A stretch of 64,000 bases of DNA. It comes from Nannocystis bainbridge (GTDB lineage Bacteria > Myxococcota_A > Polyangia > Nannocystales > Nannocystaceae). The stretch is from assembly GCF_028368995.1 (NCBI RefSeq), contig NZ_JAQNDL010000001.1, positions 4,320,001 through 4,384,000 of the forward strand, written 5' to 3'. Below are positions 1 to 64,000 of the stretch, in pieces (positions within the stretch are counted from its first letter, which is position 1; each line of letters opens with the position of its first letter). The position numbers were made by a program, and so were the translations under genes. The notes beneath the pieces were generated by a model. It had not been told where the DNA came from. It worked only from the letters and a program-made list of their open reading frames with translations, and did not search any database.

Positions 1-263
1 TCGAGCACCGAGCGCACGCCGAAGCGGCGGAGGATGGCGGCGCGCGCGTCGCCCTCGGCTCGCATGCGTGACTCCTGACCCTCCGCGCTGTCGTGGTAGT
101 CGGGCGCGAGGTAGAGGGTCTCGAGCGCCTGCGGGTCGGGCAGCGGCGTGACGAACACGGTGCCGCAGCGGCGGCAGCGGGCGTGGTCGAAGTCGCGGAC
201 GCGGAACGCGAAGTCGGCGTGAGGGCCGTCGCAGGCCGGGCACGGGCGGACCGCCGAGTTCAC
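1..263 (-). CDS. Class I SAM-dependent methyltransferase with N-terminal Zn-binding Cys motifs (5' part; runs off window start)
   Basis: Not in ORF track. Manual translation from GTG at 263: MNSAVRPCPACDG...ARCRRCGTVFVTPLP...LY...DY...GVRSVL; CPxC/CxxC followed by start of a VL(E/D) motif I. Confidence 0.6.
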   Translation of the reverse strand, partial: MNSAVRPCPACDGPHADFAFRVRDFDHARCRRCGTVFVTPLPDPQALETLYLAPDYHDSAEGQESRMRAEGDARAAILRRFGVRSVL

Positions 264-338
264 GCCCACCTGATTAACACGGGCGGCGGAGGCTCGCCAG
301 CCCGCCGGCGACCCCGCCGTGCTAGGGTTCGAGCCCCC

Positions 339-2345
339 GTGGCCTACGTCGTCCTCGCCCGCAAGTACCGCCCGCAGCGCTTCGCCGACCTCGTCGGCCA
401 GGAGCACGTGACGCGCACGCTGGCGAACGCGATCGCCCACGACCGGGTCCACCACGCTTACCTCTTCTGCGGCGCGCGCGGCCTCGGCAAGACCACGGCC
501 GCGCGGCTGCTCGCCAAGTGCCTGGTGTGCGTCGAGGGCCCGACGATCGACCCGTGCAACGTCTGCAGCGAGTGCGTCGCGGTCACCGAGGGCCGCTCGG
601 TCGACGTCATCGAGATCGACGGCGCCAGCAACAACCGCGTCGAGGACGTTCGCAACATCCGCGAGCAGGTCCGCTACCTGCCGCAGACCGCCCGCCGCAA
701 GATCTACATCATCGACGAGGTGCACATGCTGACCGGCTCGGCCTTCAACGCGCTGTTGAAGACGCTCGAGGAGCCGCCGCCGCACGTCACCTTCATCTTC
801 GCCACCACCGAGGTCCACGAGCTGCCGGCGACGATCCTCTCGCGAGTGTCGCGCTTCGATTTCCGCCGGCTGTCGAGCGCGCAGCTCGTCGGTCACCTCA
901 AGTCGATCCTCGCCCGCGAGGGCGTCAGCGTCGAGGAGGCCGGGCTCTACACGGTCGCCCGCGCCGGTGACGGCTCGGTGCGCGACTCGCTGACGCTGCT
1001 CGACAAGGTCATCGCCTTCGCCAGCGACACCGGGAAGGTCAGCGCCGAGGAGGTCCGGGTCGTGCTCGGGGTCCCGAGCACGCTCGCGGTCGCCGGCCTC
1101 GTCGAGGCGGTGCTGGCCCGCGACGCCACCCTCACCTTGCGGCGCTTCGACGAGATCTTCACCTCCGGGCAAGATCTCCTGGCCCTCGCCCTCGAGCTCC
1201 TCAAGCACCTCCGCGACCTCACCGTCGTCAAGCTGACCGGCAGCCGCGACGTCCTGCTCGACGCCTCCGACCAGGAGTTCGAGCACCTCGGCCGCCAGGC
1301 CGCCGACGTCGAGGCCACCGCGCTGTCGCAGCTGTTCGACCGCTTCACCCGGGTCGTCGACGCCCTGCAGCGCACGCGCGTACCGCGGCTCGTGCTCGAG
1401 ATGGGTCTGCTCGACCTGGTCCACACCGAACCGCTCATGCCGCTCGGCGATCTCCTCGATCGCCTGGAGCAGATCTCGGCCCCGGGTCCGGGTCCGGGCG
1501 GCGGCGGCGGCGGCGGGTTCGCGCCCGGAGGGCCGCCGTCTCGCGGTTCGGGTGAGGCACCCAGACCTCAGCGACAGGCCCCAGATTTTCCGCCGCGGCC
1601 CCCGCAGCGCGCGAGCGGCGGGGACTCGATCGACAGCTTCCTCGCCAACCTGAAGCCGCCCATGAGCGCGGCTGCGAGCGCGCCGCCGCAATCGGTGAGT
1701 CCTCCGCCGCAACCGGCAAGCCCTCCGCCGCAGCGGCCGCCAGACCCACCGCGGGAGTCGGTCCCGCGAGCCGCTGCGCCCCCCGCTCCGACGCCCGTAC
1801 GCCGCCCGGAGCCCTCGCCGCCACCTCCGGCACCGCCTCCGCCGCAAGCGGCAGCCGTCGCAGCCGCGGCGGCCGAGGCGTGCGCCGTGTGCCCAGGCAG
1901 CCCGCGCGAGGCCACCGGCATGGCGATCGCCTGGGCCAGCCTGCCGCCGTTCGTGGCGTGGGAGGAGTTCCTGAACCGGGTGCGCCGCGAAGAGATGGCG
2001 ATCTTCGCCCTGCTGGCCGAGTTCGGGCTCCTGGGCCTCGGCGAGGGGGTCGTCCGGCTGATCGGCAGTACCTATTATCGCGACATGCTCCAGCAACACC
2101 GGGGGCAGATCGACGAGGCGCTGCATCTGCACATGGGGATGCCGTTCCGCCTCGAGCTGGTCGAGGGCGAGCCAGTGCTGCCGGAGACGCCGAGCCTGCG
2201 CCAGATCGAGCGCCAGCGGCAGGAGGCGCTACAGGCCGAGGTGCTGCAGGAGGCGCGCACGCACCCGCAGATCCAGGCGCTCCTGGCCCAATTCGAGGGG
2301 CAGCTCAAGCAGGTCCGGCCGCTGGGAGCGCCGCAGGCCAAGTGA
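339..2345 (+). CDS. dnaX: DNA polymerase III subunit gamma/tau
   Basis: GTG start at 339, YVVLARKYRPQRF, GARGLGKTT, Zn cysteines, EIDGASN, IIDEVHML, SVRD; long Pro-rich linker. Confidence 0.97.
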   Translation: MAYVVLARKYRPQRFADLVGQEHVTRTLANAIAHDRVHHAYLFCGARGLGKTTAARLLAKCLVCVEGPTIDPCNVCSECVAVTEGRSVDVIEIDGASNNRVEDVRNIREQVRYLPQTARRKIYIIDEVHMLTGSAFNALLKTLEEPPPHVTFIFATTEVHELPATILSRVSRFDFRRLSSAQLVGHLKSILAREGVSVEEAGLYTVARAGDGSVRDSLTLLDKVIAFASDTGKVSAEEVRVVLGVPSTLAVAGLVEAVLARDATLTLRRFDEIFTSGQDLLALALELLKHLRDLTVVKLTGSRDVLLDASDQEFEHLGRQAADVEATALSQLFDRFTRVVDALQRTRVPRLVLEMGLLDLVHTEPLMPLGDLLDRLEQISAPGPGPGGGGGGGFAPGGPPSRGSGEAPRPQRQAPDFPPRPPQRASGGDSIDSFLANLKPPMSAAASAPPQSVSPPPQPASPPPQRPPDPPRESVPRAAAPPAPTPVRRPEPSPPPPAPPPPQAAAVAAAAAEACAVCPGSPREATGMAIAWASLPPFVAWEEFLNRVRREEMAIFALLAEFGLLGLGEGVVRLIGSTYYRDMLQQHRGQIDEALHLHMGMPFRLELVEGEPVLPETPSLRQIERQRQEALQAEVLQEARTHPQIQALLAQFEGQLKQVRPLGAPQAK

Positions 2346-2433
2346 GCGACCGGAGCCAGGCAAGGGCGCTCAGGCGGGGCCACCGAGCCTTTTGGACCTG
2401 TGCCCCGGCGCTTTCCGGAGTAGGATGAGGCTC

Positions 2434-2760
2434 ATGAGCGAGTTTGACCTCGGAGCAATGATGCGGCAGGCGCAGGTTTTGCGCCAGCAGCTCGAGAGCA
2501 TGCAGCAGAACCTCGACCACGAGGTGGTCGAGGGCAGCGCGGGCAGCGGCCTGGTCAAGGCCAAGGCCTCGGGGACGCAGCGGCTCATCAGCATCGAGCT
2601 CGCCCCGGCGGCGATGACCGAGGACCGCGAGATGGTGCAGGACCTGATCGTCGCCGCGGTCAACAACGCGCTCGACAAGGCCAAGTCGCTGCAGCAGCAA
2701 CGGGTCGGCCACTTGATCCCTCCGGGCATGATGGGCCCCGGCGGCTTCCCCGGCCTGTGA
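2434..2760 (+). CDS. ybaB: YbaB/EbfC family nucleoid-associated protein
   Basis: MMRQAQ..., GSAGSGLVK, EDREMVQDLIVAAVNNAL; dnaX-ybaB-recR synteny. Confidence 0.93.
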   Translation: MSEFDLGAMMRQAQVLRQQLESMQQNLDHEVVEGSAGSGLVKAKASGTQRLISIELAPAAMTEDREMVQDLIVAAVNNALDKAKSLQQQRVGHLIPPGMMGPGGFPGL

Positions 2761-3362
2761 CCGGCGACGACGCGCAAAACCCCCTGCAGCGCCTGGCGGC
2801 GCTGCTGACCCGCTTGCCAGGGATCGGCGAAAAGACCGCGATGCGCCTGGCGCTGTCGCTGGTCAAGGCCGATGGCGACTACGTGACGGCGCTGGCCGAC
2901 GCGATCGCGGGCGTGCATCGTCAGGTCGGGCTGTGCGAGGTCTGCTTCGACCTGTGCAGCGGCGGGATCTGCGAGCGCTGCCGCGACAGGCGCCGCGACA
3001 CCGGCATCATCTGCGTCGTGGCGCAGCCGCAGGACCGGATGGCCATCGAGCGCACCGGCGCGTATCACGGGCTTTACCACGTGCTCCACGGGGTACTCGA
3101 CCCGCTCGGCGGCATCGGCCCCGACGAGCTGCGGGTCAAGGAGCTGCTGCGGCGGCTGCAGGGCGACGGTGTCCGCGAGGTCATCGTCGCCACGAGCCCC
3201 AACGTCGAGGGTGACGCCACCGCGGTGTATCTGGCGAAGCTGCTGCGCCCGCTGGGGGTTCAGGTCTCGCGGATCGCCAGCGGGGTCGCCGTTGGTGGAG
3301 AGCTCGAGTACGCCGACATGAACACCTTGAATCGGGCGCTCGCGGATCGGCGCGCGCTGTAG
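2757..3362 (+). CDS. recR: Recombination mediator RecR
   Basis: LPGIGEKTAMRLA HhH, C4 zinc finger, Toprim ATSPNVEGDATA, GGELEYAD. Confidence 0.97.
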   Translation: MTGDDAQNPLQRLAALLTRLPGIGEKTAMRLALSLVKADGDYVTALADAIAGVHRQVGLCEVCFDLCSGGICERCRDRRRDTGIICVVAQPQDRMAIERTGAYHGLYHVLHGVLDPLGGIGPDELRVKELLRRLQGDGVREVIVATSPNVEGDATAVYLAKLLRPLGVQVSRIASGVAVGGELEYADMNTLNRALADRRAL

Positions 3363-3617
3363 GGCCCGAGGGCGCGCGGAACGACTCGTCGCGAAGTCGG
3401 GGGTCTCGATGCCCACGCGCGCCATGGCCGCGGCACGCGGTCGAAGCGCCGCGCGCTCGTGTGACCTTGAAGGTCGGGCCATGGTCACGGAGACGCTTTA
3501 CGCCATCGTCGTCGAAGGCTGCCATCCGTGATGGACTTGCCCGGATGACTTTGTTACGGTTTTGGCGCCCATGGACATAGGTCCGGGTCCCCACGTCGAG
3601 CATCAGGAGTCTCACCC

Positions 3618-4106
3618 TTGAACCCGCTGAATCCCCAGCTCGTGATGTATGAAGTGCAGCAGAAGCAGATCCAGGTGGTCGCTGAGCGTCTGCATCAGGA
3701 CTCGCGAGCGAGAACGATTCTCCTCATCGACAAGAACGGACAGCTCGTCGCCGCCGCAGGCGACAGCGCCGCCCTCGACACGACCTCGTTGAGCTCTCTG
3801 GTCGCCGGCAACGTCGCCGCCACCGGTGGCATCGCCCAACTGCTGCGCGAGGACGAGTTCACCGCCCAGTTCCACGAGGGCAAGGGCATGTCGATCCACA
3901 TGTCGCTGGTGGGTCGGCGGATCATCCTGGTCGTGCTGTTCGACAAGAACACCACGCAGGGCTTGGTGCGCCTCCGCGTCAAGAAAGCTCAGGACGAGTT
4001 GGTCCCGATCTTCGAAGAGTTGGCGAAGCTGGCGACGACGCAGCCGTCCAGCCCGTTCGGGACGGAGATCACCGACCAGGACATCGACAACCTGTTCAAC
4101 GACTAG
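3618..4106 (+). CDS. mglB: MglB, roadblock-domain GAP of MglA
   Basis: DKNGQL, DTTSL, QFHEG, GLVRLR, C-terminal DIDNLF as in Myxococcus MglB; AGGAG before TTG. Confidence 0.95.
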   Translation: MNPLNPQLVMYEVQQKQIQVVAERLHQDSRARTILLIDKNGQLVAAAGDSAALDTTSLSSLVAGNVAATGGIAQLLREDEFTAQFHEGKGMSIHMSLVGRRIILVVLFDKNTTQGLVRLRVKKAQDELVPIFEELAKLATTQPSSPFGTEITDQDIDNLFND

Positions 4107-4115
4107 CGAGAACCG

Positions 4116-4703
4116 ATGTCGTTCATCAACTACAGCTCGCGCGAGATCAACTGCAAGCTCGTCTATTACGGGCCAGGACTCTGCGGCAAGACGACGAACC
4201 TGCAGTACATCTACAACAAGACGCGTCCGGAGGCGAAGGGCAAGATGATCTCGCTCGCCACCGAGACCGAGCGGACCTTGTTCTTCGACTTCCTGCCCCT
4301 CAGCCTCGGCGAGATCCGCGGCTTCAAGACGCGCTTCCACCTGTACACCGTCCCGGGCCAGGTGTTCTACGACGCGAGCCGCAAGCTGATCCTCAAGGGC
4401 GTCGACGGCGTGTGCTTCGTCGCCGACTCGCAAGACGCCCGCTACGACGCCAACATCGAGAGCCTCGAGAACCTGCGGATCAACCTCCAGGAGCAGGGCT
4501 ACGACCTCGATAAGCTGCCGTACGTGATGCAGTACAACAAGCGCGACCTCCCGAACGCGATGACGATCGAGGAGCTGTCCTCCACGCTCAACCCGACTCG
4601 CGTCCCCGAGTTCGAGGCCATCGCACCGAACGGTCAGGGCGTGTTCGACACGCTCAAGGCGCTCGCCAAGCAAGTGCTCGCCGAGCTGCGCAAGGGCACC
4701 TGA
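4116..4703 (+). CDS. mglA: MglA small GTPase (motility polarity)
   Basis: [47 protein letters not shown]; 195 aa. Confidence 0.98.
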
Positions 4704-4731
4704 TCCAGCGCGAGCGCAGCTCGCTCTCTGC

Positions 4732-4773
4732 TGTATTTCCGGACATGTTGCAACGGACAGGTCCCTTGCGACA
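4732..4773. repeat. Three phased 14-bp TGTC-N6-GACA-type units
   Basis: TGTATTTCCGGACA|TGTTGCAACGGACA|GGTCCCTTGCGACA. Confidence 0.75.
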
Positions 4774-5027
4774 GCCGCTTGTGGTGATCGCCGGCGCCGG
4801 TCGCGTGGCATGTCCGCGTGGAGATTAAAGTCACGGTTCATGGAGACGCGACTGCAGGCGGTGACGCTCTCCACCGCGGGACACCGGCCGCTCGCTCGAC
4901 GCGTTCTCCGCCTTACGGGCGCGAGAGGCCGAATTAATCAGTTGGAGCGCCTCTAACGCTGTGTATTATCCCCTCGTGTGGTCGCGCAGCCTCGCGCGAG
5001 CCGCCTGACCGAAGCGGAAGCCCCATC

Positions 5028-5948
5028 ATGGCCACGGAAGAATGGATTCAGGAGTCCCTCGCGCGGCTCGAGAGCCTCGAAGAGGAGCGGAAGAAGCACG
5101 AGGACGCGCTGGAGACTGCCAGCGATCCCGCCACGCTCCGCATGCACACGCAGGCCGTCGAGCGCCTCGAGGTGAAGATCCGGGCGCTCTACGCCGAGCT
5201 CGAAGCCGTCGCCGCTCAGGATGGTGGTGACGACTCCGACGACGATGCCGATGTCGCCGACAGCGACGACGACCTCGACGCCGCGCCCGAGCCGGTGCCC
5301 GTTCGTGCCGCGCCCGCCCGTCCCGCTCCCGCGCCGGCCGCTGCGCCCACGGCTTCTCCGTTCGGCTCCGCCGCGCCCGCGGCCTCTCCGTTCGGCTCCG
5401 CCGCGCCCGCAACCTCTCCGTTCGGCTCCGCTGCGCCCGCGGCGGCATCGTTCGACTCGGCACCGGTCTCGCCGTTCGGCGAAGTGCCCGCCGCGGCCCC
5501 GTTCGCCTCGGCCCCCGCCGAAATCCCCGCGTTCTCCCCGTCGCCCGCGGCCTCGTTCGACGCCGGCGACGATGTCGAGAGCAGCGGCTCGGGCAGCAAG
5601 ATCGGCATCATCATCGGCCTCGTCCTCGTGATCGGCGGCGCCGGTGCGTACTTCGCCCTCGGCCGCAAACCCGCCGAGGAGCCGGCCCCGCAGGTCGCTC
5701 CCACCGAGATCAAGGTGATCAAGAGCGGCGAGGTCCCGCCCGACACGCAGGGCCCGCGCACCGCCAAGGGCGGCGAAATCGACGCGACCCACGGCGCCCA
5801 CATCAAGGAGACGGACCGCCGTCCCAGCGGTGGCAGCGGCGGCGGCAGCAGCAACACCGCGCCCTCGTCGACCGAGCCGAAGAAGAAGAAGGAAGACAAG
5901 GCCACGAAGATCGAGTCGACCGACGACCCGCTGGCCGGCATCCGCTGA
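5028..5948 (+). CDS. Hypothetical single-pass membrane protein (coiled coil, acidic/Pro-Ala linker with SPFG repeats)
   Basis: N-terminal helical region, 30-bp repeats encoding ASPFGSAAPA, TM IGIIIGLVLVIGGAGAYFAL, strong GC3 bias. Confidence 0.8.
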   Translation: MATEEWIQESLARLESLEEERKKHEDALETASDPATLRMHTQAVERLEVKIRALYAELEAVAAQDGGDDSDDDADVADSDDDLDAAPEPVPVRAAPARPAPAPAAAPTASPFGSAAPAASPFGSAAPATSPFGSAAPAAASFDSAPVSPFGEVPAAAPFASAPAEIPAFSPSPAASFDAGDDVESSGSGSKIGIIIGLVLVIGGAGAYFALGRKPAEEPAPQVAPTEIKVIKSGEVPPDTQGPRTAKGGEIDATHGAHIKETDRRPSGGSGGGSSNTAPSSTEPKKKKEDKATKIESTDDPLAGIR

Positions 5949-5964
5949 GCCTCCTTCCCGTGCC

Positions 5965-6006
5965 TGCCTCAAGGGCCATGTCGCTTGCGACATGGCCCTT
6001 CGCACA
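5965..6006. repeat. Three phased 14-bp palindromic units
   Basis: TGCCTCAAGGGCCA|TGTCGCTTGCGACA|TGGCCCTTCGCACA. Confidence 0.75.
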
Positions 6007-6317
6007 TCTGGAGAGCGATTACTGGCTGTGCCTGGGGACCGATGAACGCTTCGATCGGGTCCTCGGTCGGCGGCGATCGTGCCACCACGAGCGCGTCATA
6101 CCTCGCGCGTCGCTCGTCAGGGCTGCCTCGAACCTCGTCTCAAGATCGTCGCGTCAGAGGACGGGCATCGGATTTCGGCCCGCATGCCTCCAGCTCTCTT
6201 TGACCTGGCAGACATCGGTCCGCGAGTCCGCGTCGCGTCACCACCTGCCGTCGAGCGAAGAGCCGCGCCTCGCTCACGGCGACGCTCGCGTGCGTCACCG
6301 AAGCGACAGCGAACCGC

Positions 6318-8051
6318 TCACTTCTCGTCGCTCTTCGGCTTCGGCGGCGCGCGGAACACCGGAGAGGGGCCCGTCGAGGGCGTCGAGCCGATCGCCGGCA
6401 GATCGAGCCGCGTCGTCCCGCGCGTGGGCAGGCCCGTGCGGGGCAACGCAGTGCCATGCGGCGGAGTGCTGACGTTGTTGAGCGACGGCAAGCTCGGCGC
6501 TGGCGGCTTGCTCGGCTCGTTGGTCGGCAACACGCCCAGCAGCGTCTGACGCCGGCGCACCATCGGCGCGTCGCTGTCAGGCTTGGCCTCGGGCGCGCTC
6601 GCGGCCGGCGTCACCGGCCCGGCCATGAACAGCGAAGTGGCGCGCGGAGCCGGGGCCGGCGGCACCGCGGCGGGAGCGGCCGGCCTCTCGGACTTCAGCT
6701 CGGGCGCGGCCCCCGGCGTGAACGGCATCGTCCCGCCGACGCGCGGCACCCCGATGATCGGCGGCGCCACAGGCAGCGGCGTGTGGCCGATGTCCGGCAT
6801 GATGAGGCTGGGCGGCGCCATCGGACCCGCGGGCACCTCGGAAGACAGCGCGGCGGCCACCGAGTCGATGCGGGGCTTCGAGTCGTCGCTGTTGCGATCG
6901 CGGAGCAGCTCCGACAGCGGCGGCGCCGACGTGTGCGGCATCGAGAACAGATCGATCTCGAGGCCCGGATGCGGCGCGTCGGGGTCGCGCTCGATCGGCG
7001 CCGTGGGCTTCGGCGGCGCCGCGGCGGGCACCGGCGCGGACGCCATCGGCCCGGTCTCGGCCGCCACGAACCGCCGCGTCGGCTCGGCGATCTCGGAGCG
7101 CGCGTCGTTCAGGGCCGTCTCGGTGGCCGTCGGCTCGCCGCCGCTGCCGATCTCGCCCGACACGATCTCGCTGGCCGCCGCCTCGCTCGAGACCACGATC
7201 GTCGTGCGCCGCGAACGGGCGCGACGCTCGCGACGCAGCTGCGCCTCGAGGTAGTCCTGCAGACCCTTGCGAGCGCGCTTGATCAGGTCGTCGGTCACCG
7301 GGTCGACCGCCGCGTCCTTGATAGCGATCTGCACCTGCTCGAGCAGCACCGACGCCTCGTCGATGCGCTCGAGCTTCTGCAGCGCGAGCGCCTGCGCGGC
7401 GAGGATCCGCGGGTTGTCGCCGATCGTCTTGCGCGCCGCCTCGACGTAGGCCAGCGCCTGCTTGAACTTCTTGCTCTCGATCGCCAGGACGATGCCGAGA
7501 TCGAGCTGGTCGCGCGGCCCGAGCAGGCCCGCCGTCGTCAGCTTCTGCAACAGGTCGCGGGCCTTGCCGCGCTCACCGGCGAGCACGTGCGCGTGGGCCT
7601 GCGCGCTGATCAACATCACCGCCTCGGGCTGGCCACACAGCTCGGCCGTCTCGGCGAAGCCGGCTGCGGCCGCGTGGCCGTCGCCCAGCTTGAGGTTGAG
7701 CAGCGCGAGCTGCAGCGTGCGCCACGCGGCCGGCGCGAACAGGCGGACGATCGGCCGCGTGGGCAACTCCGTGATCAGCTCGCTCGCGCGAGAGCGATCG
7801 GCGGCCAGCACCTCGCGGCCGAGCGCTTCGAGTCGGCCCGTCACCAGGCCCGGCAGCAGCAGGAACACACCGAAGCCCGCGAGCACGAAGCTGACGCGCG
7901 TCGGCGTCGTCGACATCAGCAGCCCGATCAGGACGAGGACCCCCGGCACGGCCCACTGCACGACCTTCCCCTGGACGGGGCGGGGGCTCCGCAGCCAGAG
8001 ATGCTGCGGGACCACGACGGCCGGGAGCTCGCTGTGTTTGGGACCTGCCAT
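6318..8051 (-). CDS. Hypothetical membrane-anchored TPR-like protein with Pro-rich C-terminus
   Basis: Two N-terminal TM helices, Ala/Leu helical repeats, low-complexity tail. Confidence 0.75.
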   Translation of the reverse strand: MAGPKHSELPAVVVPQHLWLRSPRPVQGKVVQWAVPGVLVLIGLLMSTTPTRVSFVLAGFGVFLLLPGLVTGRLEALGREVLAADRSRASELITELPTRPIVRLFAPAAWRTLQLALLNLKLGDGHAAAAGFAETAELCGQPEAVMLISAQAHAHVLAGERGKARDLLQKLTTAGLLGPRDQLDLGIVLAIESKKFKQALAYVEAARKTIGDNPRILAAQALALQKLERIDEASVLLEQVQIAIKDAAVDPVTDDLIKRARKGLQDYLEAQLRRERRARSRRTTIVVSSEAAASEIVSGEIGSGGEPTATETALNDARSEIAEPTRRFVAAETGPMASAPVPAAAPPKPTAPIERDPDAPHPGLEIDLFSMPHTSAPPLSELLRDRNSDDSKPRIDSVAAALSSEVPAGPMAPPSLIMPDIGHTPLPVAPPIIGVPRVGGTMPFTPGAAPELKSERPAAPAAVPPAPAPRATSLFMAGPVTPAASAPEAKPDSDAPMVRRRQTLLGVLPTNEPSKPPAPSLPSLNNVSTPPHGTALPRTGLPTRGTTRLDLPAIGSTPSTGPSPVFRAPPKPKSDEK

Positions 8052-8171
8052 GAGTTATCCGCAGCCGGGCATACCTAGATCGGCGCAGCCCTGCAAGCTA
8101 GTTTGCGCCCGCGCCGGCTTTTCGGGCGGACCGGCGACAGATCGCGTGGCACGCCTGCTAGAATCGCTCCG

Positions 8172-9098
8172 GTGAGCTCCCCACTCGACCTCGGCCGCTT
8201 CGTCCAGCGCCGTCAGCTCCGCGGCTACGAACAGGACCTCGCCCGCGGCAGCTACGCCTACGGTGTCGATCTTCGCCGCTTCCAGTGGCTCAGCCAATCG
8301 CTGGCGGCCCAAACCGCCATGCGCGCGCTCGAATTGCGGTGGAGTGAACATGCGACGTCGCTGATGACCGCAGGGGACCTACAGTACCCCGAAGGTGCCG
8401 AGAGTCTCCCGATTCTGCAAGAGCTCATCGGGATCGCCGAGCTCCTGCGAGCCGGTTTACCCGGCATCCGCTTCGTCTCTGCGAAGGCCCGCGCGTCGGG
8501 TATGTGGCCGCTCGTGGCGCCGCTCTCCAACTCTCGCGGTGGCGACGCTTGGCTCGTCCTCGACCACGACCGCCTGCAAGCAGAGGCCCCGGAGGTCCGC
8601 GCTTTCTTCCTCGCGCAGGGCCTCGCTCATCTGCAATGCGGCCACGGTGGCCTGTTCATGGCGCATCTCATGAGCGCGCGCGACCGCGTCACGCACGGCC
8701 TCGTCCGCGCCTTGCTCCGCTCGTGGAGTCAGGTCGCCGTTTTCTCGGCCGACCGCGCCGGCCTGCTCGCCGCGGGCGAGCTCGAACCCGCGTTGCTCGC
8801 CCTCGATCGACGCGGCAGGCCGCAGCCCGACTGGCTGCCCACGTTCTCGCCGCGAGCCGAGCGCGAGCGCGCCTTACGAGAGTTCGAGCGCAGCCGCGTC
8901 GTCGCGCGCATTCGCTCGCAACAACGCCACCGCCGCGAGCGAATCCCACCCGAGGAGATCGTCGCGGCGCTCGAGAGCGGCGAGGTCCCCGGCGCCGCTG
9001 CGCAGCCGGCGGACGCACCCGCCGCCGAGGTCCCGGCCGACGCCTGGCCGCTCGCGCGCTGTGATCAGCGCCTCACCACGCGACTGAGGCTCCTGTGA
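8172..9098 (+). CDS. M48 peptidase-like protein with degenerate catalytic motifs
   Basis: FFLAQGLAHLQCGH and WSQVAVFSADRAGLLA resemble M48 GHELGH and WSRxAExSADRAGLL; likely GTG start at 8172. Confidence 0.6.
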   Translation: MSSPLDLGRFVQRRQLRGYEQDLARGSYAYGVDLRRFQWLSQSLAAQTAMRALELRWSEHATSLMTAGDLQYPEGAESLPILQELIGIAELLRAGLPGIRFVSAKARASGMWPLVAPLSNSRGGDAWLVLDHDRLQAEAPEVRAFFLAQGLAHLQCGHGGLFMAHLMSARDRVTHGLVRALLRSWSQVAVFSADRAGLLAAGELEPALLALDRRGRPQPDWLPTFSPRAERERALREFERSRVVARIRSQQRHRRERIPPEEIVAALESGEVPGAAAQPADAPAAEVPADAWPLARCDQRLTTRLRLL

Positions 9099-10927
9099 TG
9101 ACGAGCTCCCCTCCGGATCCCGCTTCCTCTGCCCTCCTCTCCTTCGCCGACCACCTGCGCCAGGTCGCCGATCAGCTCGGCCTGCCGCGGCTCGGCGCCC
9201 AGGTCGCGCAAGAGACCTCTCGCCGGCTCACCGAGTCGCGCCTGCGCGTGCTCGTGCTCGGCGAGATCAAGCAGGGCAAGAGCACTCTCATCAACGCGCT
9301 CCTCGGCGAGGCCTTGCTGCCCACCGGCGTCACGCCCACCACTGGCGCAGTCGTGCAGCTGGTCCGCGGTGAAGTCACCGAGCGCCGCCTCCTCGGCCCC
9401 GCCGGCGCCGAGGTCCTCGCGCCCGAGCGCTTCACCGAGCTCGCGCGCGGCAAGTCGCCGATCGAGGGCTCGCTGGTGGTCACCACCACGAGCGAGCAGC
9501 TGCCGGCCGAGCTCGAGCTGATCGACACCCCCGGTATCAACGACATCCTCCGCCTGCGCACGCTCATCAGCCGCGGCGAGCTGCCGCGCGGCGACGTCCT
9601 GCTGCTCGTCCTCGACGCCACGCAGGTGCTCAAGCGCACCGAGCTGGCCTTCCTGCGCGACGCCCTGATCGCCGTGGGCGGCCTCGGCGACAGCGGAGCG
9701 ACCTTGCTGCTGGCGCTCAACCGCGTCGACCTGATCCCCGAGGCCGAGCGCCCCGCGGTCATGTCGCATATCGAGGCCCAGCTCGCTAGCATGATCCCCG
9801 GCCCGCTCGAGATCTTCCAGACCGACGCGCGCACCGCCGTCAAAGATCCGGCCAAGGACAGCCTCGGCGTGCGCGAGGTGCTGCGCCTGCGCGAGCGCCT
9901 CAAGCAGCTCGCCGGCCGGACCCGCGACCTCTCACCGCCGCGCGCGCGCACCTACCTGCTGCGCAACGCCGACCTGCTCGCCCACCACGCCGCCACTCTG
10001 GCCCGCGCCCTGCGGCTCGAGCACGCGGCCGTGCGCGAGGAGCTGGACGCCGTGCGCAAGGCCTTCGTCGAGCAACAGCTCGACGTCGAACAACAGCGCG
10101 CCACGATCGCCGCTCAGCGGACCGAGATCGTCGCTCGCACGCGCGAGCACCTGGCCAACTTCCGCGGCGAGCTCGAGGCCGCGATCTTCAAGCAGCTCGA
10201 GCGCCCCGACCTGCGCATCTCCGCCGAGCTGCTGCCGACCGCCTCGCAAGACGCGCTGATGCACTTCGTCTACAGCGAAGCCGAGCGCCTGCGGCTCGCG
10301 CTCGAGGCCCTCACCCGCGACGTCCTGCACACCGCCGGCGAGCAGGCCCAGCGGCGCCTGGCGGCCGCCATGCTCGGCCTCGGCCTGCGCGGCCCGGTCA
10401 TCCACATCCGCCCGCCCTCGGTGTTCGTCGAGGCCGGCACTCTGGTCGTCGGCATCGCCGGCACTGCGGTGATGTACTTCGGCAACATCGTCACCGGCCT
10501 GGTGATGACCGTCGCCGCCCCGCTCGCCACCATGGTGCTGCGCGAGCGCTCGGTCCGCGAGGTCCGCGACGCCGCGCGCGCCAGCGTCCCCCCGGCGCTG
10601 GCCCTCGCCTTCGGTGACCTCGAGTCCGCGCTCGTCCGCGCCATCGACGACCACGTCGCCACCCTCGAGGAGATCCTCGTGCTCGCCCACGGCCAGCTCG
10701 GCGATCAGCTGCAGTCCCTGCTGCAGCGCGTCCTCGACCTCGACGACCAGCCCGCGCTGCCCGCCGCAGATCCGCCGCAGGCCGCCGCGAACGAGCCCGT
10801 CCCGCAACCTGTCTCTTCAGCCAGCGAGGCGCGCAAGACCGCAGCCGCCGAGCTCCGCGCGCTCGAGCCCCGGCTCGCCGAGCTCCGCGCGCAGATCGCC
10901 GCGGTCCCGATCGAGCACGCCCGATGA
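9098..10927 (+). CDS. Bacterial dynamin-like GTPase with hydrophobic paddle
   Basis: GEIKQGKST, LPTGVTPTT, LIDTPG, LNRVD; C-terminal hydrophobic hairpin; TGATG overlap with upstream gene. Confidence 0.9.
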   Translation: MTSSPPDPASSALLSFADHLRQVADQLGLPRLGAQVAQETSRRLTESRLRVLVLGEIKQGKSTLINALLGEALLPTGVTPTTGAVVQLVRGEVTERRLLGPAGAEVLAPERFTELARGKSPIEGSLVVTTTSEQLPAELELIDTPGINDILRLRTLISRGELPRGDVLLLVLDATQVLKRTELAFLRDALIAVGGLGDSGATLLLALNRVDLIPEAERPAVMSHIEAQLASMIPGPLEIFQTDARTAVKDPAKDSLGVREVLRLRERLKQLAGRTRDLSPPRARTYLLRNADLLAHHAATLARALRLEHAAVREELDAVRKAFVEQQLDVEQQRATIAAQRTEIVARTREHLANFRGELEAAIFKQLERPDLRISAELLPTASQDALMHFVYSEAERLRLALEALTRDVLHTAGEQAQRRLAAAMLGLGLRGPVIHIRPPSVFVEAGTLVVGIAGTAVMYFGNIVTGLVMTVAAPLATMVLRERSVREVRDAARASVPPALALAFGDLESALVRAIDDHVATLEEILVLAHGQLGDQLQSLLQRVLDLDDQPALPAADPPQAAANEPVPQPVSSASEARKTAAAELRALEPRLAELRAQIAAVPIEHAR

Positions 10928-13900
10928 GCAGCGACGACACCCGCAAGCCCAAGGACGACGACAAGAACCCGCTGCGCTCGATGGGCACCGCCCTCGGCGG
11001 GTGGGCCAAGCGCGTGGGCACGATCCTCAGCGAGGTCACCCAGCAAGGCCCGCCCGAGGAGGTCGCGCGAGCGATCGGCCAGGCGCGCGAGCTCAGCCTC
11101 GGCGGCGATTATGCCGGCGCCGCCGCCCGCCTGCGCGAGCCGCTGACGCAGCGCCCCGCGGACCCCTACCTCAAGCTCGCGCTGGCGATCACCCGCGTCT
11201 CCCAGGTCCTCACCGGCAACGCCCACCTGAGCGTCCTGCTCGAGCTCGCCGAGCCGGCCAACAAGCGCGGCGAGCGGGCCCTGCCCGAGACCCTCGCCGA
11301 GGCCACGCGGCTGCTCCTGCGCGACGAGTTCGACCCCGCGCTCGACCAGCTCCGCCGCGGCCGCAAGCTGATCGAAGACGCCTCCGAGCCCGCCGTGCTC
11401 GACGGTCGCTTCCTCCTCAACCTGCTCACCACGCTGCTTCAGGTCCGCCGCGGCCGCTTCGAGCGCGGCCTGCTCGAGTTTCAGCGGGCCCGCGCGCGCC
11501 TGCCCGAAGGGACACGTGGTCCCCTGCGCGCGCTGCTCGTCCGCGAGGGCGCGCAGCTGCTCCTCGCCGAAGATCACCTCGACGAGGCGATCGCCTGGCT
11601 CACCGGCGAGGCCGACCTCGGCGGCGGTGTTGCCGAGGTCGAACAGGGCACCGCCGCCGCGCGGGCCTACCTCGCCGTCGCCCTCGCCGCCAAGGGCGAC
11701 CGCATCGGCGCCGAGGCCGTGCGCAGCAAGATCGCCGCCCGGTCCGAGTGGGAGGAGCACCTCGTCCGCATCCACCTGCTCCTCGGGACAGGTGCCGAGG
11801 CGCGCACCCTCGCCCTCCGCCACCTCCAGCAGGACCCGCAGAACCCGCGGCGGAAGCGGCTGTGGGCCCTGTGCGAGGTCGCTGCCTGGCCGGTCGGCGG
11901 CTCGGACGCTACGCCCGCGATCCGCTCGACCGTGCTCGACGCCCTCGTCGACGCCGCCGCCTCGGCCGCCGGTGAGCGCCAGGAGCGGTACCTCCACGAG
12001 CTCGCCCACGTCGCCCTGCGCGCCGACCTCCTGTCCGATGGGACAGTCGCGCTGATCCGCAAGCGACTGCAGGACGGGGCCGTCTCGGCGCCCGAGGAGC
12101 TGCGGCTCGTGCACGCGCGTCGGCGCCTGCACGACAACGACGAGCGCGCGGCCGAGGATTTTCTGCCCGGCCCGCCGCCGCGCTTCCGCAGCCAGCCCGA
12201 CCTCGGCGGCCCCTTCGGCCCCGACGAGATCTCCCCGCTACGCGACGCCAGCCAGCGCCTCGGCGTCCTGCGGAGCCAGCGGGCCCTTGCGTCCGCCGAG
12301 TTCTGCCTCAAGAGCCATGTCCTCGAGGACAGCCAGCCCGTCAACCTGAACGAGGCCGCGCAGGAGTACCTCGTCGAGGTCCTCACCGAGGCCCCCGAGC
12401 ACGTCCGGGCGCGGGCCCTGCTCGCCCAGCTCGCCCAGCCGCTGCAGAGCAACCGCCTCGAAGATCTGCTCGCGGCGGCCACCGCCCTGCTCGCCGCGAT
12501 CCCCAGCCGCGTCCTCGGCGTCCCGATCACCGGCGTCGCCGACGCGCTCTCCGGCGTGATCGCGGCCCGCGAGCGCCTGGCCCGGCCGCTGACGATCGCC
12601 GTCATGGGCGAGTTCTCGTCCGGCAAGAGCACCTTCGTCAACGCGCTGCTCGGCGAGGTCGTCGCGCCGATGGGCGTGCTGCCTACCACCACCACGATCA
12701 ACTTCTTCCGCCGCGGCCCGACTGGCGGCGCGCGCGTGCACTACCGCGACGGCAGCATCAGCACGGTCGCGCGCGGCGAGGTGCACACCTTCCTGCGCGG
12801 CCTCGACGACGTGGCGGCGAGCCGGGTGCGGCACATGGAGATCGAGCGCACCTCGGCGCGGATGGGCGAGGCGGCGGTGGTCGACACGCCGGGCCTCAAC
12901 GCGCTCGACGGCTTTCACGAGCGGGTCGCCCGCGAGTTCGTCGACGAGGCCGACGCGATCATCTGGATCTTCTCGGCGACGCGCGGCGGCGCGGCATCGG
13001 AGGCGGGCGTGCTCAAGAGCATGCGCGCCGACGGCCGCCAGGTCCTCGGCGTCCTCAACAAGGTCGACACCCTCGACCCCGAGGAGCGCGCCGAGCTCAC
13101 CGACTATCTCAAGCAGCAGTTCGGCGACGTCCTGCTCGACATCATCCCGGTGTGCGCGAGTGATGCCCTCGAGCTGCGCACCGGCGCGGCCGATCCGTCG
13201 GCGCGCCACGACGATCCGTTCCGCGCCGTCGAGGACGCGCTCGAGAAGCATTTCCTCGCCCACGCCCGCGAGCTCAAGCGTTCGCTCGCCGCCCGTCGCC
13301 TCGGCGACGCCCTCGCCGGCACCGGCGCCGCCGTCCGCCACGCGATCGCCGGCCTCGAGGCCAAGGCCATCCAGAGCGGCCCCGTCGGCTCCGACCCCGT
13401 GCACCTCGAGGGTCGCCTCGTCGCGCTCGGCGACAAGGTCTACGGCCAGCTGCTCGCCCTCGACGATCTGCTCACCCGCGAGTGCCTCGCCCTCGGCGTC
13501 CTGCGGGCCGGCGCCGGCGGCAAGATCCTCGTCACCGACCAGGACGTCACCTACCTGACGGCTGTCCTTCGGGACAGCATCCTGCGCGCCCTTCAGGCCG
13601 ACCTCGGCGAGCTGTCCCAAGAGCCAGACTCCGACGCCTTCTCCGACATCCTCGCCGCGCGCCTGGTCCCGTGGGCCCAGGGTTACCTCGACAGCCTCGA
13701 GTCGTCGGGCTTCATCGCTTCGCTGATCCACGAGCACGGCCACGGCGTCGCCAAGGGCGAGGCGGCCCTGCGCGAGCGCTACCGCAGCGCCCTCGCCCCG
13801 GTCGCCGCCAGCTGGCGCAAGTTCATCCGCGGGCAGGTCCGGGCGATCCGCCAGAGCATCGCGCAGATGCAGCACCGCACCACCTCCGCCCCCAGCGCCG

Positions 13901-13977
13901 AAGCCCTGCGCCTGCGCGCCACCACCCTCGCCGGCGTCGACGCGCTGCTCTCGGGCCTCGAGCAGGTCGCCCCCTGA
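10924..13977 (+). CDS. Dynamin-like GTPase with ~550-aa N-terminal helical (TPR-like) extension
   Basis: GEFSSGKST, PMGVLPTT, VDTPG, LNKVD in C-terminal half; ATGA overlap. Confidence 0.88.
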   Translation: MSSDDTRKPKDDDKNPLRSMGTALGGWAKRVGTILSEVTQQGPPEEVARAIGQARELSLGGDYAGAAARLREPLTQRPADPYLKLALAITRVSQVLTGNAHLSVLLELAEPANKRGERALPETLAEATRLLLRDEFDPALDQLRRGRKLIEDASEPAVLDGRFLLNLLTTLLQVRRGRFERGLLEFQRARARLPEGTRGPLRALLVREGAQLLLAEDHLDEAIAWLTGEADLGGGVAEVEQGTAAARAYLAVALAAKGDRIGAEAVRSKIAARSEWEEHLVRIHLLLGTGAEARTLALRHLQQDPQNPRRKRLWALCEVAAWPVGGSDATPAIRSTVLDALVDAAASAAGERQERYLHELAHVALRADLLSDGTVALIRKRLQDGAVSAPEELRLVHARRRLHDNDERAAEDFLPGPPPRFRSQPDLGGPFGPDEISPLRDASQRLGVLRSQRALASAEFCLKSHVLEDSQPVNLNEAAQEYLVEVLTEAPEHVRARALLAQLAQPLQSNRLEDLLAAATALLAAIPSRVLGVPITGVADALSGVIAARERLARPLTIAVMGEFSSGKSTFVNALLGEVVAPMGVLPTTTTINFFRRGPTGGARVHYRDGSISTVARGEVHTFLRGLDDVAASRVRHMEIERTSARMGEAAVVDTPGLNALDGFHERVAREFVDEADAIIWIFSATRGGAASEAGVLKSMRADGRQVLGVLNKVDTLDPEERAELTDYLKQQFGDVLLDIIPVCASDALELRTGAADPSARHDDPFRAVEDALEKHFLAHARELKRSLAARRLGDALAGTGAAVRHAIAGLEAKAIQSGPVGSDPVHLEGRLVALGDKVYGQLLALDDLLTRECLALGVLRAGAGGKILVTDQDVTYLTAVLRDSILRALQADLGELSQEPDSDAFSDILAARLVPWAQGYLDSLESSGFIASLIHEHGHGVAKGEAALRERYRSALAPVAASWRKFIRGQVRAIRQSIAQMQHRTTSAPSAEALRLRATTLAGVDALLSGLEQVAP

Positions 13978-14231
13978 CGCGACCCGCGTGAGCCCATCGC
14001 GGCGGACCGATTCCTTCGGACCGCTGGAGGGCTCCTCGTCTCCATTCTCTTGCGCCGGCGGCCGCGGCTCGCGGCCGCCGCGTTCAGCGCTGTGAGGGCA
14101 CGGAGAGCCAGGCTCCTCTGACGCCCGGACCTGTGTGCAGGGTCGCCGGGCGCGGCGTGGTGCGCCTCCCGTCCCCGCTCGCCCCGACCTGTTCCGCCCC
14201 CGCGCCGATGCGCTATTGTCCGTCCTCGAGC

Positions 14232-14906
14232 ATGAGCCTTGAACACACTTGGCCCGCCTGGGGCCTCGATGAGGCCGGTCGCGGCCCGATCCTCGGCCCC
14301 ATGACCCTGGCGCTGGTGGCCCTCGACGTCGAAGCCGCCGCCGAGCTGCGCGCTCTCGGAGTTCAGGACAGCAAGCGCTTCGGCACCGGGGCCAAGGCCC
14401 AGGAGCTACGCGCCAACCTGACCGTCGAGATCCGCCGCCTCGCCCGCGTCTGCGTCTGCGTCGAGATCCACGTCGACATCATCGACGAGCACACCTTCCG
14501 CGGGCAGCTCAACGTGCTCGAGCAGCGCACCGCCCTGCAGCTGCTCATCGACGCTGGCACCCCCGAAGACGCCCACATCATCGCCGACGGCTGCCGGATC
14601 TTCACTCCGCTGCAGCGCAGCTTCCCGCGCCTGTGCGCCGTCGACAAGGGCGAGTCGGCCCACATCGCCGTCGCCGCCGCCTCCATCATCGCCAAGCACG
14701 CGCGCGACGAGGCCTTCGCCGCCATCGCCGCCCGCTACGCCGCCGATTTCGGCCCGATCGCCGGCGGCGGCTACCTCAACGCCGCCACTCGCCGCTTCCT
14801 CGACGCCTACAACAAGGTCCACGCCCGCCTCCCGCCCGAGGCCCGCAAGAGCTGGGGCGCCGAGAAGGTCGACACCAGCGCCCAGCTCTCGCTGATGGCC
14901 GAGTGA
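14232..14906 (+). CDS. rnhB: Ribonuclease HII
   Basis: GLDEAGRGPILGP, GVQDSK, IIADG, VAAASIIAK..RD. Confidence 0.92.
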   Translation: MSLEHTWPAWGLDEAGRGPILGPMTLALVALDVEAAAELRALGVQDSKRFGTGAKAQELRANLTVEIRRLARVCVCVEIHVDIIDEHTFRGQLNVLEQRTALQLLIDAGTPEDAHIIADGCRIFTPLQRSFPRLCAVDKGESAHIAVAAASIIAKHARDEAFAAIAARYAADFGPIAGGGYLNAATRRFLDAYNKVHARLPPEARKSWGAEKVDTSAQLSLMAE

Positions 14907-14908
14907 CC

Positions 14909-15108
14909 TGTCCCCCGGGACAGCACCGCTCGCGGCCGGCCTGTCTCTCGAGACAGCTCATTTCACCGACGTGAGCGATGAATCGAGCTGTCCCATGAGA
15001 CAGGCACTCATGTCTCACGAGACATGCTCAAGAGCACATGTCCCAGACATCATGCTCTCTGCCACATGTCTCTCGCGACATGCCGCCGAGGACATGTCCC
15101 TTTCGCCA
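14909..15108. repeat. Cluster of ten TGTC-N6-GACA-type palindromes, seven in a phased 14-bp array (15011-15108)
   Basis: Single sites at 14909, 14942, 14989; then CATG junction every 14 bp from 15011 to 15108, between convergent rnhB and ECF sigma genes. Confidence 0.9.
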
Positions 15109-15112
15109 TCCT

Positions 15113-15730
15113 CTACTCGCCCTTGAAGTCGGCCAGATCTTGCCGGAGCTTCTCGAGCGCGTAGCGCATGCGACTCTTCACGGTATTCTCCGGCGCCCCG
15201 ACGACGTCGCCGATCTCCTTGAAAGAAAGCCCGTTGATCTGGCGCATCAGGAACACCTCGCGCTGGTCTTCCGGGAGCAGGTCGATCGCGCGAGCGATCC
15301 GCTGGCGGATCTGCGGCGCTGCTGCGCGCTCGTCGGTGGGCACCTCGTCGGCGGCCACCGTCTCGACCATCGCCGGCCCCTCGTCGTCGACCCCGCGGCG
15401 GGGCGTATCGAGCGACGTCGTGCGGCGGAACTTCGCGCGGCGGCTCTCGTCGACGCACAGGTTGCGGGCGATCGTGTAGAGCCAGGTCGTCAGCTTGGCC
15501 GTGCGCTCGTAGCGGTCCTTCGAGCGGACCACCCGGAGGAACACCTCCTGCAGCAGCTCTTCTGCGCGGCTGCGGTTCTGCACGCTGCGCAGCAGGAAGT
15601 TGAACAGCCCGCGGCGGTGGCGCGCGACCAGCTCTTCGAACGCCCGCGCGTCGCCGTCGCGGAAGCTCAGCATCAGCGCCTCGTCGCTGCGCGGCTCGGG
15701 CGGGCGGCCGTTGCGGTGCGGGTCGTCCAT
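15113..15730 (-). CDS. ECF-type RNA polymerase sigma factor
   Basis: SDEALM..GDARAFEELV, AEELLQEVF, TWLYTIARNLCVD, LSFKEIG..PENTVKSRMRYA. Confidence 0.93.
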   Translation of the reverse strand: MDDPHRNGRPPEPRSDEALMLSFRDGDARAFEELVARHRRGLFNFLLRSVQNRSRAEELLQEVFLRVVRSKDRYERTAKLTTWLYTIARNLCVDESRRAKFRRTTSLDTPRRGVDDEGPAMVETVAADEVPTDERAAAPQIRQRIARAIDLLPEDQREVFLMRQINGLSFKEIGDVVGAPENTVKSRMRYALEKLRQDLADFKGE

Positions 15731-15808
15731 GCCTTCGATGGCGGCCCTCAGTGTGCGCCCACCGCCTGCGCTCTGGCAAGACTCAGGCCAAAGCGCCCGC
15801 CGGCCGCC

Positions 15809-16672
15809 TCAGCGGACCAGTCGGGTGCGGGGTCGCGGCTGGCAGCGCGGGCAAAACGCCCCGCTGCGGCCGCCGGACACGAAACCGACCAGCGCCTGGC
15901 CGCAGCGCGGGCACGGCTCCTCGGCGCGGCCGTAGACGCGCAGATCGTCCTGATTGCGGCCCACTTCGCCCTCCACGTTGCGGAAGTCCTTCAGCGTCGT
16001 CCCGCCGTTGTCGATCCCCCGCTGCAGCACAGCCACGATCGTGCCCGCCAGTCGCTCCCACGCGCTCGCGTGCAGCCGCTGCGCCTCCACCATGGGGAAG
16101 ATCCCCGCCGCGAACAGCGCCTCGACCGCGTAGATATTGCCGAGCCCGGCGATCGCCTCCTGGTCGAGCAGCGCGTCGCGGATCGGCCGGCGCGACGATC
16201 CCAGCCGCTCGGCCAGCACCGCGCCGCCGAACCCCTTCTCGAGCGGCTCCGGCCCCAGCGTCCCCAGCGGCTCGCTCGCCATCAGATCCTGCAGCCGCCC
16301 CGCCCGCAGCCCGCCGAAGCGGCGCGGGTCCACCAGCCGGACCTCGCGGTCGTCGCCCAGACGCAGCGCGAAGTGGGTGTGCGCCACCTTCGGCTGGGCC
16401 GTCGTCGTCACGCCGCAGCGCCCGCTCATCCCCAGGTGGATCACCAGCCCGTTGGTCTCCCCGTCCGGATCTGCGAACTCCCACACGATGTACTTGCCGC
16501 GTCTGCGGATGTCCTTCGGGACATTGTCCTTCAGACAGGCGAGATTCTCCTCCGCCCAGCTCTTGCCGACCCGCAGCTTGAACGCGCTGCGCCACACCTC
16601 GACCACCGGCGCGCGCAGCTGCGCCGCCTGCAGCCCGCGGCGGACCGACTCGACCTCAGGCAGCTCCGGCAC
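15809..16672 (-). CDS. mutM: Formamidopyrimidine-DNA glycosylase
   Basis: PELPEVE, RRGKY, HLGMSG, DPRRFG, AGLGNIY, C-terminal CPRC/CPRC zinc finger. Confidence 0.96.
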   Translation of the reverse strand: MPELPEVESVRRGLQAAQLRAPVVEVWRSAFKLRVGKSWAEENLACLKDNVPKDIRRRGKYIVWEFADPDGETNGLVIHLGMSGRCGVTTTAQPKVAHTHFALRLGDDREVRLVDPRRFGGLRAGRLQDLMASEPLGTLGPEPLEKGFGGAVLAERLGSSRRPIRDALLDQEAIAGLGNIYAVEALFAAGIFPMVEAQRLHASAWERLAGTIVAVLQRGIDNGGTTLKDFRNVEGEVGRNQDDLRVYGRAEEPCPRCGQALVGFVSGGRSGAFCPRCQPRPRTRLVR

Positions 16673-17504
16673 CGGCCGCCTCCCGCGCCCGCTGTAGCGC
16701 CGCGAACTGCTCCGGCCCCAGCGTCTCGGGCCGCACGCCTGGATCGATGCCCGCCGCCGCGCACCACGCCTGCGCCTCGGCCCGGCTGCCGAGCGACGCC
16801 AGCGAGTTGATCAGCACCTTGCGACGCTGCTGGAACGCCGCCCGCACCAGGTGACGCAGCCCTGCCTCGTCGCCCACCGCGCCCAGCGGCTCCGGCCGGG
16901 CCTCGAGCTTGATCACCGCCGAATCGACCCGCGGCGCCGGCAGGAAGCAGCCACGCGGCACATTGCGCACCCGCGAGATCGCCCGCACCCGCGACAGCAC
17001 CGCCGTCACCCCGCCGTAGTCCTCTTCGCCCGGTCGCGCGCAAAGTCGGTCCGCGACCTCCTTCTGCACCATCACCACCCACGGCCCGCCGGTCGGCACC
17101 TGCTCGAGCAGCGCGAACAGCAGCGGCCCTGTCAGCTGGTACGGCAGGTTGCCGACGATCGCCACCGGCTCCGCCTGCTCCGCGATCGCGGCCGCGTAGT
17201 CGAAGCGCACCGCGTCGGCCTCGTGCAGCACGAAGTTCGGCCGCTCGCCGAGCTCCGCCCGCAGCACCGCGCACAGATCGCGGTCGCGCTCGATCGCCCA
17301 CACCTCCGCCCCGGTCGCCAGCAGCCGGTCCGTCAGCGTCCCCAGGCCTGCGCCGATCTCGATGACCCTTCGGCCCGGTCGCGCCTCGCTCGCCACCGCG
17401 ATCGCCGTGTGCACCTCGGCCGCGATGAGAAAGTTCTGCCCCCAGCTGTGGCGCGCCTGCAGCCCGTAGCGGCGGAGCAGCGCCCCTGGCGAATCGATCG
17501 TCAT
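16656..17504 (-). CDS. rsmA: 16S rRNA m6,2A1518/1519 dimethyltransferase
   Basis: GQNFL, EIGAGLGTLT, GNLPYQ, MVQKEVADR, F.PAPRVDS. Confidence 0.96.
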   Translation of the reverse strand: MTIDSPGALLRRYGLQARHSWGQNFLIAAEVHTAIAVASEARPGRRVIEIGAGLGTLTDRLLATGAEVWAIERDRDLCAVLRAELGERPNFVLHEADAVRFDYAAAIAEQAEPVAIVGNLPYQLTGPLLFALLEQVPTGGPWVVMVQKEVADRLCARPGEEDYGGVTAVLSRVRAISRVRNVPRGCFLPAPRVDSAVIKLEARPEPLGAVGDEAGLRHLVRAAFQQRRKVLINSLASLGSRAEAQAWCAAAGIDPGVRPETLGPEQFAALQRAREAAGAGAA

Positions 17505-17519
17505 GCTCGCACCTCGACC

Positions 17520-17614
17520 TGTCCCTCAGGACATCTGATTCCCGACCTCGCGCCGCGAATGACCTGTCCCTCGGGACATATCGCCTCGCGCGCGTCGACC
17601 TGTCCCTGCGGCCA
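17520..17614. repeat. Three ACC-TGTCCCTN2-G(A/C)CA palindromes between tsaD and rsmA
   Basis: 17520 TGTCCCTCAGGACA, 17565 TGTCCCTCGGGACA, 17601 TGTCCCTGCGGCCA. Confidence 0.85.
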
Positions 17615-17616
17615 CA

Positions 17617-18675
17617 TCACTCGCGGGCCCGCCCTTCGTCCAGCGCCAGGCTCGCGTAGACCTCGACCGGCGGCTCACGGCGCCGGCCGGCCGCCCAGCG
17701 CAGCGCAGCCGCCCCGCCGATCATCGCCGCATTGTCGCCGCAGTAGCGCAGCGGCGGCGCCCGCAGCACGAACCCCTCGCGGCTCGCCGCCTCGGCCAGC
17801 GCCGCCCGCAGCCCGCCGTTCGCCGACACCCCGCCGACGATCGTCACCAGCTTCGCGCCCACCCGTTTGCGGGCCACGCGCAGTTTCGCCACCAGCACCG
17901 CCACCACCGCCGCCTGGAACGACGCGCACACATCGGCCAGCGCCTGCCGCGACGACGGTTGCCCGTGTTGATCGACGTACACCGCCACCGCCGTCTTGAG
18001 CCCCGAGAACGAGAACTCGAGGTTCTCGCGCGACCCCAGCATCGCCCGCGGGAACGCCACCGCCGTCGGGTCGCCCTCCGCCGCCAGTCGATCGATCACC
18101 GGCCCGCCGGGGTAGCCGAGCCCGAGCAGCTTCGCCGCCTTGTCGAACGCCTCCCCCGCCGCGTCGTCGCGCGTGCTGCCGAGCACCTCGTAGCGGCCGA
18201 GCCCTTGCACGTGCACCAGCTCGCTGTGCCCGCCTGACACCGACAGCGCCAGGTGCGGCGTGAACTCGGCCGGCGGTACCTCGTCGTCCCCGAGGAACGG
18301 CGACACCAGGTGACCTTCCATGTGGTGCACCCCGACCAGCGGCAGACCTGTCGCAAGGGACAGCCCGCGCGCCAGCTGCACCGCCACCAGCAGCGCCCCC
18401 ACCAGCCCTGGCCCCTCGGTCACCCCGATCGCGTCGAACCACTCGAAGCCGACCCCCGCGCGTGCCAGCGCCTCGCGGACCACCGGCACCGCCGCCGTCA
18501 GGTGATGGCGACTCGCCAGCTCCGGCACCACCCCGCCGAACTGCGCGTGCAGCTCGACCTGCGAGGCGATCACGCTCACGCGCACATGCAGCCCCTCGAC
18601 CACGGCGCAGGCCGTCTCGTCACACGACGACTCGAGCGCGAGGATGCGGGGACCGGCCATCGACCTTTCGGTCAC
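17617..18675 (-). CDS. tsaD: tRNA N6-threonylcarbamoyladenosine transferase TsaD
   Basis: LESSCDET, GGVVPELASRHH, GPGLVGAL, HHMEGH, SGGH, DDAAGEAFDK, FSFSGLKT, DNAAMI. Confidence 0.97.
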   Translation of the reverse strand: MTERSMAGPRILALESSCDETACAVVEGLHVRVSVIASQVELHAQFGGVVPELASRHHLTAAVPVVREALARAGVGFEWFDAIGVTEGPGLVGALLVAVQLARGLSLATGLPLVGVHHMEGHLVSPFLGDDEVPPAEFTPHLALSVSGGHSELVHVQGLGRYEVLGSTRDDAAGEAFDKAAKLLGLGYPGGPVIDRLAAEGDPTAVAFPRAMLGSRENLEFSFSGLKTAVAVYVDQHGQPSSRQALADVCASFQAAVVAVLVAKLRVARKRVGAKLVTIVGGVSANGGLRAALAEAASREGFVLRAPPLRYCGDNAAMIGGAAALRWAAGRRREPPVEVYASLALDEGRARE

Positions 18676-20921
18676 GGCGCAGGGAGCTTGCGCTGGAGCG
18701 AGCGCAACTGCGCGCGGACCGTGGTGGCGTAGCGCGCCTTGGGGTCGAGTTCAAGATAGCGCTCGTATGCGTGGACCGCGGTCGCGACCTCGCCGAGCTC
18801 TTGCGCGATCACCCCGAGGGCCAGCTGCGCGTCGGCCAGCCCCGCATCGGCCTCGACCGCCGCCTTGGCGGCCGGCAGGGCCTCCGCGAACTTGCCCTGA
18901 TCGAGCCGCGCATTGGCCAGCAGCGCCTGCGCCTCCGCGTAGCCCGGCGCCTCCGTCACCAGCTCGACCAGCGTCGCCTCGGCGTCCTTCGCCTTGCCGT
19001 TCTTGTATTGCTTCTGCGCCGCCTCGAGCTTCGCCTGCTGCTCCGGCGAGATCGGCGTCCCCGGCGGCGGCGCCACCGCGTTCGTGGGCTCCGTCGCTGG
19101 CGGCGGCTCGGGCGCAGGTTCGATCACCGCGACCTTCTCGGGCGTCGTCGGCTCCGTCTTCGCCGGCTCGACCCTCGCCGGCTCGACCTTCTGCGGCTCC
19201 GGCTCCGGCTGGGCCCCCGCCACCGGCTCGACCGCCTGCTTGCTCGCCCCCGCCAGCAACCTGTCCCTTGGGACATCTGCCGAAGTCGGCCGCCACAGCA
19301 GCGCTGCCACCGCCGCGGCGCCCACCGCCATCAACCCCCACGGCCACAGCGAGCGTCGCCGCGGCGCCTCTTCGGCCGCCACCGCGAAGTTCGCCGCCGA
19401 CACCTGCGACGGCGCCGGCGTCACTCCCGAGTTCATCGCCAGCGTCTGCGCCACCAGCTCGTTGAGGCGACCGAGGTCCGCCGCGCTCTCCGAGAGCAGC
19501 GGCTGCCCGTCGCCTGGCGACGACTCGAACGCGCTGATCGTCGGGATCGCGCCGCTGTGTTCGCGCCTGCGCACGATCACCGAAGAGGATGGACGCGCCC
19601 GCGGCGTCGGCACGTCGCGCGGCATCACCAGCTCGCCGACGGCCTCCGCGCTCGGCGCTCCCATCGGCGACGCGATCGTGAACGGGCCCAGGCGATCGGT
19701 CACGCGATCAGGATGACCCACCGGGGTCACCTCTGGCGAGTCACCTGGCCCGTGAGACTCGTCCGGAATCCCGCCGACCAGCACATCGTCGTGCTCCGCC
19801 CCGCCGGAGCCCGGGAACGGCTGCGGGTAACTCGGCATCGGCGGCAGATCGGCCGCCGCCTGGGCCGGCGGCGTGAGCTCGGGCGGCGGCACCTGGATCG
19901 CCATCGAAGTCGCCTTGTGGAGGTCCCACAGCTCCAGGTTGCCCTCGACCGGCGTCTCTTGCGACTGCTCCAGCGCCGACTCGTGCGGCTCGAGCAGCAG
20001 CCCCTTGAAGTAGAGCTCGCTGACGTGCTCGAGCGCCTGCAGGTCGTCGAGGCCCGAGTCGTCGATCGCCTGGATGATCGTCCGCCGGGCGTTGAAGCGG
20101 CGCAGGATCGTCTGCTCCTGTGGCGTCAGCTCCGGGTCCGACTTCGCCGCCAGGCTCGTGTCGATGATGAGCACGTGGTCGAGCGGCGGCAGCCCCTCGA
20201 GCAGGCGGCCCCACTCGTCGACCCGCCGCATCCCCTCCATCAACAGGCTCTGCGTCGACTCCTCGATCGTCGGCACCCGGCTGATCGCCTTGAACTCGAC
20301 CTCGAACCGGCCGTCGCTGAGCCCCAGCAGCCGGAACACCGCCGCGTCCGCTTGCAGCCGCCCCATCTCCGCGTCGATCAGCCGCCCGTCGCGGAACCAC
20401 ACCGCCGCCCGCCCCAGGTCCGTCTCGAACTCGATCGTCCCGCTCTTGCGCGAGATCTCGATCGTCTGCATCAGGTCCACGATCGCCATGTCGGCGAGCT
20501 GCCCGCTGAACTTCGTACGCGCGTCCTTCTTGCCGATCCGCTCCTGCTGCTTTCGTTGCAGCAGCATCTTCACGCGGACCATGATCTCTTTGACGTAGAT
20601 CGGCCGCGTCAGGTAGTCGTCGACGCCGAGCTCGAGCCCGTGGACCTTGTCTTCCAGCTCGGTGGCCGAGGTCAGGAAGATGAAGGGGATCTGGCCCCAC
20701 TTGGCGTGGCTCTTGACGATCCGGCAGAACTCGAAGCCGCTGCCGTCGGGTAGCCGCGTATCCGACACGATCAGCTCAGGATCCGTCAGATCGAGGAACT
20801 GCAGCGCCTGCAGCATGTTCTCGGCCGCGGTGATGCTGTAGCCGGCCTTGCGGAGGCTGACCTCGAGCACCCGCCGCGTCCGGGCGTCCGCGTCGACGAT
20901 CAGCAGGTTTTGCCGGGCCAT
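18672..20921 (-). CDS. Response regulator: REC, DUF4388-like domain, disordered linker, TM and C-terminal TPR
   Basis: LLIVDAD..LIVSDTRLPDGSG..FIFLT; FSGQLADM.IVDLMQ..KSG DUF4388-like; TM WPWGLMAVGAAAVAALLW; TPR AYERYLELDP. Confidence 0.88.
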   Translation of the reverse strand: MARQNLLIVDADARTRRVLEVSLRKAGYSITAAENMLQALQFLDLTDPELIVSDTRLPDGSGFEFCRIVKSHAKWGQIPFIFLTSATELEDKVHGLELGVDDYLTRPIYVKEIMVRVKMLLQRKQQERIGKKDARTKFSGQLADMAIVDLMQTIEISRKSGTIEFETDLGRAAVWFRDGRLIDAEMGRLQADAAVFRLLGLSDGRFEVEFKAISRVPTIEESTQSLLMEGMRRVDEWGRLLEGLPPLDHVLIIDTSLAAKSDPELTPQEQTILRRFNARRTIIQAIDDSGLDDLQALEHVSELYFKGLLLEPHESALEQSQETPVEGNLELWDLHKATSMAIQVPPPELTPPAQAAADLPPMPSYPQPFPGSGGAEHDDVLVGGIPDESHGPGDSPEVTPVGHPDRVTDRLGPFTIASPMGAPSAEAVGELVMPRDVPTPRARPSSSVIVRRREHSGAIPTISAFESSPGDGQPLLSESAADLGRLNELVAQTLAMNSGVTPAPSQVSAANFAVAAEEAPRRRSLWPWGLMAVGAAAVAALLWRPTSADVPRDRLLAGASKQAVEPVAGAQPEPEPQKVEPARVEPAKTEPTTPEKVAVIEPAPEPPPATEPTNAVAPPPGTPISPEQQAKLEAAQKQYKNGKAKDAEATLVELVTEAPGYAEAQALLANARLDQGKFAEALPAAKAAVEADAGLADAQLALGVIAQELGEVATAVHAYERYLELDPKARYATTVRAQLRSLQRKLPAP

Positions 20922-21009
20922 GTGCCCTCACCTGCGGGGGAGCCCCCGGCTCCCCGGCTCCACGACGCGCCTGCTCCCCCGGAATTCCCCACGGCTCGTA
21001 AAACGATAG

Positions 21010-21795
21010 CAACCCGGTCAACCGGGCGGCAAGCGGCCGCGCCGCGCGCTGGCGGCCAACATGTCCCAAAGGCCATGGACGTTAGTGCGCTTCTTCCCCG
21101 CGGCTCGTCGTGCAATCGCAGCCCCGGCAACCGAGCGGCGAGCGGCCGCGCCGCTGGCGACCAACATGTCTCAAAGGCCATGGACGTTAACGCGCCTCTT
21201 CCCCGTGGCTCGTCGTTCAATCGCAGCCCCATCAACCGTGCGGCGAGCGGCCGCGCCGCCGGCGGCTCACATGCCCCAAAGGCCATGGACGTTAACGCGC
21301 CTCCCCATGGTCGTGCGCTCGCAGCCCCGTCAACCGAGCGGCGAGCTGCCGGCCCAACATGTCCCGAAGGCCATGGACGCTTGCGCGCCTCCCCAAGGCT
21401 CGTCGACCGCTCGCAGCCCGTCAACCGAGCGGCGAGCAGCCACGTTGCCGGCGGCCAACATGTCTCAAAGGCCTTGGACGTTAACGCGCCTTCCATGGCT
21501 CGTCGTGCCGCTCGGTTGACGTGGCTGCGAGCGCAAGCTGCCGCGCGCAGGCGGCCCAACATGTCCCAAAGGCCACGGACGTTAGCGCGCCTCCCCATGG
21601 CTCGTCGCCCGAGGGCGGCCCCGTGATTGAGCGACAAGCGGCCGCGTTCCCCCGCCAAGCCCAGCAGAAGCTCACCAATTCCAGTGGGGTCCCACTGCAC
21701 CGTCGTGGCCGTCGATCGAGCTCCGCTTCCCGGCGGACGCCGAGACATCGCCGCTACCATCCACATGTCCCAGCGACCATGGACATTAGCGCGCG
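21010..21795. repeat. Degenerate ~100-bp tandem repeat (6 clear units plus 1 distal core)
   Basis: Core ACATGTCYCAAAGGCCATGGACGTTARCGCGC with ATG at 21061, 21166, 21271, 21359, 21460, 21561 and a weaker copy at 21765. Confidence 0.9.
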
Positions 21796-22202
21796 CTCGT
21801 GTTTTCCGTGCTCCGCGTTTCTCTGCTAGCTTGCCCGAGTGGTCGGCGTGCCGTTCCATCCCTTCGAGACCACGCCTGCAGCCGTCACTCGCTGCCGACG
21901 CGTACATGCCTCGGGGATCATCCGTAACCGACGTGGGCCGCGACGACCTCGACGGCGGCCGCTAGCCCGACTTCCTGCTGCTCGCCTGGCCAGCGACCCG
22001 CGTCATCGACGCCCAGACCGAGCCGGTTCGCCGAGGTCACCGTCGACCTGGAGCGCGGCCGAGGCGAAGCTCCACCGATCCTTGGTGCGCTCGTCCTCGC
22101 CGATCGTGCTTCCGTGCGCAGTTCCCCCGGGACGCCCACGGCTGCCCGGGGTCCTCGTGACCGATCGAACTCTGTGAGCCGTCGCCGCGAGACACCCGGT
22201 CG

Positions 22203-23357
22203 ATGCACGCCGATTCCCCGCCCTCCGCGCTCCCCCTGCCGCCCGAGACGCTTCGCGTCCGCCTCCGCCAGGCGCCCGTCACCGCCGCGCTGCTCGGCGT
22301 GTGCATCGTCCTCTACGCGATCACCTTCATCGCCACCCTCGCGCAGGCCCCCGACCCGCTGGACGTGGCGATGCGCAGCGTATGGAGCCTGAGCCTCACC
22401 GACAGCACCGACATCTTCCGTCAGCTCGGCGCCCTCGAGCTCTCGCGCGTGTGGCTGGACGGCGAGTGGTGGCGCGTCGCTACCACCGGCCTGCTTCACG
22501 GCAGCTTGCTGCACCTGGTGCTCAACAGCATCGCCCTGCTCTCGGTCGGTGAGTGGGTCGAGCAAGCCTGGGGCCATTTTCGCACGCTCGCGCTGTTCAC
22601 GCTGGCGAGCATCGGCGGCGCCCTCGCCTCGCTCGCGTGGTGCGAGTCCCCGATCGTGCTCGGCGCCTCGGCGGGGATCCTCGGCCAGGCCGGTGCTATC
22701 TGGCTCGCTCGCCGCTGGGGCTCGCCCATCCTGCAGGACAAGCTCGCGCCGATCTCCGCCACCAGCCTGGCGATCTTGATCGTCATCTGCCTCGGCGTTG
22801 GTCTCCTCGTCCCCGGCATCGCTCAGGCTGGCCACCTCGGAGGTCTCGCCGCCGGCCTTCTCCTCGGCGGCGCCTGGGTCACCGGCAGGCGCGCCGGGAA
22901 ATTCGCCCTCTCCCTCGCGCTCGCCCTCCTGCTCGGCGGCCTCGCCTGGCTCGGCGCCCGCCCCACCCACCGCACCAACTACTACGCCATCCTCGGCTTC
23001 CGCCAGCTCGCCGACGACCGCCCCGCCGACGCCCTTATCCTCTTTAATAGAGGGCTCGAGCTCGACCCCGACAACGCCAGCTTCCGCAACGCCGTCGCCT
23101 ACCAACTGGCCGTCGACGGCGTCGAGCTCGACCGCGCCGAGTCCCTCTCCCTCGCCGCCCTCGCCACGAACCACCTCAATCCGAGTTACCTCGATACCCT
23201 CGGATGGATCTGGTGCCGCCAAGGTCATCCGGCCGCCGGCACCCACGCGCTCCAAGCGGCCGCCTGGTTAGCGAGCGAGCGCTTCCCGGAAGTCGACGAG
23301 CACCTCGCAGGCTGCGCCTCGGCCGCGGCGCCGAGTGTTCCACGTGAAACACTCTGA
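22203..23357 (+). CDS. Rhomboid intramembrane serine protease with C-terminal TPR
   Basis: GEWWR, LHGSLLHLVLN, GASAG, AGHLGG; TPR YLDTLGWI. Confidence 0.92.
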   Translation: MHADSPPSALPLPPETLRVRLRQAPVTAALLGVCIVLYAITFIATLAQAPDPLDVAMRSVWSLSLTDSTDIFRQLGALELSRVWLDGEWWRVATTGLLHGSLLHLVLNSIALLSVGEWVEQAWGHFRTLALFTLASIGGALASLAWCESPIVLGASAGILGQAGAIWLARRWGSPILQDKLAPISATSLAILIVICLGVGLLVPGIAQAGHLGGLAAGLLLGGAWVTGRRAGKFALSLALALLLGGLAWLGARPTHRTNYYAILGFRQLADDRPADALILFNRGLELDPDNASFRNAVAYQLAVDGVELDRAESLSLAALATNHLNPSYLDTLGWIWCRQGHPAAGTHALQAAAWLASERFPEVDEHLAGCASAAAPSVPRETL

Positions 23358-25348
23358 GCCGGCTCATCGCCGAGCGAGAGCCGGGCTTCTTCAGCCCGCA
23401 CAGCCTGATGTTCCACGTGAAACGTGGCGAGCTTGCCGCGCACCTCGCGGCCTGCATTTCGGCCGCGGGTGTTCCACGTGAAACACTCTGAGCCCGGTCT
23501 TCGCCAGGCCCAGCAAGACGGTCTTCAGACTTCGCATGGCCTGATGTTCCACGTGAAACATGACGATTTCCGGCCAGGCGGAGGTACCGGTCGCATGTAG
23601 CTCATACGGGCCGCCGCCCGTAGCCCACACGGTGCTGGACTCAGTCCCTCTGACTCTCTTCGCGGGTTTGGAGTACGCCGCCGCCGGATCGCAGGCCGTC
23701 CCCGGAGTGTTCCACGTGAAACACTCCGAAACCAGCTCGTTCAACAGGCCTAGCAAGAGGCCAGCACCTCAGGCTCGCACAGCCTGATGTTCCACGTGAA
23801 CGACGCCAGCTTCCGCTGCGCCCAACGGCTTGATGACTGGGCCCTTCTGACAGTCATCGCTGCCCGGCGGGCGCCGCATGGGCGCGTTCCCAAAGGCCGG
23901 CTGCGGTGACCTCGGTCTGAAGCTACTGGCGAGCGAATCGCCAAATGCGGTCGCCGAGGGGTCGCCTGTAACCTGCGACTGTAGCGACCAGTCATGCACG
24001 CTAGCCGGCTATCTGGCCTCGGAGGAGTTTCGTCCACTCTCGCTGGGTCTCGTCTATCGAGTGCTTTCACAGCGACCCGCGCGGCCATGGTCGGGTCGAC
24101 GACCCGCCCGGAGATAGTCCCGCAGCAGCATGGGGCATTCATTGTCGAGGACCTGGAACTGCAGTCCCAGCGCCGGCAGACCGAACTCGGCTCCGACGCC
24201 GCCTCTGGGGTCCCTGCAGCCTATCGGCGGCGTACCATCCCTCCAAGTTCAGGCCGAGTCGATTCGAGCGCTGGCGTCGAGCCTAGCTCGAAATCTGCTT
24301 CAGAAATGCCGCCCCGAATGCACAGGCCGCCTGCGGAGCGTTCTCTCCCGCCTCATGACCTCAGCCGGTCCGCGCGAAGCTCTCTGCTTGCGGCCTCTGA
24401 GGGATCCTTCCCCAAGCCGGGACCAAGGACCAAAGGTTTCCACGTGGAACTCATGACCAGTTGCAGCGCCTCGAGGGAACTCCTGGCTCTGCTACTGCCT
24501 GCCCCCGGCTCGCGCCCAAGCGATCACTAAGTCCTGCCTTCCTGGGCGTTCGCTACATCGCCCGAGATAAGCACGTGACGACTCTCCACCGCTGCCAGGC
24601 GCTCAAATGAGCCCTGAGCCTGGATAGCTTCTTCGCGCTCAGGGCTGCCTTCCCGTGTTTCACGTGAACCTGGGGCCTGAAGAATTGGCCCTGAGCCCAG
24701 ACAGGCCGACTCCGCGCTCTAGCCGCTTCTCCAGAAGTCTAAGTGAAACCTGTTTGTAGCGGGGCTGAAGGAGCGTCGACTGTCCCGCTCCAGCTAGTTG
24801 AAAAGAAGCTCTTTCCGCCACCCACTTGCCCGGACCGCGGTGCCGGTCCCCGCCCGGGCCAATCAAGTCCTCGGGGCGCTCGCTCCCGGAAGAGGGATGA
24901 GCTCTCCCGCCGATCACTACGCCCACCAGGGTCGAACTCAAGCATCGGTTTCCGCCGCTCACCAGGCGATCGATTCTGCCTTCTGGACCTGGGCGGCGAC
25001 TTTCCCATTCGCCGCCCAGGCTCCTCGGGTACCTCCCGCCTCAAACCCAATTTGTCATGAGCGGAGCCAGCGTTGAAGGAAGAGCCCAACCTGACTCTTG
25101 CCGCGGGCTGACGGCCTGAGCAGCGGAGAGACACGAGGCTCGGCCTGAGCAGCGGAGAGACACGAGGCCCCCTCGTGTCTCCCTCGAGCACACCTCGCCG
25201 ACGTCACCGAGTATCCCGCTCCGCGCTCAGCTCGTTCGCAGCGCGGCCGCGGAGTTGCCTGACTTCAGCGATCTGCTGACCCAGCACGGAACCCACGCAG
25301 GAATCTCCGCCACCGATGGAGCACCCCTTCACCGTTCCACGTGAAACG
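23336..25348. other. parS centromere cluster (about 9 sites)
   Basis: TGTTCCACGTGAAAC(A/G) at 23336, 23409, 23470, 23545, 23708; degenerate at 23788, 24436, 24656; CGTTCCACGTGAAACG at 25333; matches the conserved ParB site. Confidence 0.93.
25112..25181. repeat. 29-bp direct duplication ending in an 11-bp stem hairpin
   Basis: CGGCCTGAGCAGCGGAGAGACACGAGGC twice, then GAGACACGAGG-CCC-CCTCGTGTCTC. Confidence 0.7.
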
Positions 25349-25349
25349 C

Positions 25350-25994
25350 TCACCCCCGCGCCACCCCGCGGATCGACCACCGGGCATCATCCACCCGCCC
25401 CACCTCGCCCGCGAAGACCCCCGTCTCCGCCCGCACATGGGCGACGACCACCCCGCCCGGCTTGACCCACTGCCGGCCCACTTCCACCCAAACCTCGGGG
25501 CTGAACACCGCCCTCGCGCTGGCCCAGTCGAAGCTCCCCGGCGTTACCAGCTCCCCACCATTCTTGACCGGCCGCCAAGACGCCCCCTCGACGTGTCCGC
25601 GCAGCACCCCGCAATCTCGCCGCCCGATCTGGTGCACCGCCATGTCGAGAAAGGACGCCCGCCGTTCCCGCGGCTCGATCAGCGTCACCTGCACCTCGAG
25701 ACAGGCAGCAACCACCAGCGCAGGAAAGCCGGCACCCGAGCCGACATCGAGCCAGCGCTGCTCGGGTCGTGTCCCGATTTTGTGCGCCAGGCCGACCACC
25801 TGCAGGCCCTCGAGGACATGTCCCAAAAGACCTGCCTCATCGGTTGCCCCGCTCAGGTTGAACGCACGACCGAAGCGCTGCCACAGCCCCAGCAGCAGCC
25901 GCAGCCGGTCCACTGCTGCGGCCTCGAGGTTGAACCCGAAGCGCGTCGCCGCCGCCTCGAGCTCACCGCCAATATCGACATTGCTCCCCTGCAC
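25350..25994 (-). CDS. rsmG: 16S rRNA m7G527 methyltransferase (start uncertain)
   Basis: FNLSG, LDVGSGAGFPAL, LIEPRERRASFL, ASARAV. Confidence 0.9.
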   Translation of the reverse strand: MQGSNVDIGGELEAAATRFGFNLEAAAVDRLRLLLGLWQRFGRAFNLSGATDEAGLLGHVLEGLQVVGLAHKIGTRPEQRWLDVGSGAGFPALVVAACLEVQVTLIEPRERRASFLDMAVHQIGRRDCGVLRGHVEGASWRPVKNGGELVTPGSFDWASARAVFSPEVWVEVGRQWVKPGGVVVAHVRAETGVFAGEVGRVDDARWSIRGVARG

Positions 25995-26034
25995 GCTCGC
26001 GGAGTAAGAAGAGCCCTCCCTTCTGTCAAGCAGC

Positions 26035-27207
26035 ATGTCCGAGCTGTTGAACCAGCGACTCCGTCGCCACCTCGCCGCGCTGCATGCCGAAGGCCTCGCG
26101 CGCGAGCTGCCGCAGATCGGTCAGCGTGACGGAGTCCGCTACCAGCTCGACGGCGCCTGGGTCACCGGCTTCTGCAGCAACGACTACCTCGGTCTTGCCA
26201 ACCACCCGCGCCTGCGCCCCTCGAACTTCGCCACGCTCGCGTCGGGTGACGCGGCTGGTGCCACCGCTTCCCGACTCGTCGCCGGCGACCTTCCCGCGCA
26301 CCGCGCCGCCGAGCAGGCCCTCGCCGCCCTGGCTGGCTCGGACGACGCCGTCCTGTTCCCCAGCGGTTTCCAGCTCAACGTCGGCGTGCTGCCCGCTCTG
26401 ATCGAGCCGGACGACACCGTTTTTAGCGACGCGCTCAACCACGCCAGCCTCATCGACGGACTACGCCTTGCCCGCGCCCGTCCGACGATCCTCCCGCATC
26501 GCACCGCTCCACCGCCGATCGCCACCCCGCGCTGGTGGGTGACCGAATCGATCTTCTCTATGGACGGCGACACCGCCGAGCCCGCTCGCCTGCGCGAGTT
26601 CAGCGAGCGCGGCGGCATGCTCTACCTGGACGAGGCCCACAGCCTCGGCCTCTTCCCTGGCGGCGCAGGCTTCGCCCGTCACCACGGCATTCGTACCTCG
26701 GTGCTCATGGGTGGCCTCGGCAAAGCGTTCGGTCTGGCCGGGGCCTTCGCCGCCGGCAGCCGCGAAGTCTGCACGTGGATCCGCACCCGCGCCCGCAGCT
26801 TCGTGTTCAGCACCGGCAACCCGCCCGCGCTCGCCGAACAGGCCCGGCTCGCTGCGACTCTGCTGACCGGTCCCGACGGCGACGAGCGCCGCGCCCGCCT
26901 GTGGAACAACGCCCGGCTCCTGGCCGCCGCCCTCGAGCGCACCCCGCCGGTCTCCCCCATCTTCCCCGTGCTCATCGGCGCCAACCAGCTCGCCGTGACG
27001 ATCAGTCATGCGCTGCGCGAACGCGGCTGGCATGTCCAGGCGATCCGCCCGCCCACCGTCCCGGTCGGCACTGCCCGCCTGCGACTCACCGTCACCGCCG
27101 ATCACGACGAAGCGCAAATCCACGGCCTCGTCGCCGATCTCCGCACCCTTCTGCAGCGGCACGGCCTCTCGCTCGCCGACACCCAGCCGCTTACCGACCC
27201 GCGCTGA
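26035..27207 (+). CDS. bioF: 8-amino-7-oxononanoate synthase (class II PLP enzyme)
   Basis: FCSNDYLGLA, SRLVAG, DALNHASLIDG, ESIFSMDGD, DEAH, LGKAFG, AIRPPTVP.GTARLR. Confidence 0.9.
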   Translation: MSELLNQRLRRHLAALHAEGLARELPQIGQRDGVRYQLDGAWVTGFCSNDYLGLANHPRLRPSNFATLASGDAAGATASRLVAGDLPAHRAAEQALAALAGSDDAVLFPSGFQLNVGVLPALIEPDDTVFSDALNHASLIDGLRLARARPTILPHRTAPPPIATPRWWVTESIFSMDGDTAEPARLREFSERGGMLYLDEAHSLGLFPGGAGFARHHGIRTSVLMGGLGKAFGLAGAFAAGSREVCTWIRTRARSFVFSTGNPPALAEQARLAATLLTGPDGDERRARLWNNARLLAAALERTPPVSPIFPVLIGANQLAVTISHALRERGWHVQAIRPPTVPVGTARLRLTVTADHDEAQIHGLVADLRTLLQRHGLSLADTQPLTDPR

Positions 27208-27219
27208 GCGCCCTTTCGC

Positions 27220-27410
27220 TGTCCCTCGGGACATGTCTCTAAAGACATGCCGAGGCACATATCCACCTGGTCTTTGAGCCATGTTGCAGCGGGGTCACCG
27301 CCACAACTCGCTCGTCGCCCAGAATCATCTGTCTCTTGGGACAGCTCCGACGACGGCGGATCGAAACAGCCGAGCCCAGCGGCCTGCGCTGACGACTGTC
27401 CCCAAGGACA
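27220..27410. repeat. TGTC-N6-GACA cluster between convergent bioF and mnmE
   Basis: Perfect sites at 27220 and 27234 (tandem), 27330, 27397; variant at 27268. Confidence 0.85.
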
Positions 27411-27549
27411 CATCCGTCACCGCCGTTCAAGTGAGACCGAGCCGCAGCCTGGCCCTCAGCACGAGCCCCGCTCCCCTGGCCGACCAGCTGCGCACCTGTG
27501 GTGCCGCTGACAGGCGACCTGCCCTACCCGGCGATCCCGGCGCCAGGCC

Positions 27550-28872
27550 TCACTTGCCGATGCAGAACTGGCTGAAGATCCGCCCGAGCACGTCCTCGCC
27601 GATCGGGCCCAGCGCATCGCGGCCGGTGATCTCCGCCAGCTGACGTTCCGCCACCCCGAGCTCGAACGCCACCAGCTCGAGCGGCGCCATGCGCTCCAGC
27701 AGCGCCAGCGCCGAGGACAACGCCGCTGCTGCTTCGGACGCCCGGTCGCGGTGACGTGCCAGCCCGATCCACGGGGCACTCTCGTCCCCGCGCACCACTT
27801 TCAGAAGCTCGGCGCGCAGCCCCATCAAACCTTCGCCGGTCTGCGCGCTCACGCCGATCCACTCGGGGCGGCGCGTTCCCAGGTCGCGCTTGCTCTCCAC
27901 CTGCAGCGCCGCCGGAAACACTGACTCGCTCGGCTCGGCGTCGGCGGGCTCCAGCCACAGCACCACCTCGGCCCCCGCGATCTGCTCGCGACTGCGACCG
28001 ATCCCCTCGTGCTCGATCGAATCGTCGGTCGCCTGGCGCAGCCCGGCCGTATCGACCACCACCAGCTCGATCCCCTCGAGCTGCAGCTCCGCCTCCACAT
28101 AATCGCGGGTCGTCCCTGGCGTCGGCGACACGATCGCCCGCGAGCGGCCGAGCAGCGCGTTGAACAGCGCGCTCTTGCCGGCGTTGGGCGGCCCTGCGAT
28201 CACCACGCGCGCACGTTCACGCGCGCGCTGGCCGGCCGCGAAGCTCCCCAGCCATGACCGCGTCGTCGCCTCTTGCTGCAACAGCGCCGCGCGCCAGCGA
28301 CTCACATCGCCGTCCGCGACGTCCTCGGGGAAATCCAGGTTTGCTTCGATCTCCGCGCGCAGATCTCCGACCGCGCTGCGCAGGGATTCCACCGTGCGAC
28401 CGAGCTCGCCGGCGACCAGGCGTCGCGCTTGATCGATCGCCGCCGACGTGCGCGCGGCGATCAGCGCCGCGATCCCCTCCGCCTGCTCCAGGCTCAAGCG
28501 GCCATGCTCGAAGGCCCGGCGCGTGAACTCGCCGGGACCCGCCGCGCGAGCCCCTCGTTCTTGCAGCGCAGCCACCACGCGTCCGACGTTGCGAGCGCCG
28601 GCGTGCACATGCAGCTCGACCACGTCCTCGCCGGTGAACGAGTTCGGTCCGGGCATCCAGGCCACCAGCGCGTCGTCTCCCGCGCCTTCGCCGTCACGCA
28701 CGCGACGACGCGCGAGCACTCGCGGCGGCGGCAGGCTGTCGACCAGCGCCTCGACGAACGTACGCGCCTCGGGCCCGCTGACGCGAACGATCGCCACGCC
28801 GCCGTCGGGGGTACCGGTGGCGACGCCGACGATCGTCGAATCGGGGCTCTGCGAGGCGCGCGGCCGGGTCAA
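27550..28872 (-). CDS. mnmE: tRNA modification GTPase MnmE
   Basis: VAIVRVSG, SFTGEDVVE, GEFTRRAF, GPPNAGKS, GTTRD, DTAG, C-terminal FCIGK. Confidence 0.97.
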   Translation of the reverse strand: MTRPRASQSPDSTIVGVATGTPDGGVAIVRVSGPEARTFVEALVDSLPPPRVLARRRVRDGEGAGDDALVAWMPGPNSFTGEDVVELHVHAGARNVGRVVAALQERGARAAGPGEFTRRAFEHGRLSLEQAEGIAALIAARTSAAIDQARRLVAGELGRTVESLRSAVGDLRAEIEANLDFPEDVADGDVSRWRAALLQQEATTRSWLGSFAAGQRARERARVVIAGPPNAGKSALFNALLGRSRAIVSPTPGTTRDYVEAELQLEGIELVVVDTAGLRQATDDSIEHEGIGRSREQIAGAEVVLWLEPADAEPSESVFPAALQVESKRDLGTRRPEWIGVSAQTGEGLMGLRAELLKVVRGDESAPWIGLARHRDRASEAAAALSSALALLERMAPLELVAFELGVAERQLAEITGRDALGPIGEDVLGRIFSQFCIGK

Positions 28873-29426
28873 GCGCGGGCGTCGTCGTAGTCGTTGCCGC
28901 CGCGGCGCGGCGGATCGCCGTCGCGCGCGGGGAACACGACCACGTGGCGGAAGCGGCCTTCGCCTTCGGACTCGGTGCGCAGGCCGTTGACTTCGACGAG
29001 GGCGAGGTGGACGACGCGGCGTTCCATCGCGCTCATCGGGTCGAAGTGATACGGCTTGCCGGTGCTGAGCACCTTCTGACCGATGCCTTGAGCGAGCTCG
29101 CGGAGGCTCTTCTCGCGGCGCATGCGGTAGCCGCCCACGTCGAGGGTGATCCGCATGCGCTCGAAGCCTTCGGCTTGGAGCACGCGGAGCGTCAGGTACT
29201 GCAGCGCGTCGAGGGTCGCGCCGTGGCGGCCGATGAGCAGGCCGCCGTCCTCTTCCGACGTGTTGAGGTCACAGTGGAGACCGTCCTCCTCGACATCGAT
29301 GTCGACCTCGACTTCGACGCCGAGGAGACCGAGGACGGACTCGAGGAAGGAGCGGACGACGGGGACGGCTTTTGCGTAGCGTTCGTCGGCGCTGAGCTGC
29401 GCATCGTTGGCGTTGGCTTCGGGCAT
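28869..29426 (-). CDS. jag: Jag/KhpB RNA-binding protein (KH plus R3H)
   Basis: LIGRHGATLDALQYL, MERRVVH, TESEGEG..RHVVV; ATG at 29426. Confidence 0.92.
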   Translation of the reverse strand: MPEANANDAQLSADERYAKAVPVVRSFLESVLGLLGVEVEVDIDVEEDGLHCDLNTSEEDGGLLIGRHGATLDALQYLTLRVLQAEGFERMRITLDVGGYRMRREKSLRELAQGIGQKVLSTGKPYHFDPMSAMERRVVHLALVEVNGLRTESEGEGRFRHVVVFPARDGDPPRRGGNDYDDARA

Positions 29427-29440
29427 GCTGGGATCGCCTC

Positions 29441-31057
29441 CTAGGACTTCTTCACGGCCGCGGTCTGTGTCGGTCGGACCTGGATGAGGGTCTGGATGAG
29501 CGACAGCAACACGTTGGCGAAGATATAAACCCCGAGGCCGGACGGGAGGAAGAGCATCATGACGGTGAAGATGATCGGCATCATCCACGCCATCATTCGC
29601 GCCTGCTCGTTGTCCACGCCGGACGGGGTGGCCTTCATCTGGATGTACATGAGGGCGCCCATCGCCAGCGGCAGGATGTAGTACGGGTCCTGCTGGGTCA
29701 GATCGGGCAGCCACAAGAACGGCACGCGGTACAGCTCGACGGCCGTATTGAGGGTCGCGTAGAGCGCGATCCACACCGGGAGCTGGATAAGCATCGGCAG
29801 GCAGCCGGCCAGCGGATTGACGCCGGCGCGCTGGAACAGCGCCTGCATCTCCTGGGCCTGGCGGACGCGGTCCTCGCCGTACTTCTTCTTGATGTCCTCG
29901 AGCTCCGGCTGGATCTCGCGCATCTTCTTCATCGACCGCATCTGCTTGAACGTCAGCGGCAGGGTGATCAGCTTGACCACGACCGTCAGCAGGATGATCG
30001 CGACGCCCCAGATGCCGGTGAGGTTGTAGAAGGCGCGGAGCAGCCAGATCATCCACTCGCCGAGGATGCGATTGAGGCCGCCGAACCAGCCCCAGTCGAT
30101 CACGTCCTCGAGGTGGGCGCCGGGCACGACGGCGAACTTGTCGAGCCGCTCGAGCTCCTTCGTCCCGAAGTAGACGCCGAACACGTACTGACGCGACTCA
30201 CCGGCCGCGAGCGTCACCGGCTCGACCGACAGCGTCGTCGTCAGCGCCTTGCCGTCGGTGCTCTGACCGACGCGGCACGACTGGACCGCGACCTCCGGGG
30301 TCGGGACGACCGCGGTCGCGAAGTACTTGCTGTCGAGCGCCGCCCAGCGGATGCGACCGCGGACCTCGCCCGAGCTGTCCTTCACGTCGCTGGGCGTGTA
30401 GGCCTCCCAGTCGTCGGCCGTCGCGCACACGCCACGATGGACGTCGTAGCTGTTCTCCGCGCCGATGCCGAACGCGTTCTGCAGCGTCAGTCGGTGCTGC
30501 TGCGGCTCGGCCGAGCGGTTGGCGACGTCGACCGTCAGCCGGCCCTCGTAGCCGCTCGTCAGCTGCAGCGTGCTCTTGACCTCGACGTCGGCGTTCTTGA
30601 ACGCGACGGACCAGTCGGTGTCGCTCTGGCCGGTCGGCTCCCACGCCGGGTCGCGCGGGAACTTGAAGTCGGTCTCCGAGCCGTCGAAGCCGATCACCAG
30701 GCTGCGCGTCCCGTCGAGCTTCAGGAAGTCTTCGCCCTTGCCGTCCGGGTTGATGAAGTGCTTGCTGAGCAGCTCCGTGCCGCGGATGAGGCCGCGGTGG
30801 TTGGTCACGTCGAGCGCCAGCAGCTCCGACTTGAGGCGGTGCTCGGCGACGGGGACCTTGGGGGCCGCAGCGGCGGCCGTGCGCTCCTCAGCCCGCTCTT
30901 CGGCGGCCTTGGCGTCGGCTTCCTTCCGGGCGCTCTCCACTTGCTGCTGCTGCTGCACCGAGGGCTCGGGCAGCGGCGGCGCGAAGAAGCGCTCGTAGAC
31001 CAGCCAGATTACGACGCACGAGACGATCGCCAACAGGGTACGACGCTGTAAATCCAC
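29441..31057 (-). CDS. yidC: Membrane protein insertase YidC
   Basis: DWGWF, WGVAIILLT, SMKKM, NPLAGCLP, WLPDL, DPYYILP, LPSGLGVY. Confidence 0.97.
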   Translation of the reverse strand: MDLQRRTLLAIVSCVVIWLVYERFFAPPLPEPSVQQQQQVESARKEADAKAAEERAEERTAAAAAPKVPVAEHRLKSELLALDVTNHRGLIRGTELLSKHFINPDGKGEDFLKLDGTRSLVIGFDGSETDFKFPRDPAWEPTGQSDTDWSVAFKNADVEVKSTLQLTSGYEGRLTVDVANRSAEPQQHRLTLQNAFGIGAENSYDVHRGVCATADDWEAYTPSDVKDSSGEVRGRIRWAALDSKYFATAVVPTPEVAVQSCRVGQSTDGKALTTTLSVEPVTLAAGESRQYVFGVYFGTKELERLDKFAVVPGAHLEDVIDWGWFGGLNRILGEWMIWLLRAFYNLTGIWGVAIILLTVVVKLITLPLTFKQMRSMKKMREIQPELEDIKKKYGEDRVRQAQEMQALFQRAGVNPLAGCLPMLIQLPVWIALYATLNTAVELYRVPFLWLPDLTQQDPYYILPLAMGALMYIQMKATPSGVDNEQARMMAWMMPIIFTVMMLFLPSGLGVYIFANVLLSLIQTLIQVRPTQTAAVKKS

Positions 31058-31060
31058 GGC

Positions 31061-31297
31061 TCAGCAGCTTTCGGGTGGTAGGGCCGCCGGCGGAAGATCG
31101 ACGCCGCCGGGATGCCACGGGTGACAGCGGAGCAGCCGCCGCGCGGTCAACCAGCTGCCGCGTAGCACTCCGTGATCGGCGATGCACGCGCAGGCGTAGC
31201 GCGAACAGCTCGGCGTGAAACGGCAGCACGGCCCGAGCAGCGGCGAGATTGCCACCTGGTAGCCGCGGATCAACGCGATGATGATGCGCCCTAGCAC
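31061..31297 (-). CDS. yidD: Membrane protein insertion efficiency factor YidD
   Basis: [29 protein letters not shown]. Confidence 0.95.
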
Positions 31298-31719
31298 GCA
31301 GACGACCCTGGCAGAGGTCCAGGCCCGGGGGGCCGTGGAGAGATTCTCCGAGACATGGCGTCCATCGCCGCCACGACTTCAGCATAGCGCACGGTCGACG
31401 CGCTCTGTTTGGCGACCCAGACCATATCGCACGGCAATGCGAACTGGCTGCGTTTCCGCCGGAAAGCCTCGCGTACGAGGCGCTTTATGCGATTTCGCAC
31501 GACGGCCGGGCCGACCTTTCGCGTGACCGTGATGCCGAGGCGAACCATCGCAGCGAGCTCTTCGACGCCATTCTGCTGTTCGCTCGCCGGAATCTGACCG
31601 GGCGGCGCCACGAACACCAGGAAATGTCGCGTGTGGTGCTTTCCGCCGCCGTTCTGGACCCGCAAGAAGTCCCTGCGCTTCCGCAAGCGGAAGATCGCAG
31701 GGAACCCTTCAGGCTTCAT
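31291..31719 (-). CDS. rnpA: Ribonuclease P protein component
   Basis: [33 protein letters not shown]. Confidence 0.95.
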
Positions 31720-31743
31720 TTGACGGTCCAGAACCAGCGCGGC

Positions 31744-31896
31744 TCACTTGCCGCTGAGCTGGACGGCGAGGCGCTTGCGGCCGCGGCGGCGACGAGCCGC
31801 GATGACCTGACGACCGCCGCGGGTGGACATACGGGCGCGGAAGCCGTGCGTACGGGCGCGGCTGACGTTGTGGGGCTGGTAGGTGCGCTTCGACAT
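31744..31896 (-). CDS. rpmH: 50S ribosomal protein L34
   Basis: Not in ORF track. Manual translation [50 protein letters not shown]. Confidence 0.97.
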
Positions 31897-32676
31897 CGGG
31901 ACGTTCCCTGGGTGATTCGGCGGCTGCGTCGACGCGGAGGCGGAAATTGCCCCGGACGAGCGCCTGTGAACAAGGGGCCGGATCGATACCAGCGGACCTC
32001 CCTCCTGTCAAACGCCCGCCTGGCCGGCGGCCCGTCCGCAGCCCTGCGATCCCTCTCATGTCGCCGCGGTCCATCGCAAGTCGCTCCCGCGGCCGGCGCT
32101 TTTGCCTCTTCAGTAGTGCATCTCACCAGATGGGCGTAGAACAGCGGCCCACGCCTCATCTGTTCAGTCCCCACACGGCGCCCGCGCTAGCTCCGCGACC
32201 GCTCCGGCAGCGAGACGCGACTTTCAGTGCGGCCCTCTCGTCGGCTCCACAAGCCAACTTCCGCGCCCGGCTGCACGCAAAGCCGCTTGCCTGGAGAGCC
32301 GCTTTACCACCCTCCCCCACAGCACCGGATTACGCTCCGCCAAGGGTGCGTGCCAGGGTCGACCTGGCTCCCGCGGCAGATCGATACCGCGCTGTTACCG
32401 CGCGGCGCGCGCCTCCCTTCCCGAACGATCTTGGCCACTTACACTTTCCGGCCCCTCCACCCTTGCCCCTCGCTCCGAGCCCCGAGTAAAAGAGCCCTCC
32501 CGCGTCGCCCGGCGCCGCGGCGGAACCTCAGCGACCGGAGCGACGGCGATAACGCCGGACAGTTGCTCCACGGTCACCCCCCAGACCGGACAGTCAGCCC
32601 CTTGTCTCCGGCCCGGTAGGCCGAAATTCGGCCCCCGGGCCCTGAATTTTTCTCGCCGCCCCCGCGCGGCCCTTAA

Positions 32677-32775
32677 AAATTCACAGATGTGGAGAATCGC
32701 CGAACTCATTCGGCGATCTATCCGAGACTATTGGGCTTTTCACGCAATCCACAGGTCTTTTCAACCTGTGGACGG
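32677..32775. promoter_or_regulatory. DnaA-box-like sites upstream of dnaA
   Basis: AAATTCACA 32677, TGTGGAGAA 32688, CAATCCACA 32745, TGTGGACGG 32767 in a relatively AT-rich stretch. Confidence 0.65.
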
Positions 32776-32782
32776 AGGCTTC

Positions 32783-34168
32783 ATGACCAATATCTGGAGC
32801 GAGGCGATTCAAGGACTGCAGCCGCGGCTCGGCGCACAGACCTACGACCTCTGGATCCGGCCGCTCGAATTGCGCCAGGTTCAAGGACAGCGCCTTCTTC
32901 TCACGGCTCCCAACCGGTTCATGAAGGAGTGGTTCGAGAACCACTACCGCGACGTCGTCCTCGCCGAGCTTCGCGCGCGCACAGCGCAGGATTACCACAT
33001 CGAGATCGATGTCTCGGCCACCGCCGAGGCCGCCCCCAACGCCGCTGCTGCCGGGCCCCAGGCGAGCCCGGAACCGCCGCCTCCGCCCCTGCCGCCCCTG
33101 CCCGCGCTGCCCCCGATCGGGTTGTCGAGTCGCTACCGCTTCTCCAACTTCATCAAGGGCAGCTCCAACGAGCTCGCCGCCTCCGCCGCCTGGTCGGCCG
33201 CGCAGGACCCCGGCGCCCGCTTCAACCCCTTCTTCATCTACGGCGGCGTCGGCCTCGGCAAGACCCACTTGCTGCACGCGATCGGCCACCACATCCACGT
33301 CCACCGGCCGCACCTCCGCATCGTCTATCAGAGCGCCGAGCGGTTCATGAACGAGTTCATCTCGGCCGTGCGCTTCAATCAGTTCGACCAGTTCCGGGCC
33401 CGCTACCGCGAGCAGTGCGATGTCCTGCTGATCGACGACATCCAATTCATCGCCGGCCGCGACCGCACGATGGACGAGTTCTTCCACGTCTTCAACGCCC
33501 TCTACGAGGCCGAGAAGCAGATCGTCGTCACCGCCGATCGCATGCCCTCCGAGATGCAGGGCATGGAAGACCGCCTGATCTCCCGCCTCAACTGGGGCCT
33601 CGTCGCCGACATCAAGGCCCCCGACCTCGAGACCCGCGTCGCCATCCTCAAGCAGAAGGCCGACGTCGATCGCATCGACCTGCCCGACGACGTCGCGCTC
33701 CACCTCGCCACCCACGTCCGCAGCAACGTGCGCGAGCTCGAGGGCTCGCTCGTCCGCGTCTCCACCTTCGCCGCGCTCAAGAACCAGCCGCTGAGCCGCG
33801 AGTTCGTGAGCGAGGCCCTCGGCATCTCGAGCGCTCCCGCGCAGCCGGCGCCCATCAGCATCGAGAACGTCCAGAAGGTCGTCGCCAGCCATTTCTCCGT
33901 CCGCATCGCCGACCTCAAGGGCCCCCGTCGGCACCAGGGCATCTCCCGCCCGCGGATGATCGCGATGTACCTCAGCCGGCAGCTCACCGGCGCCAGCTTC
34001 CCCGAGATCGGCCTGCGCTTCGGTGGCAAGGACCACTCGACCGTCATCAACGCCTGCAAGCGCATCGAGAGCATCCAGAGCGAGGACAGCGAGCTCCGCG
34101 AGACGGTCGCCGCCCTGCGTCAGCTCCTCGCCCACGAGCCGGTCCACGCCGCTCCGCTGCCGTCCTGA
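32783..34168 (+). CDS. dnaA: Chromosomal replication initiator DnaA
   Basis: GGAGG then ATG 32783; FNPFFIYGGVGLGKTHL, LLIDDIQF, SNVRELEG, GGKDHSTV. Confidence 0.98.
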   Translation: MTNIWSEAIQGLQPRLGAQTYDLWIRPLELRQVQGQRLLLTAPNRFMKEWFENHYRDVVLAELRARTAQDYHIEIDVSATAEAAPNAAAAGPQASPEPPPPPLPPLPALPPIGLSSRYRFSNFIKGSSNELAASAAWSAAQDPGARFNPFFIYGGVGLGKTHLLHAIGHHIHVHRPHLRIVYQSAERFMNEFISAVRFNQFDQFRARYREQCDVLLIDDIQFIAGRDRTMDEFFHVFNALYEAEKQIVVTADRMPSEMQGMEDRLISRLNWGLVADIKAPDLETRVAILKQKADVDRIDLPDDVALHLATHVRSNVRELEGSLVRVSTFAALKNQPLSREFVSEALGISSAPAQPAPISIENVQKVVASHFSVRIADLKGPRRHQGISRPRMIAMYLSRQLTGASFPEIGLRFGGKDHSTVINACKRIESIQSEDSELRETVAALRQLLAHEPVHAAPLPS

Positions 34169-34824
34169 TCGACGCCCCGACGAAGCTGCTGTGCTCCGCT
34201 CCGGCGACGCTTGGCCGTCGACCGGGGCGACGATCATGCTGCTGGCGGCCGCCGTCGTCCGGCGCCCTCACCGTCGAAGTGAGGCGACCAACCTCCGACT
34301 CGAGCGCCCAAGATTTTGGAGCCGCGGGTGAACGGTCTGCGACCTCGACCCTGCGTGATCGATCGGCCCGTGGCTCGGCACGCTCCCACCGGAAGCTGCC
34401 TGCGAGCCTCGCCACGACCTCGTCGCCCCGCCTGGCCGCGCCGACCCGAACGCCAGCACGGCCCGCTTCAGCGCGACCTCCTCGCCGTCACGCCAAGGCC
34501 GCCGGCATCGCCGCCGCCTCGACCTCAGCCGAGCCGCCCCGTGCGGCCCGGCTTTTTTGCTTTCTCGGCCCCGGGTACACTTTCCACAACGACCTGTGGA
34601 GTAGCCTGCGAACTACCTGGGGACTCTTGCCTCGCCCCGGCGTCGGGGGTAACTCTGGCTTCTCTCCCCGCTCTTTCACCCCCGCCGTTTTCCTCGATCC
34701 GCCAATCATCTCGGACCGATCGCCGCCTCTGCCCCCGACTCACAGCGACGATCACGAGGACGAGCTTTTAAAATTGCCCTTTAACCCTTAACAGATCTAC
34801 AGCCCACATCCTCCCGAGGCCTCG
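34169..34824. other. Probable oriC (dnaA-dnaN intergenic region)
   Basis: TTTCCACA near 34581, TGTGGAGTA near 34595, GACTCACAG 34737, trinucleotide run, AT-rich TTTTAAAATT..TTTAACCCTTAA at 34766-34791. Confidence 0.75.
34527..34558 (+). terminator. Rho-independent terminator-like hairpin downstream of dnaA
   Basis: AGCCGAGCCGC-5nt-GCGGCCCGGCT followed by TTTTT. Confidence 0.5.
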
Positions 34825-35928
34825 ATGGAATTCGAGATCGATCAAGCAAGGTTCCTCTCCGCACTCGCGCTCGCGCAGACCGTCGCCGACAAGCGCAGCA
34901 ACAACATGCCGATCCTGGCGAACGTCCTGCTGCGCACGACCAAGGACAACCGCCTCGTCTGCAGCGCGACCGACATGTTGATCTCGATCACCGAGAGCAT
35001 CCCCGTCGAGGTGAAGACCCCGGGAGCGCTCACCCTCGGCGTTCGCTCCCTTCACAGCGTCGTCCGCACCCTGCCGAACAAGCCGATCCGGGTGAAGTCG
35101 GCCGAGAACCACTGGGCCGAGCTGGCGGTCGCGCGCAGCTCTTTCAAGCTCATGGGGCAGGTCCACACCGACTTCCCCGAGCTGCCCGACACCAAGGGTC
35201 AGCGCTTCATCACCATCCCCGGCCACGCCTTCTCGGACCTGATCCAGAAGACCCAGTTCAGCGTGTCAACCGACGAAGCGCGGGTCAACCTCAACGGCGT
35301 CCTCTTCGAGTGTGACGGCGTCACCGGCACCATGGTGTCGACCGACGGCCACCGCCTCACCAAGTACAGCCTCCCGCTCGCCGGCCCCAAGCTCGAGCGC
35401 GGCATCATCATCCCGCGCAAGGGCATGATGGAGATCAAGCGCGTCCTCGACCGCGTCCAGGGCGAGGTCGGCCTCGCCGTCGACGGCCAGCACATCTTCG
35501 TCCAGGCCGCCGACCTCACCCTCTCGGTCAAGCTCAACAACGTCGTCTTCCCGCCCTACGAGAAGGTCATCCCGGGCGAGCACAAGCGGCGCGTCACGGC
35601 GGCCCGTGACGAGCTCACCGACGCCCTCAAGCGGGCCGAGGTCATGGCCCCCGAAAAGACCGCCACCGTGCGCGTCCAGCTCGACAAGGGCACCTTGCAC
35701 CTCACCGCCGACAACCCCGACCTCGGCGTCGCCCATCAGGAGCTCGAGATCGACTTCGAGGGCGAGCCGCTGGTCGCCGGGTTCAACGCTCGCTACTTGA
35801 TTGAGGTCCTCGAGGCCATCGACGCCAAGGAGGTCCACCTCGACTTCCAGGGCGAGCTCGACCCCTGCGTCGTCCGTCCGGTCGGCGACGTCGACCTCCT
35901 AGGCGTCGTCATGCCGATGCGCATCTGA
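34825..35928 (+). CDS. dnaN: DNA polymerase III beta sliding clamp
   Basis: MPILANVLL, ATD, STDGHRL, IIPRK, GFNARYL, VVMPMRI. Confidence 0.97.
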   Translation: MEFEIDQARFLSALALAQTVADKRSNNMPILANVLLRTTKDNRLVCSATDMLISITESIPVEVKTPGALTLGVRSLHSVVRTLPNKPIRVKSAENHWAELAVARSSFKLMGQVHTDFPELPDTKGQRFITIPGHAFSDLIQKTQFSVSTDEARVNLNGVLFECDGVTGTMVSTDGHRLTKYSLPLAGPKLERGIIIPRKGMMEIKRVLDRVQGEVGLAVDGQHIFVQAADLTLSVKLNNVVFPPYEKVIPGEHKRRVTAARDELTDALKRAEVMAPEKTATVRVQLDKGTLHLTADNPDLGVAHQELEIDFEGEPLVAGFNARYLIEVLEAIDAKEVHLDFQGELDPCVVRPVGDVDLLGVVMPMRI

Positions 35929-35956
35929 CCTTCGGGACAGGTCTCGGTACCCGCGC

Positions 35957-37114
35957 GTGCTGCTGCAACACCTGAGTCTCCGCGAGTTCCGCAACTTCGC
36001 CGCGGGCGACCTCGACTTCGGCGCCCGCTTCACCGTCCTGCACGGCCCCAACGGGGTCGGCAAGACCAACATCCTCGAGGCGCTCTACCTGGTCGCCACC
36101 TTGCGCTCGTTTCGCTCGGCCGACCTCGGCCCGCTCGTGCGCCACGGCGCCGCCGAGGCCCGGGTCGAGGTCAGCGGCCACGACCGCCAGCTCGACCTCG
36201 GCACCCGCCTCGCCGTCCACCTCGCCCGCACCGCCCGCCAGACGCGCCGACTCGCCATCGCCGACGGCAAGACCGTGCGCTCCGGCCCCGACTTCTACGG
36301 CCGCCTGCGCGCCATTCTCTTCACCCCCGAGGACCTCGGCGTCCTGCGCGGTTCACCGACCGGGCGGCGCCAATTTCTCGATCGGGCTCTGTTCGCGCGC
36401 GATCGCGCCCACATCGCCGACATCGCCGACTACGACAAGCTCCTGCGCTCGCGGAACCGCGTCCTGCGGGGCGAGGACGCCGGCATCGCCCGCGGGCAGC
36501 AGGACGGCCTCCTCGACGCCTACGACGCCGGCCTGGCCGCCGCAGGGGCCCGCATATGGGTCCGCCGCGAGCGGCTGCTCACCGACCTGCGCGGCGCCTT
36601 TGCCGAGGCCTTCGCCCAGATCCACGGCCGCCACCTCGGCGTCACCCTGGAGTACCTCAGCAAGCTCGCCGGTGAGCCCGGGGTGGCTGCGGCCGACCCG
36701 CAGGCGCGCCTCGCCGACGCCTTGCGCGGCGCGCGGCGGCACGACCTCGTGCGTGGCACCACCACCGTCGGCCCGCACCGCGACGACTTCGAGGTGCGGC
36801 TCGACGGCCAGGACGCGGGCGCCTTCGCCTCGCAGGGTCAGGCTCGCGCGCTCATCCTCGCCTTCAAGATCGCCGAGCTGCAGGACGCCCGCGCCCGCGC
36901 TGGAGAGGCTCCTGTCCTGCTGCTCGACGACGTCTCGAGCGAACTCGACCCACAGCGCTCCGCCCAGCTGTTCGAGGCGCTTTTGCGCGAGGCTGGCCAG
37001 TGTGTCCTCACGACCACTGCCCCGCACTTCATCGGCCTGCCGGCGGGCGCCGATTGCCGCTACATCGAAGTCGACAAGGGTCACATCAAACTCGGCGGCG
37101 ACAGCGGCCCGTAA
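35957..37114 (+). CDS. recF: DNA replication/repair protein RecF
   Basis: FRN, GPNGVGKTNILEA, RRQFLD, GPHRDD, ASQGQ, LLLDDVSSELD. Confidence 0.97.
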   Translation: MLLQHLSLREFRNFAAGDLDFGARFTVLHGPNGVGKTNILEALYLVATLRSFRSADLGPLVRHGAAEARVEVSGHDRQLDLGTRLAVHLARTARQTRRLAIADGKTVRSGPDFYGRLRAILFTPEDLGVLRGSPTGRRQFLDRALFARDRAHIADIADYDKLLRSRNRVLRGEDAGIARGQQDGLLDAYDAGLAAAGARIWVRRERLLTDLRGAFAEAFAQIHGRHLGVTLEYLSKLAGEPGVAAADPQARLADALRGARRHDLVRGTTTVGPHRDDFEVRLDGQDAGAFASQGQARALILAFKIAELQDARARAGEAPVLLLDDVSSELDPQRSAQLFEALLREAGQCVLTTTAPHFIGLPAGADCRYIEVDKGHIKLGGDSGP

Positions 37115-37175
37115 CCGGCTCAAAACCCGGAAAAACGCCCGTTTGGGCGTGGCACGCGCGACCTTCGGGTGGTAG

Positions 37176-39704
<2,529 letters not shown>

Positions 39705-39707
39705 GGT

Positions 39708-39825
39708 CGCCCTCTCGGGCATGTCCGAAAGGACATGCCCGAAAGAGCGAAAGACAAAGGACATGCCCGAAAGGACATGTCCTTTCGTCGTCATGGACGC
39801 CGACGATCGGCTGTCCCGAAGGCCA
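39708..39825. repeat. Phased 14-bp palindrome array after gyrB
   Basis: TGTCCGAAAGGACA|TGCCCGAAAGAGCG|AAAGACAAAGGACA|TGCCCGAAAGGACA|TGTCCTTTCG.., plus TGTCCCGAAGGCCA at 39812. Confidence 0.85.
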
Positions 39826-39831
39826 GCCGGA

Positions 39832-40308
39832 TCAGCCCGGCGCCTTCTCCCACGCCACCTTGTCCCCGCAGTGGAGCATCATCATCCCGTGGTACGGGTT
39901 GACGATCTCGCCCGTCTTCTGGACCCAGTAGGCGCCCTTGTTGTTGAAGGCCATCGGACAGAAGACGACCTCGTAGCCGGCGCGCTGGTCGCTGTGCTGC
40001 TTGAGGTACGCGATGAGGCCCATGCTCATCTTCTCGAAGCCCGCGCGGGCGGTGTCGATGTCCTTCGCGGCGACGCGGCCTGCGCCGGCGACGACCTCGG
40101 GGATGCCCGCCTCTTTTTGCAGCGGCTCCGCGGTGACCACCACCTGCGCCGAAAGCTCGGGCAGCTGGTCGAGGCGGTCGTTCGCCAGCGTCTCCTGGAT
40201 CGCCACGTAGGGCTCCACGATCGTCGTCGGCGCCGCCGGGGCGGGCTTGCCGGCCTCGCTGCTACAGGCCACGGCGGCAGTGAACAGGAGCAGGATGCGC
40301 CTCGGCAC
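39832..40308 (-). CDS. DUF3347-like putative metal-binding lipoprotein
   Basis: Lipobox AVAC; FCPMAFNNKGAYW..IVNPYHGMMMLHCG typical of DUF3347/CusB-associated domains. Confidence 0.78.
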   Translation of the reverse strand: MPRRILLLFTAAVACSSEAGKPAPAAPTTIVEPYVAIQETLANDRLDQLPELSAQVVVTAEPLQKEAGIPEVVAGAGRVAAKDIDTARAGFEKMSMGLIAYLKQHSDQRAGYEVVFCPMAFNNKGAYWVQKTGEIVNPYHGMMMLHCGDKVAWEKAPG

Positions 40309-40358
40309 GTTACCGGCGTACCACATGCGTGGACCTTGCGGTAGAGTCCGGCCGGCTC

Positions 40359-42122
40359 ATGCTCGCGCCCGTCCTCCTCCTCTGGCTCGCACCGGCGCCG
40401 CCGGAGACGGCCTCCAGCGCACGTTTACCGGAAGAGGTCCCGCTCGCAAGCGAACCCGCCGGCGGCCGCTCCGCCGAGTCGCCGGACGCGGGCGGCGGCG
40501 AAGCACCGAGCGGCGAGCCGAGCAAGCCCGCGGCGAGCGGTGGTGGTTTCTTCGCCGGCGACGTCGTCCCGGCAACGCCTGCGCCAGGACCCGCGAGCGA
40601 GGGTCCGAGCCAGGCCCCGCCGATGCCGGAGATCGAGGAGCTCCCCTCGCGCTCGCCTCAGCCCGCCAAGAAACCTGGCATCGCGGCCCTGTTCGGGCCC
40701 AAGGATCGCAAGCCGATCAGCGGCGGCGGCGTCGGCTTCTTCGACCCCGGCAAGCTCGACGACACCGGCCCGGGCGGCGGTGGCGGCATCCAGATCCGCG
40801 GCTATCTCGGCTTCAACTTCACCGTCGCCCAGCGGACCGACCTCAGCGCGCGCGACCCCGAGACCGGCACCTTCCCGCGGCTCAAGACCTTGCCGTACTT
40901 CGGCGGCGGCGCGGCCAACCTCTACGTCGGCGCCCCGATCTACAGCGACGTCGTCTACGCCCGCATCGCCTTCGAGTTCATCTCGATCCCGCGCGCCAGC
41001 CCCGTCGCGCCGGACGTCACCCCGAACTACGCCCCGATCGTGCTCATGGAGGCCGCGGTGCTCGAGGTGAACCCGTTCGCGTGGGCCAAGAAGGGCCCGC
41101 GATGGTTCGCCGAGGGCTTCAAGATCTCGGGCGGCGTCTTCATCGTCCCGTTCGGCCTCGAGGACGAGGAGCACGACGCCCCGGTGCGCTGGTGGGTCAC
41201 GCGGCCGCTGGCGATGAGCAGCGGACGCGTCTATCCCGGCTCGTGGATCGACATGGGCGTCACCATCAAGTGGAAGCCGACCTTCGGCGGCGCTCGCCCG
41301 ATCCGCCCGCTCGAGATCGACCTCGGCGTCGTCAACGGCGACGCCTGCACGCAGACCCGCACGATGGACGCGCTCTATCGCTATCAGCCGGTGGGTCAGT
41401 CGGTGCCGCCGTGTGAACGGCAGCTGCGCGAGGTCGAGGTCCCGCGGGGTGATGGGTTTGTCCTCGGCATCACGCCCGACAACAACGGCAACAAGTCGCT
41501 GCTCGCTCGCCTGCAGATCCGTCCGGTGCCGGCGCTCAACTTCGGCGGCTCGTACATCTGGGGCACGCACCCGCAGAGTCAGTTTCCCTCGCCGCAGTAC
41601 ATGGGCAAGGGCTATCCCGACACCGTGCAGGCGCCGACCTGGCGCGTCGGTGGGCACCTCGACCTCAACCTCGACGAGGTCGTCGCCAGCCGCTTCCCCT
41701 TGCCGCACCTGCGCGGTGAGGTCGTGTACGGCGTCGACAGCGTCGGCAGGGCCCAGGCGATGATGCTCGGCGATCAAGCGCTCGCCGACCGCCGCATGCT
41801 CGGCGGCTACGCCCAGATCGCGCAGCCGCTGTGGCGGCGCAAGAAGACGCGGCTTCCTGGCCTCATCGTGCAATACCGGTTCGACTTCGCCGACCCCGAC
41901 CGCAACGTCCCGGGCCGCACCAAGAATGGCGTCGTCCTGTCCGACTTCGCCGACCGCTACCTGTTCGACGAGGCGTTGCAGGCGCACGTGGTCGGCATGC
42001 GCTTCCCGGTGCTGCCGCGCTTCAACCTCAAGGGCGAATACATGTTCGTGCGCGAAGAAGGCGGGCGCAGCAACCGCGTGTTCAACGACGCCTTCAGCCT
42101 GCAAGCCGTGGCCGACTTCTAG
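40359..42122 (+). CDS. Putative outer-membrane beta-barrel (porin-like) protein
   Basis: Signal peptide, GVFIVPFG, DNNGNKSLLARL, amphipathic strands, C-terminal FSLQAVADF. Confidence 0.72.
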   Translation: MLAPVLLLWLAPAPPETASSARLPEEVPLASEPAGGRSAESPDAGGGEAPSGEPSKPAASGGGFFAGDVVPATPAPGPASEGPSQAPPMPEIEELPSRSPQPAKKPGIAALFGPKDRKPISGGGVGFFDPGKLDDTGPGGGGGIQIRGYLGFNFTVAQRTDLSARDPETGTFPRLKTLPYFGGGAANLYVGAPIYSDVVYARIAFEFISIPRASPVAPDVTPNYAPIVLMEAAVLEVNPFAWAKKGPRWFAEGFKISGGVFIVPFGLEDEEHDAPVRWWVTRPLAMSSGRVYPGSWIDMGVTIKWKPTFGGARPIRPLEIDLGVVNGDACTQTRTMDALYRYQPVGQSVPPCERQLREVEVPRGDGFVLGITPDNNGNKSLLARLQIRPVPALNFGGSYIWGTHPQSQFPSPQYMGKGYPDTVQAPTWRVGGHLDLNLDEVVASRFPLPHLRGEVVYGVDSVGRAQAMMLGDQALADRRMLGGYAQIAQPLWRRKKTRLPGLIVQYRFDFADPDRNVPGRTKNGVVLSDFADRYLFDEALQAHVVGMRFPVLPRFNLKGEYMFVREEGGRSNRVFNDAFSLQAVADF

Positions 42123-42253
42123 CGCCGCGGGCGCCCGTGCGAGCCCGCACAGGGGCCCCGGTGCAGCGGTTCGGTTCGCTGAAGCTTTTCGGGCGCCTTG
42201 ACGTCCCGCCCATCACGCGGGGATGCTTCACCTTGAAGCCCCGCAGGACGCCC

Positions 42254-42868
42254 ATGACCCGCCTTCCACGCTTCGTCGCCAAGGTCTGTTTGGGACTGCT
42301 CTTCTGCCTCTCGCTCGCGCCGCAGCAGTCCGAGGCGCACCTGGCGAAGTGGGGCAGCTGGGAAATCACCCACCGGAACTTGATGAAGTTGTTCCCGGAG
42401 GCGGAGCCCAACGGCTGGCGGATCAAGCGTTATCAGTACTCGGACAGCGAAGTGAAGCAGCTCGAGGCCGAGCTGGGCTTCGAGCTCTACCCCGAGGACA
42501 AGCAGCCCGAGTTCTTCATCGCCTCGGACGCGCAGGGCAAGTTCCTCGGCGTCGCCATCTTCATCGACCCGCGCACCAAGCCGAAGATCCTCGATGGCGG
42601 CATTTTGACTCTCGAAGTCGGGATCGGTGTCAACGCCGAGGGCAAGATCAACCGCATCAAGGTCTACGACTACCGCGGCAACCTCGCCCTCGCTCAGGAC
42701 GCGTTCCTCAACCAGCTCCGCGGCCGCGAGCTGAACTCCAACTTCAAGATGGGCACCGGCGGCCTCGTCGCCGTGTCCGGCGAGCCCGAAGAGAGCCAGC
42801 TGGTCGGCAACGCCGCCCGCGAGGCGCTGCTGCTGATGAAGGTCGCGCTGGGGCGGCGCGACGGCTGA
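42254..42868 (+). CDS. Exported FMN-binding-domain-like protein
   Basis: Signal peptide; LFPEA, IGVNAEGKINRIKVYDY, FLNQLRG pattern of RnfG/FMN_bind-like proteins. Confidence 0.65.
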   Translation: MTRLPRFVAKVCLGLLFCLSLAPQQSEAHLAKWGSWEITHRNLMKLFPEAEPNGWRIKRYQYSDSEVKQLEAELGFELYPEDKQPEFFIASDAQGKFLGVAIFIDPRTKPKILDGGILTLEVGIGVNAEGKINRIKVYDYRGNLALAQDAFLNQLRGRELNSNFKMGTGGLVAVSGEPEESQLVGNAAREALLLMKVALGRRDG

Positions 42869-42902
42869 ACCGCTGCGCTCGACTGTGCTAGCGTGTCGGG
42901 CG

Positions 42903-44372
42903 ATGGCATCGTCCCGCGCGCTCCGTCTCCGCAGCCTCGGCCTCGTGCTCTGCTCGACGAGCTCCGTGCTGACGACCGGATGCCTCGAGGAAAACCCGAT
43001 CGAGCCGACCGACTCGCAGGGCACCGACGATCCTACCGCGGCCACCGGTGATACCACTGCTGGCGCCGAGGACGGCCTGCTCGCCTGCGCCGCCCCGCCC
43101 TGCACCGTGCTGGTCGTCAGTCAGACCCTCGACGATCGCATCGACATCTACGACGTCACCGCCACCCCGTTCTTGCGCGGACGGATCGGCACCGACCTCA
43201 AGCCCGACCCCTCCGGCGAGCAGACCCAGGGCAACCTGCTCGACGAGCCCTACGGCCTCATCCTCGACGACAACTATCTCTGGGCCGCGATCGGTCACTA
43301 CCCCGACACCGACCGCGGCTCGCTGCTGGCCTTTCCCCACGCGGCCTTCGCCGACGTCACCCAGGGCGGGACGTTCGCCGAGTCGCAGTACTTCGCGGCC
43401 AGCAAGTTCTCGGCCGGCGTGCTCGACCTGCCCTTCGGACGGCAGGAGGCCATCTTCCTCGTGCCGCACCCGAGCGGCCGGATCCTCGTCGGCGTGTTCG
43501 CCAACGACCTCCGCGCCGCCAGCTGGCCCGAGCCGAGCGAGCTGCTCGTCGTCGACCCGGCCGACCTGCGCCCCGAGGCCATCGGCGCGTTCAGCCTCGA
43601 CCTCGACACCACCCCGTGCAACGGCGGCTGGAAGCTCACCGCCCTCGACGACGATGTCTCGCGCGTCGCGGTCGCCTGCGACGGCAACGACGCGATCGCG
43701 GTGGTCAGCCTGCCCGGTGATTTCGCCGAACTCGCCCCGGCCGACGCCGCCGCGGGCATGAGCGCCTGCAGCACGCCGCTGGCGAGCGGCACGATCAGCA
43801 CCCAGTTCGTCGCCCCCGACGGCGCCGGCGGCCTGCTCGCCGTGCAGTCGCAGATCCTCGAGCCGCCCCGGCTGTGGAGCATCAACGGCAACTGTGGGAT
43901 CGGCGGCGCCCCTGGCGACGAGCTCCCGCCCGAGCTCGCCGCCGTCCGCGTCGTCCGCGAGCCGGTCCTGCTGCGCCCCGCCAGCGGTGGCCAGCCGGCG
44001 ATGTGGCTGCTCGCCAGCGAGACGCCAGCGCCGGGCGTGCTGATCGTGCGCGGTGGCGGTTCGCCGACGGTGTGCGGCCAGGTCAGCGGCCTCGATGCGA
44101 TCGACACCGCGGAGAACGCCCCGTTCGCGCTCACGCTCGACGCCACGCGCACGCGCCTGGCGATCGGCGCCGGCCCCGTCAGCAACCCACCGTTCGCCGA
44201 GGGGCGCGGCCAGGTGCTGTGGGCGACCCTCGACGTCTCGGAGCTCGACAGCTGCGCGGTCGCGGCCACCGACGTGGTCGACCTGACCGAAGGGACATTC
44301 GTGGCGACCGACCCGCGCACCTGGGTGCGCGCGCCGAACCTGCTGCACATCGCCGAGCTCGGAGGCTCGTGA
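42903..44372 (+). CDS. Hypothetical lipoprotein (probable beta-propeller)
   Basis: Lipobox LTTGC, Thr/Asp linker, beta-rich Cys-containing body. Confidence 0.7.
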   Translation: MASSRALRLRSLGLVLCSTSSVLTTGCLEENPIEPTDSQGTDDPTAATGDTTAGAEDGLLACAAPPCTVLVVSQTLDDRIDIYDVTATPFLRGRIGTDLKPDPSGEQTQGNLLDEPYGLILDDNYLWAAIGHYPDTDRGSLLAFPHAAFADVTQGGTFAESQYFAASKFSAGVLDLPFGRQEAIFLVPHPSGRILVGVFANDLRAASWPEPSELLVVDPADLRPEAIGAFSLDLDTTPCNGGWKLTALDDDVSRVAVACDGNDAIAVVSLPGDFAELAPADAAAGMSACSTPLASGTISTQFVAPDGAGGLLAVQSQILEPPRLWSINGNCGIGGAPGDELPPELAAVRVVREPVLLRPASGGQPAMWLLASETPAPGVLIVRGGGSPTVCGQVSGLDAIDTAENAPFALTLDATRTRLAIGAGPVSNPPFAEGRGQVLWATLDVSELDSCAVAATDVVDLTEGTFVATDPRTWVRAPNLLHIAELGGS

Positions 44373-46516
44373 TGACGCGGCGGCGTCTCCCGATCTTGCA
44401 ACCCCGACTCGAGGGCGGCGACGAAGACCCGCTCGAGCTCCTCCGCGGCGGCCGCTTCGCCCGCTGGTTCGCGGCGTCGCTGGCGGTGATCGGCCTGGTC
44501 TGGATCGTCAGCGAACGCGTCGAGGCCCGCGACACCGCCGACTCCGTGGTCCTCGTCCACACTGCCCTGCAGGCCCCGCCGCAGCCGCCGATCGAGGACA
44601 TCACGCCGCCGCGACCTCCGGTCGAAGACATCACGCCGGCTCGCACGCCGCCGCAGCCGCCCGTCGAGGACATCACGCCGCCGCGACCTCCGGTCGAGGA
44701 CATCACGCCGGCTCGCACACCGCCGCCGCCACCGGTCGAGGACATCACGCCGCCGCGCAAGCCCGGCGAGACCGTCGACGAGTTCGGCCGCAAGCGCACC
44801 GGCACTGGTGCGCTCGTGCTCGAGGAGGGCGAGCCCGACGAGTCACTCGGCTTGCCGACGCAGCAGCGGCAGGCGATCGCCAGCGGCGGCTTCTTCGATC
44901 CGACGGCCTTCGACGACGTCAAGACCGTCAAGAAGAAGGCCTACGTCCACCTGATGCCGGGGATCCCCAACGAGGCGTTCTTCGCCGGCGTCGTCCTGAT
45001 CCTGCTGCTGTCGTTCAGCCTGTTCGAGCGCCACGGCAGCCGCGACAAGCGGGCGCGCAACTACTGGCACCTCGAGCTGACGAAGTTCCCCTGGCTACGG
45101 CGCGCGATCAAGAGCCGGTGGTTTCAGCCGGCCGTCCAGATCCCCGTCGTGCTCGCGTTCCTCGGCGTGATCGTCGTCGGCCTCGTCGGCTCGCAGGAGC
45201 CGGGCCGCAACCTCGCGCCGGTGCTCACCTGGAACATCTGGTGGATCGGCCTCATCTTCATGGTGCTGCTGTTCGGCAACCTGTGGTGCTTCATGTGCCC
45301 GTGGACCGCGATCCCCGACTGGATCATGCGCCGCAGCTTCACCAAGGTGCGCCCGATCGCCTCGCTGGCGAAGAAGTACCCGCGGCTCAAGCTGTGGATG
45401 TGGCCGGCGATCGTGCTGTTCGCGTTCATCACCTGGCTCGAGATCGTGTACGACGCGGCCAACCGCCCGTGGCTGACGTCGGTGCTGGGGATCTTCATGA
45501 TCCTCCTGAGCTGGGTGTTGCTGGTGGTGTACGAGCGCAAGGCGATGTGCCGCTACGTCTGCTACGTCGGCCGCGTCTCCGGTCAGTACGCGATGATGGG
45601 GATGCTCGAGCTACGTCGGCGCGACAACGAAGTCTGCCGCCACTGCGCCACCAAAGACTGTTACCGCGGCAGCCCGCGCGGCTACGCCTGCCCGACCCAC
45701 GAGTTCATGGGGGCCATGAACGAGAATCAGTACTGCACGCTGTGCACCGAGTGCGTCAAGAGCTGCCCGCACGACAACATCGCCCTCAACCTGCGGCCGA
45801 GCGGCGAGGACGTGCTGCACGCCCACCGCTCGCGCTCGGACGAGGCCTACATGGCGCTGCTGATCTTCATCGTCAGCGCCTTCCACGGCGCGGCCATGAT
45901 CCCGCTGTGGATGGAGTGGGAGAACGCGCTGCGGACCGCGATCATCGACGGCCAGACCGCGCTGCTCGGCGCCGACGTGCTCGGCTTCGCCGGCAGCCAC
46001 GGCGGCACGATGACCTTCACGCTGATGATGCTCGCCTGCATCCTCGGCCCCGCGGCCATCTACGTCGCGCTGTGCTGGTTGATGCGCCTCGCCAGCGGCC
46101 GCCGCGACATCACCACGCGCAAGCTGTTCGTCAAGTTCAGCTACACGCTGCTGCCGATCGCGCTCTTCTATCACCTGGCGCACAACGCCGTGCACGTGTT
46201 CTGGGAGTGGTCCAAGCTGCGGCGCCTCGTCAGCGATCCGCTCGGCTGGGGTCACGACCTGTTCGGCACCGCCCGCGCGCCGCTGACCGCGTTGTGGTCG
46301 CCGGAGACGATCTGGTACGTCCAGGTGGCGCTGATCGTCATCGGCCACATCTACGGCATCTACGTCGCCCAGCGCGAGTCGAACCGCCTCTACGCCGACG
46401 ACCGCAAGGCCGCCCTGCGCGTCCACCTGGTGATGATGGCCGGCATGATCCTCATGAGCCTGCTCAGCCTGTGGCTGCTGGCCCAGCCGATGTTCATGCG
46501 CACCGCCGACCTGTGA
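44372..46516 (+). CDS. Polytopic membrane 4Fe-4S (polyferredoxin, NapH/FtrD-like) protein
   Basis: WCFMCPW, CRYVCY, CRHC..DC..CP, CTLCTECVKSCP; many TM helices; TGATG overlap. Confidence 0.85.
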   Translation: MTRRRLPILQPRLEGGDEDPLELLRGGRFARWFAASLAVIGLVWIVSERVEARDTADSVVLVHTALQAPPQPPIEDITPPRPPVEDITPARTPPQPPVEDITPPRPPVEDITPARTPPPPPVEDITPPRKPGETVDEFGRKRTGTGALVLEEGEPDESLGLPTQQRQAIASGGFFDPTAFDDVKTVKKKAYVHLMPGIPNEAFFAGVVLILLLSFSLFERHGSRDKRARNYWHLELTKFPWLRRAIKSRWFQPAVQIPVVLAFLGVIVVGLVGSQEPGRNLAPVLTWNIWWIGLIFMVLLFGNLWCFMCPWTAIPDWIMRRSFTKVRPIASLAKKYPRLKLWMWPAIVLFAFITWLEIVYDAANRPWLTSVLGIFMILLSWVLLVVYERKAMCRYVCYVGRVSGQYAMMGMLELRRRDNEVCRHCATKDCYRGSPRGYACPTHEFMGAMNENQYCTLCTECVKSCPHDNIALNLRPSGEDVLHAHRSRSDEAYMALLIFIVSAFHGAAMIPLWMEWENALRTAIIDGQTALLGADVLGFAGSHGGTMTFTLMMLACILGPAAIYVALCWLMRLASGRRDITTRKLFVKFSYTLLPIALFYHLAHNAVHVFWEWSKLRRLVSDPLGWGHDLFGTARAPLTALWSPETIWYVQVALIVIGHIYGIYVAQRESNRLYADDRKAALRVHLVMMAGMILMSLLSLWLLAQPMFMRTADL
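44579..44760 (+). repeat. Coding repeat, five PP(I/V)EDITP units
   Basis: CCG(G/A)TCGA(G/A)GACATCACGCCG recurring, with a 72-bp higher-order duplication. Confidence 0.85.
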
Positions 46517-46644
46517 GGCGCGGCGATCGTCCGGGTGACATGTCCTTTCGGACATGCACGTCCACCGCGTGACGTACGCGACCCGCGCTGGAGCGCCACC
46601 GGCTCTCCTCGCGCGAGTCGCTCGCGGGTGATTCTCCCGCGCCC

Positions 46645-47139
46645 TCAGGCGTGGGCGGGGAACATCTCGTCGAGCTCGCGGAGCACGTCGATGCCCTCGA
46701 CGCCCTTGGCGAGCGCGAGCTCCTGCACGAGCAGGGTGCGCGCCGTGTCGAGCATCTTCTTCTCGCCGAACGACAGGTCCTTGTCGGCGCGAAGGATGGA
46801 GAGGTCGCGGAGGACGCTGGCGATCTCGAGGAGCGACCCCGTCTTGATCTTCTCCATGTACTCGCGGTAGCGCCGGTTCCAGGTCGCCGTCGAGATCTTC
46901 TCTCCCCGGCGGGCCAGGACCTCGTAGACCTCCTGGACCTGCACGTCGTCCACGATCGGACGCAGGCCCACCGAGCCCGCGTTCTTCTTCGGGACCATGA
47001 CCTTCATGTCATTCTCCAGCACCCGGAGGACGTAGAATTCCATGGCGGACCCGGCGATTTCTCGCTTGTCGACGCCAGTGACCTCCGCGACTCCGTGGGC
47101 GGGGTAGACGACCTTGTCACCGATGTTGAACTCGCTCAT
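46645..47139 (-). CDS. cdnL: CarD-family RNAP-binding factor CdnL
   Basis: GDKVVYPAHGV, TWNRRYREYMEKIKTGS, KDLSFGEKKMLDTAR; 164 aa with no AT-hook tail. Confidence 0.92.
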   Translation of the reverse strand: MSEFNIGDKVVYPAHGVAEVTGVDKREIAGSAMEFYVLRVLENDMKVMVPKKNAGSVGLRPIVDDVQVQEVYEVLARRGEKISTATWNRRYREYMEKIKTGSLLEIASVLRDLSILRADKDLSFGEKKMLDTARTLLVQELALAKGVEGIDVLRELDEMFPAHA

Positions 47140-47367
47140 GGAGCGCCTTCAAAGACGGCCCTTCCCAGCCCAAAAGCGGCGAAACAATGACAAAAAGGCG
47201 CAGTTTTGTCAACCTTCGAGTGGAGACCGAACGAGATGACGCATGTGGCGGCCGCTGCGCCCGGATGACCTCGCTGAAAGCGTGAGGAAATCCACAAGAT
47301 GAGCCCGCTGGGGCAGATCGATCGCCGCATTCTTGAACCCAAACGCCGCTCTCCTATGATGCGCCCC

Positions 47368-47892
47368 ATGTCACCGCGCACCACCTCGCGCCCCTCTCTG
47401 CGCCCGCGCCTTCAGCGGGCCGCGGCCCGGCTCCTCCTTGGCCTCGCGTTTCTCGGCCCGCTGGCGTGCGCGATGACCCCCGATCGATTGCCCCCGCCTG
47501 ACCGCCAATTTTATTACACGCTGCCTTCCGCCGACGACAAGGCCAAGTTCCTCAAGCTCAAGGAGACCGAGCGCAAGCCGTTCCTCGAGCAGAAGGGCCT
47601 GTGGACCCGGTGGATGGAGCTGCCGCCCGCAGAGCGCGAGGCGGCTCAGCGCGGCGAGGTCAAGGCTGGTTACAAGGAGTTCACCGCGCTGATGGCGTGG
47701 GGCGCCCCGGCCGACACGCAGGAGAGCAAGACGCCGGAGCGCAGCGTCCGCTTCCACACCTTCATCCGCTGCACGAGCGGGCCGCGCGTCGGTCGCTGGG
47801 TCGCCAGCAACCTCGCCTGCGACGGCACGTCCAGCGAAGTCGAGGTCGCGGTCGAGAACGGCCTCATCACCGAGGTCAAGTACCTCAACTGA
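47368..47892 (+). CDS. Hypothetical lipoprotein
   Basis: Lipobox PLAC, strong GC3 codon bias. Confidence 0.72.
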   Translation: MSPRTTSRPSLRPRLQRAAARLLLGLAFLGPLACAMTPDRLPPPDRQFYYTLPSADDKAKFLKLKETERKPFLEQKGLWTRWMELPPAEREAAQRGEVKAGYKEFTALMAWGAPADTQESKTPERSVRFHTFIRCTSGPRVGRWVASNLACDGTSSEVEVAVENGLITEVKYLN

Positions 47893-47971
47893 ACTGCCTG
47901 GTCTTCGGGACAGGTGAAGCTGCCCCGAAGACCAGAATCGCTCGCGCGTCGACCTGTCTCGCGGGACAGGT

Positions 47972-49444
<1,473 letters not shown>

Positions 49445-49611
49445 GTCGGCTGTTGTCCCCCACCGCCGTGCCCGCCGCAAGCCGATCGGGGCACCGGAGG
49501 GGACTCACGGAGCAACTCGCAAAAACCACGCCATACGCGCGATTGCACGCAAAATTTCCGGCGAACCGAACACCTGAACCCCTAAGGTGTTACAAAGATC
49601 GTTCACCTTCC

Positions 49612-49672
49612 TATAATTGAGTAAAAAAGATGTTAATTGGCGTTGACACTACATGCTCTTTATATGTAGCGT
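49612..49672 (+). promoter_or_regulatory. Sigma70-type promoter with inverted repeat upstream of histone-like gene
   Basis: AT-rich upstream region, TTGACA 49643, TAGCGT 49667, CTACAT-N9-ATGTAG in the spacer; AGGAGG RBS near 49693. Confidence 0.6.
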
Positions 49673-49707
49673 TTTGAGTACGTAGCCCCTGAAGGAGGGA
49701 CCACTCG

Positions 49708-50043
49708 ATGCTCACCGACGATACCAACACGAACGCTGCGCCCGAGGAGGGCAAGAAGGCCTCCAAGCGCAAGACCGCCAAGAAGAAGGCGGGCAAGAAG
49801 GCCGCCAAGAAGGCGGGCGCGAAGAAGGCCGCCAAGGCCGGCGCCGCCAAGAAGACCGGCAAGAAGGCCGCCAAGAAGACCGGCGCCAAGAAGACCGCGA
49901 AGAAGGCGGGCAAGAAGGCCGCCAAGAAGACCGGTGCAAAGAAGGCCGCCAAGAAGACTGGCAAGAAGACCGCCAAGGCCGGTGCGAAGAAGACCGCGAA
50001 GAAGGCGGGCAAGAAGACCAGCAAGCGCGCTTCCGCCGCGTAA
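49708..50043 (+). CDS. Histone H1-like Lys/Ala-rich protein
   Basis: Repeated KKAAKK/KKTAKK/GAKK units; strong RBS. Confidence 0.85.
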
Positions 50044-50081
50044 GCTGTGCTTTTTGGGGCAGACCGAGCCCCGATTCGCAC

Positions 50082-50120
50082 GAAAATCGCCGCGAACCTG
50101 CCCAGGTCGCGGCGATTTTC
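50082..50120. terminator. Hairpin between convergent genes
   Basis: GAAAATCGCCGCGA...TCGCGGCGATTTTC 14-bp stem. Confidence 0.6.
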
Positions 50121-50258
50121 ATTGGTTCACGCGCAAGATCGAGCTCCGATGCGCGCGCTCGCGCGACCTCGCCCGCCCGCGCGCATGCGCCCCGAAATGC
50201 GCAGGAAACGCCGCCCGCGGCCAAACTCGGGGTTTCGCCGCGTGCGCCCGGCGCGTCC

Positions 50259-51050
50259 CTACAGGTCGGCGGCGTCGAGCGAGCGGACGAAAGAGCGCAA
50301 GTTGGCGTGCGCGCGGGCCCCGCTGAAGAGGATGGTCGTGTCCTCGAGCGCGTCGGCGTTGGCGAGCGCGAACACCAGGCTCTCGGCGAGCGCGCCGCGC
50401 AGCCGCTCGGTCGCGCCCGCGCTGTCGACGCGCAGCCACCGGCGCTCGTAGGTCTGCTGGACCGGGCGACCCGTGCCCTCGAACGCGGGCACCAGCGTGT
50501 CGAGCGACAGCTTGCGCGCCAGCGCCAGGGTCGCCGCCGCCTCCCACAGCCCGTCGAGCTCCCACACCACGCGCAGACCCTCGGCGGCGCGCGCCTCGGT
50601 GAAGGCGGCCAGGCGGGCCTGGTTCACCGAGCCGGGCGTGAAGCTCGGCGGGGTGCGCAGGATGACGGTGTCGGCGCCCATCTCCTTGGCGCAGCGCAGC
50701 GTGATGTCCCACGCGCTCTGGACCTCGGGCGTGTCCTGCAGGTGGCCGAACCGCCGCGCCTCGCCGGGCAGCGTGCGCGTGGCAGCCTCGCGCAGACCAT
50801 CGCTGCTGCTGTGACTGACGAGGTGCCACACGTACGGCACCAACACGGCGTTCGGATGGACGCTGCGCACGTGCTCGGCGAGCGCCCGCGCGGCCGCGGC
50901 GCGCGGCGGGTTCAGCAGGGTCGAGCGCAGGACGACGAGCTGGACCGGATCGACGGCCTCGTCGCCGGCCTCGTCAGAAGGATCGGGCCGGGCGGGACGC
51001 GCGGCGCGGAGGGCGTGCTCGTCCTGAAGGATGACACCGAGGCGGGGCAT
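50259..51050 (-). CDS. DUF72-like protein
   Basis: [12 protein letters not shown] and overall pattern resemble DUF72. Confidence 0.55.
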
Positions 51051-51119
51051 GGCGGCCGGAGGCTAGTGCGGACGCGAGGCATATACAAGCGCGGCCCGCT
51101 GTGTGCTATGGGGCGCCGG

Positions 51120-51776
51120 GTGAAGCTCTTCATCGATACGGCGGACGTGAAGGAAATCCGCGAGGCGGCGGCCATGGGCCTCCTCGACGGCGTGACCACC
51201 AACCCGTCCCTCGTGGCGGCGACCGGGCGCGACATGCGGTCGGTGCTTCAGGAGATCTGCGGCATCGTCGACGGCCCGGTCAGCGGCGAGGTGCTGGCGA
51301 CGACGTTCAAGGAGATCATGGACGAGGCCCACGACCTCGCCGCGATCGCGCCCAACATCGTCGTCAAGGTGCCGCTCATCGAGGACGGCCTGCGCGCCGT
51401 CAAGGCGCTGACCGGCGAGGGCATCAAGACCAACGTGACGCTGTGCTTCTCGCCGATCCAGGCGGTGCTGGCGGCCAAGGCCGGCGCGACGTACATCTCG
51501 CCGTTCGTCGGCCGGCTCGACGACATCGGCCACGAGGGCATGGAGCTCGTGGCCCAGATCGTCGAGGCGTACGCCAACTACGGCTACAAGACCGAGGTCC
51601 TGGTCGCGTCGGTGCGCTCGCCGCTGCACGTGCTCGAGACGATCCGGATCGGCGCGCACGTGGCGACGCTGCCGTTCAAGGTCATCCACCAGCTGATCAA
51701 GCACCCGCTGACCGACGCCGGTCTGGCCCGCTTCCTCGCCGACGCCGCCAAGATCCCGGCGGCCAAGAAGAGCTGA
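51120..51776 (+). CDS. Transaldolase / fructose-6-phosphate aldolase family (short form)
   Basis: [46 protein letters not shown]. Confidence 0.95.
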
Positions 51777-51808
51777 GCGCCTGTCCTTGAGGACATGCTG
51801 GTAAGGAC

Positions 51809-52465
51809 ATGCGGAAGATCCGCCAGCACGTCAACCCGCTGAGCGCGCACTTCATGGTGACGCGCGCCCAGCCGGTCGCGCGCCCGCCAGAGCTCGCGCC
51901 CGGCTGCCCGATCGAGGTCGAGCTCGGCTGCGCCGACGCCGAGTTCAGCTTCGCCCGCGCGGCCGCTCGCCCGGACATGCTGATGGTCGGGCTCGACATC
52001 CGCGAGCCCTGCCTGGCCCGCAACCGCGTGCGCGCCGCCGAAGAGCGCCTGTCCAACCTGCTGTTCGGCTACGTCAACCTCAACGTCGACATCGACGTGG
52101 TGTTCGCGCCGGCCAGCGTCGACCGCTTCCACCTGCTGTTCCCCGACCCGTGGGTCAAGAAGAGTCACCACAAGCGGCGGGTGATCGAGCCGGCGCTGGT
52201 GGCGTCGCTGGCCGCGCAGCTGCGCCCCGGCGGCGAGCTGCACGTGGCCAGCGACGTGTTCGACGTGGCGCTCGAGATCATGGCGACGGTCGAGGACCCA
52301 TCGCTCGCGCACGTCGGCTTCGTCAACCAGGCCGGCCCGTGGGGCTTCTGGCGCGGCAACCCGTTCGAGGCCAGCCGCCGTGAACAGACGACGCTGCGCC
52401 GCGAACAGCGGGTGTGGCGGATGCGCTATGTCCGTGGCGACATGGCGGTTCCGACAGGTCCGTAA
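51809..52465 (+). CDS. trmB: tRNA (guanine-N7)-methyltransferase
   Basis: RQHVNP, VELGC, GLDIR, FPDPWVKKSHHKRR, ASD. Confidence 0.92.
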   Translation: MRKIRQHVNPLSAHFMVTRAQPVARPPELAPGCPIEVELGCADAEFSFARAAARPDMLMVGLDIREPCLARNRVRAAEERLSNLLFGYVNLNVDIDVVFAPASVDRFHLLFPDPWVKKSHHKRRVIEPALVASLAAQLRPGGELHVASDVFDVALEIMATVEDPSLAHVGFVNQAGPWGFWRGNPFEASRREQTTLRREQRVWRMRYVRGDMAVPTGP

Positions 52466-52577
52466 GGACATGGCGATCGGGGCATGTCTGTCTGGACATG
52501 TCGCATGTGACAGGTGAGTGGCAGGTCGGGCCGGAGCGACCTGGCCGTCTCGCTTTCAGGACATGTCGCCTGCGACA
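52429..52577. repeat. Six phased 14-bp palindromic units (52429-52512) plus a pair at 52550-52577
   Basis: TGTCCGTGGCGACA|TGGCGGTTCCGACA|GGTCCGTAAGGACA|TGGCGATCGGGGCA|TGTCTGTCTGGACA|TGTCGCATGTGACA. Confidence 0.9.
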
Positions 52578-52667
52578 GGTCAGCGGGGGGTCGATCCGGA
52601 GCGACCCTGGTCGCTCCGCCAGGCGCGAGCACCCGCCGCGGTCCGGCGGGGGGTTCACCCGAGGGCT

Positions 52668-53177
52668 TCAGGCCCCGGGCATGAGCGTCTCGATCTGCGG
52701 CAGCGCGAAGGCGTCGGGCAGCTCGAGGCACTTGCCGACGCGCTGGGCCTCGACGCGGGCGGCCTCAGGGTCGGGCGCCTTGTCGACGCGCTCCTGGACG
52801 GTGTCGACGCACGAACAAAAGGTCAGTGAAGCGCGGCGGGTGGCGACGTCGGCGCAGGTCGTGTGGTGACGCGCGAGACTCCAGGCGAGGAAGGGGCCGC
52901 GGCAGTCGAGCGAGGGGAACTCGATGGCGAGCACGCACTCGCACAGCTCCTCGTCGCGGGGGAGCACCATGGCCTGCGTGCAGAGGGTTTGCATGTACGC
53001 GTCCTCGGCCCGCAGGCGCGCGTCGTAGCTGCTGGCGTTGCCCTGGATCATCCCGGCGAGGCTCGGCAGCAGGAACCACGCGATCACGCCGACGACGGGT
53101 AAGCCGGCGAGGGCACCGAAGAGCAGGTCCCGGGTGCGGGAGCGTGGTGGGTCATCGAGATCGGCGAGCATCGGCAT
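52668..53177 (-). CDS. Hypothetical Cys-rich single-pass membrane protein
   Basis: N-terminal TM, 8 Cys including CEC and CSC. Confidence 0.65.
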   Translation of the reverse strand: MPMLADLDDPPRSRTRDLLFGALAGLPVVGVIAWFLLPSLAGMIQGNASSYDARLRAEDAYMQTLCTQAMVLPRDEELCECVLAIEFPSLDCRGPFLAWSLARHHTTCADVATRRASLTFCSCVDTVQERVDKAPDPEAARVEAQRVGKCLELPDAFALPQIETLMPGA

Positions 53178-53340
53178 AAGATCCCCCGGGATCGTGGCGG
53201 ATTTTGCGCTGCGGCGGCCGTGGAGGTCCCACGATGGTCCGATCTCGCAGGCGCTTGGGGCTTGTGAAGCGCAGACGAACCGTACAATACTCAGGCACAG
53301 CGCCGGTGCTAGCCTGTCCGGCCCTTCCCCAATGACGGCC

Positions 53341-53991
53341 ATGCTCCGCTCCCGATCGTTCGTCGCAACCGTCCTCGCCCTGGCCATGGTGCCCGTGCCC
53401 GGTCTCGCGGCCCCCGCGACCCCCGCGGCTGCAGCTCCGGCCGCGGCCCCCGCCGCGCCGGCGGATCAGCCCGCCAACCCGGCTGCCACGCCGGGCGAGG
53501 CGACCCCGGGCGAGGTCCCGACCAGTGACTCGCCCGACGAGGTGCCCAGCGAGGTGCCGGTCGAGGAGCCGCAGCCCGAAGAGAAGGCCGAGCCGGAGCA
53601 GCCGGAGCAGCCGGAGACGGTGGTCCCCGAGGGTCCGGAGCGCCCGCCGGAGCCTATGCTCGGCAACGGCAAGTTCAAGGCGAAGGGCACCGGCCTGATG
53701 ATCTCCGGCGGCGTCCTGCTCGGCGCTGGCCTCGTCGGCGTGATCACGTCCTACTTCCTCACGCGCTGCCCCGACGAGGACATCGACAAGTCGTTCGCGT
53801 GCAAGAACCGGCAGCACAACACGTTCGCGGTCCCGGCCACCGGCGCGGCGGCCCTGCTCGGCGCGGTGCTCCTCATCGTCGGCCTCACCTACCGCGCCCG
53901 CTACAAGCGCTGGGAGAACTGGGACCCGACCCGCGCGAGGACGGCCTTCCGCCCCGACTTCACGGCCAACGGCGTCAGCTTCAAGTTCTGA
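53341..53991 (+). CDS. Hypothetical exported protein with Pro/Glu linker and two C-terminal hydrophobic helices
   Basis: Signal peptide ..GLA-AP, low-complexity linker, GTGLMISGGVLLG, terminal SFKF. Confidence 0.75.
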   Translation: MLRSRSFVATVLALAMVPVPGLAAPATPAAAAPAAAPAAPADQPANPAATPGEATPGEVPTSDSPDEVPSEVPVEEPQPEEKAEPEQPEQPETVVPEGPERPPEPMLGNGKFKAKGTGLMISGGVLLGAGLVGVITSYFLTRCPDEDIDKSFACKNRQHNTFAVPATGAAALLGAVLLIVGLTYRARYKRWENWDPTRARTAFRPDFTANGVSFKF

Positions 53992-54330
53992 GCCCCCGGC
54001 CCGCGCCTCGACGAGGACGCCGCAGCAACCCGCAGGGTGCGCGCCGTCCTCGTCGGCGTTTCTGCGTTCGAGAGACACCTTCTTCCGGACATGTTCGTGG
54101 AGGCATGTCGAGGAGATCGCGCCCGGGAGCCGTCCAGCGAATGTTCCTTCGCGCTGCACCGAGGATCGCCCTGCGCGTGACGGCTCCGAGTGCCGAGGCG
54201 TGACCGGATCTCGGCCGGGCGACCAGTGAGCGAGATTTGCCTCGCTCGAGCCGGCACCTGTCGGATGTTCCTTCGGACATGTCCGGAAGAACATCCGCAG
54301 CTCGGGTCGCAACAGCGGCCCCCGCTGCGC

Positions 54331-54714
54331 TCACGGGCGGTCGCGGCCGATGACGACTCTGGCGAGGTCGAGGAGCAGCTCGAGCTCTTGCGGCTGGGCC
54401 CGTTGTGCGACCGAGTTGAGCAGCGCCAGCAGCGTGCTCTCGGGGGACGCGGCGGGTCCAGGCAGCTCGGGCAGCAGCAGCGCCAGCGGCACGCCCATGC
54501 CGTCGGCGATCCGCAGCAGGGTGCGCAGGCCCGGGCTGGTGTAGTGGCCGTTCTCGAGCCGCGAGACCATGTCCGAAGCGATGCCAGCGGCGCGCGCGAC
54601 CGACTGCTGGGTCAGCCCGCGCTCCTCGCGGATCGCCCGGATCCGCTGGGCCAGCGCCGCCATGTAGCGGCGCTCGTACTGCTCGCGCGCGAGGTCGTAG
54701 GTCTCTTCGGACAT
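54331..54714 (-). CDS. XRE/Cro-family HTH transcriptional regulator
   Basis: IRAIREERGLTQQSVARAAGIASDMVSRLENG..PGLRTLLRIA. Confidence 0.9.
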   Translation of the reverse strand: MSEETYDLAREQYERRYMAALAQRIRAIREERGLTQQSVARAAGIASDMVSRLENGHYTSPGLRTLLRIADGMGVPLALLLPELPGPAASPESTLLALLNSVAQRAQPQELELLLDLARVVIGRDRP

Positions 54715-54830
54715 GTTCTAAAGAGAAGCCTCGGGTGGCGACCCCGGCGAGCGGCCCGGGGCCGCCGGGGAGCGGCGCCCGGGTCGCTCGCGCGTGATGG
54801 CGTGGTTCGCTGCGCGCATGTCCGTCCTCG

Positions 54831-56972
<2,142 letters not shown>

Positions 56973-57325
56973 GGTGGCGAAGAGTAGCAGCGGCGCCAGC
57001 TGGCGCGAGTCCGCGCCCGCCGCACGAAGCTCACGCGGCCCGAAGACCTCGAAGACGGCGGAATGGCGGCTGCGAGGCCCGACGCGGCGGCTCCGAATTC
57101 GGCGCTGGTCTGGCCTGGGCGGAGGTCGGCGAGGCTGGGCACGCTGCTCGCTCGTCGAGGTGCCAGCAGGTGAGGAAGAAATCATGATCGCCGGCGCATC
57201 GAGCGGCCTTTCGAAGATGTCCGCGAGGACATGGTCGAAGAGACATGTATGCGCGCGGCCACTACCTCGCAAGGCGAGACGTCGCGGCCTTGTGCAGCGC
57301 CGGTGCGAGGTGCTAAGCCGAGGCG

Positions 57326-58084
57326 ATGCGGGCGCGAGTTCCGGCGTGGCGAGGCCTGTATGCGATCCTCGATCTGCCGCACGCGGGTGGGCTCGAGCCG
57401 GCGGTGGCGCTGGCCGGGCTGCTCGGCGTCATGGAGATCGGTCCGGAGAAAGCTCCCATGATCGTGCAGCTGCGGGCCAAGCAGGCCGATGCGGCGGAGC
57501 GCGGGCGGCTGGTGCGTGAGCTGGCGCCCATGGTCCGCGCGGCGGGAGGTCTGCTGATCGTCGACGACGACTTCGAGGCGGCGATGGCAGGCGCCGACGG
57601 GGTTCACCTCGGCCAGGAGGACATGGCCGAGCGGACAGGTGACCGACCCTGGTCCGAGCTGCTGGCGGAGCTGCGAAGCGCGGCGCCGCCAGGCTTCTTG
57701 ATCGGGCTTTCGACGCACTCGCGAGCGCAGGTGGAGCTCGCGGCTGGGCTCGATGTCGACTACATCGGCTTCGGGCCGATCCTGCAGACCCGCTCCAAAC
57801 TGGCGCAGGAGCCCGCTGTCGGCTTCGAAGCGCTGGAGCAGGTCTGCGCGATCTCGCCGCACCCGGTCGTGGCGATCGGCGGCCTCGGGGCTGAGGAGGC
57901 GCTGCGGTGTGCAAGGGCGGGAGCAGCCGGCGTGGCGATGATCGGCGCGCTGGTGGGCACGACCGAGGCGGAGGTCCGCGCTCGGGCGGTGGACCTGGCG
58001 ACGGCGCTGAAGCACGCGATTCACGCGCTCGGTTCCGCCGTATCGCCCGCAGGCGGGCCGGCTGCCCGATCGCCGGCTTCCTGA
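57326..58084 (+). CDS. thiE: Thiamine phosphate synthase
   Basis: [40 protein letters not shown]. Confidence 0.9.
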
Positions 58085-58181
58085 CCGGCGGCTCTGCCGC
58101 GAACTTGCAGCGCCGGACTTTCGGAGGCATCACAGAAGGGTGCAGTTGGCGGGGAATACGGCAGGTAGAGCGGTGCGTCGC

Positions 58182-58376
58182 ATGGCGCCGGCCGCTCAGC
58201 CCGGTCGCGAGGTGGTCGACGTGCTGGTCGCGCGTCGTCAGGTCCGCACCGGCCCGCTGCATGTGCGACCGCTCGGCGACATCGACGACCGCTCGGGCCT
58301 GGAGACGCGGCTGCCGCTGCTGATCCTGTTCAGCCTCGGGGTCCTCGTCAGCGTGCAGGTCTACCTGCACGTGTAG
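58182..58376 (+). CDS. Small hypothetical membrane protein
   Basis: GC3-biased codons, C-terminal TM LPLLILFSLGVLVSVQVYL. Confidence 0.45.
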   Translation: MAPAAQPGREVVDVLVARRQVRTGPLHVRPLGDIDDRSGLETRLPLLILFSLGVLVSVQVYLHV

Positions 58377-58504
58377 CCTGCCCGTGTAGCGGACACGGCC
58401 GTTCGGCGAACGGGGTCGCGTTTTCACGCGCCGTTCGGTGGTTGGGCGCCTACATCGGGCGCGAAGCGAGGTTCGTGGCTCGCGGTGCGGACGATGAAAG
58501 GCCC

Positions 58505-58574
58505 TGTCCGATCGGGCAGGGCCTTTGGCGCAGGTTCTATCGCGCATGTCGCAAGGGACATGGCCCTTGCGACA
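58505..58574. repeat. Five phased 14-bp palindromic units
   Basis: TGTCCGATCGGGCA|GGGCCTTTGGCGCA|GGTTCTATCGCGCA|TGTCGCAAGGGACA|TGGCCCTTGCGACA. Confidence 0.8.
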
Positions 58575-58580
58575 GGAGCA

Positions 58581-59780
58581 TCAGCTGTGCTCGAGCACGA
58601 GGGCGATGCCCTGGCCGCCGCCGATGCAGGCGGCGCCGACGGCGTAGCGGCCGGAGCGGCGGCGGAGCTCGTGGACGAGGTGGGCGGTGATGCGCGCGCC
58701 CGAGGCGCCGAGCGGGTGGCCGAGAGCGATGGCGCCGCCGTCGACATTGGTCTTGTCGCGGTCGAGGCCGAGCTCCTTCTCGCAGGCGAGGTACTGAGCG
58801 GCGAAGGCCTCGTTGATCTCGAACAGGTCGACGTCGCCCTGGGCGAGGCCGGCGCGGGCGAGGGCGCCGCGGATGGCGGGCACGGGGCCGATGCCCATGA
58901 TCGTCGGCTCGACGCCGGCGACGTGCCACTGGACGACGCGCGCGAGCGAGGTGAGGCCGTGACGCTTGACGGCCTCTTCGCTGGCGAGCACGAGCGCGGC
59001 GCCGCCGTCGCAGATGCCGGAGGCGTTACCGGCCGTGACGACGCCGTCCTTCTTGAAGGAGGCCGGCAACTTGCCCATGGTCTCGAGGCTGGCGTCGCGG
59101 CGCGCGTGCTCGTCGACGGCGAACTGGGTCACGCCCTTCTTGGACTTGATCTCGACCGGCGCGAGCTCGGCGGTGAAGCGGCCGGCGTCCTGCGCGGCGG
59201 CCCAGGTCTGCTGCGAGCGCAGGCCGTAGGCGTCGCACTCGGCGCGGCTGATGCCGTACTTCTCGGCCAGGTTCTCGGCGGTGATCGCCATCGAGCAGCC
59301 GGCGTACGGGTCGGTGAGCGAGGTCCACAGGCTGTCCTCGAGCTTGAGGTCGACGCCGAGCCGGGCGCCCCAGCGCAGGCCGCGACCGACGTGCGGGGCC
59401 TGGCTCATGCTCTCGGAGCCGCCGACGAGCGCGATCTCGGCGTCGCCGGCGAGGATGTCGTGGATGCCGCTGACGACCGCCTGGAAGCCCGAACCGCACA
59501 GGCGGTTGACGGTGAGCGCGGGGACGGCGATCGGGACGCCGCTCTTGAGGCCGACGTGGCGCGCGAGGTAGATCGCGTCGGCCGAGGTCTGGGCGACGTT
59601 GCCGAACACCACGGTGTCGACGACCTCGGGGCTGACGCCGCCGGCCTGCAGCGCGGCCTTGGCGGCGACCACGGCGAGGTCAGTCGCGGTGAAGTCCTTC
59701 AGCGCGCCGCCGAAGGTGCCGAAGGGCGTGCGCTTGGCCGCGACGATATGGATGGCGCGAGAGAGTGGCTTCTTGGTCAT
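58581..59780 (-). CDS. Acetyl-CoA C-acyltransferase (thiolase)
   Basis: RTPFG, NRLCGSG, TAGNASGICDG, EINEAFA, GAIALGHPLGASG, CIGGGQG. Confidence 0.96.
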   Translation of the reverse strand: MTKKPLSRAIHIVAAKRTPFGTFGGALKDFTATDLAVVAAKAALQAGGVSPEVVDTVVFGNVAQTSADAIYLARHVGLKSGVPIAVPALTVNRLCGSGFQAVVSGIHDILAGDAEIALVGGSESMSQAPHVGRGLRWGARLGVDLKLEDSLWTSLTDPYAGCSMAITAENLAEKYGISRAECDAYGLRSQQTWAAAQDAGRFTAELAPVEIKSKKGVTQFAVDEHARRDASLETMGKLPASFKKDGVVTAGNASGICDGGAALVLASEEAVKRHGLTSLARVVQWHVAGVEPTIMGIGPVPAIRGALARAGLAQGDVDLFEINEAFAAQYLACEKELGLDRDKTNVDGGAIALGHPLGASGARITAHLVHELRRRSGRYAVGAACIGGGQGIALVLEHS

Positions 59781-59867
59781 GCGTGGGCTCGTTGCTCGAA
59801 GTATGCGGGAGGGGTGCAGGCCGCGAAAGGTTGAGCATCCTCACGGTTTGCGCTTCAATCTCGGAGG

Positions 59868-60662
59868 TTGCTGCTCTCGCTCGTCATCGCGGCCTCGCTG
59901 CTCGACGCCTCACCGGCTCCGCCGTCCGTGCCGGAGCCGGCGCCCGCGCTCGGCACGGTGTCGGTCGCCCCGCCGAGGACGACGCTGCAGCGACTTGAGG
60001 TTCCGCAAACTCCGGCGAGCGAGACCTCGACGCGCCGGTCGTCACGCGATGCGCTGCGGCGGTACCTCACTCGCCCGGTGGCGCGCTCGGCCCGCTATCT
60101 CGATCACGGGGTGATCGCGGTCGGCGTGGGTCTGGGGTTGCCGCAGATCTATCGCCTCGAGCTGCAATTGGGGCTGCTCGATCACCTGACGCTCGGCGCG
60201 ACGGCACACTGGCTCCCGGGACAGGTGCGGCCGAGCTGGTCGCCGAAGGCGGCGGTGGCGTTCTTCCGCGGGCGACTGCTCGAGGTGGGGGCGTTCTATC
60301 AGCAGGTGCTGTACCCGCCGACGCGCGATGACGGCGACCCGACGACGATCGCGTTCCAGCGCCGCGCGCACTACCTGATGGCGAGCGTGAGCCTGTCGCA
60401 GGCGTGGCTGACCGGCGGCTTCGACATCGGCTGGGCCCGCGGCCGCGAGGCGCTGACGCTGCTGACGCCGGAAGACCTCGAGACGAGCACGGCGTTCACC
60501 GTCCGCGACCGCCTCGGCGCAGGCCTTCACCTGCGCTTCGGCACACGCCGCGTCGGCGTGACGATGCAAGCCTGGTACCCGTACCTGGCGGCCGAACTGG
60601 TGCTCGACGTCCGCTTCGGAGCGTTCGAGATGCGCCGGCGCGGCGGCTGGCGCGAGCTGTGA
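59868..60662 (+). CDS. Hypothetical exported, beta-rich protein
   Basis: Hydrophobic N-terminus, amphipathic strands. Confidence 0.6.
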   Translation: MLLSLVIAASLLDASPAPPSVPEPAPALGTVSVAPPRTTLQRLEVPQTPASETSTRRSSRDALRRYLTRPVARSARYLDHGVIAVGVGLGLPQIYRLELQLGLLDHLTLGATAHWLPGQVRPSWSPKAAVAFFRGRLLEVGAFYQQVLYPPTRDDGDPTTIAFQRRAHYLMASVSLSQAWLTGGFDIGWARGREALTLLTPEDLETSTAFTVRDRLGAGLHLRFGTRRVGVTMQAWYPYLAAELVLDVRFGAFEMRRRGGWREL

Positions 60663-60779
60663 GCTGCCCGTAGAGACAGGTCCGTGCCGAGCGAGCTGTC
60701 CTGAAGGACATGCAGTCGATGACTCACGCTCGGGCGGATCGATGCCGCCGCGAGTTCGTGAATCAACCTGTCCCGAAGG

Positions 60780-62414
60780 TCAGGCGCGGAGGCGGGCGAC
60801 GCCGAGGCGCTCGGCGTGCTTCAGCAGGCGCACGGTGGCGGCGACCTGGCGGGCGCGGAAGTCCTCGTCGATGGTGATGTCGAGGTACTCGAACAGCTCG
60901 TGCTGGCTGGTGGAGCGGCCGACGCGGGCGGTGATCTTGTCGATCGAGACGTCCATCAGCGGGATCGGCGGGGGCGGCTGCGGGTCGCCCAGGTACTCGG
61001 GGTTGATACACGACGAGAGGTCGTTGGCGGAGGCCATGCGGTCGTTGAGGGCGGAGACGCCGAAGCGACGCATGAGGGTGGCGCCGATCGAGCAGTGCTC
61101 GAACTGGGTGCTGACGACGCAGCCCTTGCGGACGCGCGGGCCGATGACGAGCGAGGGCACACGGAAGCCCATCTGCGTGAACTCGGCCTCGTCGTCGACG
61201 GTGGTCGGCGGCGCGACGTGGTCGTAGAAGCCGCCGTGCTCGTCGTAGGTGACGATGAACAGGGTCTTCTCCCAGCCGGGTCCCTCGGCGAGGGCCTTGT
61301 AGAGCGAGCCGATCAAGATCTGGCCGAGCTGGATGTCGTGCTCGGGGTGGTCATCGTTGGAGGTGAAGCCAGGGTCGATGACGGTGAAGTTGGGCAGGGT
61401 GCCGGCGGCCGCGTCGGCGAAGAAGCGGTCGAGGTTGTTGGGGTTGGTCAGCGCGTCGAGGCTGAAGCCGCCGATGCCGTCCGCCAGCTTGCCCCACACG
61501 GTCGGGATCAGCGGGAAGGCACCCGCGACCCAGGGGACGTCGGTGAAGTAGATCCGGCTGGTCAGGCCAGCGTCGTCGCAGGCGTGCCACAGGGTCTGCA
61601 GGAAGGGCGACGGGAAGTTGCTCTTGCCGCCCTCGGAGCTGCAGGCGTGCACGTAGTAGCGGTTGGGCCAGGTCGGGCCCATGACCGAGGCGAACCACCG
61701 ATCGCACAGGGCGAAGTTGTCGGCGAGCGCCCACGACACGGGGATCTGCTCGCGCACGTGGTAACCCATGACCTGCTCGGCGTAGCCGGGGTTCTTCTTC
61801 TCGTTCTCGAACACGAACCCGTTGCAGGCGCCGAGGTTGAACTGCGTGTGGCACTCGTCCCACTCGTGCGGCGGATCCTTGGGCTGGTACTCGTCGAGCT
61901 TGTAGACGGTGACGTCGCCGAGACCGATGCTCGGGTTCCACTCGTCGCCGTCGAGGCCGTCGACCACGCGACCCTCGAGGAACTTGAGGGCGCCGAAGTA
62001 GTGATCGAACGAGCGGTTCTCCATCACCAGGACGACGATGTGCTCGATGCCGGCGAGCAGCTCCTCGGGGCTGAGGTCGCTGGCGGCACACTCGCTGACC
62101 GGCGACTCCGTGGTCGATTCGCCGGTGCTTTCGCCGGTGGTCGTGCTGTCGTCGGTGGTGGTCGACGAGCTGGTGGTGCCGGTGTCGCTGGCGCCGCCGT
62201 CCGAGGTGGTCGGCACGTCGGTCGTGCTCGAACCATCGCCGGTGGTCGTGGTGCCGGTGGTCGGGTCGGAGGAGCCGCCGTCGGTGGTGCCGCTGGGCTC
62301 GCTCCCGTCGTCACCGCAGCCGAACGCGGTGGTGCCGGCGAGCGCAGCGATCGCCTGCAGCGCCCGTCGGCGGGAGATCCGTGTCCGGGCCGCCCGCAGG
62401 TACTTCTTCGTCAT
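60780..62414 (-). CDS. Phosphoesterase / phospholipase C family Tat lipoprotein
   Basis: ISRRRAL Tat motif, AFGC lipobox, Thr/Ser linker, MENRSFDHYFG, GPTWPNR, DDHP, TYDEHGGFYDHV. Confidence 0.92.
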   Translation of the reverse strand: MTKKYLRAARTRISRRRALQAIAALAGTTAFGCGDDGSEPSGTTDGGSSDPTTGTTTTGDGSSTTDVPTTSDGGASDTGTTSSSTTTDDSTTTGESTGESTTESPVSECAASDLSPEELLAGIEHIVVLVMENRSFDHYFGALKFLEGRVVDGLDGDEWNPSIGLGDVTVYKLDEYQPKDPPHEWDECHTQFNLGACNGFVFENEKKNPGYAEQVMGYHVREQIPVSWALADNFALCDRWFASVMGPTWPNRYYVHACSSEGGKSNFPSPFLQTLWHACDDAGLTSRIYFTDVPWVAGAFPLIPTVWGKLADGIGGFSLDALTNPNNLDRFFADAAAGTLPNFTVIDPGFTSNDDHPEHDIQLGQILIGSLYKALAEGPGWEKTLFIVTYDEHGGFYDHVAPPTTVDDEAEFTQMGFRVPSLVIGPRVRKGCVVSTQFEHCSIGATLMRRFGVSALNDRMASANDLSSCINPEYLGDPQPPPPIPLMDVSIDKITARVGRSTSQHELFEYLDITIDEDFRARQVAATVRLLKHAERLGVARLRA

Positions 62415-62582
62415 TCACCAGCGAGACTACCGCCTGGGTCCGCCGGCCGACAGACCTGCTGGGTCCGCTCGCAAGAGCTGCGCGAAGATGTCGCGACCGC
62501 GTTTCGTCGGCGGAGAGGGCGCCGCGAAGGGAGGTTCGCGCGCGCTCGAGCAGGGCGAAGGGTCGGCGACGACGGCGCAGCG

Positions 62583-62810
62583 CTAAAACGTGAAGTGCTG
62601 CGAGACGATGTCCTCGTTCTCGATCAGCTTGGCCGTGGGCCGGGGCTTGACCACGGTGGGGACGGGCACGCCGGCCGCATCCAGCTTTTCCGCAATAATC
62701 TCTTCGAGATACCCGCTGACGCTGAGGCCGGTGGACTCGCAATAGTCCTTGAGCCGCTGATAGGTGATGCCCTTGACCGAGATGCTCCTGCGGGTCTGTC
62801 GCTTCGCCAT
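62583..62810 (-). CDS. Small ribbon-helix-helix-like DNA-binding protein
   Basis: AGGGAGG RBS; RRSISVKGITYQRLKDYC...SVSGYLEEII fits the RHH strand-helix-helix pattern. Confidence 0.75.
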   Translation of the reverse strand: MAKRQTRRSISVKGITYQRLKDYCESTGLSVSGYLEEIIAEKLDAAGVPVPTVVKPRPTAKLIENEDIVSQHFTF

Positions 62811-63457
62811 TGCTGCCCTCCCTTCGCCTGGTGGCTCCTGCTCTCCAGCCTCTACGTCAAGCGCTGTCCGCACGCAAGGCCCATTCCACACTGCCCTAGG
62901 ATGCGCGAGGGGCGCATCCTGGTAGAGGCCGCCACCATGACGATCAAGTCCCCGACATCACTGGTAAATCTCTGATTTCGTGAGGCCCGATCGATTTGGT
63001 GGATCAGTCGAGTCCTGGCATGGTGAATCGCAGATATTTACCGCCGTCGGAGAGATCTCGGAGATCTCCTCAGCCATTTTAACCTAGCCGCAGACCGGGG
63101 AGCAAGGGGCAAAATCAATTTGCCCCGTGGACCTGGGACCGGGCACGGTGAAGTGGAATACAAAAAAATCGCCCCCATGAACAGGTGCGAATTCTGACCT
63201 TCCGCAGCTGCGGAGGCTTCCACAGCGACCCGACGTGCGAGGCCATCGACGCCGATGCGCCCGTACGTCGGTCTCGGGGCCGATGTCGTCGGCGAACGTC
63301 GAGGTGACGCGGGTTGCGTGGAATGCGGGCTTCGTCGGGCTCACTGCGGTGAGCGAGGGCTCGGGACCGCGGACGTGATCACACCCGGTGATTGACGTAT
63401 CGTGCCACCATCGCCCTGTTCGGGGGTGTTCGCACCGTGCCCTCGTCGGTCCGCACC

Positions 63458-64000
63458 ATGGAGCTCGAGCCCGAGACGAAAGTGTTGCCGCGCGGCAACG
63501 CCGACGTCGCGCCCTCGCCACCCGGCGAGGGGAGCGCTCCGCTGCACGCGCTGCAGCGGATCGGCCGCTACGAGGTCGTCCAGCGGCTCGGGCACGGCGG
63601 CATGGCGACCGTGTACCTCGGACGCGCCACGGGCTCCGCAGGTTTCGAGCGGGTGGTCGCCATCAAGGTGATTCATCAGCACCTCGCGGCCGAGCCCGAG
63701 TTCGTCGGGATGTTCCTCGACGAGGCCAAGATCGCGGCGCGGATCCACAGCCCGCACGTGGCCGGCATCCTCGACCTGGGCGAGGACGCCGGCAATTACT
63801 TCATGGTCCTCGAGTACATCGACGGCGAGACGCTGTCGGCGCTGCTGCGCCAGCTGCGTCCGACCGACGACCGGCTGCCGCTGGCGGTGGCCCTGCAGAT
63901 CCTCGCCGACGCGTGCGAGGGCCTGGTCGCGGTCCACGGGCTGCGTGACCCCGATGGCCGCCCCTACGGGCTGGTCCACCGCGACATGTCGCCGCAAAAC
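63458..64000 (+). CDS. Serine/threonine protein kinase (runs off window end)
   Basis: IGRYEVVQRLGHGGMATVY, VAIK, FLDEA, LVHRDMSPQN. Confidence 0.95.
   Translation, partial: MELEPETKVLPRGNADVAPSPPGEGSAPLHALQRIGRYEVVQRLGHGGMATVYLGRATGSAGFERVVAIKVIHQHLAAEPEFVGMFLDEAKIAARIHSPHVAGILDLGEDAGNYFMVLEYIDGETLSALLRQLRPTDDRLPLAVALQILADACEGLVAVHGLRDPDGRPYGLVHRDMSPQN

Follow-up and report, generated by a model that had tools for sequence, protein, structure and literature searches.

The described motifs with which the present one is compared include HIP1 and the DNA-uptake sequences DUS and USS. Known uptake sequences are asymmetric 9-12-mers. Type I-like and Type IIB-like enzymes typically have gapped symmetric targets, in which the spacer is 5-6 bp and each arm contains an adenine; genomes usually avoid restriction targets and do not amplify them. 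The characterised regulator site that comes nearest is that of MrpC/CRP, in which the spacer is 8 bp. HIP1 is recognised by two methylases (PMC4390886, PMC13756078), known uptake sequences cluster after genes (PMC5217627), and the REP superfamilies carry a GTAG or CGTC tag (PMC3733652).

The gapped palindrome TGTC-N6-GACA is spread across the window, by which we mean the whole 64,000-nt stretch of Nannocystis bainbridge DNA that was analysed. It resembles HIP1 and DUS in being lineage-specific and highly iterated, and it is a symmetric, gapped dyad. Identity with the CRP/MrpC site was rejected because the spacer is 6 and not 8 bp, which upholds the initial annotation in setting the motif apart from sites of that type; a spacing of 8 is the rarest in the genome (29 copies). 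The best reading is that of a new HIP1/DUS-like, lineage-specific motif that would be read on double-stranded DNA by a symmetric, putative protein.

Abundance and spacing of the motif

An exact-match scan returns exactly 29 perfect copies in the window (GC content 67-73%), each at the coordinate listed in the initial annotation. The chance expectation given there, about 0.5, was of the right order: 100 dinucleotide-preserving shuffles of the window gave a mean of 0.89 copies and a maximum of 4, and at least 29 in none of the 100. Across the genome (G000; 11,048,555 bases in 5 contigs), TGTC-Nn-GACA occurs 3,663 times at n=6 and 29-155 times at each of the spacings n=0-5 and n=7-15. From the frequencies of TGTC and GACA in the genome itself, 117 copies are expected at n=6, and three control arm pairs at the same spacing yield only 39, 66 and 59 copies. 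The fixed spacing claimed from the window is thus borne out by a sharp genome-wide peak, as is the impression of many copies with one or two mismatches: copies with a single mismatch number 8,008 at n=6, compared with 1,421-3,428 at n=4, 5, 7 and 8.

When all 4-mer gapped palindromes (n=0-14) were scanned, the top ranks were all facets of the same motif (ATGT-N8-ACAT, TGTC-N6-GACA, ACAT-N12-ATGT, GACATGTC, CATG-N10-CATG and GTCC-N4-GGAC). The extended consensus is RCA-TGTCC-N4-GGACA-TGY, with TGTC-N6-GACA as core and a unit of 14 bp. At position 5 the frequency of C is 0.75 and that of T 0.16, and at position 10 that of G is 0.72 and that of A 0.17, in agreement with the Y-N4-R centre noticed at the outset. 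Among one-mismatch copies, G2 and C13 are the least tolerant arm positions, and A12 and A14 the most tolerant.

Distances between the starts of sites peak at 14, 28, 42 and 56 bp (144, 88, 61 and 36 pairs, respectively). A neighbouring unit in 14-bp register, with at most two arm mismatches, accompanies 1,117 of 2,257 intergenic and 411 of 1,360 coding sites; the same test at periods of 13 or 15 gives counts of 1-5. The centres of abutting units are alike at 2.22 of 6 positions, compared with 2.28 of 6 for random pairs, and slippage was therefore rejected as the origin of the arrays.

Genomic placement

Approximately 62% of the copies lie in non-coding DNA, which constitutes 15% of the genome, chiefly directly past stop codons and between convergent genes, and promoters are avoided. 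Density tracks the tolerance of change of each class of DNA, falling from convergent gaps (3.31 sites per kb) through tandem gaps (1.2-1.3) and divergent gaps (0.46) to coding sequence (about 0.145). Within tandem gaps the sites pile up on the stop-codon side, with 216 in the first tenth and 24 in the last, and in 1,110 of 8,158 genes a site starts no more than 50 nt from the stop. Density is roughly even between the origin region and the terminus, which rules out a macrodomain marker like matS or parS.

Site-free stretches of 30-44 kb exist. They include an accessory island without synteny in the five sister genomes described below, as well as a mosaic region. Another, of 42.6 kb, appears to be the ribosomal-protein region, and the 20 kb of it that were compared are fully syntenic at 96-97% identity. 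Recently acquired islands lack the motif, as do the operons with the highest expression and conservation. Because the apparent ribosomal-protein region is devoid of sites and only 2 of 102 tRNA genes have one within 50 nt downstream, a general function at gene ends is not universal.

Conservation and turnover among relatives

The motif is enriched in all 10 Nannocystis genomes (240-3,957 copies) and in every genome of two sister genera (4/4 and 5/5; 283-705 copies); it is near background in the 11 remaining genera of the family that were covered and in 12 other families. For comparison of individual sites we used five sister species (about 91% identity), which are related lineages and not independent trials, together with three distant congeners.

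Called genes contain 1,360 copies, compared with 87-105 in five synonymous-codon shuffles, "coding" here being defined by our own crude gene caller, some of whose lowest-scoring genes may not be genes. At n=4, 5, 7 and 8 the coding counts stay near those of the shuffles, departing from them by about two-fold at most. Site density is greatest in the lowest-scoring fifth of called genes, and the top fifth still carries about five times the shuffle expectation. By quintile of codon usage, coding site density runs from 0.246 per kb (lowest) to 0.053 per kb (highest).

Seven coding sites fall in the window, six of them in four genes that encode products with Pfam matches. At all seven, none of the eight arm bases is changed in any of the five sister species, so that arms differ at 0 of 280 positions and centres at 34 of 210; the baseline for a coding 14-mer to keep the same eight positions in all five is 0.311. 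Three of these sites lie in the gene for a dynamin-family GTPase (10924-13977, +). The first (12032-12045) is identical in the five sister species and absent from all three distant congeners, and the second (12318-12331) has intact arms and a different centre in all five, the centre change altering the protein from LE to SG. The third (13563-13576), the oldest in the window, is found in all five close species and in two of the three distant congeners (G009 and G002), and retains a rare T-ending Ala codon. The site at 16510-16523 lies within the matched Fpg domain (Pfam) of the Fpg/MutM glycosylase (15809-16672, -); its arms are intact in the five sister species, and it is absent in the distant congeners. 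In tsaD (17617-18660, -), the site at 18349-18362 is identical in all five and, relative to the distant congeners, originated through an Ala-to-Ser replacement (GCG to TCC) and a change of ACC to the rare codon ACA, illustrating that coding sites were created by point changes at the cost of amino-acid replacements and rare codons. The remaining two, at 19262-19275 in a response-regulator/TPR gene (18672-20921, -) and at 52429-52442 in the last 40 nt of a called methyltransferase gene (51809-52465, +), likewise have intact arms in all five species, and the centre of the latter is different in each. That evolution has kept the arms even within genes suggests that a paired protein probably reads the motif on DNA.

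Intergenic sites aligned without gaps in 35 of 110 comparisons, in which 14 of 280 arm positions and 72 of 210 centre positions are changed. Single intergenic sites come and go between species, while the number of sites per syntenic 70 kb is alike in the five sister species (23-30), and some gaps contain local tandem duplications of 40-100-bp units, each with a site. Several single sites of the window follow a stop codon closely. That at 5979-5992, 31 nt past the stop of a called gene (5028-5948, +), has intact arms in five of five sister species, and that at 51782-51795, 6 nt past the transaldolase stop (50856-51776, +), has them in the four of five that align without gaps. The site at 39722-39735 begins 18 nt past the gyrB stop (37230-39704, +) and is followed by degenerate in-register units to about 39790. 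Of those in convergent gaps, the site at 58547-58560, 21 nt from the thiolase stop (58581-59780, -), has intact arms in four of five species, and the site at 47955-47968, 4 nt from the leucyl-aminopeptidase stop (47972-49444, -), aligns in three of five, where the arms are kept and the centres are different. The site at 46541-46554 lies 25 nt past the stop of a gene (44369-46516, +) that converges with a CarD-like gene (46645-47139, -), and the gap that holds it is 18 to 488 bp long across six species. The site at 60697-60710 lies 35 nt past the stop of another (60078-60662, +), convergent with a phosphoesterase gene (60780-62414, -). In four of the five sister species another site begins 2 nt past this stop, at which place (60665) the scanned genome has a one-mismatch copy.

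Arrays and pairs are found in the same setting. Five perfect sites (14909, 14942, 14989, 15011 and 15067) and degenerate units make up an array at 14909-15080, between convergent genes for RNase HII (14157-14906, +) and an ECF sigma factor (15113-15730, -); it begins 3 nt past the RNase HII stop and turns over among the sister species. Two abutting sites with unrelated centres, 27220 and 27234 (27220-27247, joined as GACATGTC), lie 13 nt past the stop of an aminotransferase gene (26035-27207, +), and the convergent gap between this gene and mnmE (27550-28872, -) also holds sites at 27330-27343 and 27397-27410, both alignable in none of the five sister species. A second abutting pair, 52485 and 52499 (52485-52512), shares its convergent gap with a site at 52564-52577, which is 91 nt from the stop of a gene at 52668-53177 (-). 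In the tandem intergenic region downstream of the tsaD stop, the sites at 17520 and 17565 (17520-17578) are partly conserved, and sister species have extra in-register units. Among the rare promoter-side sites is that at 57218-57231, where uvrB (54831-56972, -) and a gene at 57326-58084 (+) diverge; the gap between them is rearranged relative to the sister species.

A dimeric protein as the probable reader of the motif

The combination of a fixed spacing and a free centre argues for a dimeric protein site on DNA. The motif has no signature of RNA or DNA base-pairing. No covariation of the centre was detected at the symmetric pairs 5/10 and 6/9 (mutual information 0.009-0.018 bits), where Watson-Crick pairing is 0.57 against a marginal expectation of 0.54 and 0.34 against 0.32, respectively. 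On the transcribed strand, T:G plus G:T pairs are not preferred to C:A plus A:C (596 vs 634, counted at five pairs of positions across 1,139 oriented sites). At pair 0/15, intergenic sites are complementary at a frequency of 0.65 compared with 0.54 expected (0.056 bits), and coding sites give 0.004 bits. Every test run, including the retention of arms while centres diverge, the absence of a RAYT transposase and flanks that are unrelated except for further motif units, backs the initial view of a dimeric protein site in preference to a REP-type RNA hairpin.

That the motif is a protein-recognition site on double-stranded DNA we regard as quite probable, and the overall explanation that we favour, and consider somewhat better than even, is a lineage-specific iterated gapped palindrome bound by a putative architectural dimeric protein. 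A symmetric (dimeric), sequence-specific protein would read the motif on double-stranded DNA with two heads one helical turn apart (the arm centres being separated by 10 bp), contacting chiefly G2/C13 and C4/G11 and leaving the centre untouched. An abundant protein of the nucleoid-associated type may bind single sites and polymerise along in-register arrays where genes end. In resident DNA, a level of about one perfect site every 3 kb would be kept up by selection, possibly with the aid of transfer-linked drive, and sites that obstruct promoters or heavy transcription would be removed. Within the double-stranded DNA reading, such an architectural or roadblock role is put forward tentatively, function being deduced from sequence statistics alone, and a weak lead to the reader comes from small Fis-type HTH proteins, whose family is expanded. 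The motif could not be linked with any methyltransferase, uptake receptor or nucleoid protein, and "chromosome-marking system" remains a label, not a result. Site-by-site selection on thousands of sites of weak effect is hard to credit, an observation that runs against an architectural role.

Alternative explanations

A less likely use of such a site is as a signal for DNA uptake or self-recognition that molecular drive would have spread, in the manner of DUS and USS. A protein of DNA import or transfer would prefer motif-bearing fragments, alleles that gain the motif would be transmitted more often, and it would accumulate wherever tolerated, without benefit to single loci. The hyper-abundance of the motif, its restriction to a lineage with a gradient across genera, its absence from the accessory island without a sister-genome counterpart, its steady number per syntenic 70 kb despite turnover, and a density that follows tolerance and not any one genomic feature are all consistent with this, as is the clustering past genes that is described for known uptake sequences (PMC5217627). 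Transfer-linked drive may also explain coding copies, present against codon preference and at amino-acid cost, better than an architectural role. However, the motif is a gapped dyad, unlike the asymmetric uptake sequences, and biased uptake does not predict a strict 14-bp register; no uptake receptor or competence phenotype has been tied to the motif, and our literature search found no documentation of natural transformation in Nannocystis.

It is improbable that the motif is targeted by a DNA methyltransferase, either an orphan or one linked to restriction, which is what has been proposed for HIP1. An enzyme of the Type I-like or Type IIB-like kind, carrying a pair of identical recognition domains, would read the dyad, whose 6-bp gap and adenine in each arm do resemble typical targets. 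Two Type I loci are present in the genome, along with eight N6-methylase matches that are weaker, and the two methylases that recognise HIP1 offer a precedent. Against this, the one specificity subunit examined is full length, with halves that share only 29% identity over one short aligning stretch, and should therefore read an asymmetric target. The adenines A12 and A14 are the arm positions most tolerant of change, and the motif is amplified, whereas restriction targets are usually avoided.

A role in RNA seems a poorer prospect still. The motif would form a hairpin at mRNA 3' ends, perhaps bound by an RNA-binding protein, and act as a bidirectional terminator or stabiliser, since palindromic arms give the same stem from either strand. 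The extended palindrome could fold as an 8-bp hairpin, and the sites' position just past stops is where RNA 3' hairpins would sit. The density in convergent gaps, the avoidance of promoters and the slightly raised complementarity that intergenic sites show at pair 0/15 are in keeping with such a role. It is countered by the lack of covariation at 5/10, 6/9 or -1/16, the want of any preference for G:U over A:C, the absence of a T-run after the site (T at most 0.28 at +18 to +34), the 1,360 intragenic copies that are conserved where they stand, and the scarcity of sites after tRNA genes; moreover, a structural hairpin needs no single fixed stem sequence.

Finally, a selfish element of REP/REPIN or MITE type, copied by a transposase, is highly improbable and largely refuted: although intergenic copies turn over fast between species, clusters recall BIMEs and some gaps contain tandem duplications of site-bearing units, a Y1/RAYT transposase was not found in the genome (90.5% complete) by a search in which control genomes score, the arms bear neither the GTAG nor the CGTC tag of the REP superfamilies (PMC3733652), and the copies are not MITE or REP fragments, for motif-masked flanks match other loci solely through more units of the 14-bp repeat, neighbouring centres are unrelated, and coding sites arose where they stand through point substitutions and were not inserted.

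Abundance, spacing, and lineage distribution

All 29 perfect copies of TGTC-N6-GACA that the initial annotation had counted by eye in the window were recovered, every coordinate being right, compared with a mean of 0.89 and a maximum of 4 in 100 dinucleotide-preserving shuffles of the same stretch. GC content is 67-73% in the window and 71-72% across the Nannocystis bainbridge genome (11.05 Mb, 5 contigs). The proposed fixed spacing holds genome-wide: a spacer (n) of 6 gives 3,663 copies, whereas counts at all other n between 0 and 15 range from 29 to 155. Three control arm pairs have no n=6 peak in this genome, whose own tetramer frequencies predict 117 copies, and when all 4-mer gapped palindromes with n=0-14 were scanned blindly, the top ranks contained only facets of TGTC-N6-GACA. 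At n=6 there are 8,008 copies with one mismatch, compared with 1,421-3,428 at n=4, 5, 7, and 8, and because of this excess the motif family is reckoned to be ~9,000 strong. Within these one-mismatch copies, the arms tolerate change least at G2/C13 and most at T1, T3, A12, and A14. Aligned in a position matrix, the 3,663 sites show a longer motif of ~20 bp, R-C-(A/C)-TGTC-C-N4-G-GACA-(T/G)-G-Y.

In a TsaD comparison, Nannocystis records come closest among named relatives (identities of 93% and 92%), ahead of other Nannocystaceae. All 10 Nannocystis genomes are enriched, with 240-3,957 copies compared with 6-48 of a reversed control pattern, as are 4/4 and 5/5 genomes of two further genera of the family (283-705 copies versus 9-109). 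Another 11 genera of the family stand at 1-5 times control, and in 12 genomes from other families of the class just 16-69 copies occur, 0.9-17 times control counts that are themselves very low. No variant hyper-abundant gapped palindrome stood out, at that depth, in 166 kb of G011 or 119 kb of G013, two related genomes; 8 sites in the first sample and 3 in the second look like TGTC-N6-GACA. In the G011 sample (L132-L140, 62% GC), TGTA-N2-TACA is also found 16 times, the other spacings having a median of 0; it may be a different, local over-represented palindrome.

Taken together, the sequence statistics indicate that the gapped palindrome TGTC-N6-GACA is genuine, specific to its lineage, and under strong selection.

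Placement at gene ends and in-register arrays

Genes were called with a simple self-made codon-usage caller (8,158 genes covering 84.7% of the genome), a limitation of the classes that follow: 2,257 sites are intergenic, 1,360 coding, and 46 straddle gene ends. Convergent gaps carry 3.31 sites per kb (555 of 1,450 occupied), tandem gaps 1.2-1.3 (720 of 4,360), and divergent gaps 0.46 (164 of 1,465), the lowest intergenic density. Coding DNA carries about 0.145 sites per kb, and control spacings occur at 0.003-0.014 per kb over the whole genome. Within tandem gaps the stop-codon end is crowded, with 216 sites in the first tenth versus 24 in the final one, and sites keep clear of the 100 bp that precede the next start codon. 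A site starts at most 50 nt from the stop in 1,110 of the 8,158 genes, and only 134 have a perfect site on the promoter side.

Flanks and arms of the motif are related, three-quarters of a neighbor's arm being present in the flank of each unit; abutting units joined as GACATGTC are therefore frequent, and this 8-mer has 2,237 copies in the genome versus 3-984 for ten other palindromic 8-mers. Start-to-start distances accordingly peak at 14, 28, 42, and 56 bp (144, 88, 61, and 36 pairs). If up to 2 arm mismatches are allowed, a neighbor in the 14-bp register is found for 1,117 of the 2,257 intergenic and 411 of the 1,360 coding sites; control periods of 13 or 15 bp give just 1-5 sites with a neighbor. 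Slippage as the origin of the arrays is rejected, the centers of abutting units matching at 2.22 of 6 positions compared with 2.28 of 6 in random pairs and being identical in only 4 of 144 abutting pairs. Some gaps do contain local tandem duplications of 40-100-bp units, each with a site. A second repeat near 52,520-52,620 of the window (GGAGCGACC...) is not abundant, its arms having 92 and 96 copies in the genome and forming one hairpin pair.

Coding copies and their conservation

The 1,360 coding copies at n=6 compare with 87-105 in five synonymous-codon shuffles of all called genes, and other spacings in coding DNA lie within about two-fold of their shuffle counts. The higher the codon-usage score, the sparser the coding sites: their density declines steadily from 0.246 per kb in the lowest quintile to 0.053 in the highest, and the top 3% of genes stand at 0.031 per kb. 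Of the seven coding sites in the window, six lie in four genes with Pfam-matched products (a dynamin-family GTPase, Fpg/MutM, TsaD, and a response regulator) and the seventh in a methyltransferase gene, within its final 40 nt.

For the whole window, an alignment was made with the corresponding 70 kb of syntenic sequence in five sister species; about 58 kb aligned, at 89-91% identity. At the seven coding sites (35 comparisons) there are 0/280 differences in the arms and 34/210 in the centers, so that all eight arm bases are intact in all five species at 7/7 sites. The probability that a random coding 14-mer retains the same eight positions across all five species is 0.311, and 7/7 would thus arise by chance about 3 times in 10,000, a figure to be read as a guide and not as a P-value since the species are related. 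At intergenic sites the 35 gap-free comparisons out of 110 give 14/280 arm and 72/210 center differences; the other 75 lie in sequence that could not be aligned. The number of sites in this stretch is 23-30 in every sister species, even though many individual intergenic sites are unshared.

Comparison with three more distant congeners (73-80% identity) reveals how the coding sites arose. Five of six are absent there, the site at 13563 being older than the others, and codon-level comparison shows that sites were made by point changes. In tsaD these were GCG to TCC (Ala to Ser) and ACC to the rare ACA, and site 13563 retains a rare T-ending Ala codon. On the basis of the shuffles and alignments, the coding copies are judged to be real and under selection.

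DNA site or RNA hairpin

The view that the dyad fits a protein-binding site better than a REP-type RNA hairpin is borne out by the behavior of the center, which pairs at expectation and has no preference for G:U over A:C. Watson-Crick pairing, observed versus expected, is 0.57 versus 0.54 at positions 5/10 and 0.34 versus 0.32 at 6/9. Mutual information between symmetric center positions is at most 0.018 bits, with no covariation at 5/10, 6/9, or -1/16. For 1,139 sites oriented by their upstream gene, T:G/G:T combinations at five position pairs total 596 versus 634 for C:A/A:C. Only pair 0/15 departs from this at intergenic sites, where it is complementary in 0.65 of cases versus 0.54 expected; coding sites have no such excess, and two flank sub-types copied locally could lie behind it. 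The motif is thus probably read on double-stranded DNA by a putative symmetric protein.

REP, BIME, and REPIN elements resemble the motif in being short palindromes clustered in gaps at gene ends, and REPs bind architectural proteins and gyrase (PMC2817692, in part). They differ in four respects, being imperfect hairpins of 20-40 nt, strictly extragenic, tagged at the end, and partnered by a RAYT transposase, and the motif shares none of these. It lacks the covariation and G:U preference of a hairpin kept for its pairing; 1,360 of its 3,663 copies lie in called genes, those in the window being conserved in place; both arms read TGTC/GACA, whereas the REP tag is GTAG or CGTC as defined in PMC3733652; and a search for the Y1/RAYT transposase (PF01797), which scored in 6 of 14 control genomes, found none in the N. 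bainbridge genome (90.5% complete). With the motif masked, a distant flank match exists for 671 of the 2,257 intergenic sites, and those of the three top-ranked sites, on inspection, are degenerate units in the 14-bp register, with no larger mobile element. The copies are therefore not fragments of a REP or MITE; had they been, the initial annotation would have given up its proposal. Nor does the motif fit an intrinsic (Rho-independent) terminator, in which a T-run follows a GC-rich hairpin and which serves RNA genes as well as protein genes: the T frequency is at most 0.28 at +18 to +34, with no T-run, and only 2 of 102 tRNA genes have a site within 50 nt downstream.

Comparison with known systems

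As a class of feature, the motif belongs with HIP1 of cyanobacteria and with the DNA-uptake sequences DUS and USS. Three features distinguish it from both: the geometry of a gapped dyad, arrays in register, and a location at gene ends. HIP1 (GCGATCGC) is likewise palindromic, tens- to hundreds-fold over-represented, present in coding and non-coding DNA, conserved between species above neutral expectation, quasi-periodic in spacing, and lineage-specific. The same pattern recurs here: the word is palindromic, far exceeds compositional, Markov, and codon-aware nulls, occurs inside and outside genes, and is conserved between species above the neutral rate. In contrast, HIP1 is a contiguous 8-mer recognized by known methylases, whereas the present motif is interrupted by a gap and has a free center (a 4+6+4 dyad, 20 bp in its extended form), builds 14-bp-register arrays, is concentrated after stop codons, occurs in the Myxococcota, and has no methylase tied to it. 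The function of HIP1 stayed unknown for decades (PMC5861425, in the portion available).

DUS of Neisseria and USS of the Pasteurellaceae resemble the motif in being specific to a genus or family, in occurring about once per 1-3 kb within and after genes, in being poor in foreign DNA, and in being kept as if under selection; hyper-abundance in three genera only, together with deserts in accessory DNA, places TGTC-N6-GACA beside them. Both are asymmetric, contiguous words of 9-12 nt that make hairpins only as inverted pairs, whereas the unit here is itself a symmetric, fixed-gap dyad.

The arms of NifA sites also form a TGT...ACA dyad. The NifA upstream activator sequence is TGT-N10-ACA and is read by a Fis-type helix-turn-helix (HTH) domain; the arms of the present motif lie 2 bp closer (TGT-N8-ACA), and NifA has only a few sites, situated upstream of sigma-54 promoters.

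The MrpC/CRP operators share the half-site letters TGTC/GACA and a dyad read by a dimer, the CRP operator being TGTGA-N6-TCACA. Nevertheless, the motif is not a site of this type, as had been argued from spacing. The MrpC site of Myxococcus xanthus is TGTY-N8-RAC, with a spacer of 8 (PMC4320627, in the portion available), and n=8 is the rarest spacing of all in N. bainbridge, with 29 copies against 3,663. MrpC sites occupy promoter regions and number in the hundreds, whereas those of the motif avoid promoters, divergent gaps being sparsest and the 100 bp before starts avoided, and number in the thousands.

The gapped motif was not found in the literature searched, and the Nannocystis papers among the matches listed concern other subjects, as judged by their titles. 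The available text of PMC5217627 and PMC3733652 holds no such myxobacterial motif, and the additional files of both papers and of PMC4320627 may list further motifs. Among the matches listed for GACATGTC are p53 response elements, virus genomes, and unrelated studies.

Chi, KOPS, DUS/USS, HIP1, and REP are hyper-abundant selected words, and each has given a way into some part of chromosome biology. The explanation of HIP1 is only now beginning to emerge, three decades on, and the present motif offers a clean new case in another phylum.

Possible roles and a candidate reader

The fixed gapped-dyad geometry leads to the prediction of a dimeric reader, and the in-register arrays to that of cooperative binding. 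The role may be architectural; were the reader an architectural protein at gene ends, the motif would represent sequence-programmed partitioning of a bacterial chromosome of 11-13 Mb. It may instead be transfer-linked drive, and an uptake or transfer signal of this design would be the first of dyad type and the first in the Myxococcota. The motif may also be a methylation target. A Type I or Type IIB target would call for a specificity subunit whose two recognition halves are alike; the genome has two Type I restriction-modification loci, and the one examined of their two HsdS genes has unlike halves (29% identity over one short aligning stretch). The sharp phylogenetic boundary, with three genera in and eleven out, makes comparative gene hunting possible, and cultured type strains exist among the named relatives.

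Of the 62 small genes with a perfect site on the promoter side, 27 were inspected, and they include one for a 72-residue stand-alone Fis-type HTH protein (Pfam HTH_8, 30 bits, cut-off 22). It belongs to the largest family of small DNA-binding proteins in the genome, located at C1:1913456-1913674 and ten further places (11 tblastn hits, 9 called members; ~60-80 residues). Matches number 3-14 in all 19 motif-rich genomes (those of Nannocystis and the two sister genera), compared with 1 in 36 of the 40 motif-poor genomes of the family and 2-3 in the other four. Copy number follows motif density with a Spearman coefficient of 0.72 over 59 genomes that are not independent; the coefficient is 0.55 when 14 genus medians are used and 0.76 when the 19 motif-rich genomes are taken by themselves. 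The GyrB identities are compatible with the three motif-rich genera forming one clade or not. For a control family of small ArsR-type HTH proteins the coefficient is -0.06. A TGT half-site has precedent in the reading of TGT-N10-ACA by NifA, whose domain is of the same HTH_8 class.

Against this lead stand the kinship of the genomes compared and the recognition helix LLGITRHALKRR, which is invariant in single-copy genes too (seven motif-poor genomes, six genera). A complex prediction with two copies of the protein gave a score of 0.27 (mark, 0.42), which counts neither for nor against, and a PDB sequence search with the 72-residue protein returned 0 hits. Autoregulation is not supported, the gene's own upstream site having an atypical center and the other paralogs being without a perfect site in the 220 bp upstream, a lack that also weighs against the lead. 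Several paralogs have in common an upstream box resembling CTTGATCCGCGC. On balance, the Fis-type family is a candidate reader on which we would place only a small stake.

The fullest version of this proposal, which we regard as a long shot, is of a previously unknown genome-wide system in Nannocystis and two sister genera. Stand-alone Fis-type HTH proteins of ~60-80 residues would read TGTC-N6-GACA as dimers and polymerize on the 14-bp-register arrays at the ends of about one-seventh of genes. Between transcription units such arrays would serve as insulators or roadblocks, and they would mark resident as against incoming DNA. The motif is likely to be a factor to respect in engineering Nannocystis, a producer of natural products.

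Distribution along the chromosome and site deserts

The window, at C1:4320001-4384000, is the replication-origin region. It holds mnmE and yidC on the reverse strand followed by dnaA, dnaN, recF, and gyrB on the forward strand (27550-39704), together with a sign change in GC skew; the skew switch of opposite sense, at the terminus, lies on contig C3. Between yidC and dnaA is a 1.7-kb stretch without a called gene (31034-32767), and no perfect site occurs across 12.3 kb (27411-39721). Bins of 100 kb mostly hold 20-60 sites, with 48 and 38 in those of the origin, 26 and 20 in those of the terminus, and 4-10 in a few accessory-island bins. As density is alike from origin to terminus, the motif is not a macrodomain marker. 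The recognized chromosome-organizing sites matS, parS, Noc NBS, and SlmA SBS are also palindromes, read by dimeric proteins, but they occur as tens of copies in restricted regions. The initial annotation was right to set the motif apart from them, given its 3,663 copies and its presence at both the origin, with dnaA in the window, and the terminus.

Site-free stretches of 30-44 kb are of two kinds, accessory or mosaic DNA on the one hand and a conserved short-gene region on the other. One desert of the first kind is an accessory island, rich in multi-copy elements and with no synteny in the five sister genomes; another is a mosaic region. The motif is a ready marker of native versus acquired DNA in these genomes. 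The second kind is represented by C2:2100542-2143127, 42.6 kb with 47 short genes and zero sites. The 20 kb of it that was compared is fully syntenic and 96-97% identical to the five sister genomes, versus ~91% in the window, and the region holds a 1.2-kb gene that is duplicated nearby. From these features, it is probably the ribosomal-protein/EF-Tu region.

A larger tract of ~165 kb at C1:1138240-1303510 is almost site-free; its GC is lower and its codon-usage scores are weak. A 20-kb sample of it is not syntenic with the sister genomes, and the tract carries short segments that occur there in many copies (e.g. L149 4221-4581 and 11652-11863). Its appearance is that of an accessory island with abundant mobile elements.

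Individual gaps in the window also vary between close relatives. The convergent gap at 46505-46650 ranges from 18 bp to 488 bp across six species that are ~90% identical, the longest version being built of ~100-bp tandem units, each with a site or near-site. The gap between uvrB and the next gene (57000-57330) is 331 bp in N. bainbridge; in four of the five sister genomes, among the matches listed, it is 2.5-2.7 kb and has long reverse-strand open frames, and the short form is a lineage-specific deletion or replacement in N. bainbridge.

Follow-up and report, generated by a model that had tools for sequence, protein, structure and literature searches.

Phased 14-bp palindromic units at the gene ends of Nannocystis as candidate tiled sites for a putative dimeric DNA-binding protein

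How high-GC bacteria that possess few canonical terminators bring transcription to a close, as they must notably between convergent genes, is poorly known. Short palindromes behind genes are familiar from the REP/BIME elements of enterobacteria and pseudomonads, which occur in high copy after genes or between convergent genes, are often clustered, and have been proposed to act at the ends of transcripts and as sites for gyrase or IHF. REP units measure 20-40 bp, alternate with linkers in their clusters, are associated with RAYT transposases and keep their stem by compensatory change. Gap-free tiled operators are represented by the met boxes of the ribbon-helix-helix protein MetJ. The uptake sequences of Neisseria and Pasteurellaceae and the cyanobacterial HIP1 word occur about once per kb in genes and spacers, are made by substitution and are conserved across species; uptake sequences often stand as inverted pairs behind genes.

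In Mycobacterium, the TRIT motif ('Tuberculosis Rho-independent terminator') is genus-restricted, palindromic and sequence-conserved, with 147 copies of one structured stem-loop in its genome; according to the relevant passages of PMC3152330, it sits tight at stop codons, is mostly bidirectional, and led its authors to infer a sequence-reading factor. A precedent for gap-free tiling is given by the ribbon-helix-helix protein omega/ParB of pSM19035, which requires at least four contiguous 7-bp repeats, the contiguity being needed for the protein array to work (passages of PMC9499535). In addition, the ribbon-helix-helix nucleoid protein CdbA of Myxococcus xanthus gave 569 peaks at GC-rich sites in genes and spacers with little effect on transcription, and its motif is a direct repeat with 4 bp spacing (passages of PMC7156744).

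The array described here lies at 15011-15108 of a 64,000-nucleotide stretch of Nannocystis DNA (the window) between two convergent genes, all gene positions and orientations being our own crude gene calls. It is built of seven abutting 14-bp units starting at 15011, 15025, 15039, 15053, 15067, 15081 and 15095, and the stop codon of the ECF-type sigma gene follows 4 nt past its end. All six internal junctions read CATG, as the initial annotation had stated, and CATG also stands at 15009; the 3' end reads CATC. The same annotation had described seven palindromes in exact 14-bp phase. The phase and the TG..CA ends are indeed exact throughout, but only unit 1 is a perfect palindrome, and units 1 to 7 match the family consensus TGTCY-N4-RGACA at 10, 7, 7, 6, 9, 8 and 8 of 10 positions. 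Three solitary units with C..G flanks, at 14909, 14942 and 14989, share the spacer and stand out of phase with the array. Phased units were also present at all ten further places that had been named (4732, 5965, 27220, 39708, 51782, 52429, 54078, 54266, 57218 and 58505). Genome-wide, the array is one of 26 chains with at least six CATG-bounded units.

Table 1 Arrays, single units and flanking genes in the window.
Feature	Position	Strand	Basis
Three-unit array, co-directional spacer, kept in six of six species	4732..4773		
Three-unit array, convergent spacer; outer units mutually reverse complementary about the middle one (30-bp palindrome)	5965..6006		
Perfect unit within dynamin-like GTPase gene, identical in six of six species	12032..12045		
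In-gene unit, arms 10/10 in six of six species; centre and encoded residues vary	12318..12331		
RNase HII, upstream convergent gene	14232..14906	+	own gene call; Pfam PF01351, E = 2.5e-24
Solitary perfect unit TGTCC-N4-GGACA, C..G flanks, 2 nt past RNase HII stop codon	14909..14922		
Solitary perfect unit TGTCT-N4-AGACA, out of phase with the seven-unit array	14942..14955		
Solitary unit TGTCC-N4-AGACA, 8 nt upstream of the seven-unit array	14989..15002		
Seven-unit array	15011..15108		sequence; TRF periods 14 and 28; in-phase orthologous arrays
ECF-type sigma factor, downstream convergent gene	15113..15730	-	own gene call; Pfam Sigma70_r2, Sigma70_r4, Sigma70_ECF
Two to three phased units, 12 nt past stop codon, convergent spacer	27220..27261		
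Three phased units from 3 nt past stop codon; further units downstream to 39831	39708..39749		
Six-unit array, starts within end of predicted gene, extends into convergent spacer	52429..52512		
Four degenerate phased units (named initially at 54078)	54064..54119		
Two units, near reverse complements of one another	54266..54293		
Five-unit array, convergent spacer; five to six units in six of six species	58505..58574		

Across the genome (GC 71%), the family comprises ~11,000 units, about one per kb and ~1.4% of the sequence. Perfect 10/10 matches to the consensus number 2982, against 6 in the reversed-genome control, and the form TGTCC-N4-GGACA occurs 1987 times where 12.8 copies are expected. 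The initial annotation had tied its reading to a genome-wide lag-14 excess, and this excess proved strong: CATG pairs number 3736 at that lag, compared with 72 at lag 13 and 262 at lag 15, and the lags neighbouring 14 hold roughly 70-300 pairs each. Further pairs fall at lags 28, 42 and 56 (2073, 1586 and 751), and these multiples are the only other enriched lags, as in gap-free contiguity, with 13 and 15 at background. Half-sites follow the same register. Specifically, TGTCC is followed by GGACA at offset 9 only (1987 cases, at most 19 at each other offset up to 22) and by another TGTCC in 682 cases at lag 14, where lags 13 and 15 give 22; at lag 7 there are 4 such pairs, so that half-site orientation strictly alternates. 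Each unit carries inverted arms (A/C)TGTCY, and its centre is nearly free except for Y at position 6 and R at position 9. Most elements (3666 of 6413) are solitary, and solitary units mostly have C..G flanks instead of CATG. Forty randomly chosen arrays of at least six units had no position-specific content in common, and a composite mobile element was rejected on this ground.

Side-by-side loading of dimers is plausible and would fit the two-fold symmetry, the independent arms described below and the restriction of spacing to 14 bp. We give a probability of roughly 45% to the reading that the units are tiled sites for a putative symmetric dimer that binds double-stranded DNA and would act as a gene-end barrier.

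The placement of the units is strongly biased. Perfect units occur at 1.62 per kb in convergent spacers, 0.67 in co-directional spacers and 0.20 in divergent spacers, compared with 0.085 per kb in genes, and spacers are 8-19-fold denser in units than genes. At least one unit is held by 57% of convergent, 27% of co-directional and 19% of divergent spacers; for convergent spacers of 100-400 nt the share is 69-71%, for divergent spacers of 100-200 nt it is 6%. A unit lies within 300 nt downstream of 2924 of the 7683 genes, at a modal distance of 2 nt past the stop codon. Units avoid promoter-side spacers, and divergent spacers are the poorest non-coding class. By predicted genes, 792 of the 1987 copies of TGTCC-N4-GGACA (~40%) are in-gene, and these are distributed over the three frames as 448, 279 and 65, a bias that avoids cysteine.

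Such in-gene copies, whose synonymous sites are conserved, would also suit a signal for drive or recognition that acts across the whole genome, in the manner of uptake sequences, Chi or HIP1. A bias in a process such as DNA uptake, recombination or repair would then promote the word at every position, with gene ends tolerating it best. The density of about one unit per kb agrees with such a signal, as does the presence of units on all five contigs, with no obvious origin or terminus pattern and fewer copies in lower-GC stretches (r = 0.57). However, this reading leaves both the 14-bp tiling and the gene-end excess over genes unexplained. TGTCC alone is barely enriched, with 12,351 occurrences against ~10,250 expected from base composition; GGACA, with 11,418, is likewise near the composition expectation, and the excess resides in the 5-N4-5 pair. 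One-off variants are mostly 7-22-fold enriched rather than depleted. We consider a drive signal very improbable.

The bias to gene ends and convergent spacers would also be expected if the units acted in single-stranded nucleic acid, as a bidirectional terminator free of a U-tract or as a 3'-end protector. Units would then fold as small hairpins, and the self-complementary junction decamers RGACAUGUCY of different units would pair as 10-bp helices with 4x4 internal loops between them, so that centres would be free and exact phase would be needed. A factor binding folded RNA would recognise the conserved sequence, as proposed for the mycobacterial TRIT, itself a genus-restricted, palindromic and sequence-conserved gene-end motif in the cited passages of PMC3152330. 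Indeed, the spacer of the seven-unit array folds very stably as a single strand (z = -5.9 and -7.2 for the two strands), and arrays of at least four units reach -32.3 kcal/mol against -19.5 kcal/mol for composition shuffles. Shuffling the order of units costs 1.6 kcal/mol of stability (p = 1e-37), and the true order is the better one in 68% of 814 arrays, but the fold energy comes almost wholly from the common arms, whatever the order of units. Sense and antisense folds differ by 1.4 kcal/mol, the sense fold being more stable in 50% of 389 arrays. Centres at lag 2 are reverse complementary in 4.0% of pairs against 1.3% when shuffled, and a few multi-unit palindromes, for example at 5965 and 58505, persist from species to species, with both arms carrying changes; no such enrichment was seen at lags 1, 3 and 4, and whole-array palindromes were rejected since the signal is confined to lag 2.

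Hairpin covariation was sought in the arms and flanks of the units and was not seen. Mutual information over the five mirror pairs of the unit ranges from 0.007 to 0.25 bits, with all four arm pairs at or below 0.02 bits. At positions 5/10, enrichment is 150-210-fold for each of TGTCT..GGACA, TGTCC..AGACA and the form with both changes; elsewhere in the arms, a single change without compensation is mostly enriched 7-22-fold, against 0-9-fold for most compensated doubles. When units in co-directional spacers are read on the transcribed strand, U.G at positions 5/10 (149) is as common as C.A (157). The flanks of 956 solitary intergenic units pair in 0.51 of cases at the first position against 0.45 by chance, and in 0.35 against 0.39 at the second. 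The arms behave like independent half-sites rather than a stem. Moreover, the sole possible stem of a solitary unit, the commonest kind of element, is 4-5 bp, and ~800 perfect copies lie within genes and are conserved there. A sigma-70 promoter and terminator scan of the spacer 14907-15112 predicted no site, with nothing terminator-like and nothing of the U-tract type, and Rfam 15 at gathering score gave no match in the window. Action in single-stranded nucleic acid is unlikely in our view, although the arrays fold strongly.

The reading as double-stranded dimer sites draws on how the units diverge. In five other large-genome species the locus carries orthologous arrays of 7-8 units aligned in phase; mean column identity of the six-species spacer alignment is 48%, and its invariant columns fall mostly in the CATG/ACATG words at the junctions and in the TGTC with which the unit at 14989 opens. 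Between the syntenic 64 kb of two relatives (G005 and G007), arms differ by 0-6% and centres by 15-18%, compared with 7.1% for third codon positions. Among 16 in-gene units followed in five relatives, 10 of 150 arm sites vary where 27.8 are expected (p = 2.7e-5), third codon positions within the arms vary at 6 of 56 against a background of 33%, and 14 of 60 centre sites vary where 9.9 are expected. No in-gene copy changed length in any of the five relatives. Arms are under purifying constraint in genes, even at synonymous sites, and in spacers, while centres drift. That selection keeps the period and the TG..CA ends, as had been proposed, is borne out for selection or an equivalent drive by the invariant junctions and by arms diverging less than third codon positions.

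How the arrays arise is a separate matter. Adjacent units share identical centres in 150 of 5458 pairs (2.7% against 1.3% shuffled), in line with the initial statement that this is not recent slippage; neighbouring units are not recent copies, and a slippage minisatellite was rejected. Five small-genome congeners have no array at the locus, and arrays represent a net gain of DNA. This gain would be consistent with the other option raised initially, in which finished 14-bp TG..CA units are inserted one after another at the specific site CATG, and each insertion between CA and TG would recreate two targets. But the alignment of the two closest species, which is rough inside spacers, contains a single 14-bp gap among 347 and none of 28 or 42 bp, orthologous arrays are gap-free unit for unit in six species, solitary units are mostly flanked by C..G rather than CATG, and in-gene copies show no indel. 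The insertion proposal found no support, and we judge it extremely improbable.

A selfish or neutral REP-like repeat with no host role and without the usual transposase would also be consistent with this gain, if it spread through unconstrained gene-end DNA by slippage and hairpin-primed fold-back copying. Spacer length among species is hypervariable where units are present (CV 0.42 against 0.017 without units), composite modules of 50-105 bp carrying a unit have been amplified in single species, and the direct and inverted duplication signals are small but real. Copy density is likewise higher in the large genomes, at 120-180 per Mb, than in the sister genera, at ~10-20 per Mb. The concentration of hypervariability in the gene-end spacers of these genomes is explained by the units, which may also break assemblies of related metagenome bins. 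A repeat of this kind is nevertheless at odds with in-gene arms conserved below the synonymous rate without length change, with arrays that persist at the same gene ends in six of six species with invariant junctions, and with sequence-specific, uncompensated arms, which are unlike those of hairpin-mobilised repeats. No match to the Y1/RAYT transposase (PF01797) was found in this genome (G000) or in eight others of the three genera (2 more of its genus, 3 of sister genus g2 and 3 of sister genus g4), with a control that matched 6 of 14 known genomes. Among 71 genes flanked on both sides by at least three units, the largest homologous cluster has four members, and no gene family is recurrently flanked by arrays. 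We regard a selfish or neutral repeat as improbable.

The strict pattern is present in all 19 genomes searched in the three related genera (7/7, 5/5 and 7/7); of the 41 genomes searched in the rest of the family, spread over 14 other genera, none has it. For 14 strict sites of the two sister genera, a Pfam search of 37 neighbouring ORFs revealed no recurrent DNA-binding family, and CdbA was rejected as reader since the motif published for it repeats directly and is not palindromic (passages of PMC7156744). An in-gene site in YceG/MltG is common to two genomes of g2 and is not kept in this genome. The literature on Nannocystis palindromes and on myxobacterial repetitive extragenic palindromes yielded no description of the element.

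Under the dimer reading, each 14-bp unit would be a two-fold-symmetric double-stranded site, read by a putative dimeric DNA-binding protein restricted to Nannocystis and the two sister genera. Adjacent dimers on abutting units would touch, which would be why only the exact 14-bp register is seen, and an array would load cooperatively into a continuous coat of one dimer per 14 bp. Standing after stop codons, chiefly between convergent genes, this coat would form a barrier at gene ends. Most likely it would be a roadblock to transcriptional read-through or would insulate against it, possibly through topoisomerase recruitment. Arrays would grow by local duplication, direct and fold-back, after which centres drift and arms are held. 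We infer the protein dimer, its cooperative tiling and the barrier action from these patterns. The reading also has its difficulties: in-gene sites would be roadblocks as well, which is awkward, and the stable and order-dependent single-strand folds, the kept multi-unit palindromes, the net DNA gain of arrays and the hypervariable length of unit-bearing spacers count against it. To our knowledge, ~11,000 sites also far exceeds any known operator system, and the tiled operators that we know of sit at promoters or centromeres, unlike these arrays.

A bolder version, which is possible but which we hold to be rather doubtful, would see in the units a clade-specific punctuation of the chromosome. 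A small symmetric protein, using two inverted 7-bp half-sites per dimer, would tile the units into an unbroken protein-DNA filament at most convergent gene ends of a 71% GC genome with few canonical terminators. A protein roadblock, and not an RNA hairpin, would end transcription or insulate supercoiling there, and the same protein would use the conserved copies inside genes as weaker sites for pausing or organisation. In any case, the units amount to a DNA code that is simple and can be counted; it stands at most convergent gene ends, is measurably constrained and occurs in three genera only. Should its reader be a tiling protein, the code would be a new way of marking gene boundaries and a compact programmable insulator part; if RNA reads it, the TRIT idea of sequence-specific, factor-assisted terminators would reach a second phylum.

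Compared with known systems, the Nannocystis units resemble REP/BIME in being short, palindromic, high-copy, clustered and located at gene ends. They differ in their length of 14 bp, gap-free exact register, lack of compensatory arm variation and the absence of any Y1/RAYT found; in addition, ~40% of perfect copies lie in genes, conserved and without indel in relatives, although spacers remain far denser. Like uptake sequences and HIP1, the units occur about once per kb in genes and spacers, are made by substitution and are conserved across species, whereas their half-site is enriched only as a fixed 5-N4-5 pair, the units tile, and the gene-end bias is strong. With intrinsic terminators, TRIT-like ones included, they share the position at the 3' end of genes, but no U-tract is predicted in 14907-15112. 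Relative to the 147 copies of TRIT, the ~11,000 units lack stem covariation and are often conserved deep within genes, and tiled arrays are a Nannocystis feature that the cited passages of PMC3152330 do not mention for TRIT. CdbA offers the likeness of a small myxobacterial DNA-binding protein with many chromosomal sites in genes and spacers, while the Nannocystis motif is inverted, tiled and biased to gene ends, neither tiling nor such bias being reported for CdbA in the cited passages of PMC7156744. The pSM19035 omega/ParB heptads (passages of PMC9499535) and the MetJ met boxes are likewise short, gap-free abutting repeats. Theirs are few and lie at promoters or plasmid centromeres, whereas the Nannocystis arrays number thousands, sit at gene ends and avoid promoter-side spacers, with strictly alternating half-sites and a putative reader. 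The Nannocystis unit nevertheless consists of two inverted 7-bp half-sites, the same arithmetic as converging omega/ParB heptads in those passages.

In the N. bainbridge genome (11.05 Mb, five contigs, 71-72% GC), we found that CATG words recur with an exact 14-bp period: there are 3736 CATG-CATG pairs at lag 14, compared with 72 at lag 13 and 262 at lag 15, with echoes at lags 28, 42 and 56, bearing out the genome-wide excess that the initial annotation had anticipated. The underlying unit is a 14-bp two-fold-symmetric word, TGTCY-N4-RGACA. Its TGTCC-N4-GGACA form occurs 1987 times against 12.8 expected and stands far ahead in enrichment among abundant 5-N4-5 palindromes, a higher ratio being reached only by the one-base variant TGTCT. 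No 8-mers are more over-represented in the genome than GGACATGT and ACATGTCC, at about 32-fold. Of the ten arm positions, all ten matched at 2982 places, nine at 4933 and eight at 9196, compared with 6, 305 and 5601 in the reversed genome, and from these counts we calculated that units total about 11,200 and make up 1.4% of the DNA. Their consensus reads (A/C)TGTCY-Y-NN-R-RGACA(T/G), and its spacing is rigid, with a single offset between the arms and a unit-to-unit distance that is 14 bp or none. Junction decamers, RGACATGTCY, are almost all part of units, both outer arms being absent in 195 of 1353.

Solitary units and arrays of abutted units together number 6413. Single units make up 3666 of these, pairs 1335 and triplets 598; arrays of four, five, six and seven units number 204, 313, 204 and 67, respectively, 25 have eight or nine units, and there is one array each of 12 and 13. 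The sizes are non-monotonic, with a shoulder where arrays have five to six units and a steep drop beyond eight; this pattern may reflect either a preferred length of 70-85 bp or biased detection. All contigs carry units, at a density of 72 ± 26 per 100 kb with troughs at lower GC. Unit-poor 100-kb stretches (13-21 units) lie at about 0.5, 1.1-1.3 and 1.8 Mb on contig C1 and about 0.4 Mb on C5; some coincide with weak GC skew, and islands or giant gene clusters may lie behind them.

The units are concentrated at gene ends. Relative to our own codon-usage gene calls (8217 genes, 82-85% of each contig), the density of perfect units is 1.62 per kb in convergent, 0.67 in co-directional and 0.20 in divergent spacers, and 0.085 in genes. 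A unit scoring at least 9 is present in 57%, 27% and 19% of these spacers, respectively, and in 69-71% of convergent spacers 100-400 nt long; in the window, 10 of the 11 convergent spacers carry units. In 73% of cases, a unit in a co-directional spacer is closer to the stop codon upstream. A unit lies at most 300 nt downstream of 2924 of 7683 genes, with a modal distance of 2 nt past the stop codon, and 73 genes end in a TGA stop that doubles as positions 1-3 of a TGACC-type unit. Stop-to-unit distances also show secondary peaks spaced by 14 nt (-3, 11, 25; 2, 16), so that arrays frequently share the register of the stop codon. Predicted genes contain 792 of the 1987 perfect TGTCC copies, as in a dynamin-like GTPase gene of the window; these copies are evenly spread along genes and favour cysteine-avoiding reading frames (448, 279 and 65).

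Features of the window discussed in the text or noted in passing
Feature	Position	Strand	Remarks
RNase HII gene	14232-14906	+	convergent neighbour of the array
Three solitary units	14909, 14942, 14989		out of phase; RNase HII/ECF sigma spacer
Seven-unit array	15011-15108		units abut at 14 bp; CATG at six internal junctions and at 15009
ECF sigma factor gene	15113-15730	-	convergent neighbour of the array
In-frame 72-bp tandem repeat	44576-44763		2.5 copies, 93% identity; 68-bp insertion at the orthologous place in relative G007
Long lysine/alanine-rich coding repeat	49771-50019		AAGAAGGCCGCCAAG-type, periods 12-51; resembles a histone-H1-like basic tail

The seven-unit array had been described as seven palindromes in exact phase. 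The seven abutted units and every CATG junction stood, but only the first unit is perfectly palindromic, the hand-counted scores being 10, 7, 7, 6, 9, 8 and 8 of 10; phased units were also present at all ten further places named in that description. The array takes up the last part of a 206-bp spacer, in which no canonical terminator was predicted. The closest named relative of the ECF sigma gene is from a Nannocystis sp. MAG (80% identity), followed by Nannocystaceae MAGs. Orthologous arrays of 7-8 units occur in all six large-genome species (N. bainbridge and five others) and align without internal gaps. Mean identity across the spacer is 48%, and most invariant columns belong to CATG/ACATG at the junctions or to the opening TGTC of the 14989 unit; the differing centres are therefore drift at unconstrained positions of an old array, not separate insertions. 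Five smaller-genome congeners have a 19-238-bp spacer at this locus with no array and, in one of the five, two solitary units; relative to them, the array is gained DNA.

The five other large-genome species are collinear with the window (88-90% identity), their alignments breaking at unit-bearing spacers. All 16 in-gene units of score at least 9 align without indels across these relatives. Their arm sites are variable at 10 of 150 positions, compared with 27.8 expected from the codon-position background (p = 2.7e-5), and at 6 of 56 third codon positions against a 33% background; their centres are variable at 14 of 60 positions (9.9 expected). The unit at 12318 keeps 10 of 10 arm positions in all six species while its centre and encoded residues change. 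Over all units, divergence between the relatives G005 and G007 rises from 0-6% in arms through 7-9% at positions 5/10 to 15-18% in centres, with 7.1% at third codon positions. Selection on the period and the ends, as originally proposed, is supported by the invariant junction words and the conserved arms.

Judged from sequence variation, each arm is an independent half-site and the two do not make up a stem. Mutual information between mirror arm positions is at most 0.02 bits. Position 5 (Y) and position 10 (R) vary independently, mismatched C..A being enriched as much as T..G and T..A, and at the other arm positions uncompensated single changes are mostly 7-22-fold enriched and compensated doubles mostly only 0-9-fold. 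Since TGTCT..GGACA is TGTCC..AGACA on the opposite strand, 2259 units in co-directional spacers were oriented to the transcribed strand before wobble and mismatch forms were counted. Positions 5/10 then gave 149 wobble and 157 mismatch forms, and UUCG loops were not more frequent than their complement. A slight wobble lean was seen at positions 3/12 (114 vs 72) and 4/11 (52 vs 39); as transversion variants are skewed equally (70 vs 107), this looks like strand composition, not RNA pairing. In 956 solitary intergenic units the left flank is A or C and the right flank T or G, and the two combine almost freely (234 A..T, 169 A..G, 253 C..G, 196 C..T). Such arm and flank variation would be expected of a symmetric protein site on duplex DNA, not of a structure-selected stem.

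For the arrays, predicted folding keeps alive a reading as RNA or single-strand structure. On either strand the array spacer is predicted to fold very stably (z = -5.9 and -7.2), with units pairing with other units and not with themselves in the minimum-energy folds. Because the junction decamers are self-complementary, any two could pair into a 10-bp helix, with a 4x4 internal loop between one helix and the next, an arrangement that would require exact phase and leave the centres free. Over 814 arrays of at least four units, mean fold energy was -32.3 kcal/mol; shuffling the order of an array's units gave -30.7, drawing random units from the pool -30.4 and shuffling composition -19.5; the predicted stability therefore comes nearly all from the shared arms in any order, to which the real order adds a small but significant part. 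However, sense and antisense fold nearly equally (-24.7 vs -23.3; sense better in 50% of 389 arrays), and structure leaves the 3666 solitary elements and the conserved in-gene copies unexplained.

As to how arrays grow, the serial insertion of 14-bp units suggested in the initial annotation was not supported: orthologous arrays align gap-free, and among the 347 gaps in an alignment of the two closest species, which is unreliable within spacers, only one is 14 bp long. Between adjacent units, the centres have the same sequence in 2.7% of pairs and are reverse complements in 1.7%, compared with 1.3% for shuffled units; reverse complements reach 4.0% at lag 2 and direct identity 3.7% at lag 3. 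The lag-2 excess matches palindromes of three units with one unit at the centre (e.g. 5965-6006), which could arise if a 3' end folded back on a unit and primed copying. Spacer length among the six species has a median CV of 0.42 with units (n = 16) vs 0.017 without (n = 18; p = 0.0002), and in some species 50-105-bp modules, each holding a unit, have been amplified.

A 105-bp tandem repeat at 21013-21647 carries one unit per copy (caaca TGTCCCAAAGGCCA tggacgtta), with about seven unit-bearing copies in N. bainbridge and two to four units in the five relatives; its spacer is 1281 bp long vs 272-620 bp. Modules of 70-90 bp with one or two units each, in which the pair unit, 12 bp, unit recurs, are amplified in single species opposite 17505-17616 (G010), 46517-46644 (G007) and 52466-52667 (G001), which points to a second, larger-scale route of unit multiplication. 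At 56973-57325 the spacer is 353 bp vs 2.5-2.7 kb in all five relatives, so N. bainbridge is without about 2.2 kb of gene-bearing DNA there; units flank the difference.

Among relatives, TGTCC-N4-GGACA occurs in all ten other genomes of the genus (114-2090 copies) and in one genome of each of two sister genera (87 and 161), compared with at most 7 copies in the other 18 relatives searched; the reversed-pattern control gave at most 10 in every genome searched. The strict 14-base pattern CATGTCC-N4-GGACATG was present in every genome searched from these three genera (7/7, 5/5 and 7/7) and in none of 41 genomes representing 14 other genera of the family. Sister-genus sites are mostly solitary, several lying between convergent gene ends. 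In sister genus g2, a strict site falls within the YceG/MltG gene of G011 (L043) and G048 (L051), at position 3003 of each stretch, with common residues HHVRGDM; its left arm is lost in the N. bainbridge orthologue (C1:3875770-3876858). A TfoX_N-domain gene (competence-regulator family; L040:3976-4353, G011) about 1 kb from one g2 strict site is an isolated case and probably a coincidence.

A PF01797 search found no Y1/RAYT transposase in N. bainbridge or eight other genomes of three motif-bearing genera. No gene family recurrently flanked by arrays was found in N. bainbridge, no Rfam family matched in the window, and literature on Nannocystis palindromes and myxobacterial palindromic repeats yielded no description of 14-bp units. 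We class the units with the dispersed palindromic repeats of gene ends, and there is a real chance that they form a new kind of gene-boundary system. The ribbon-helix-helix tiling class, REP/BIME and canonical terminators each fail at least one tested defining feature. Tiled dimers of a putative protein are the best available mechanism, a tentative reading that we put at slightly below even odds (roughly 0.45); the closest working analogy is that of ribbon-helix-helix dimers tiling gap-free on contiguous 7-bp repeats (PMC9499535). The nearest published parallel is TRIT of Mycobacterium (PMC3152330), a palindromic motif confined to its genus, conserved in sequence and placed close to stop codons, for which a reading factor is inferred.
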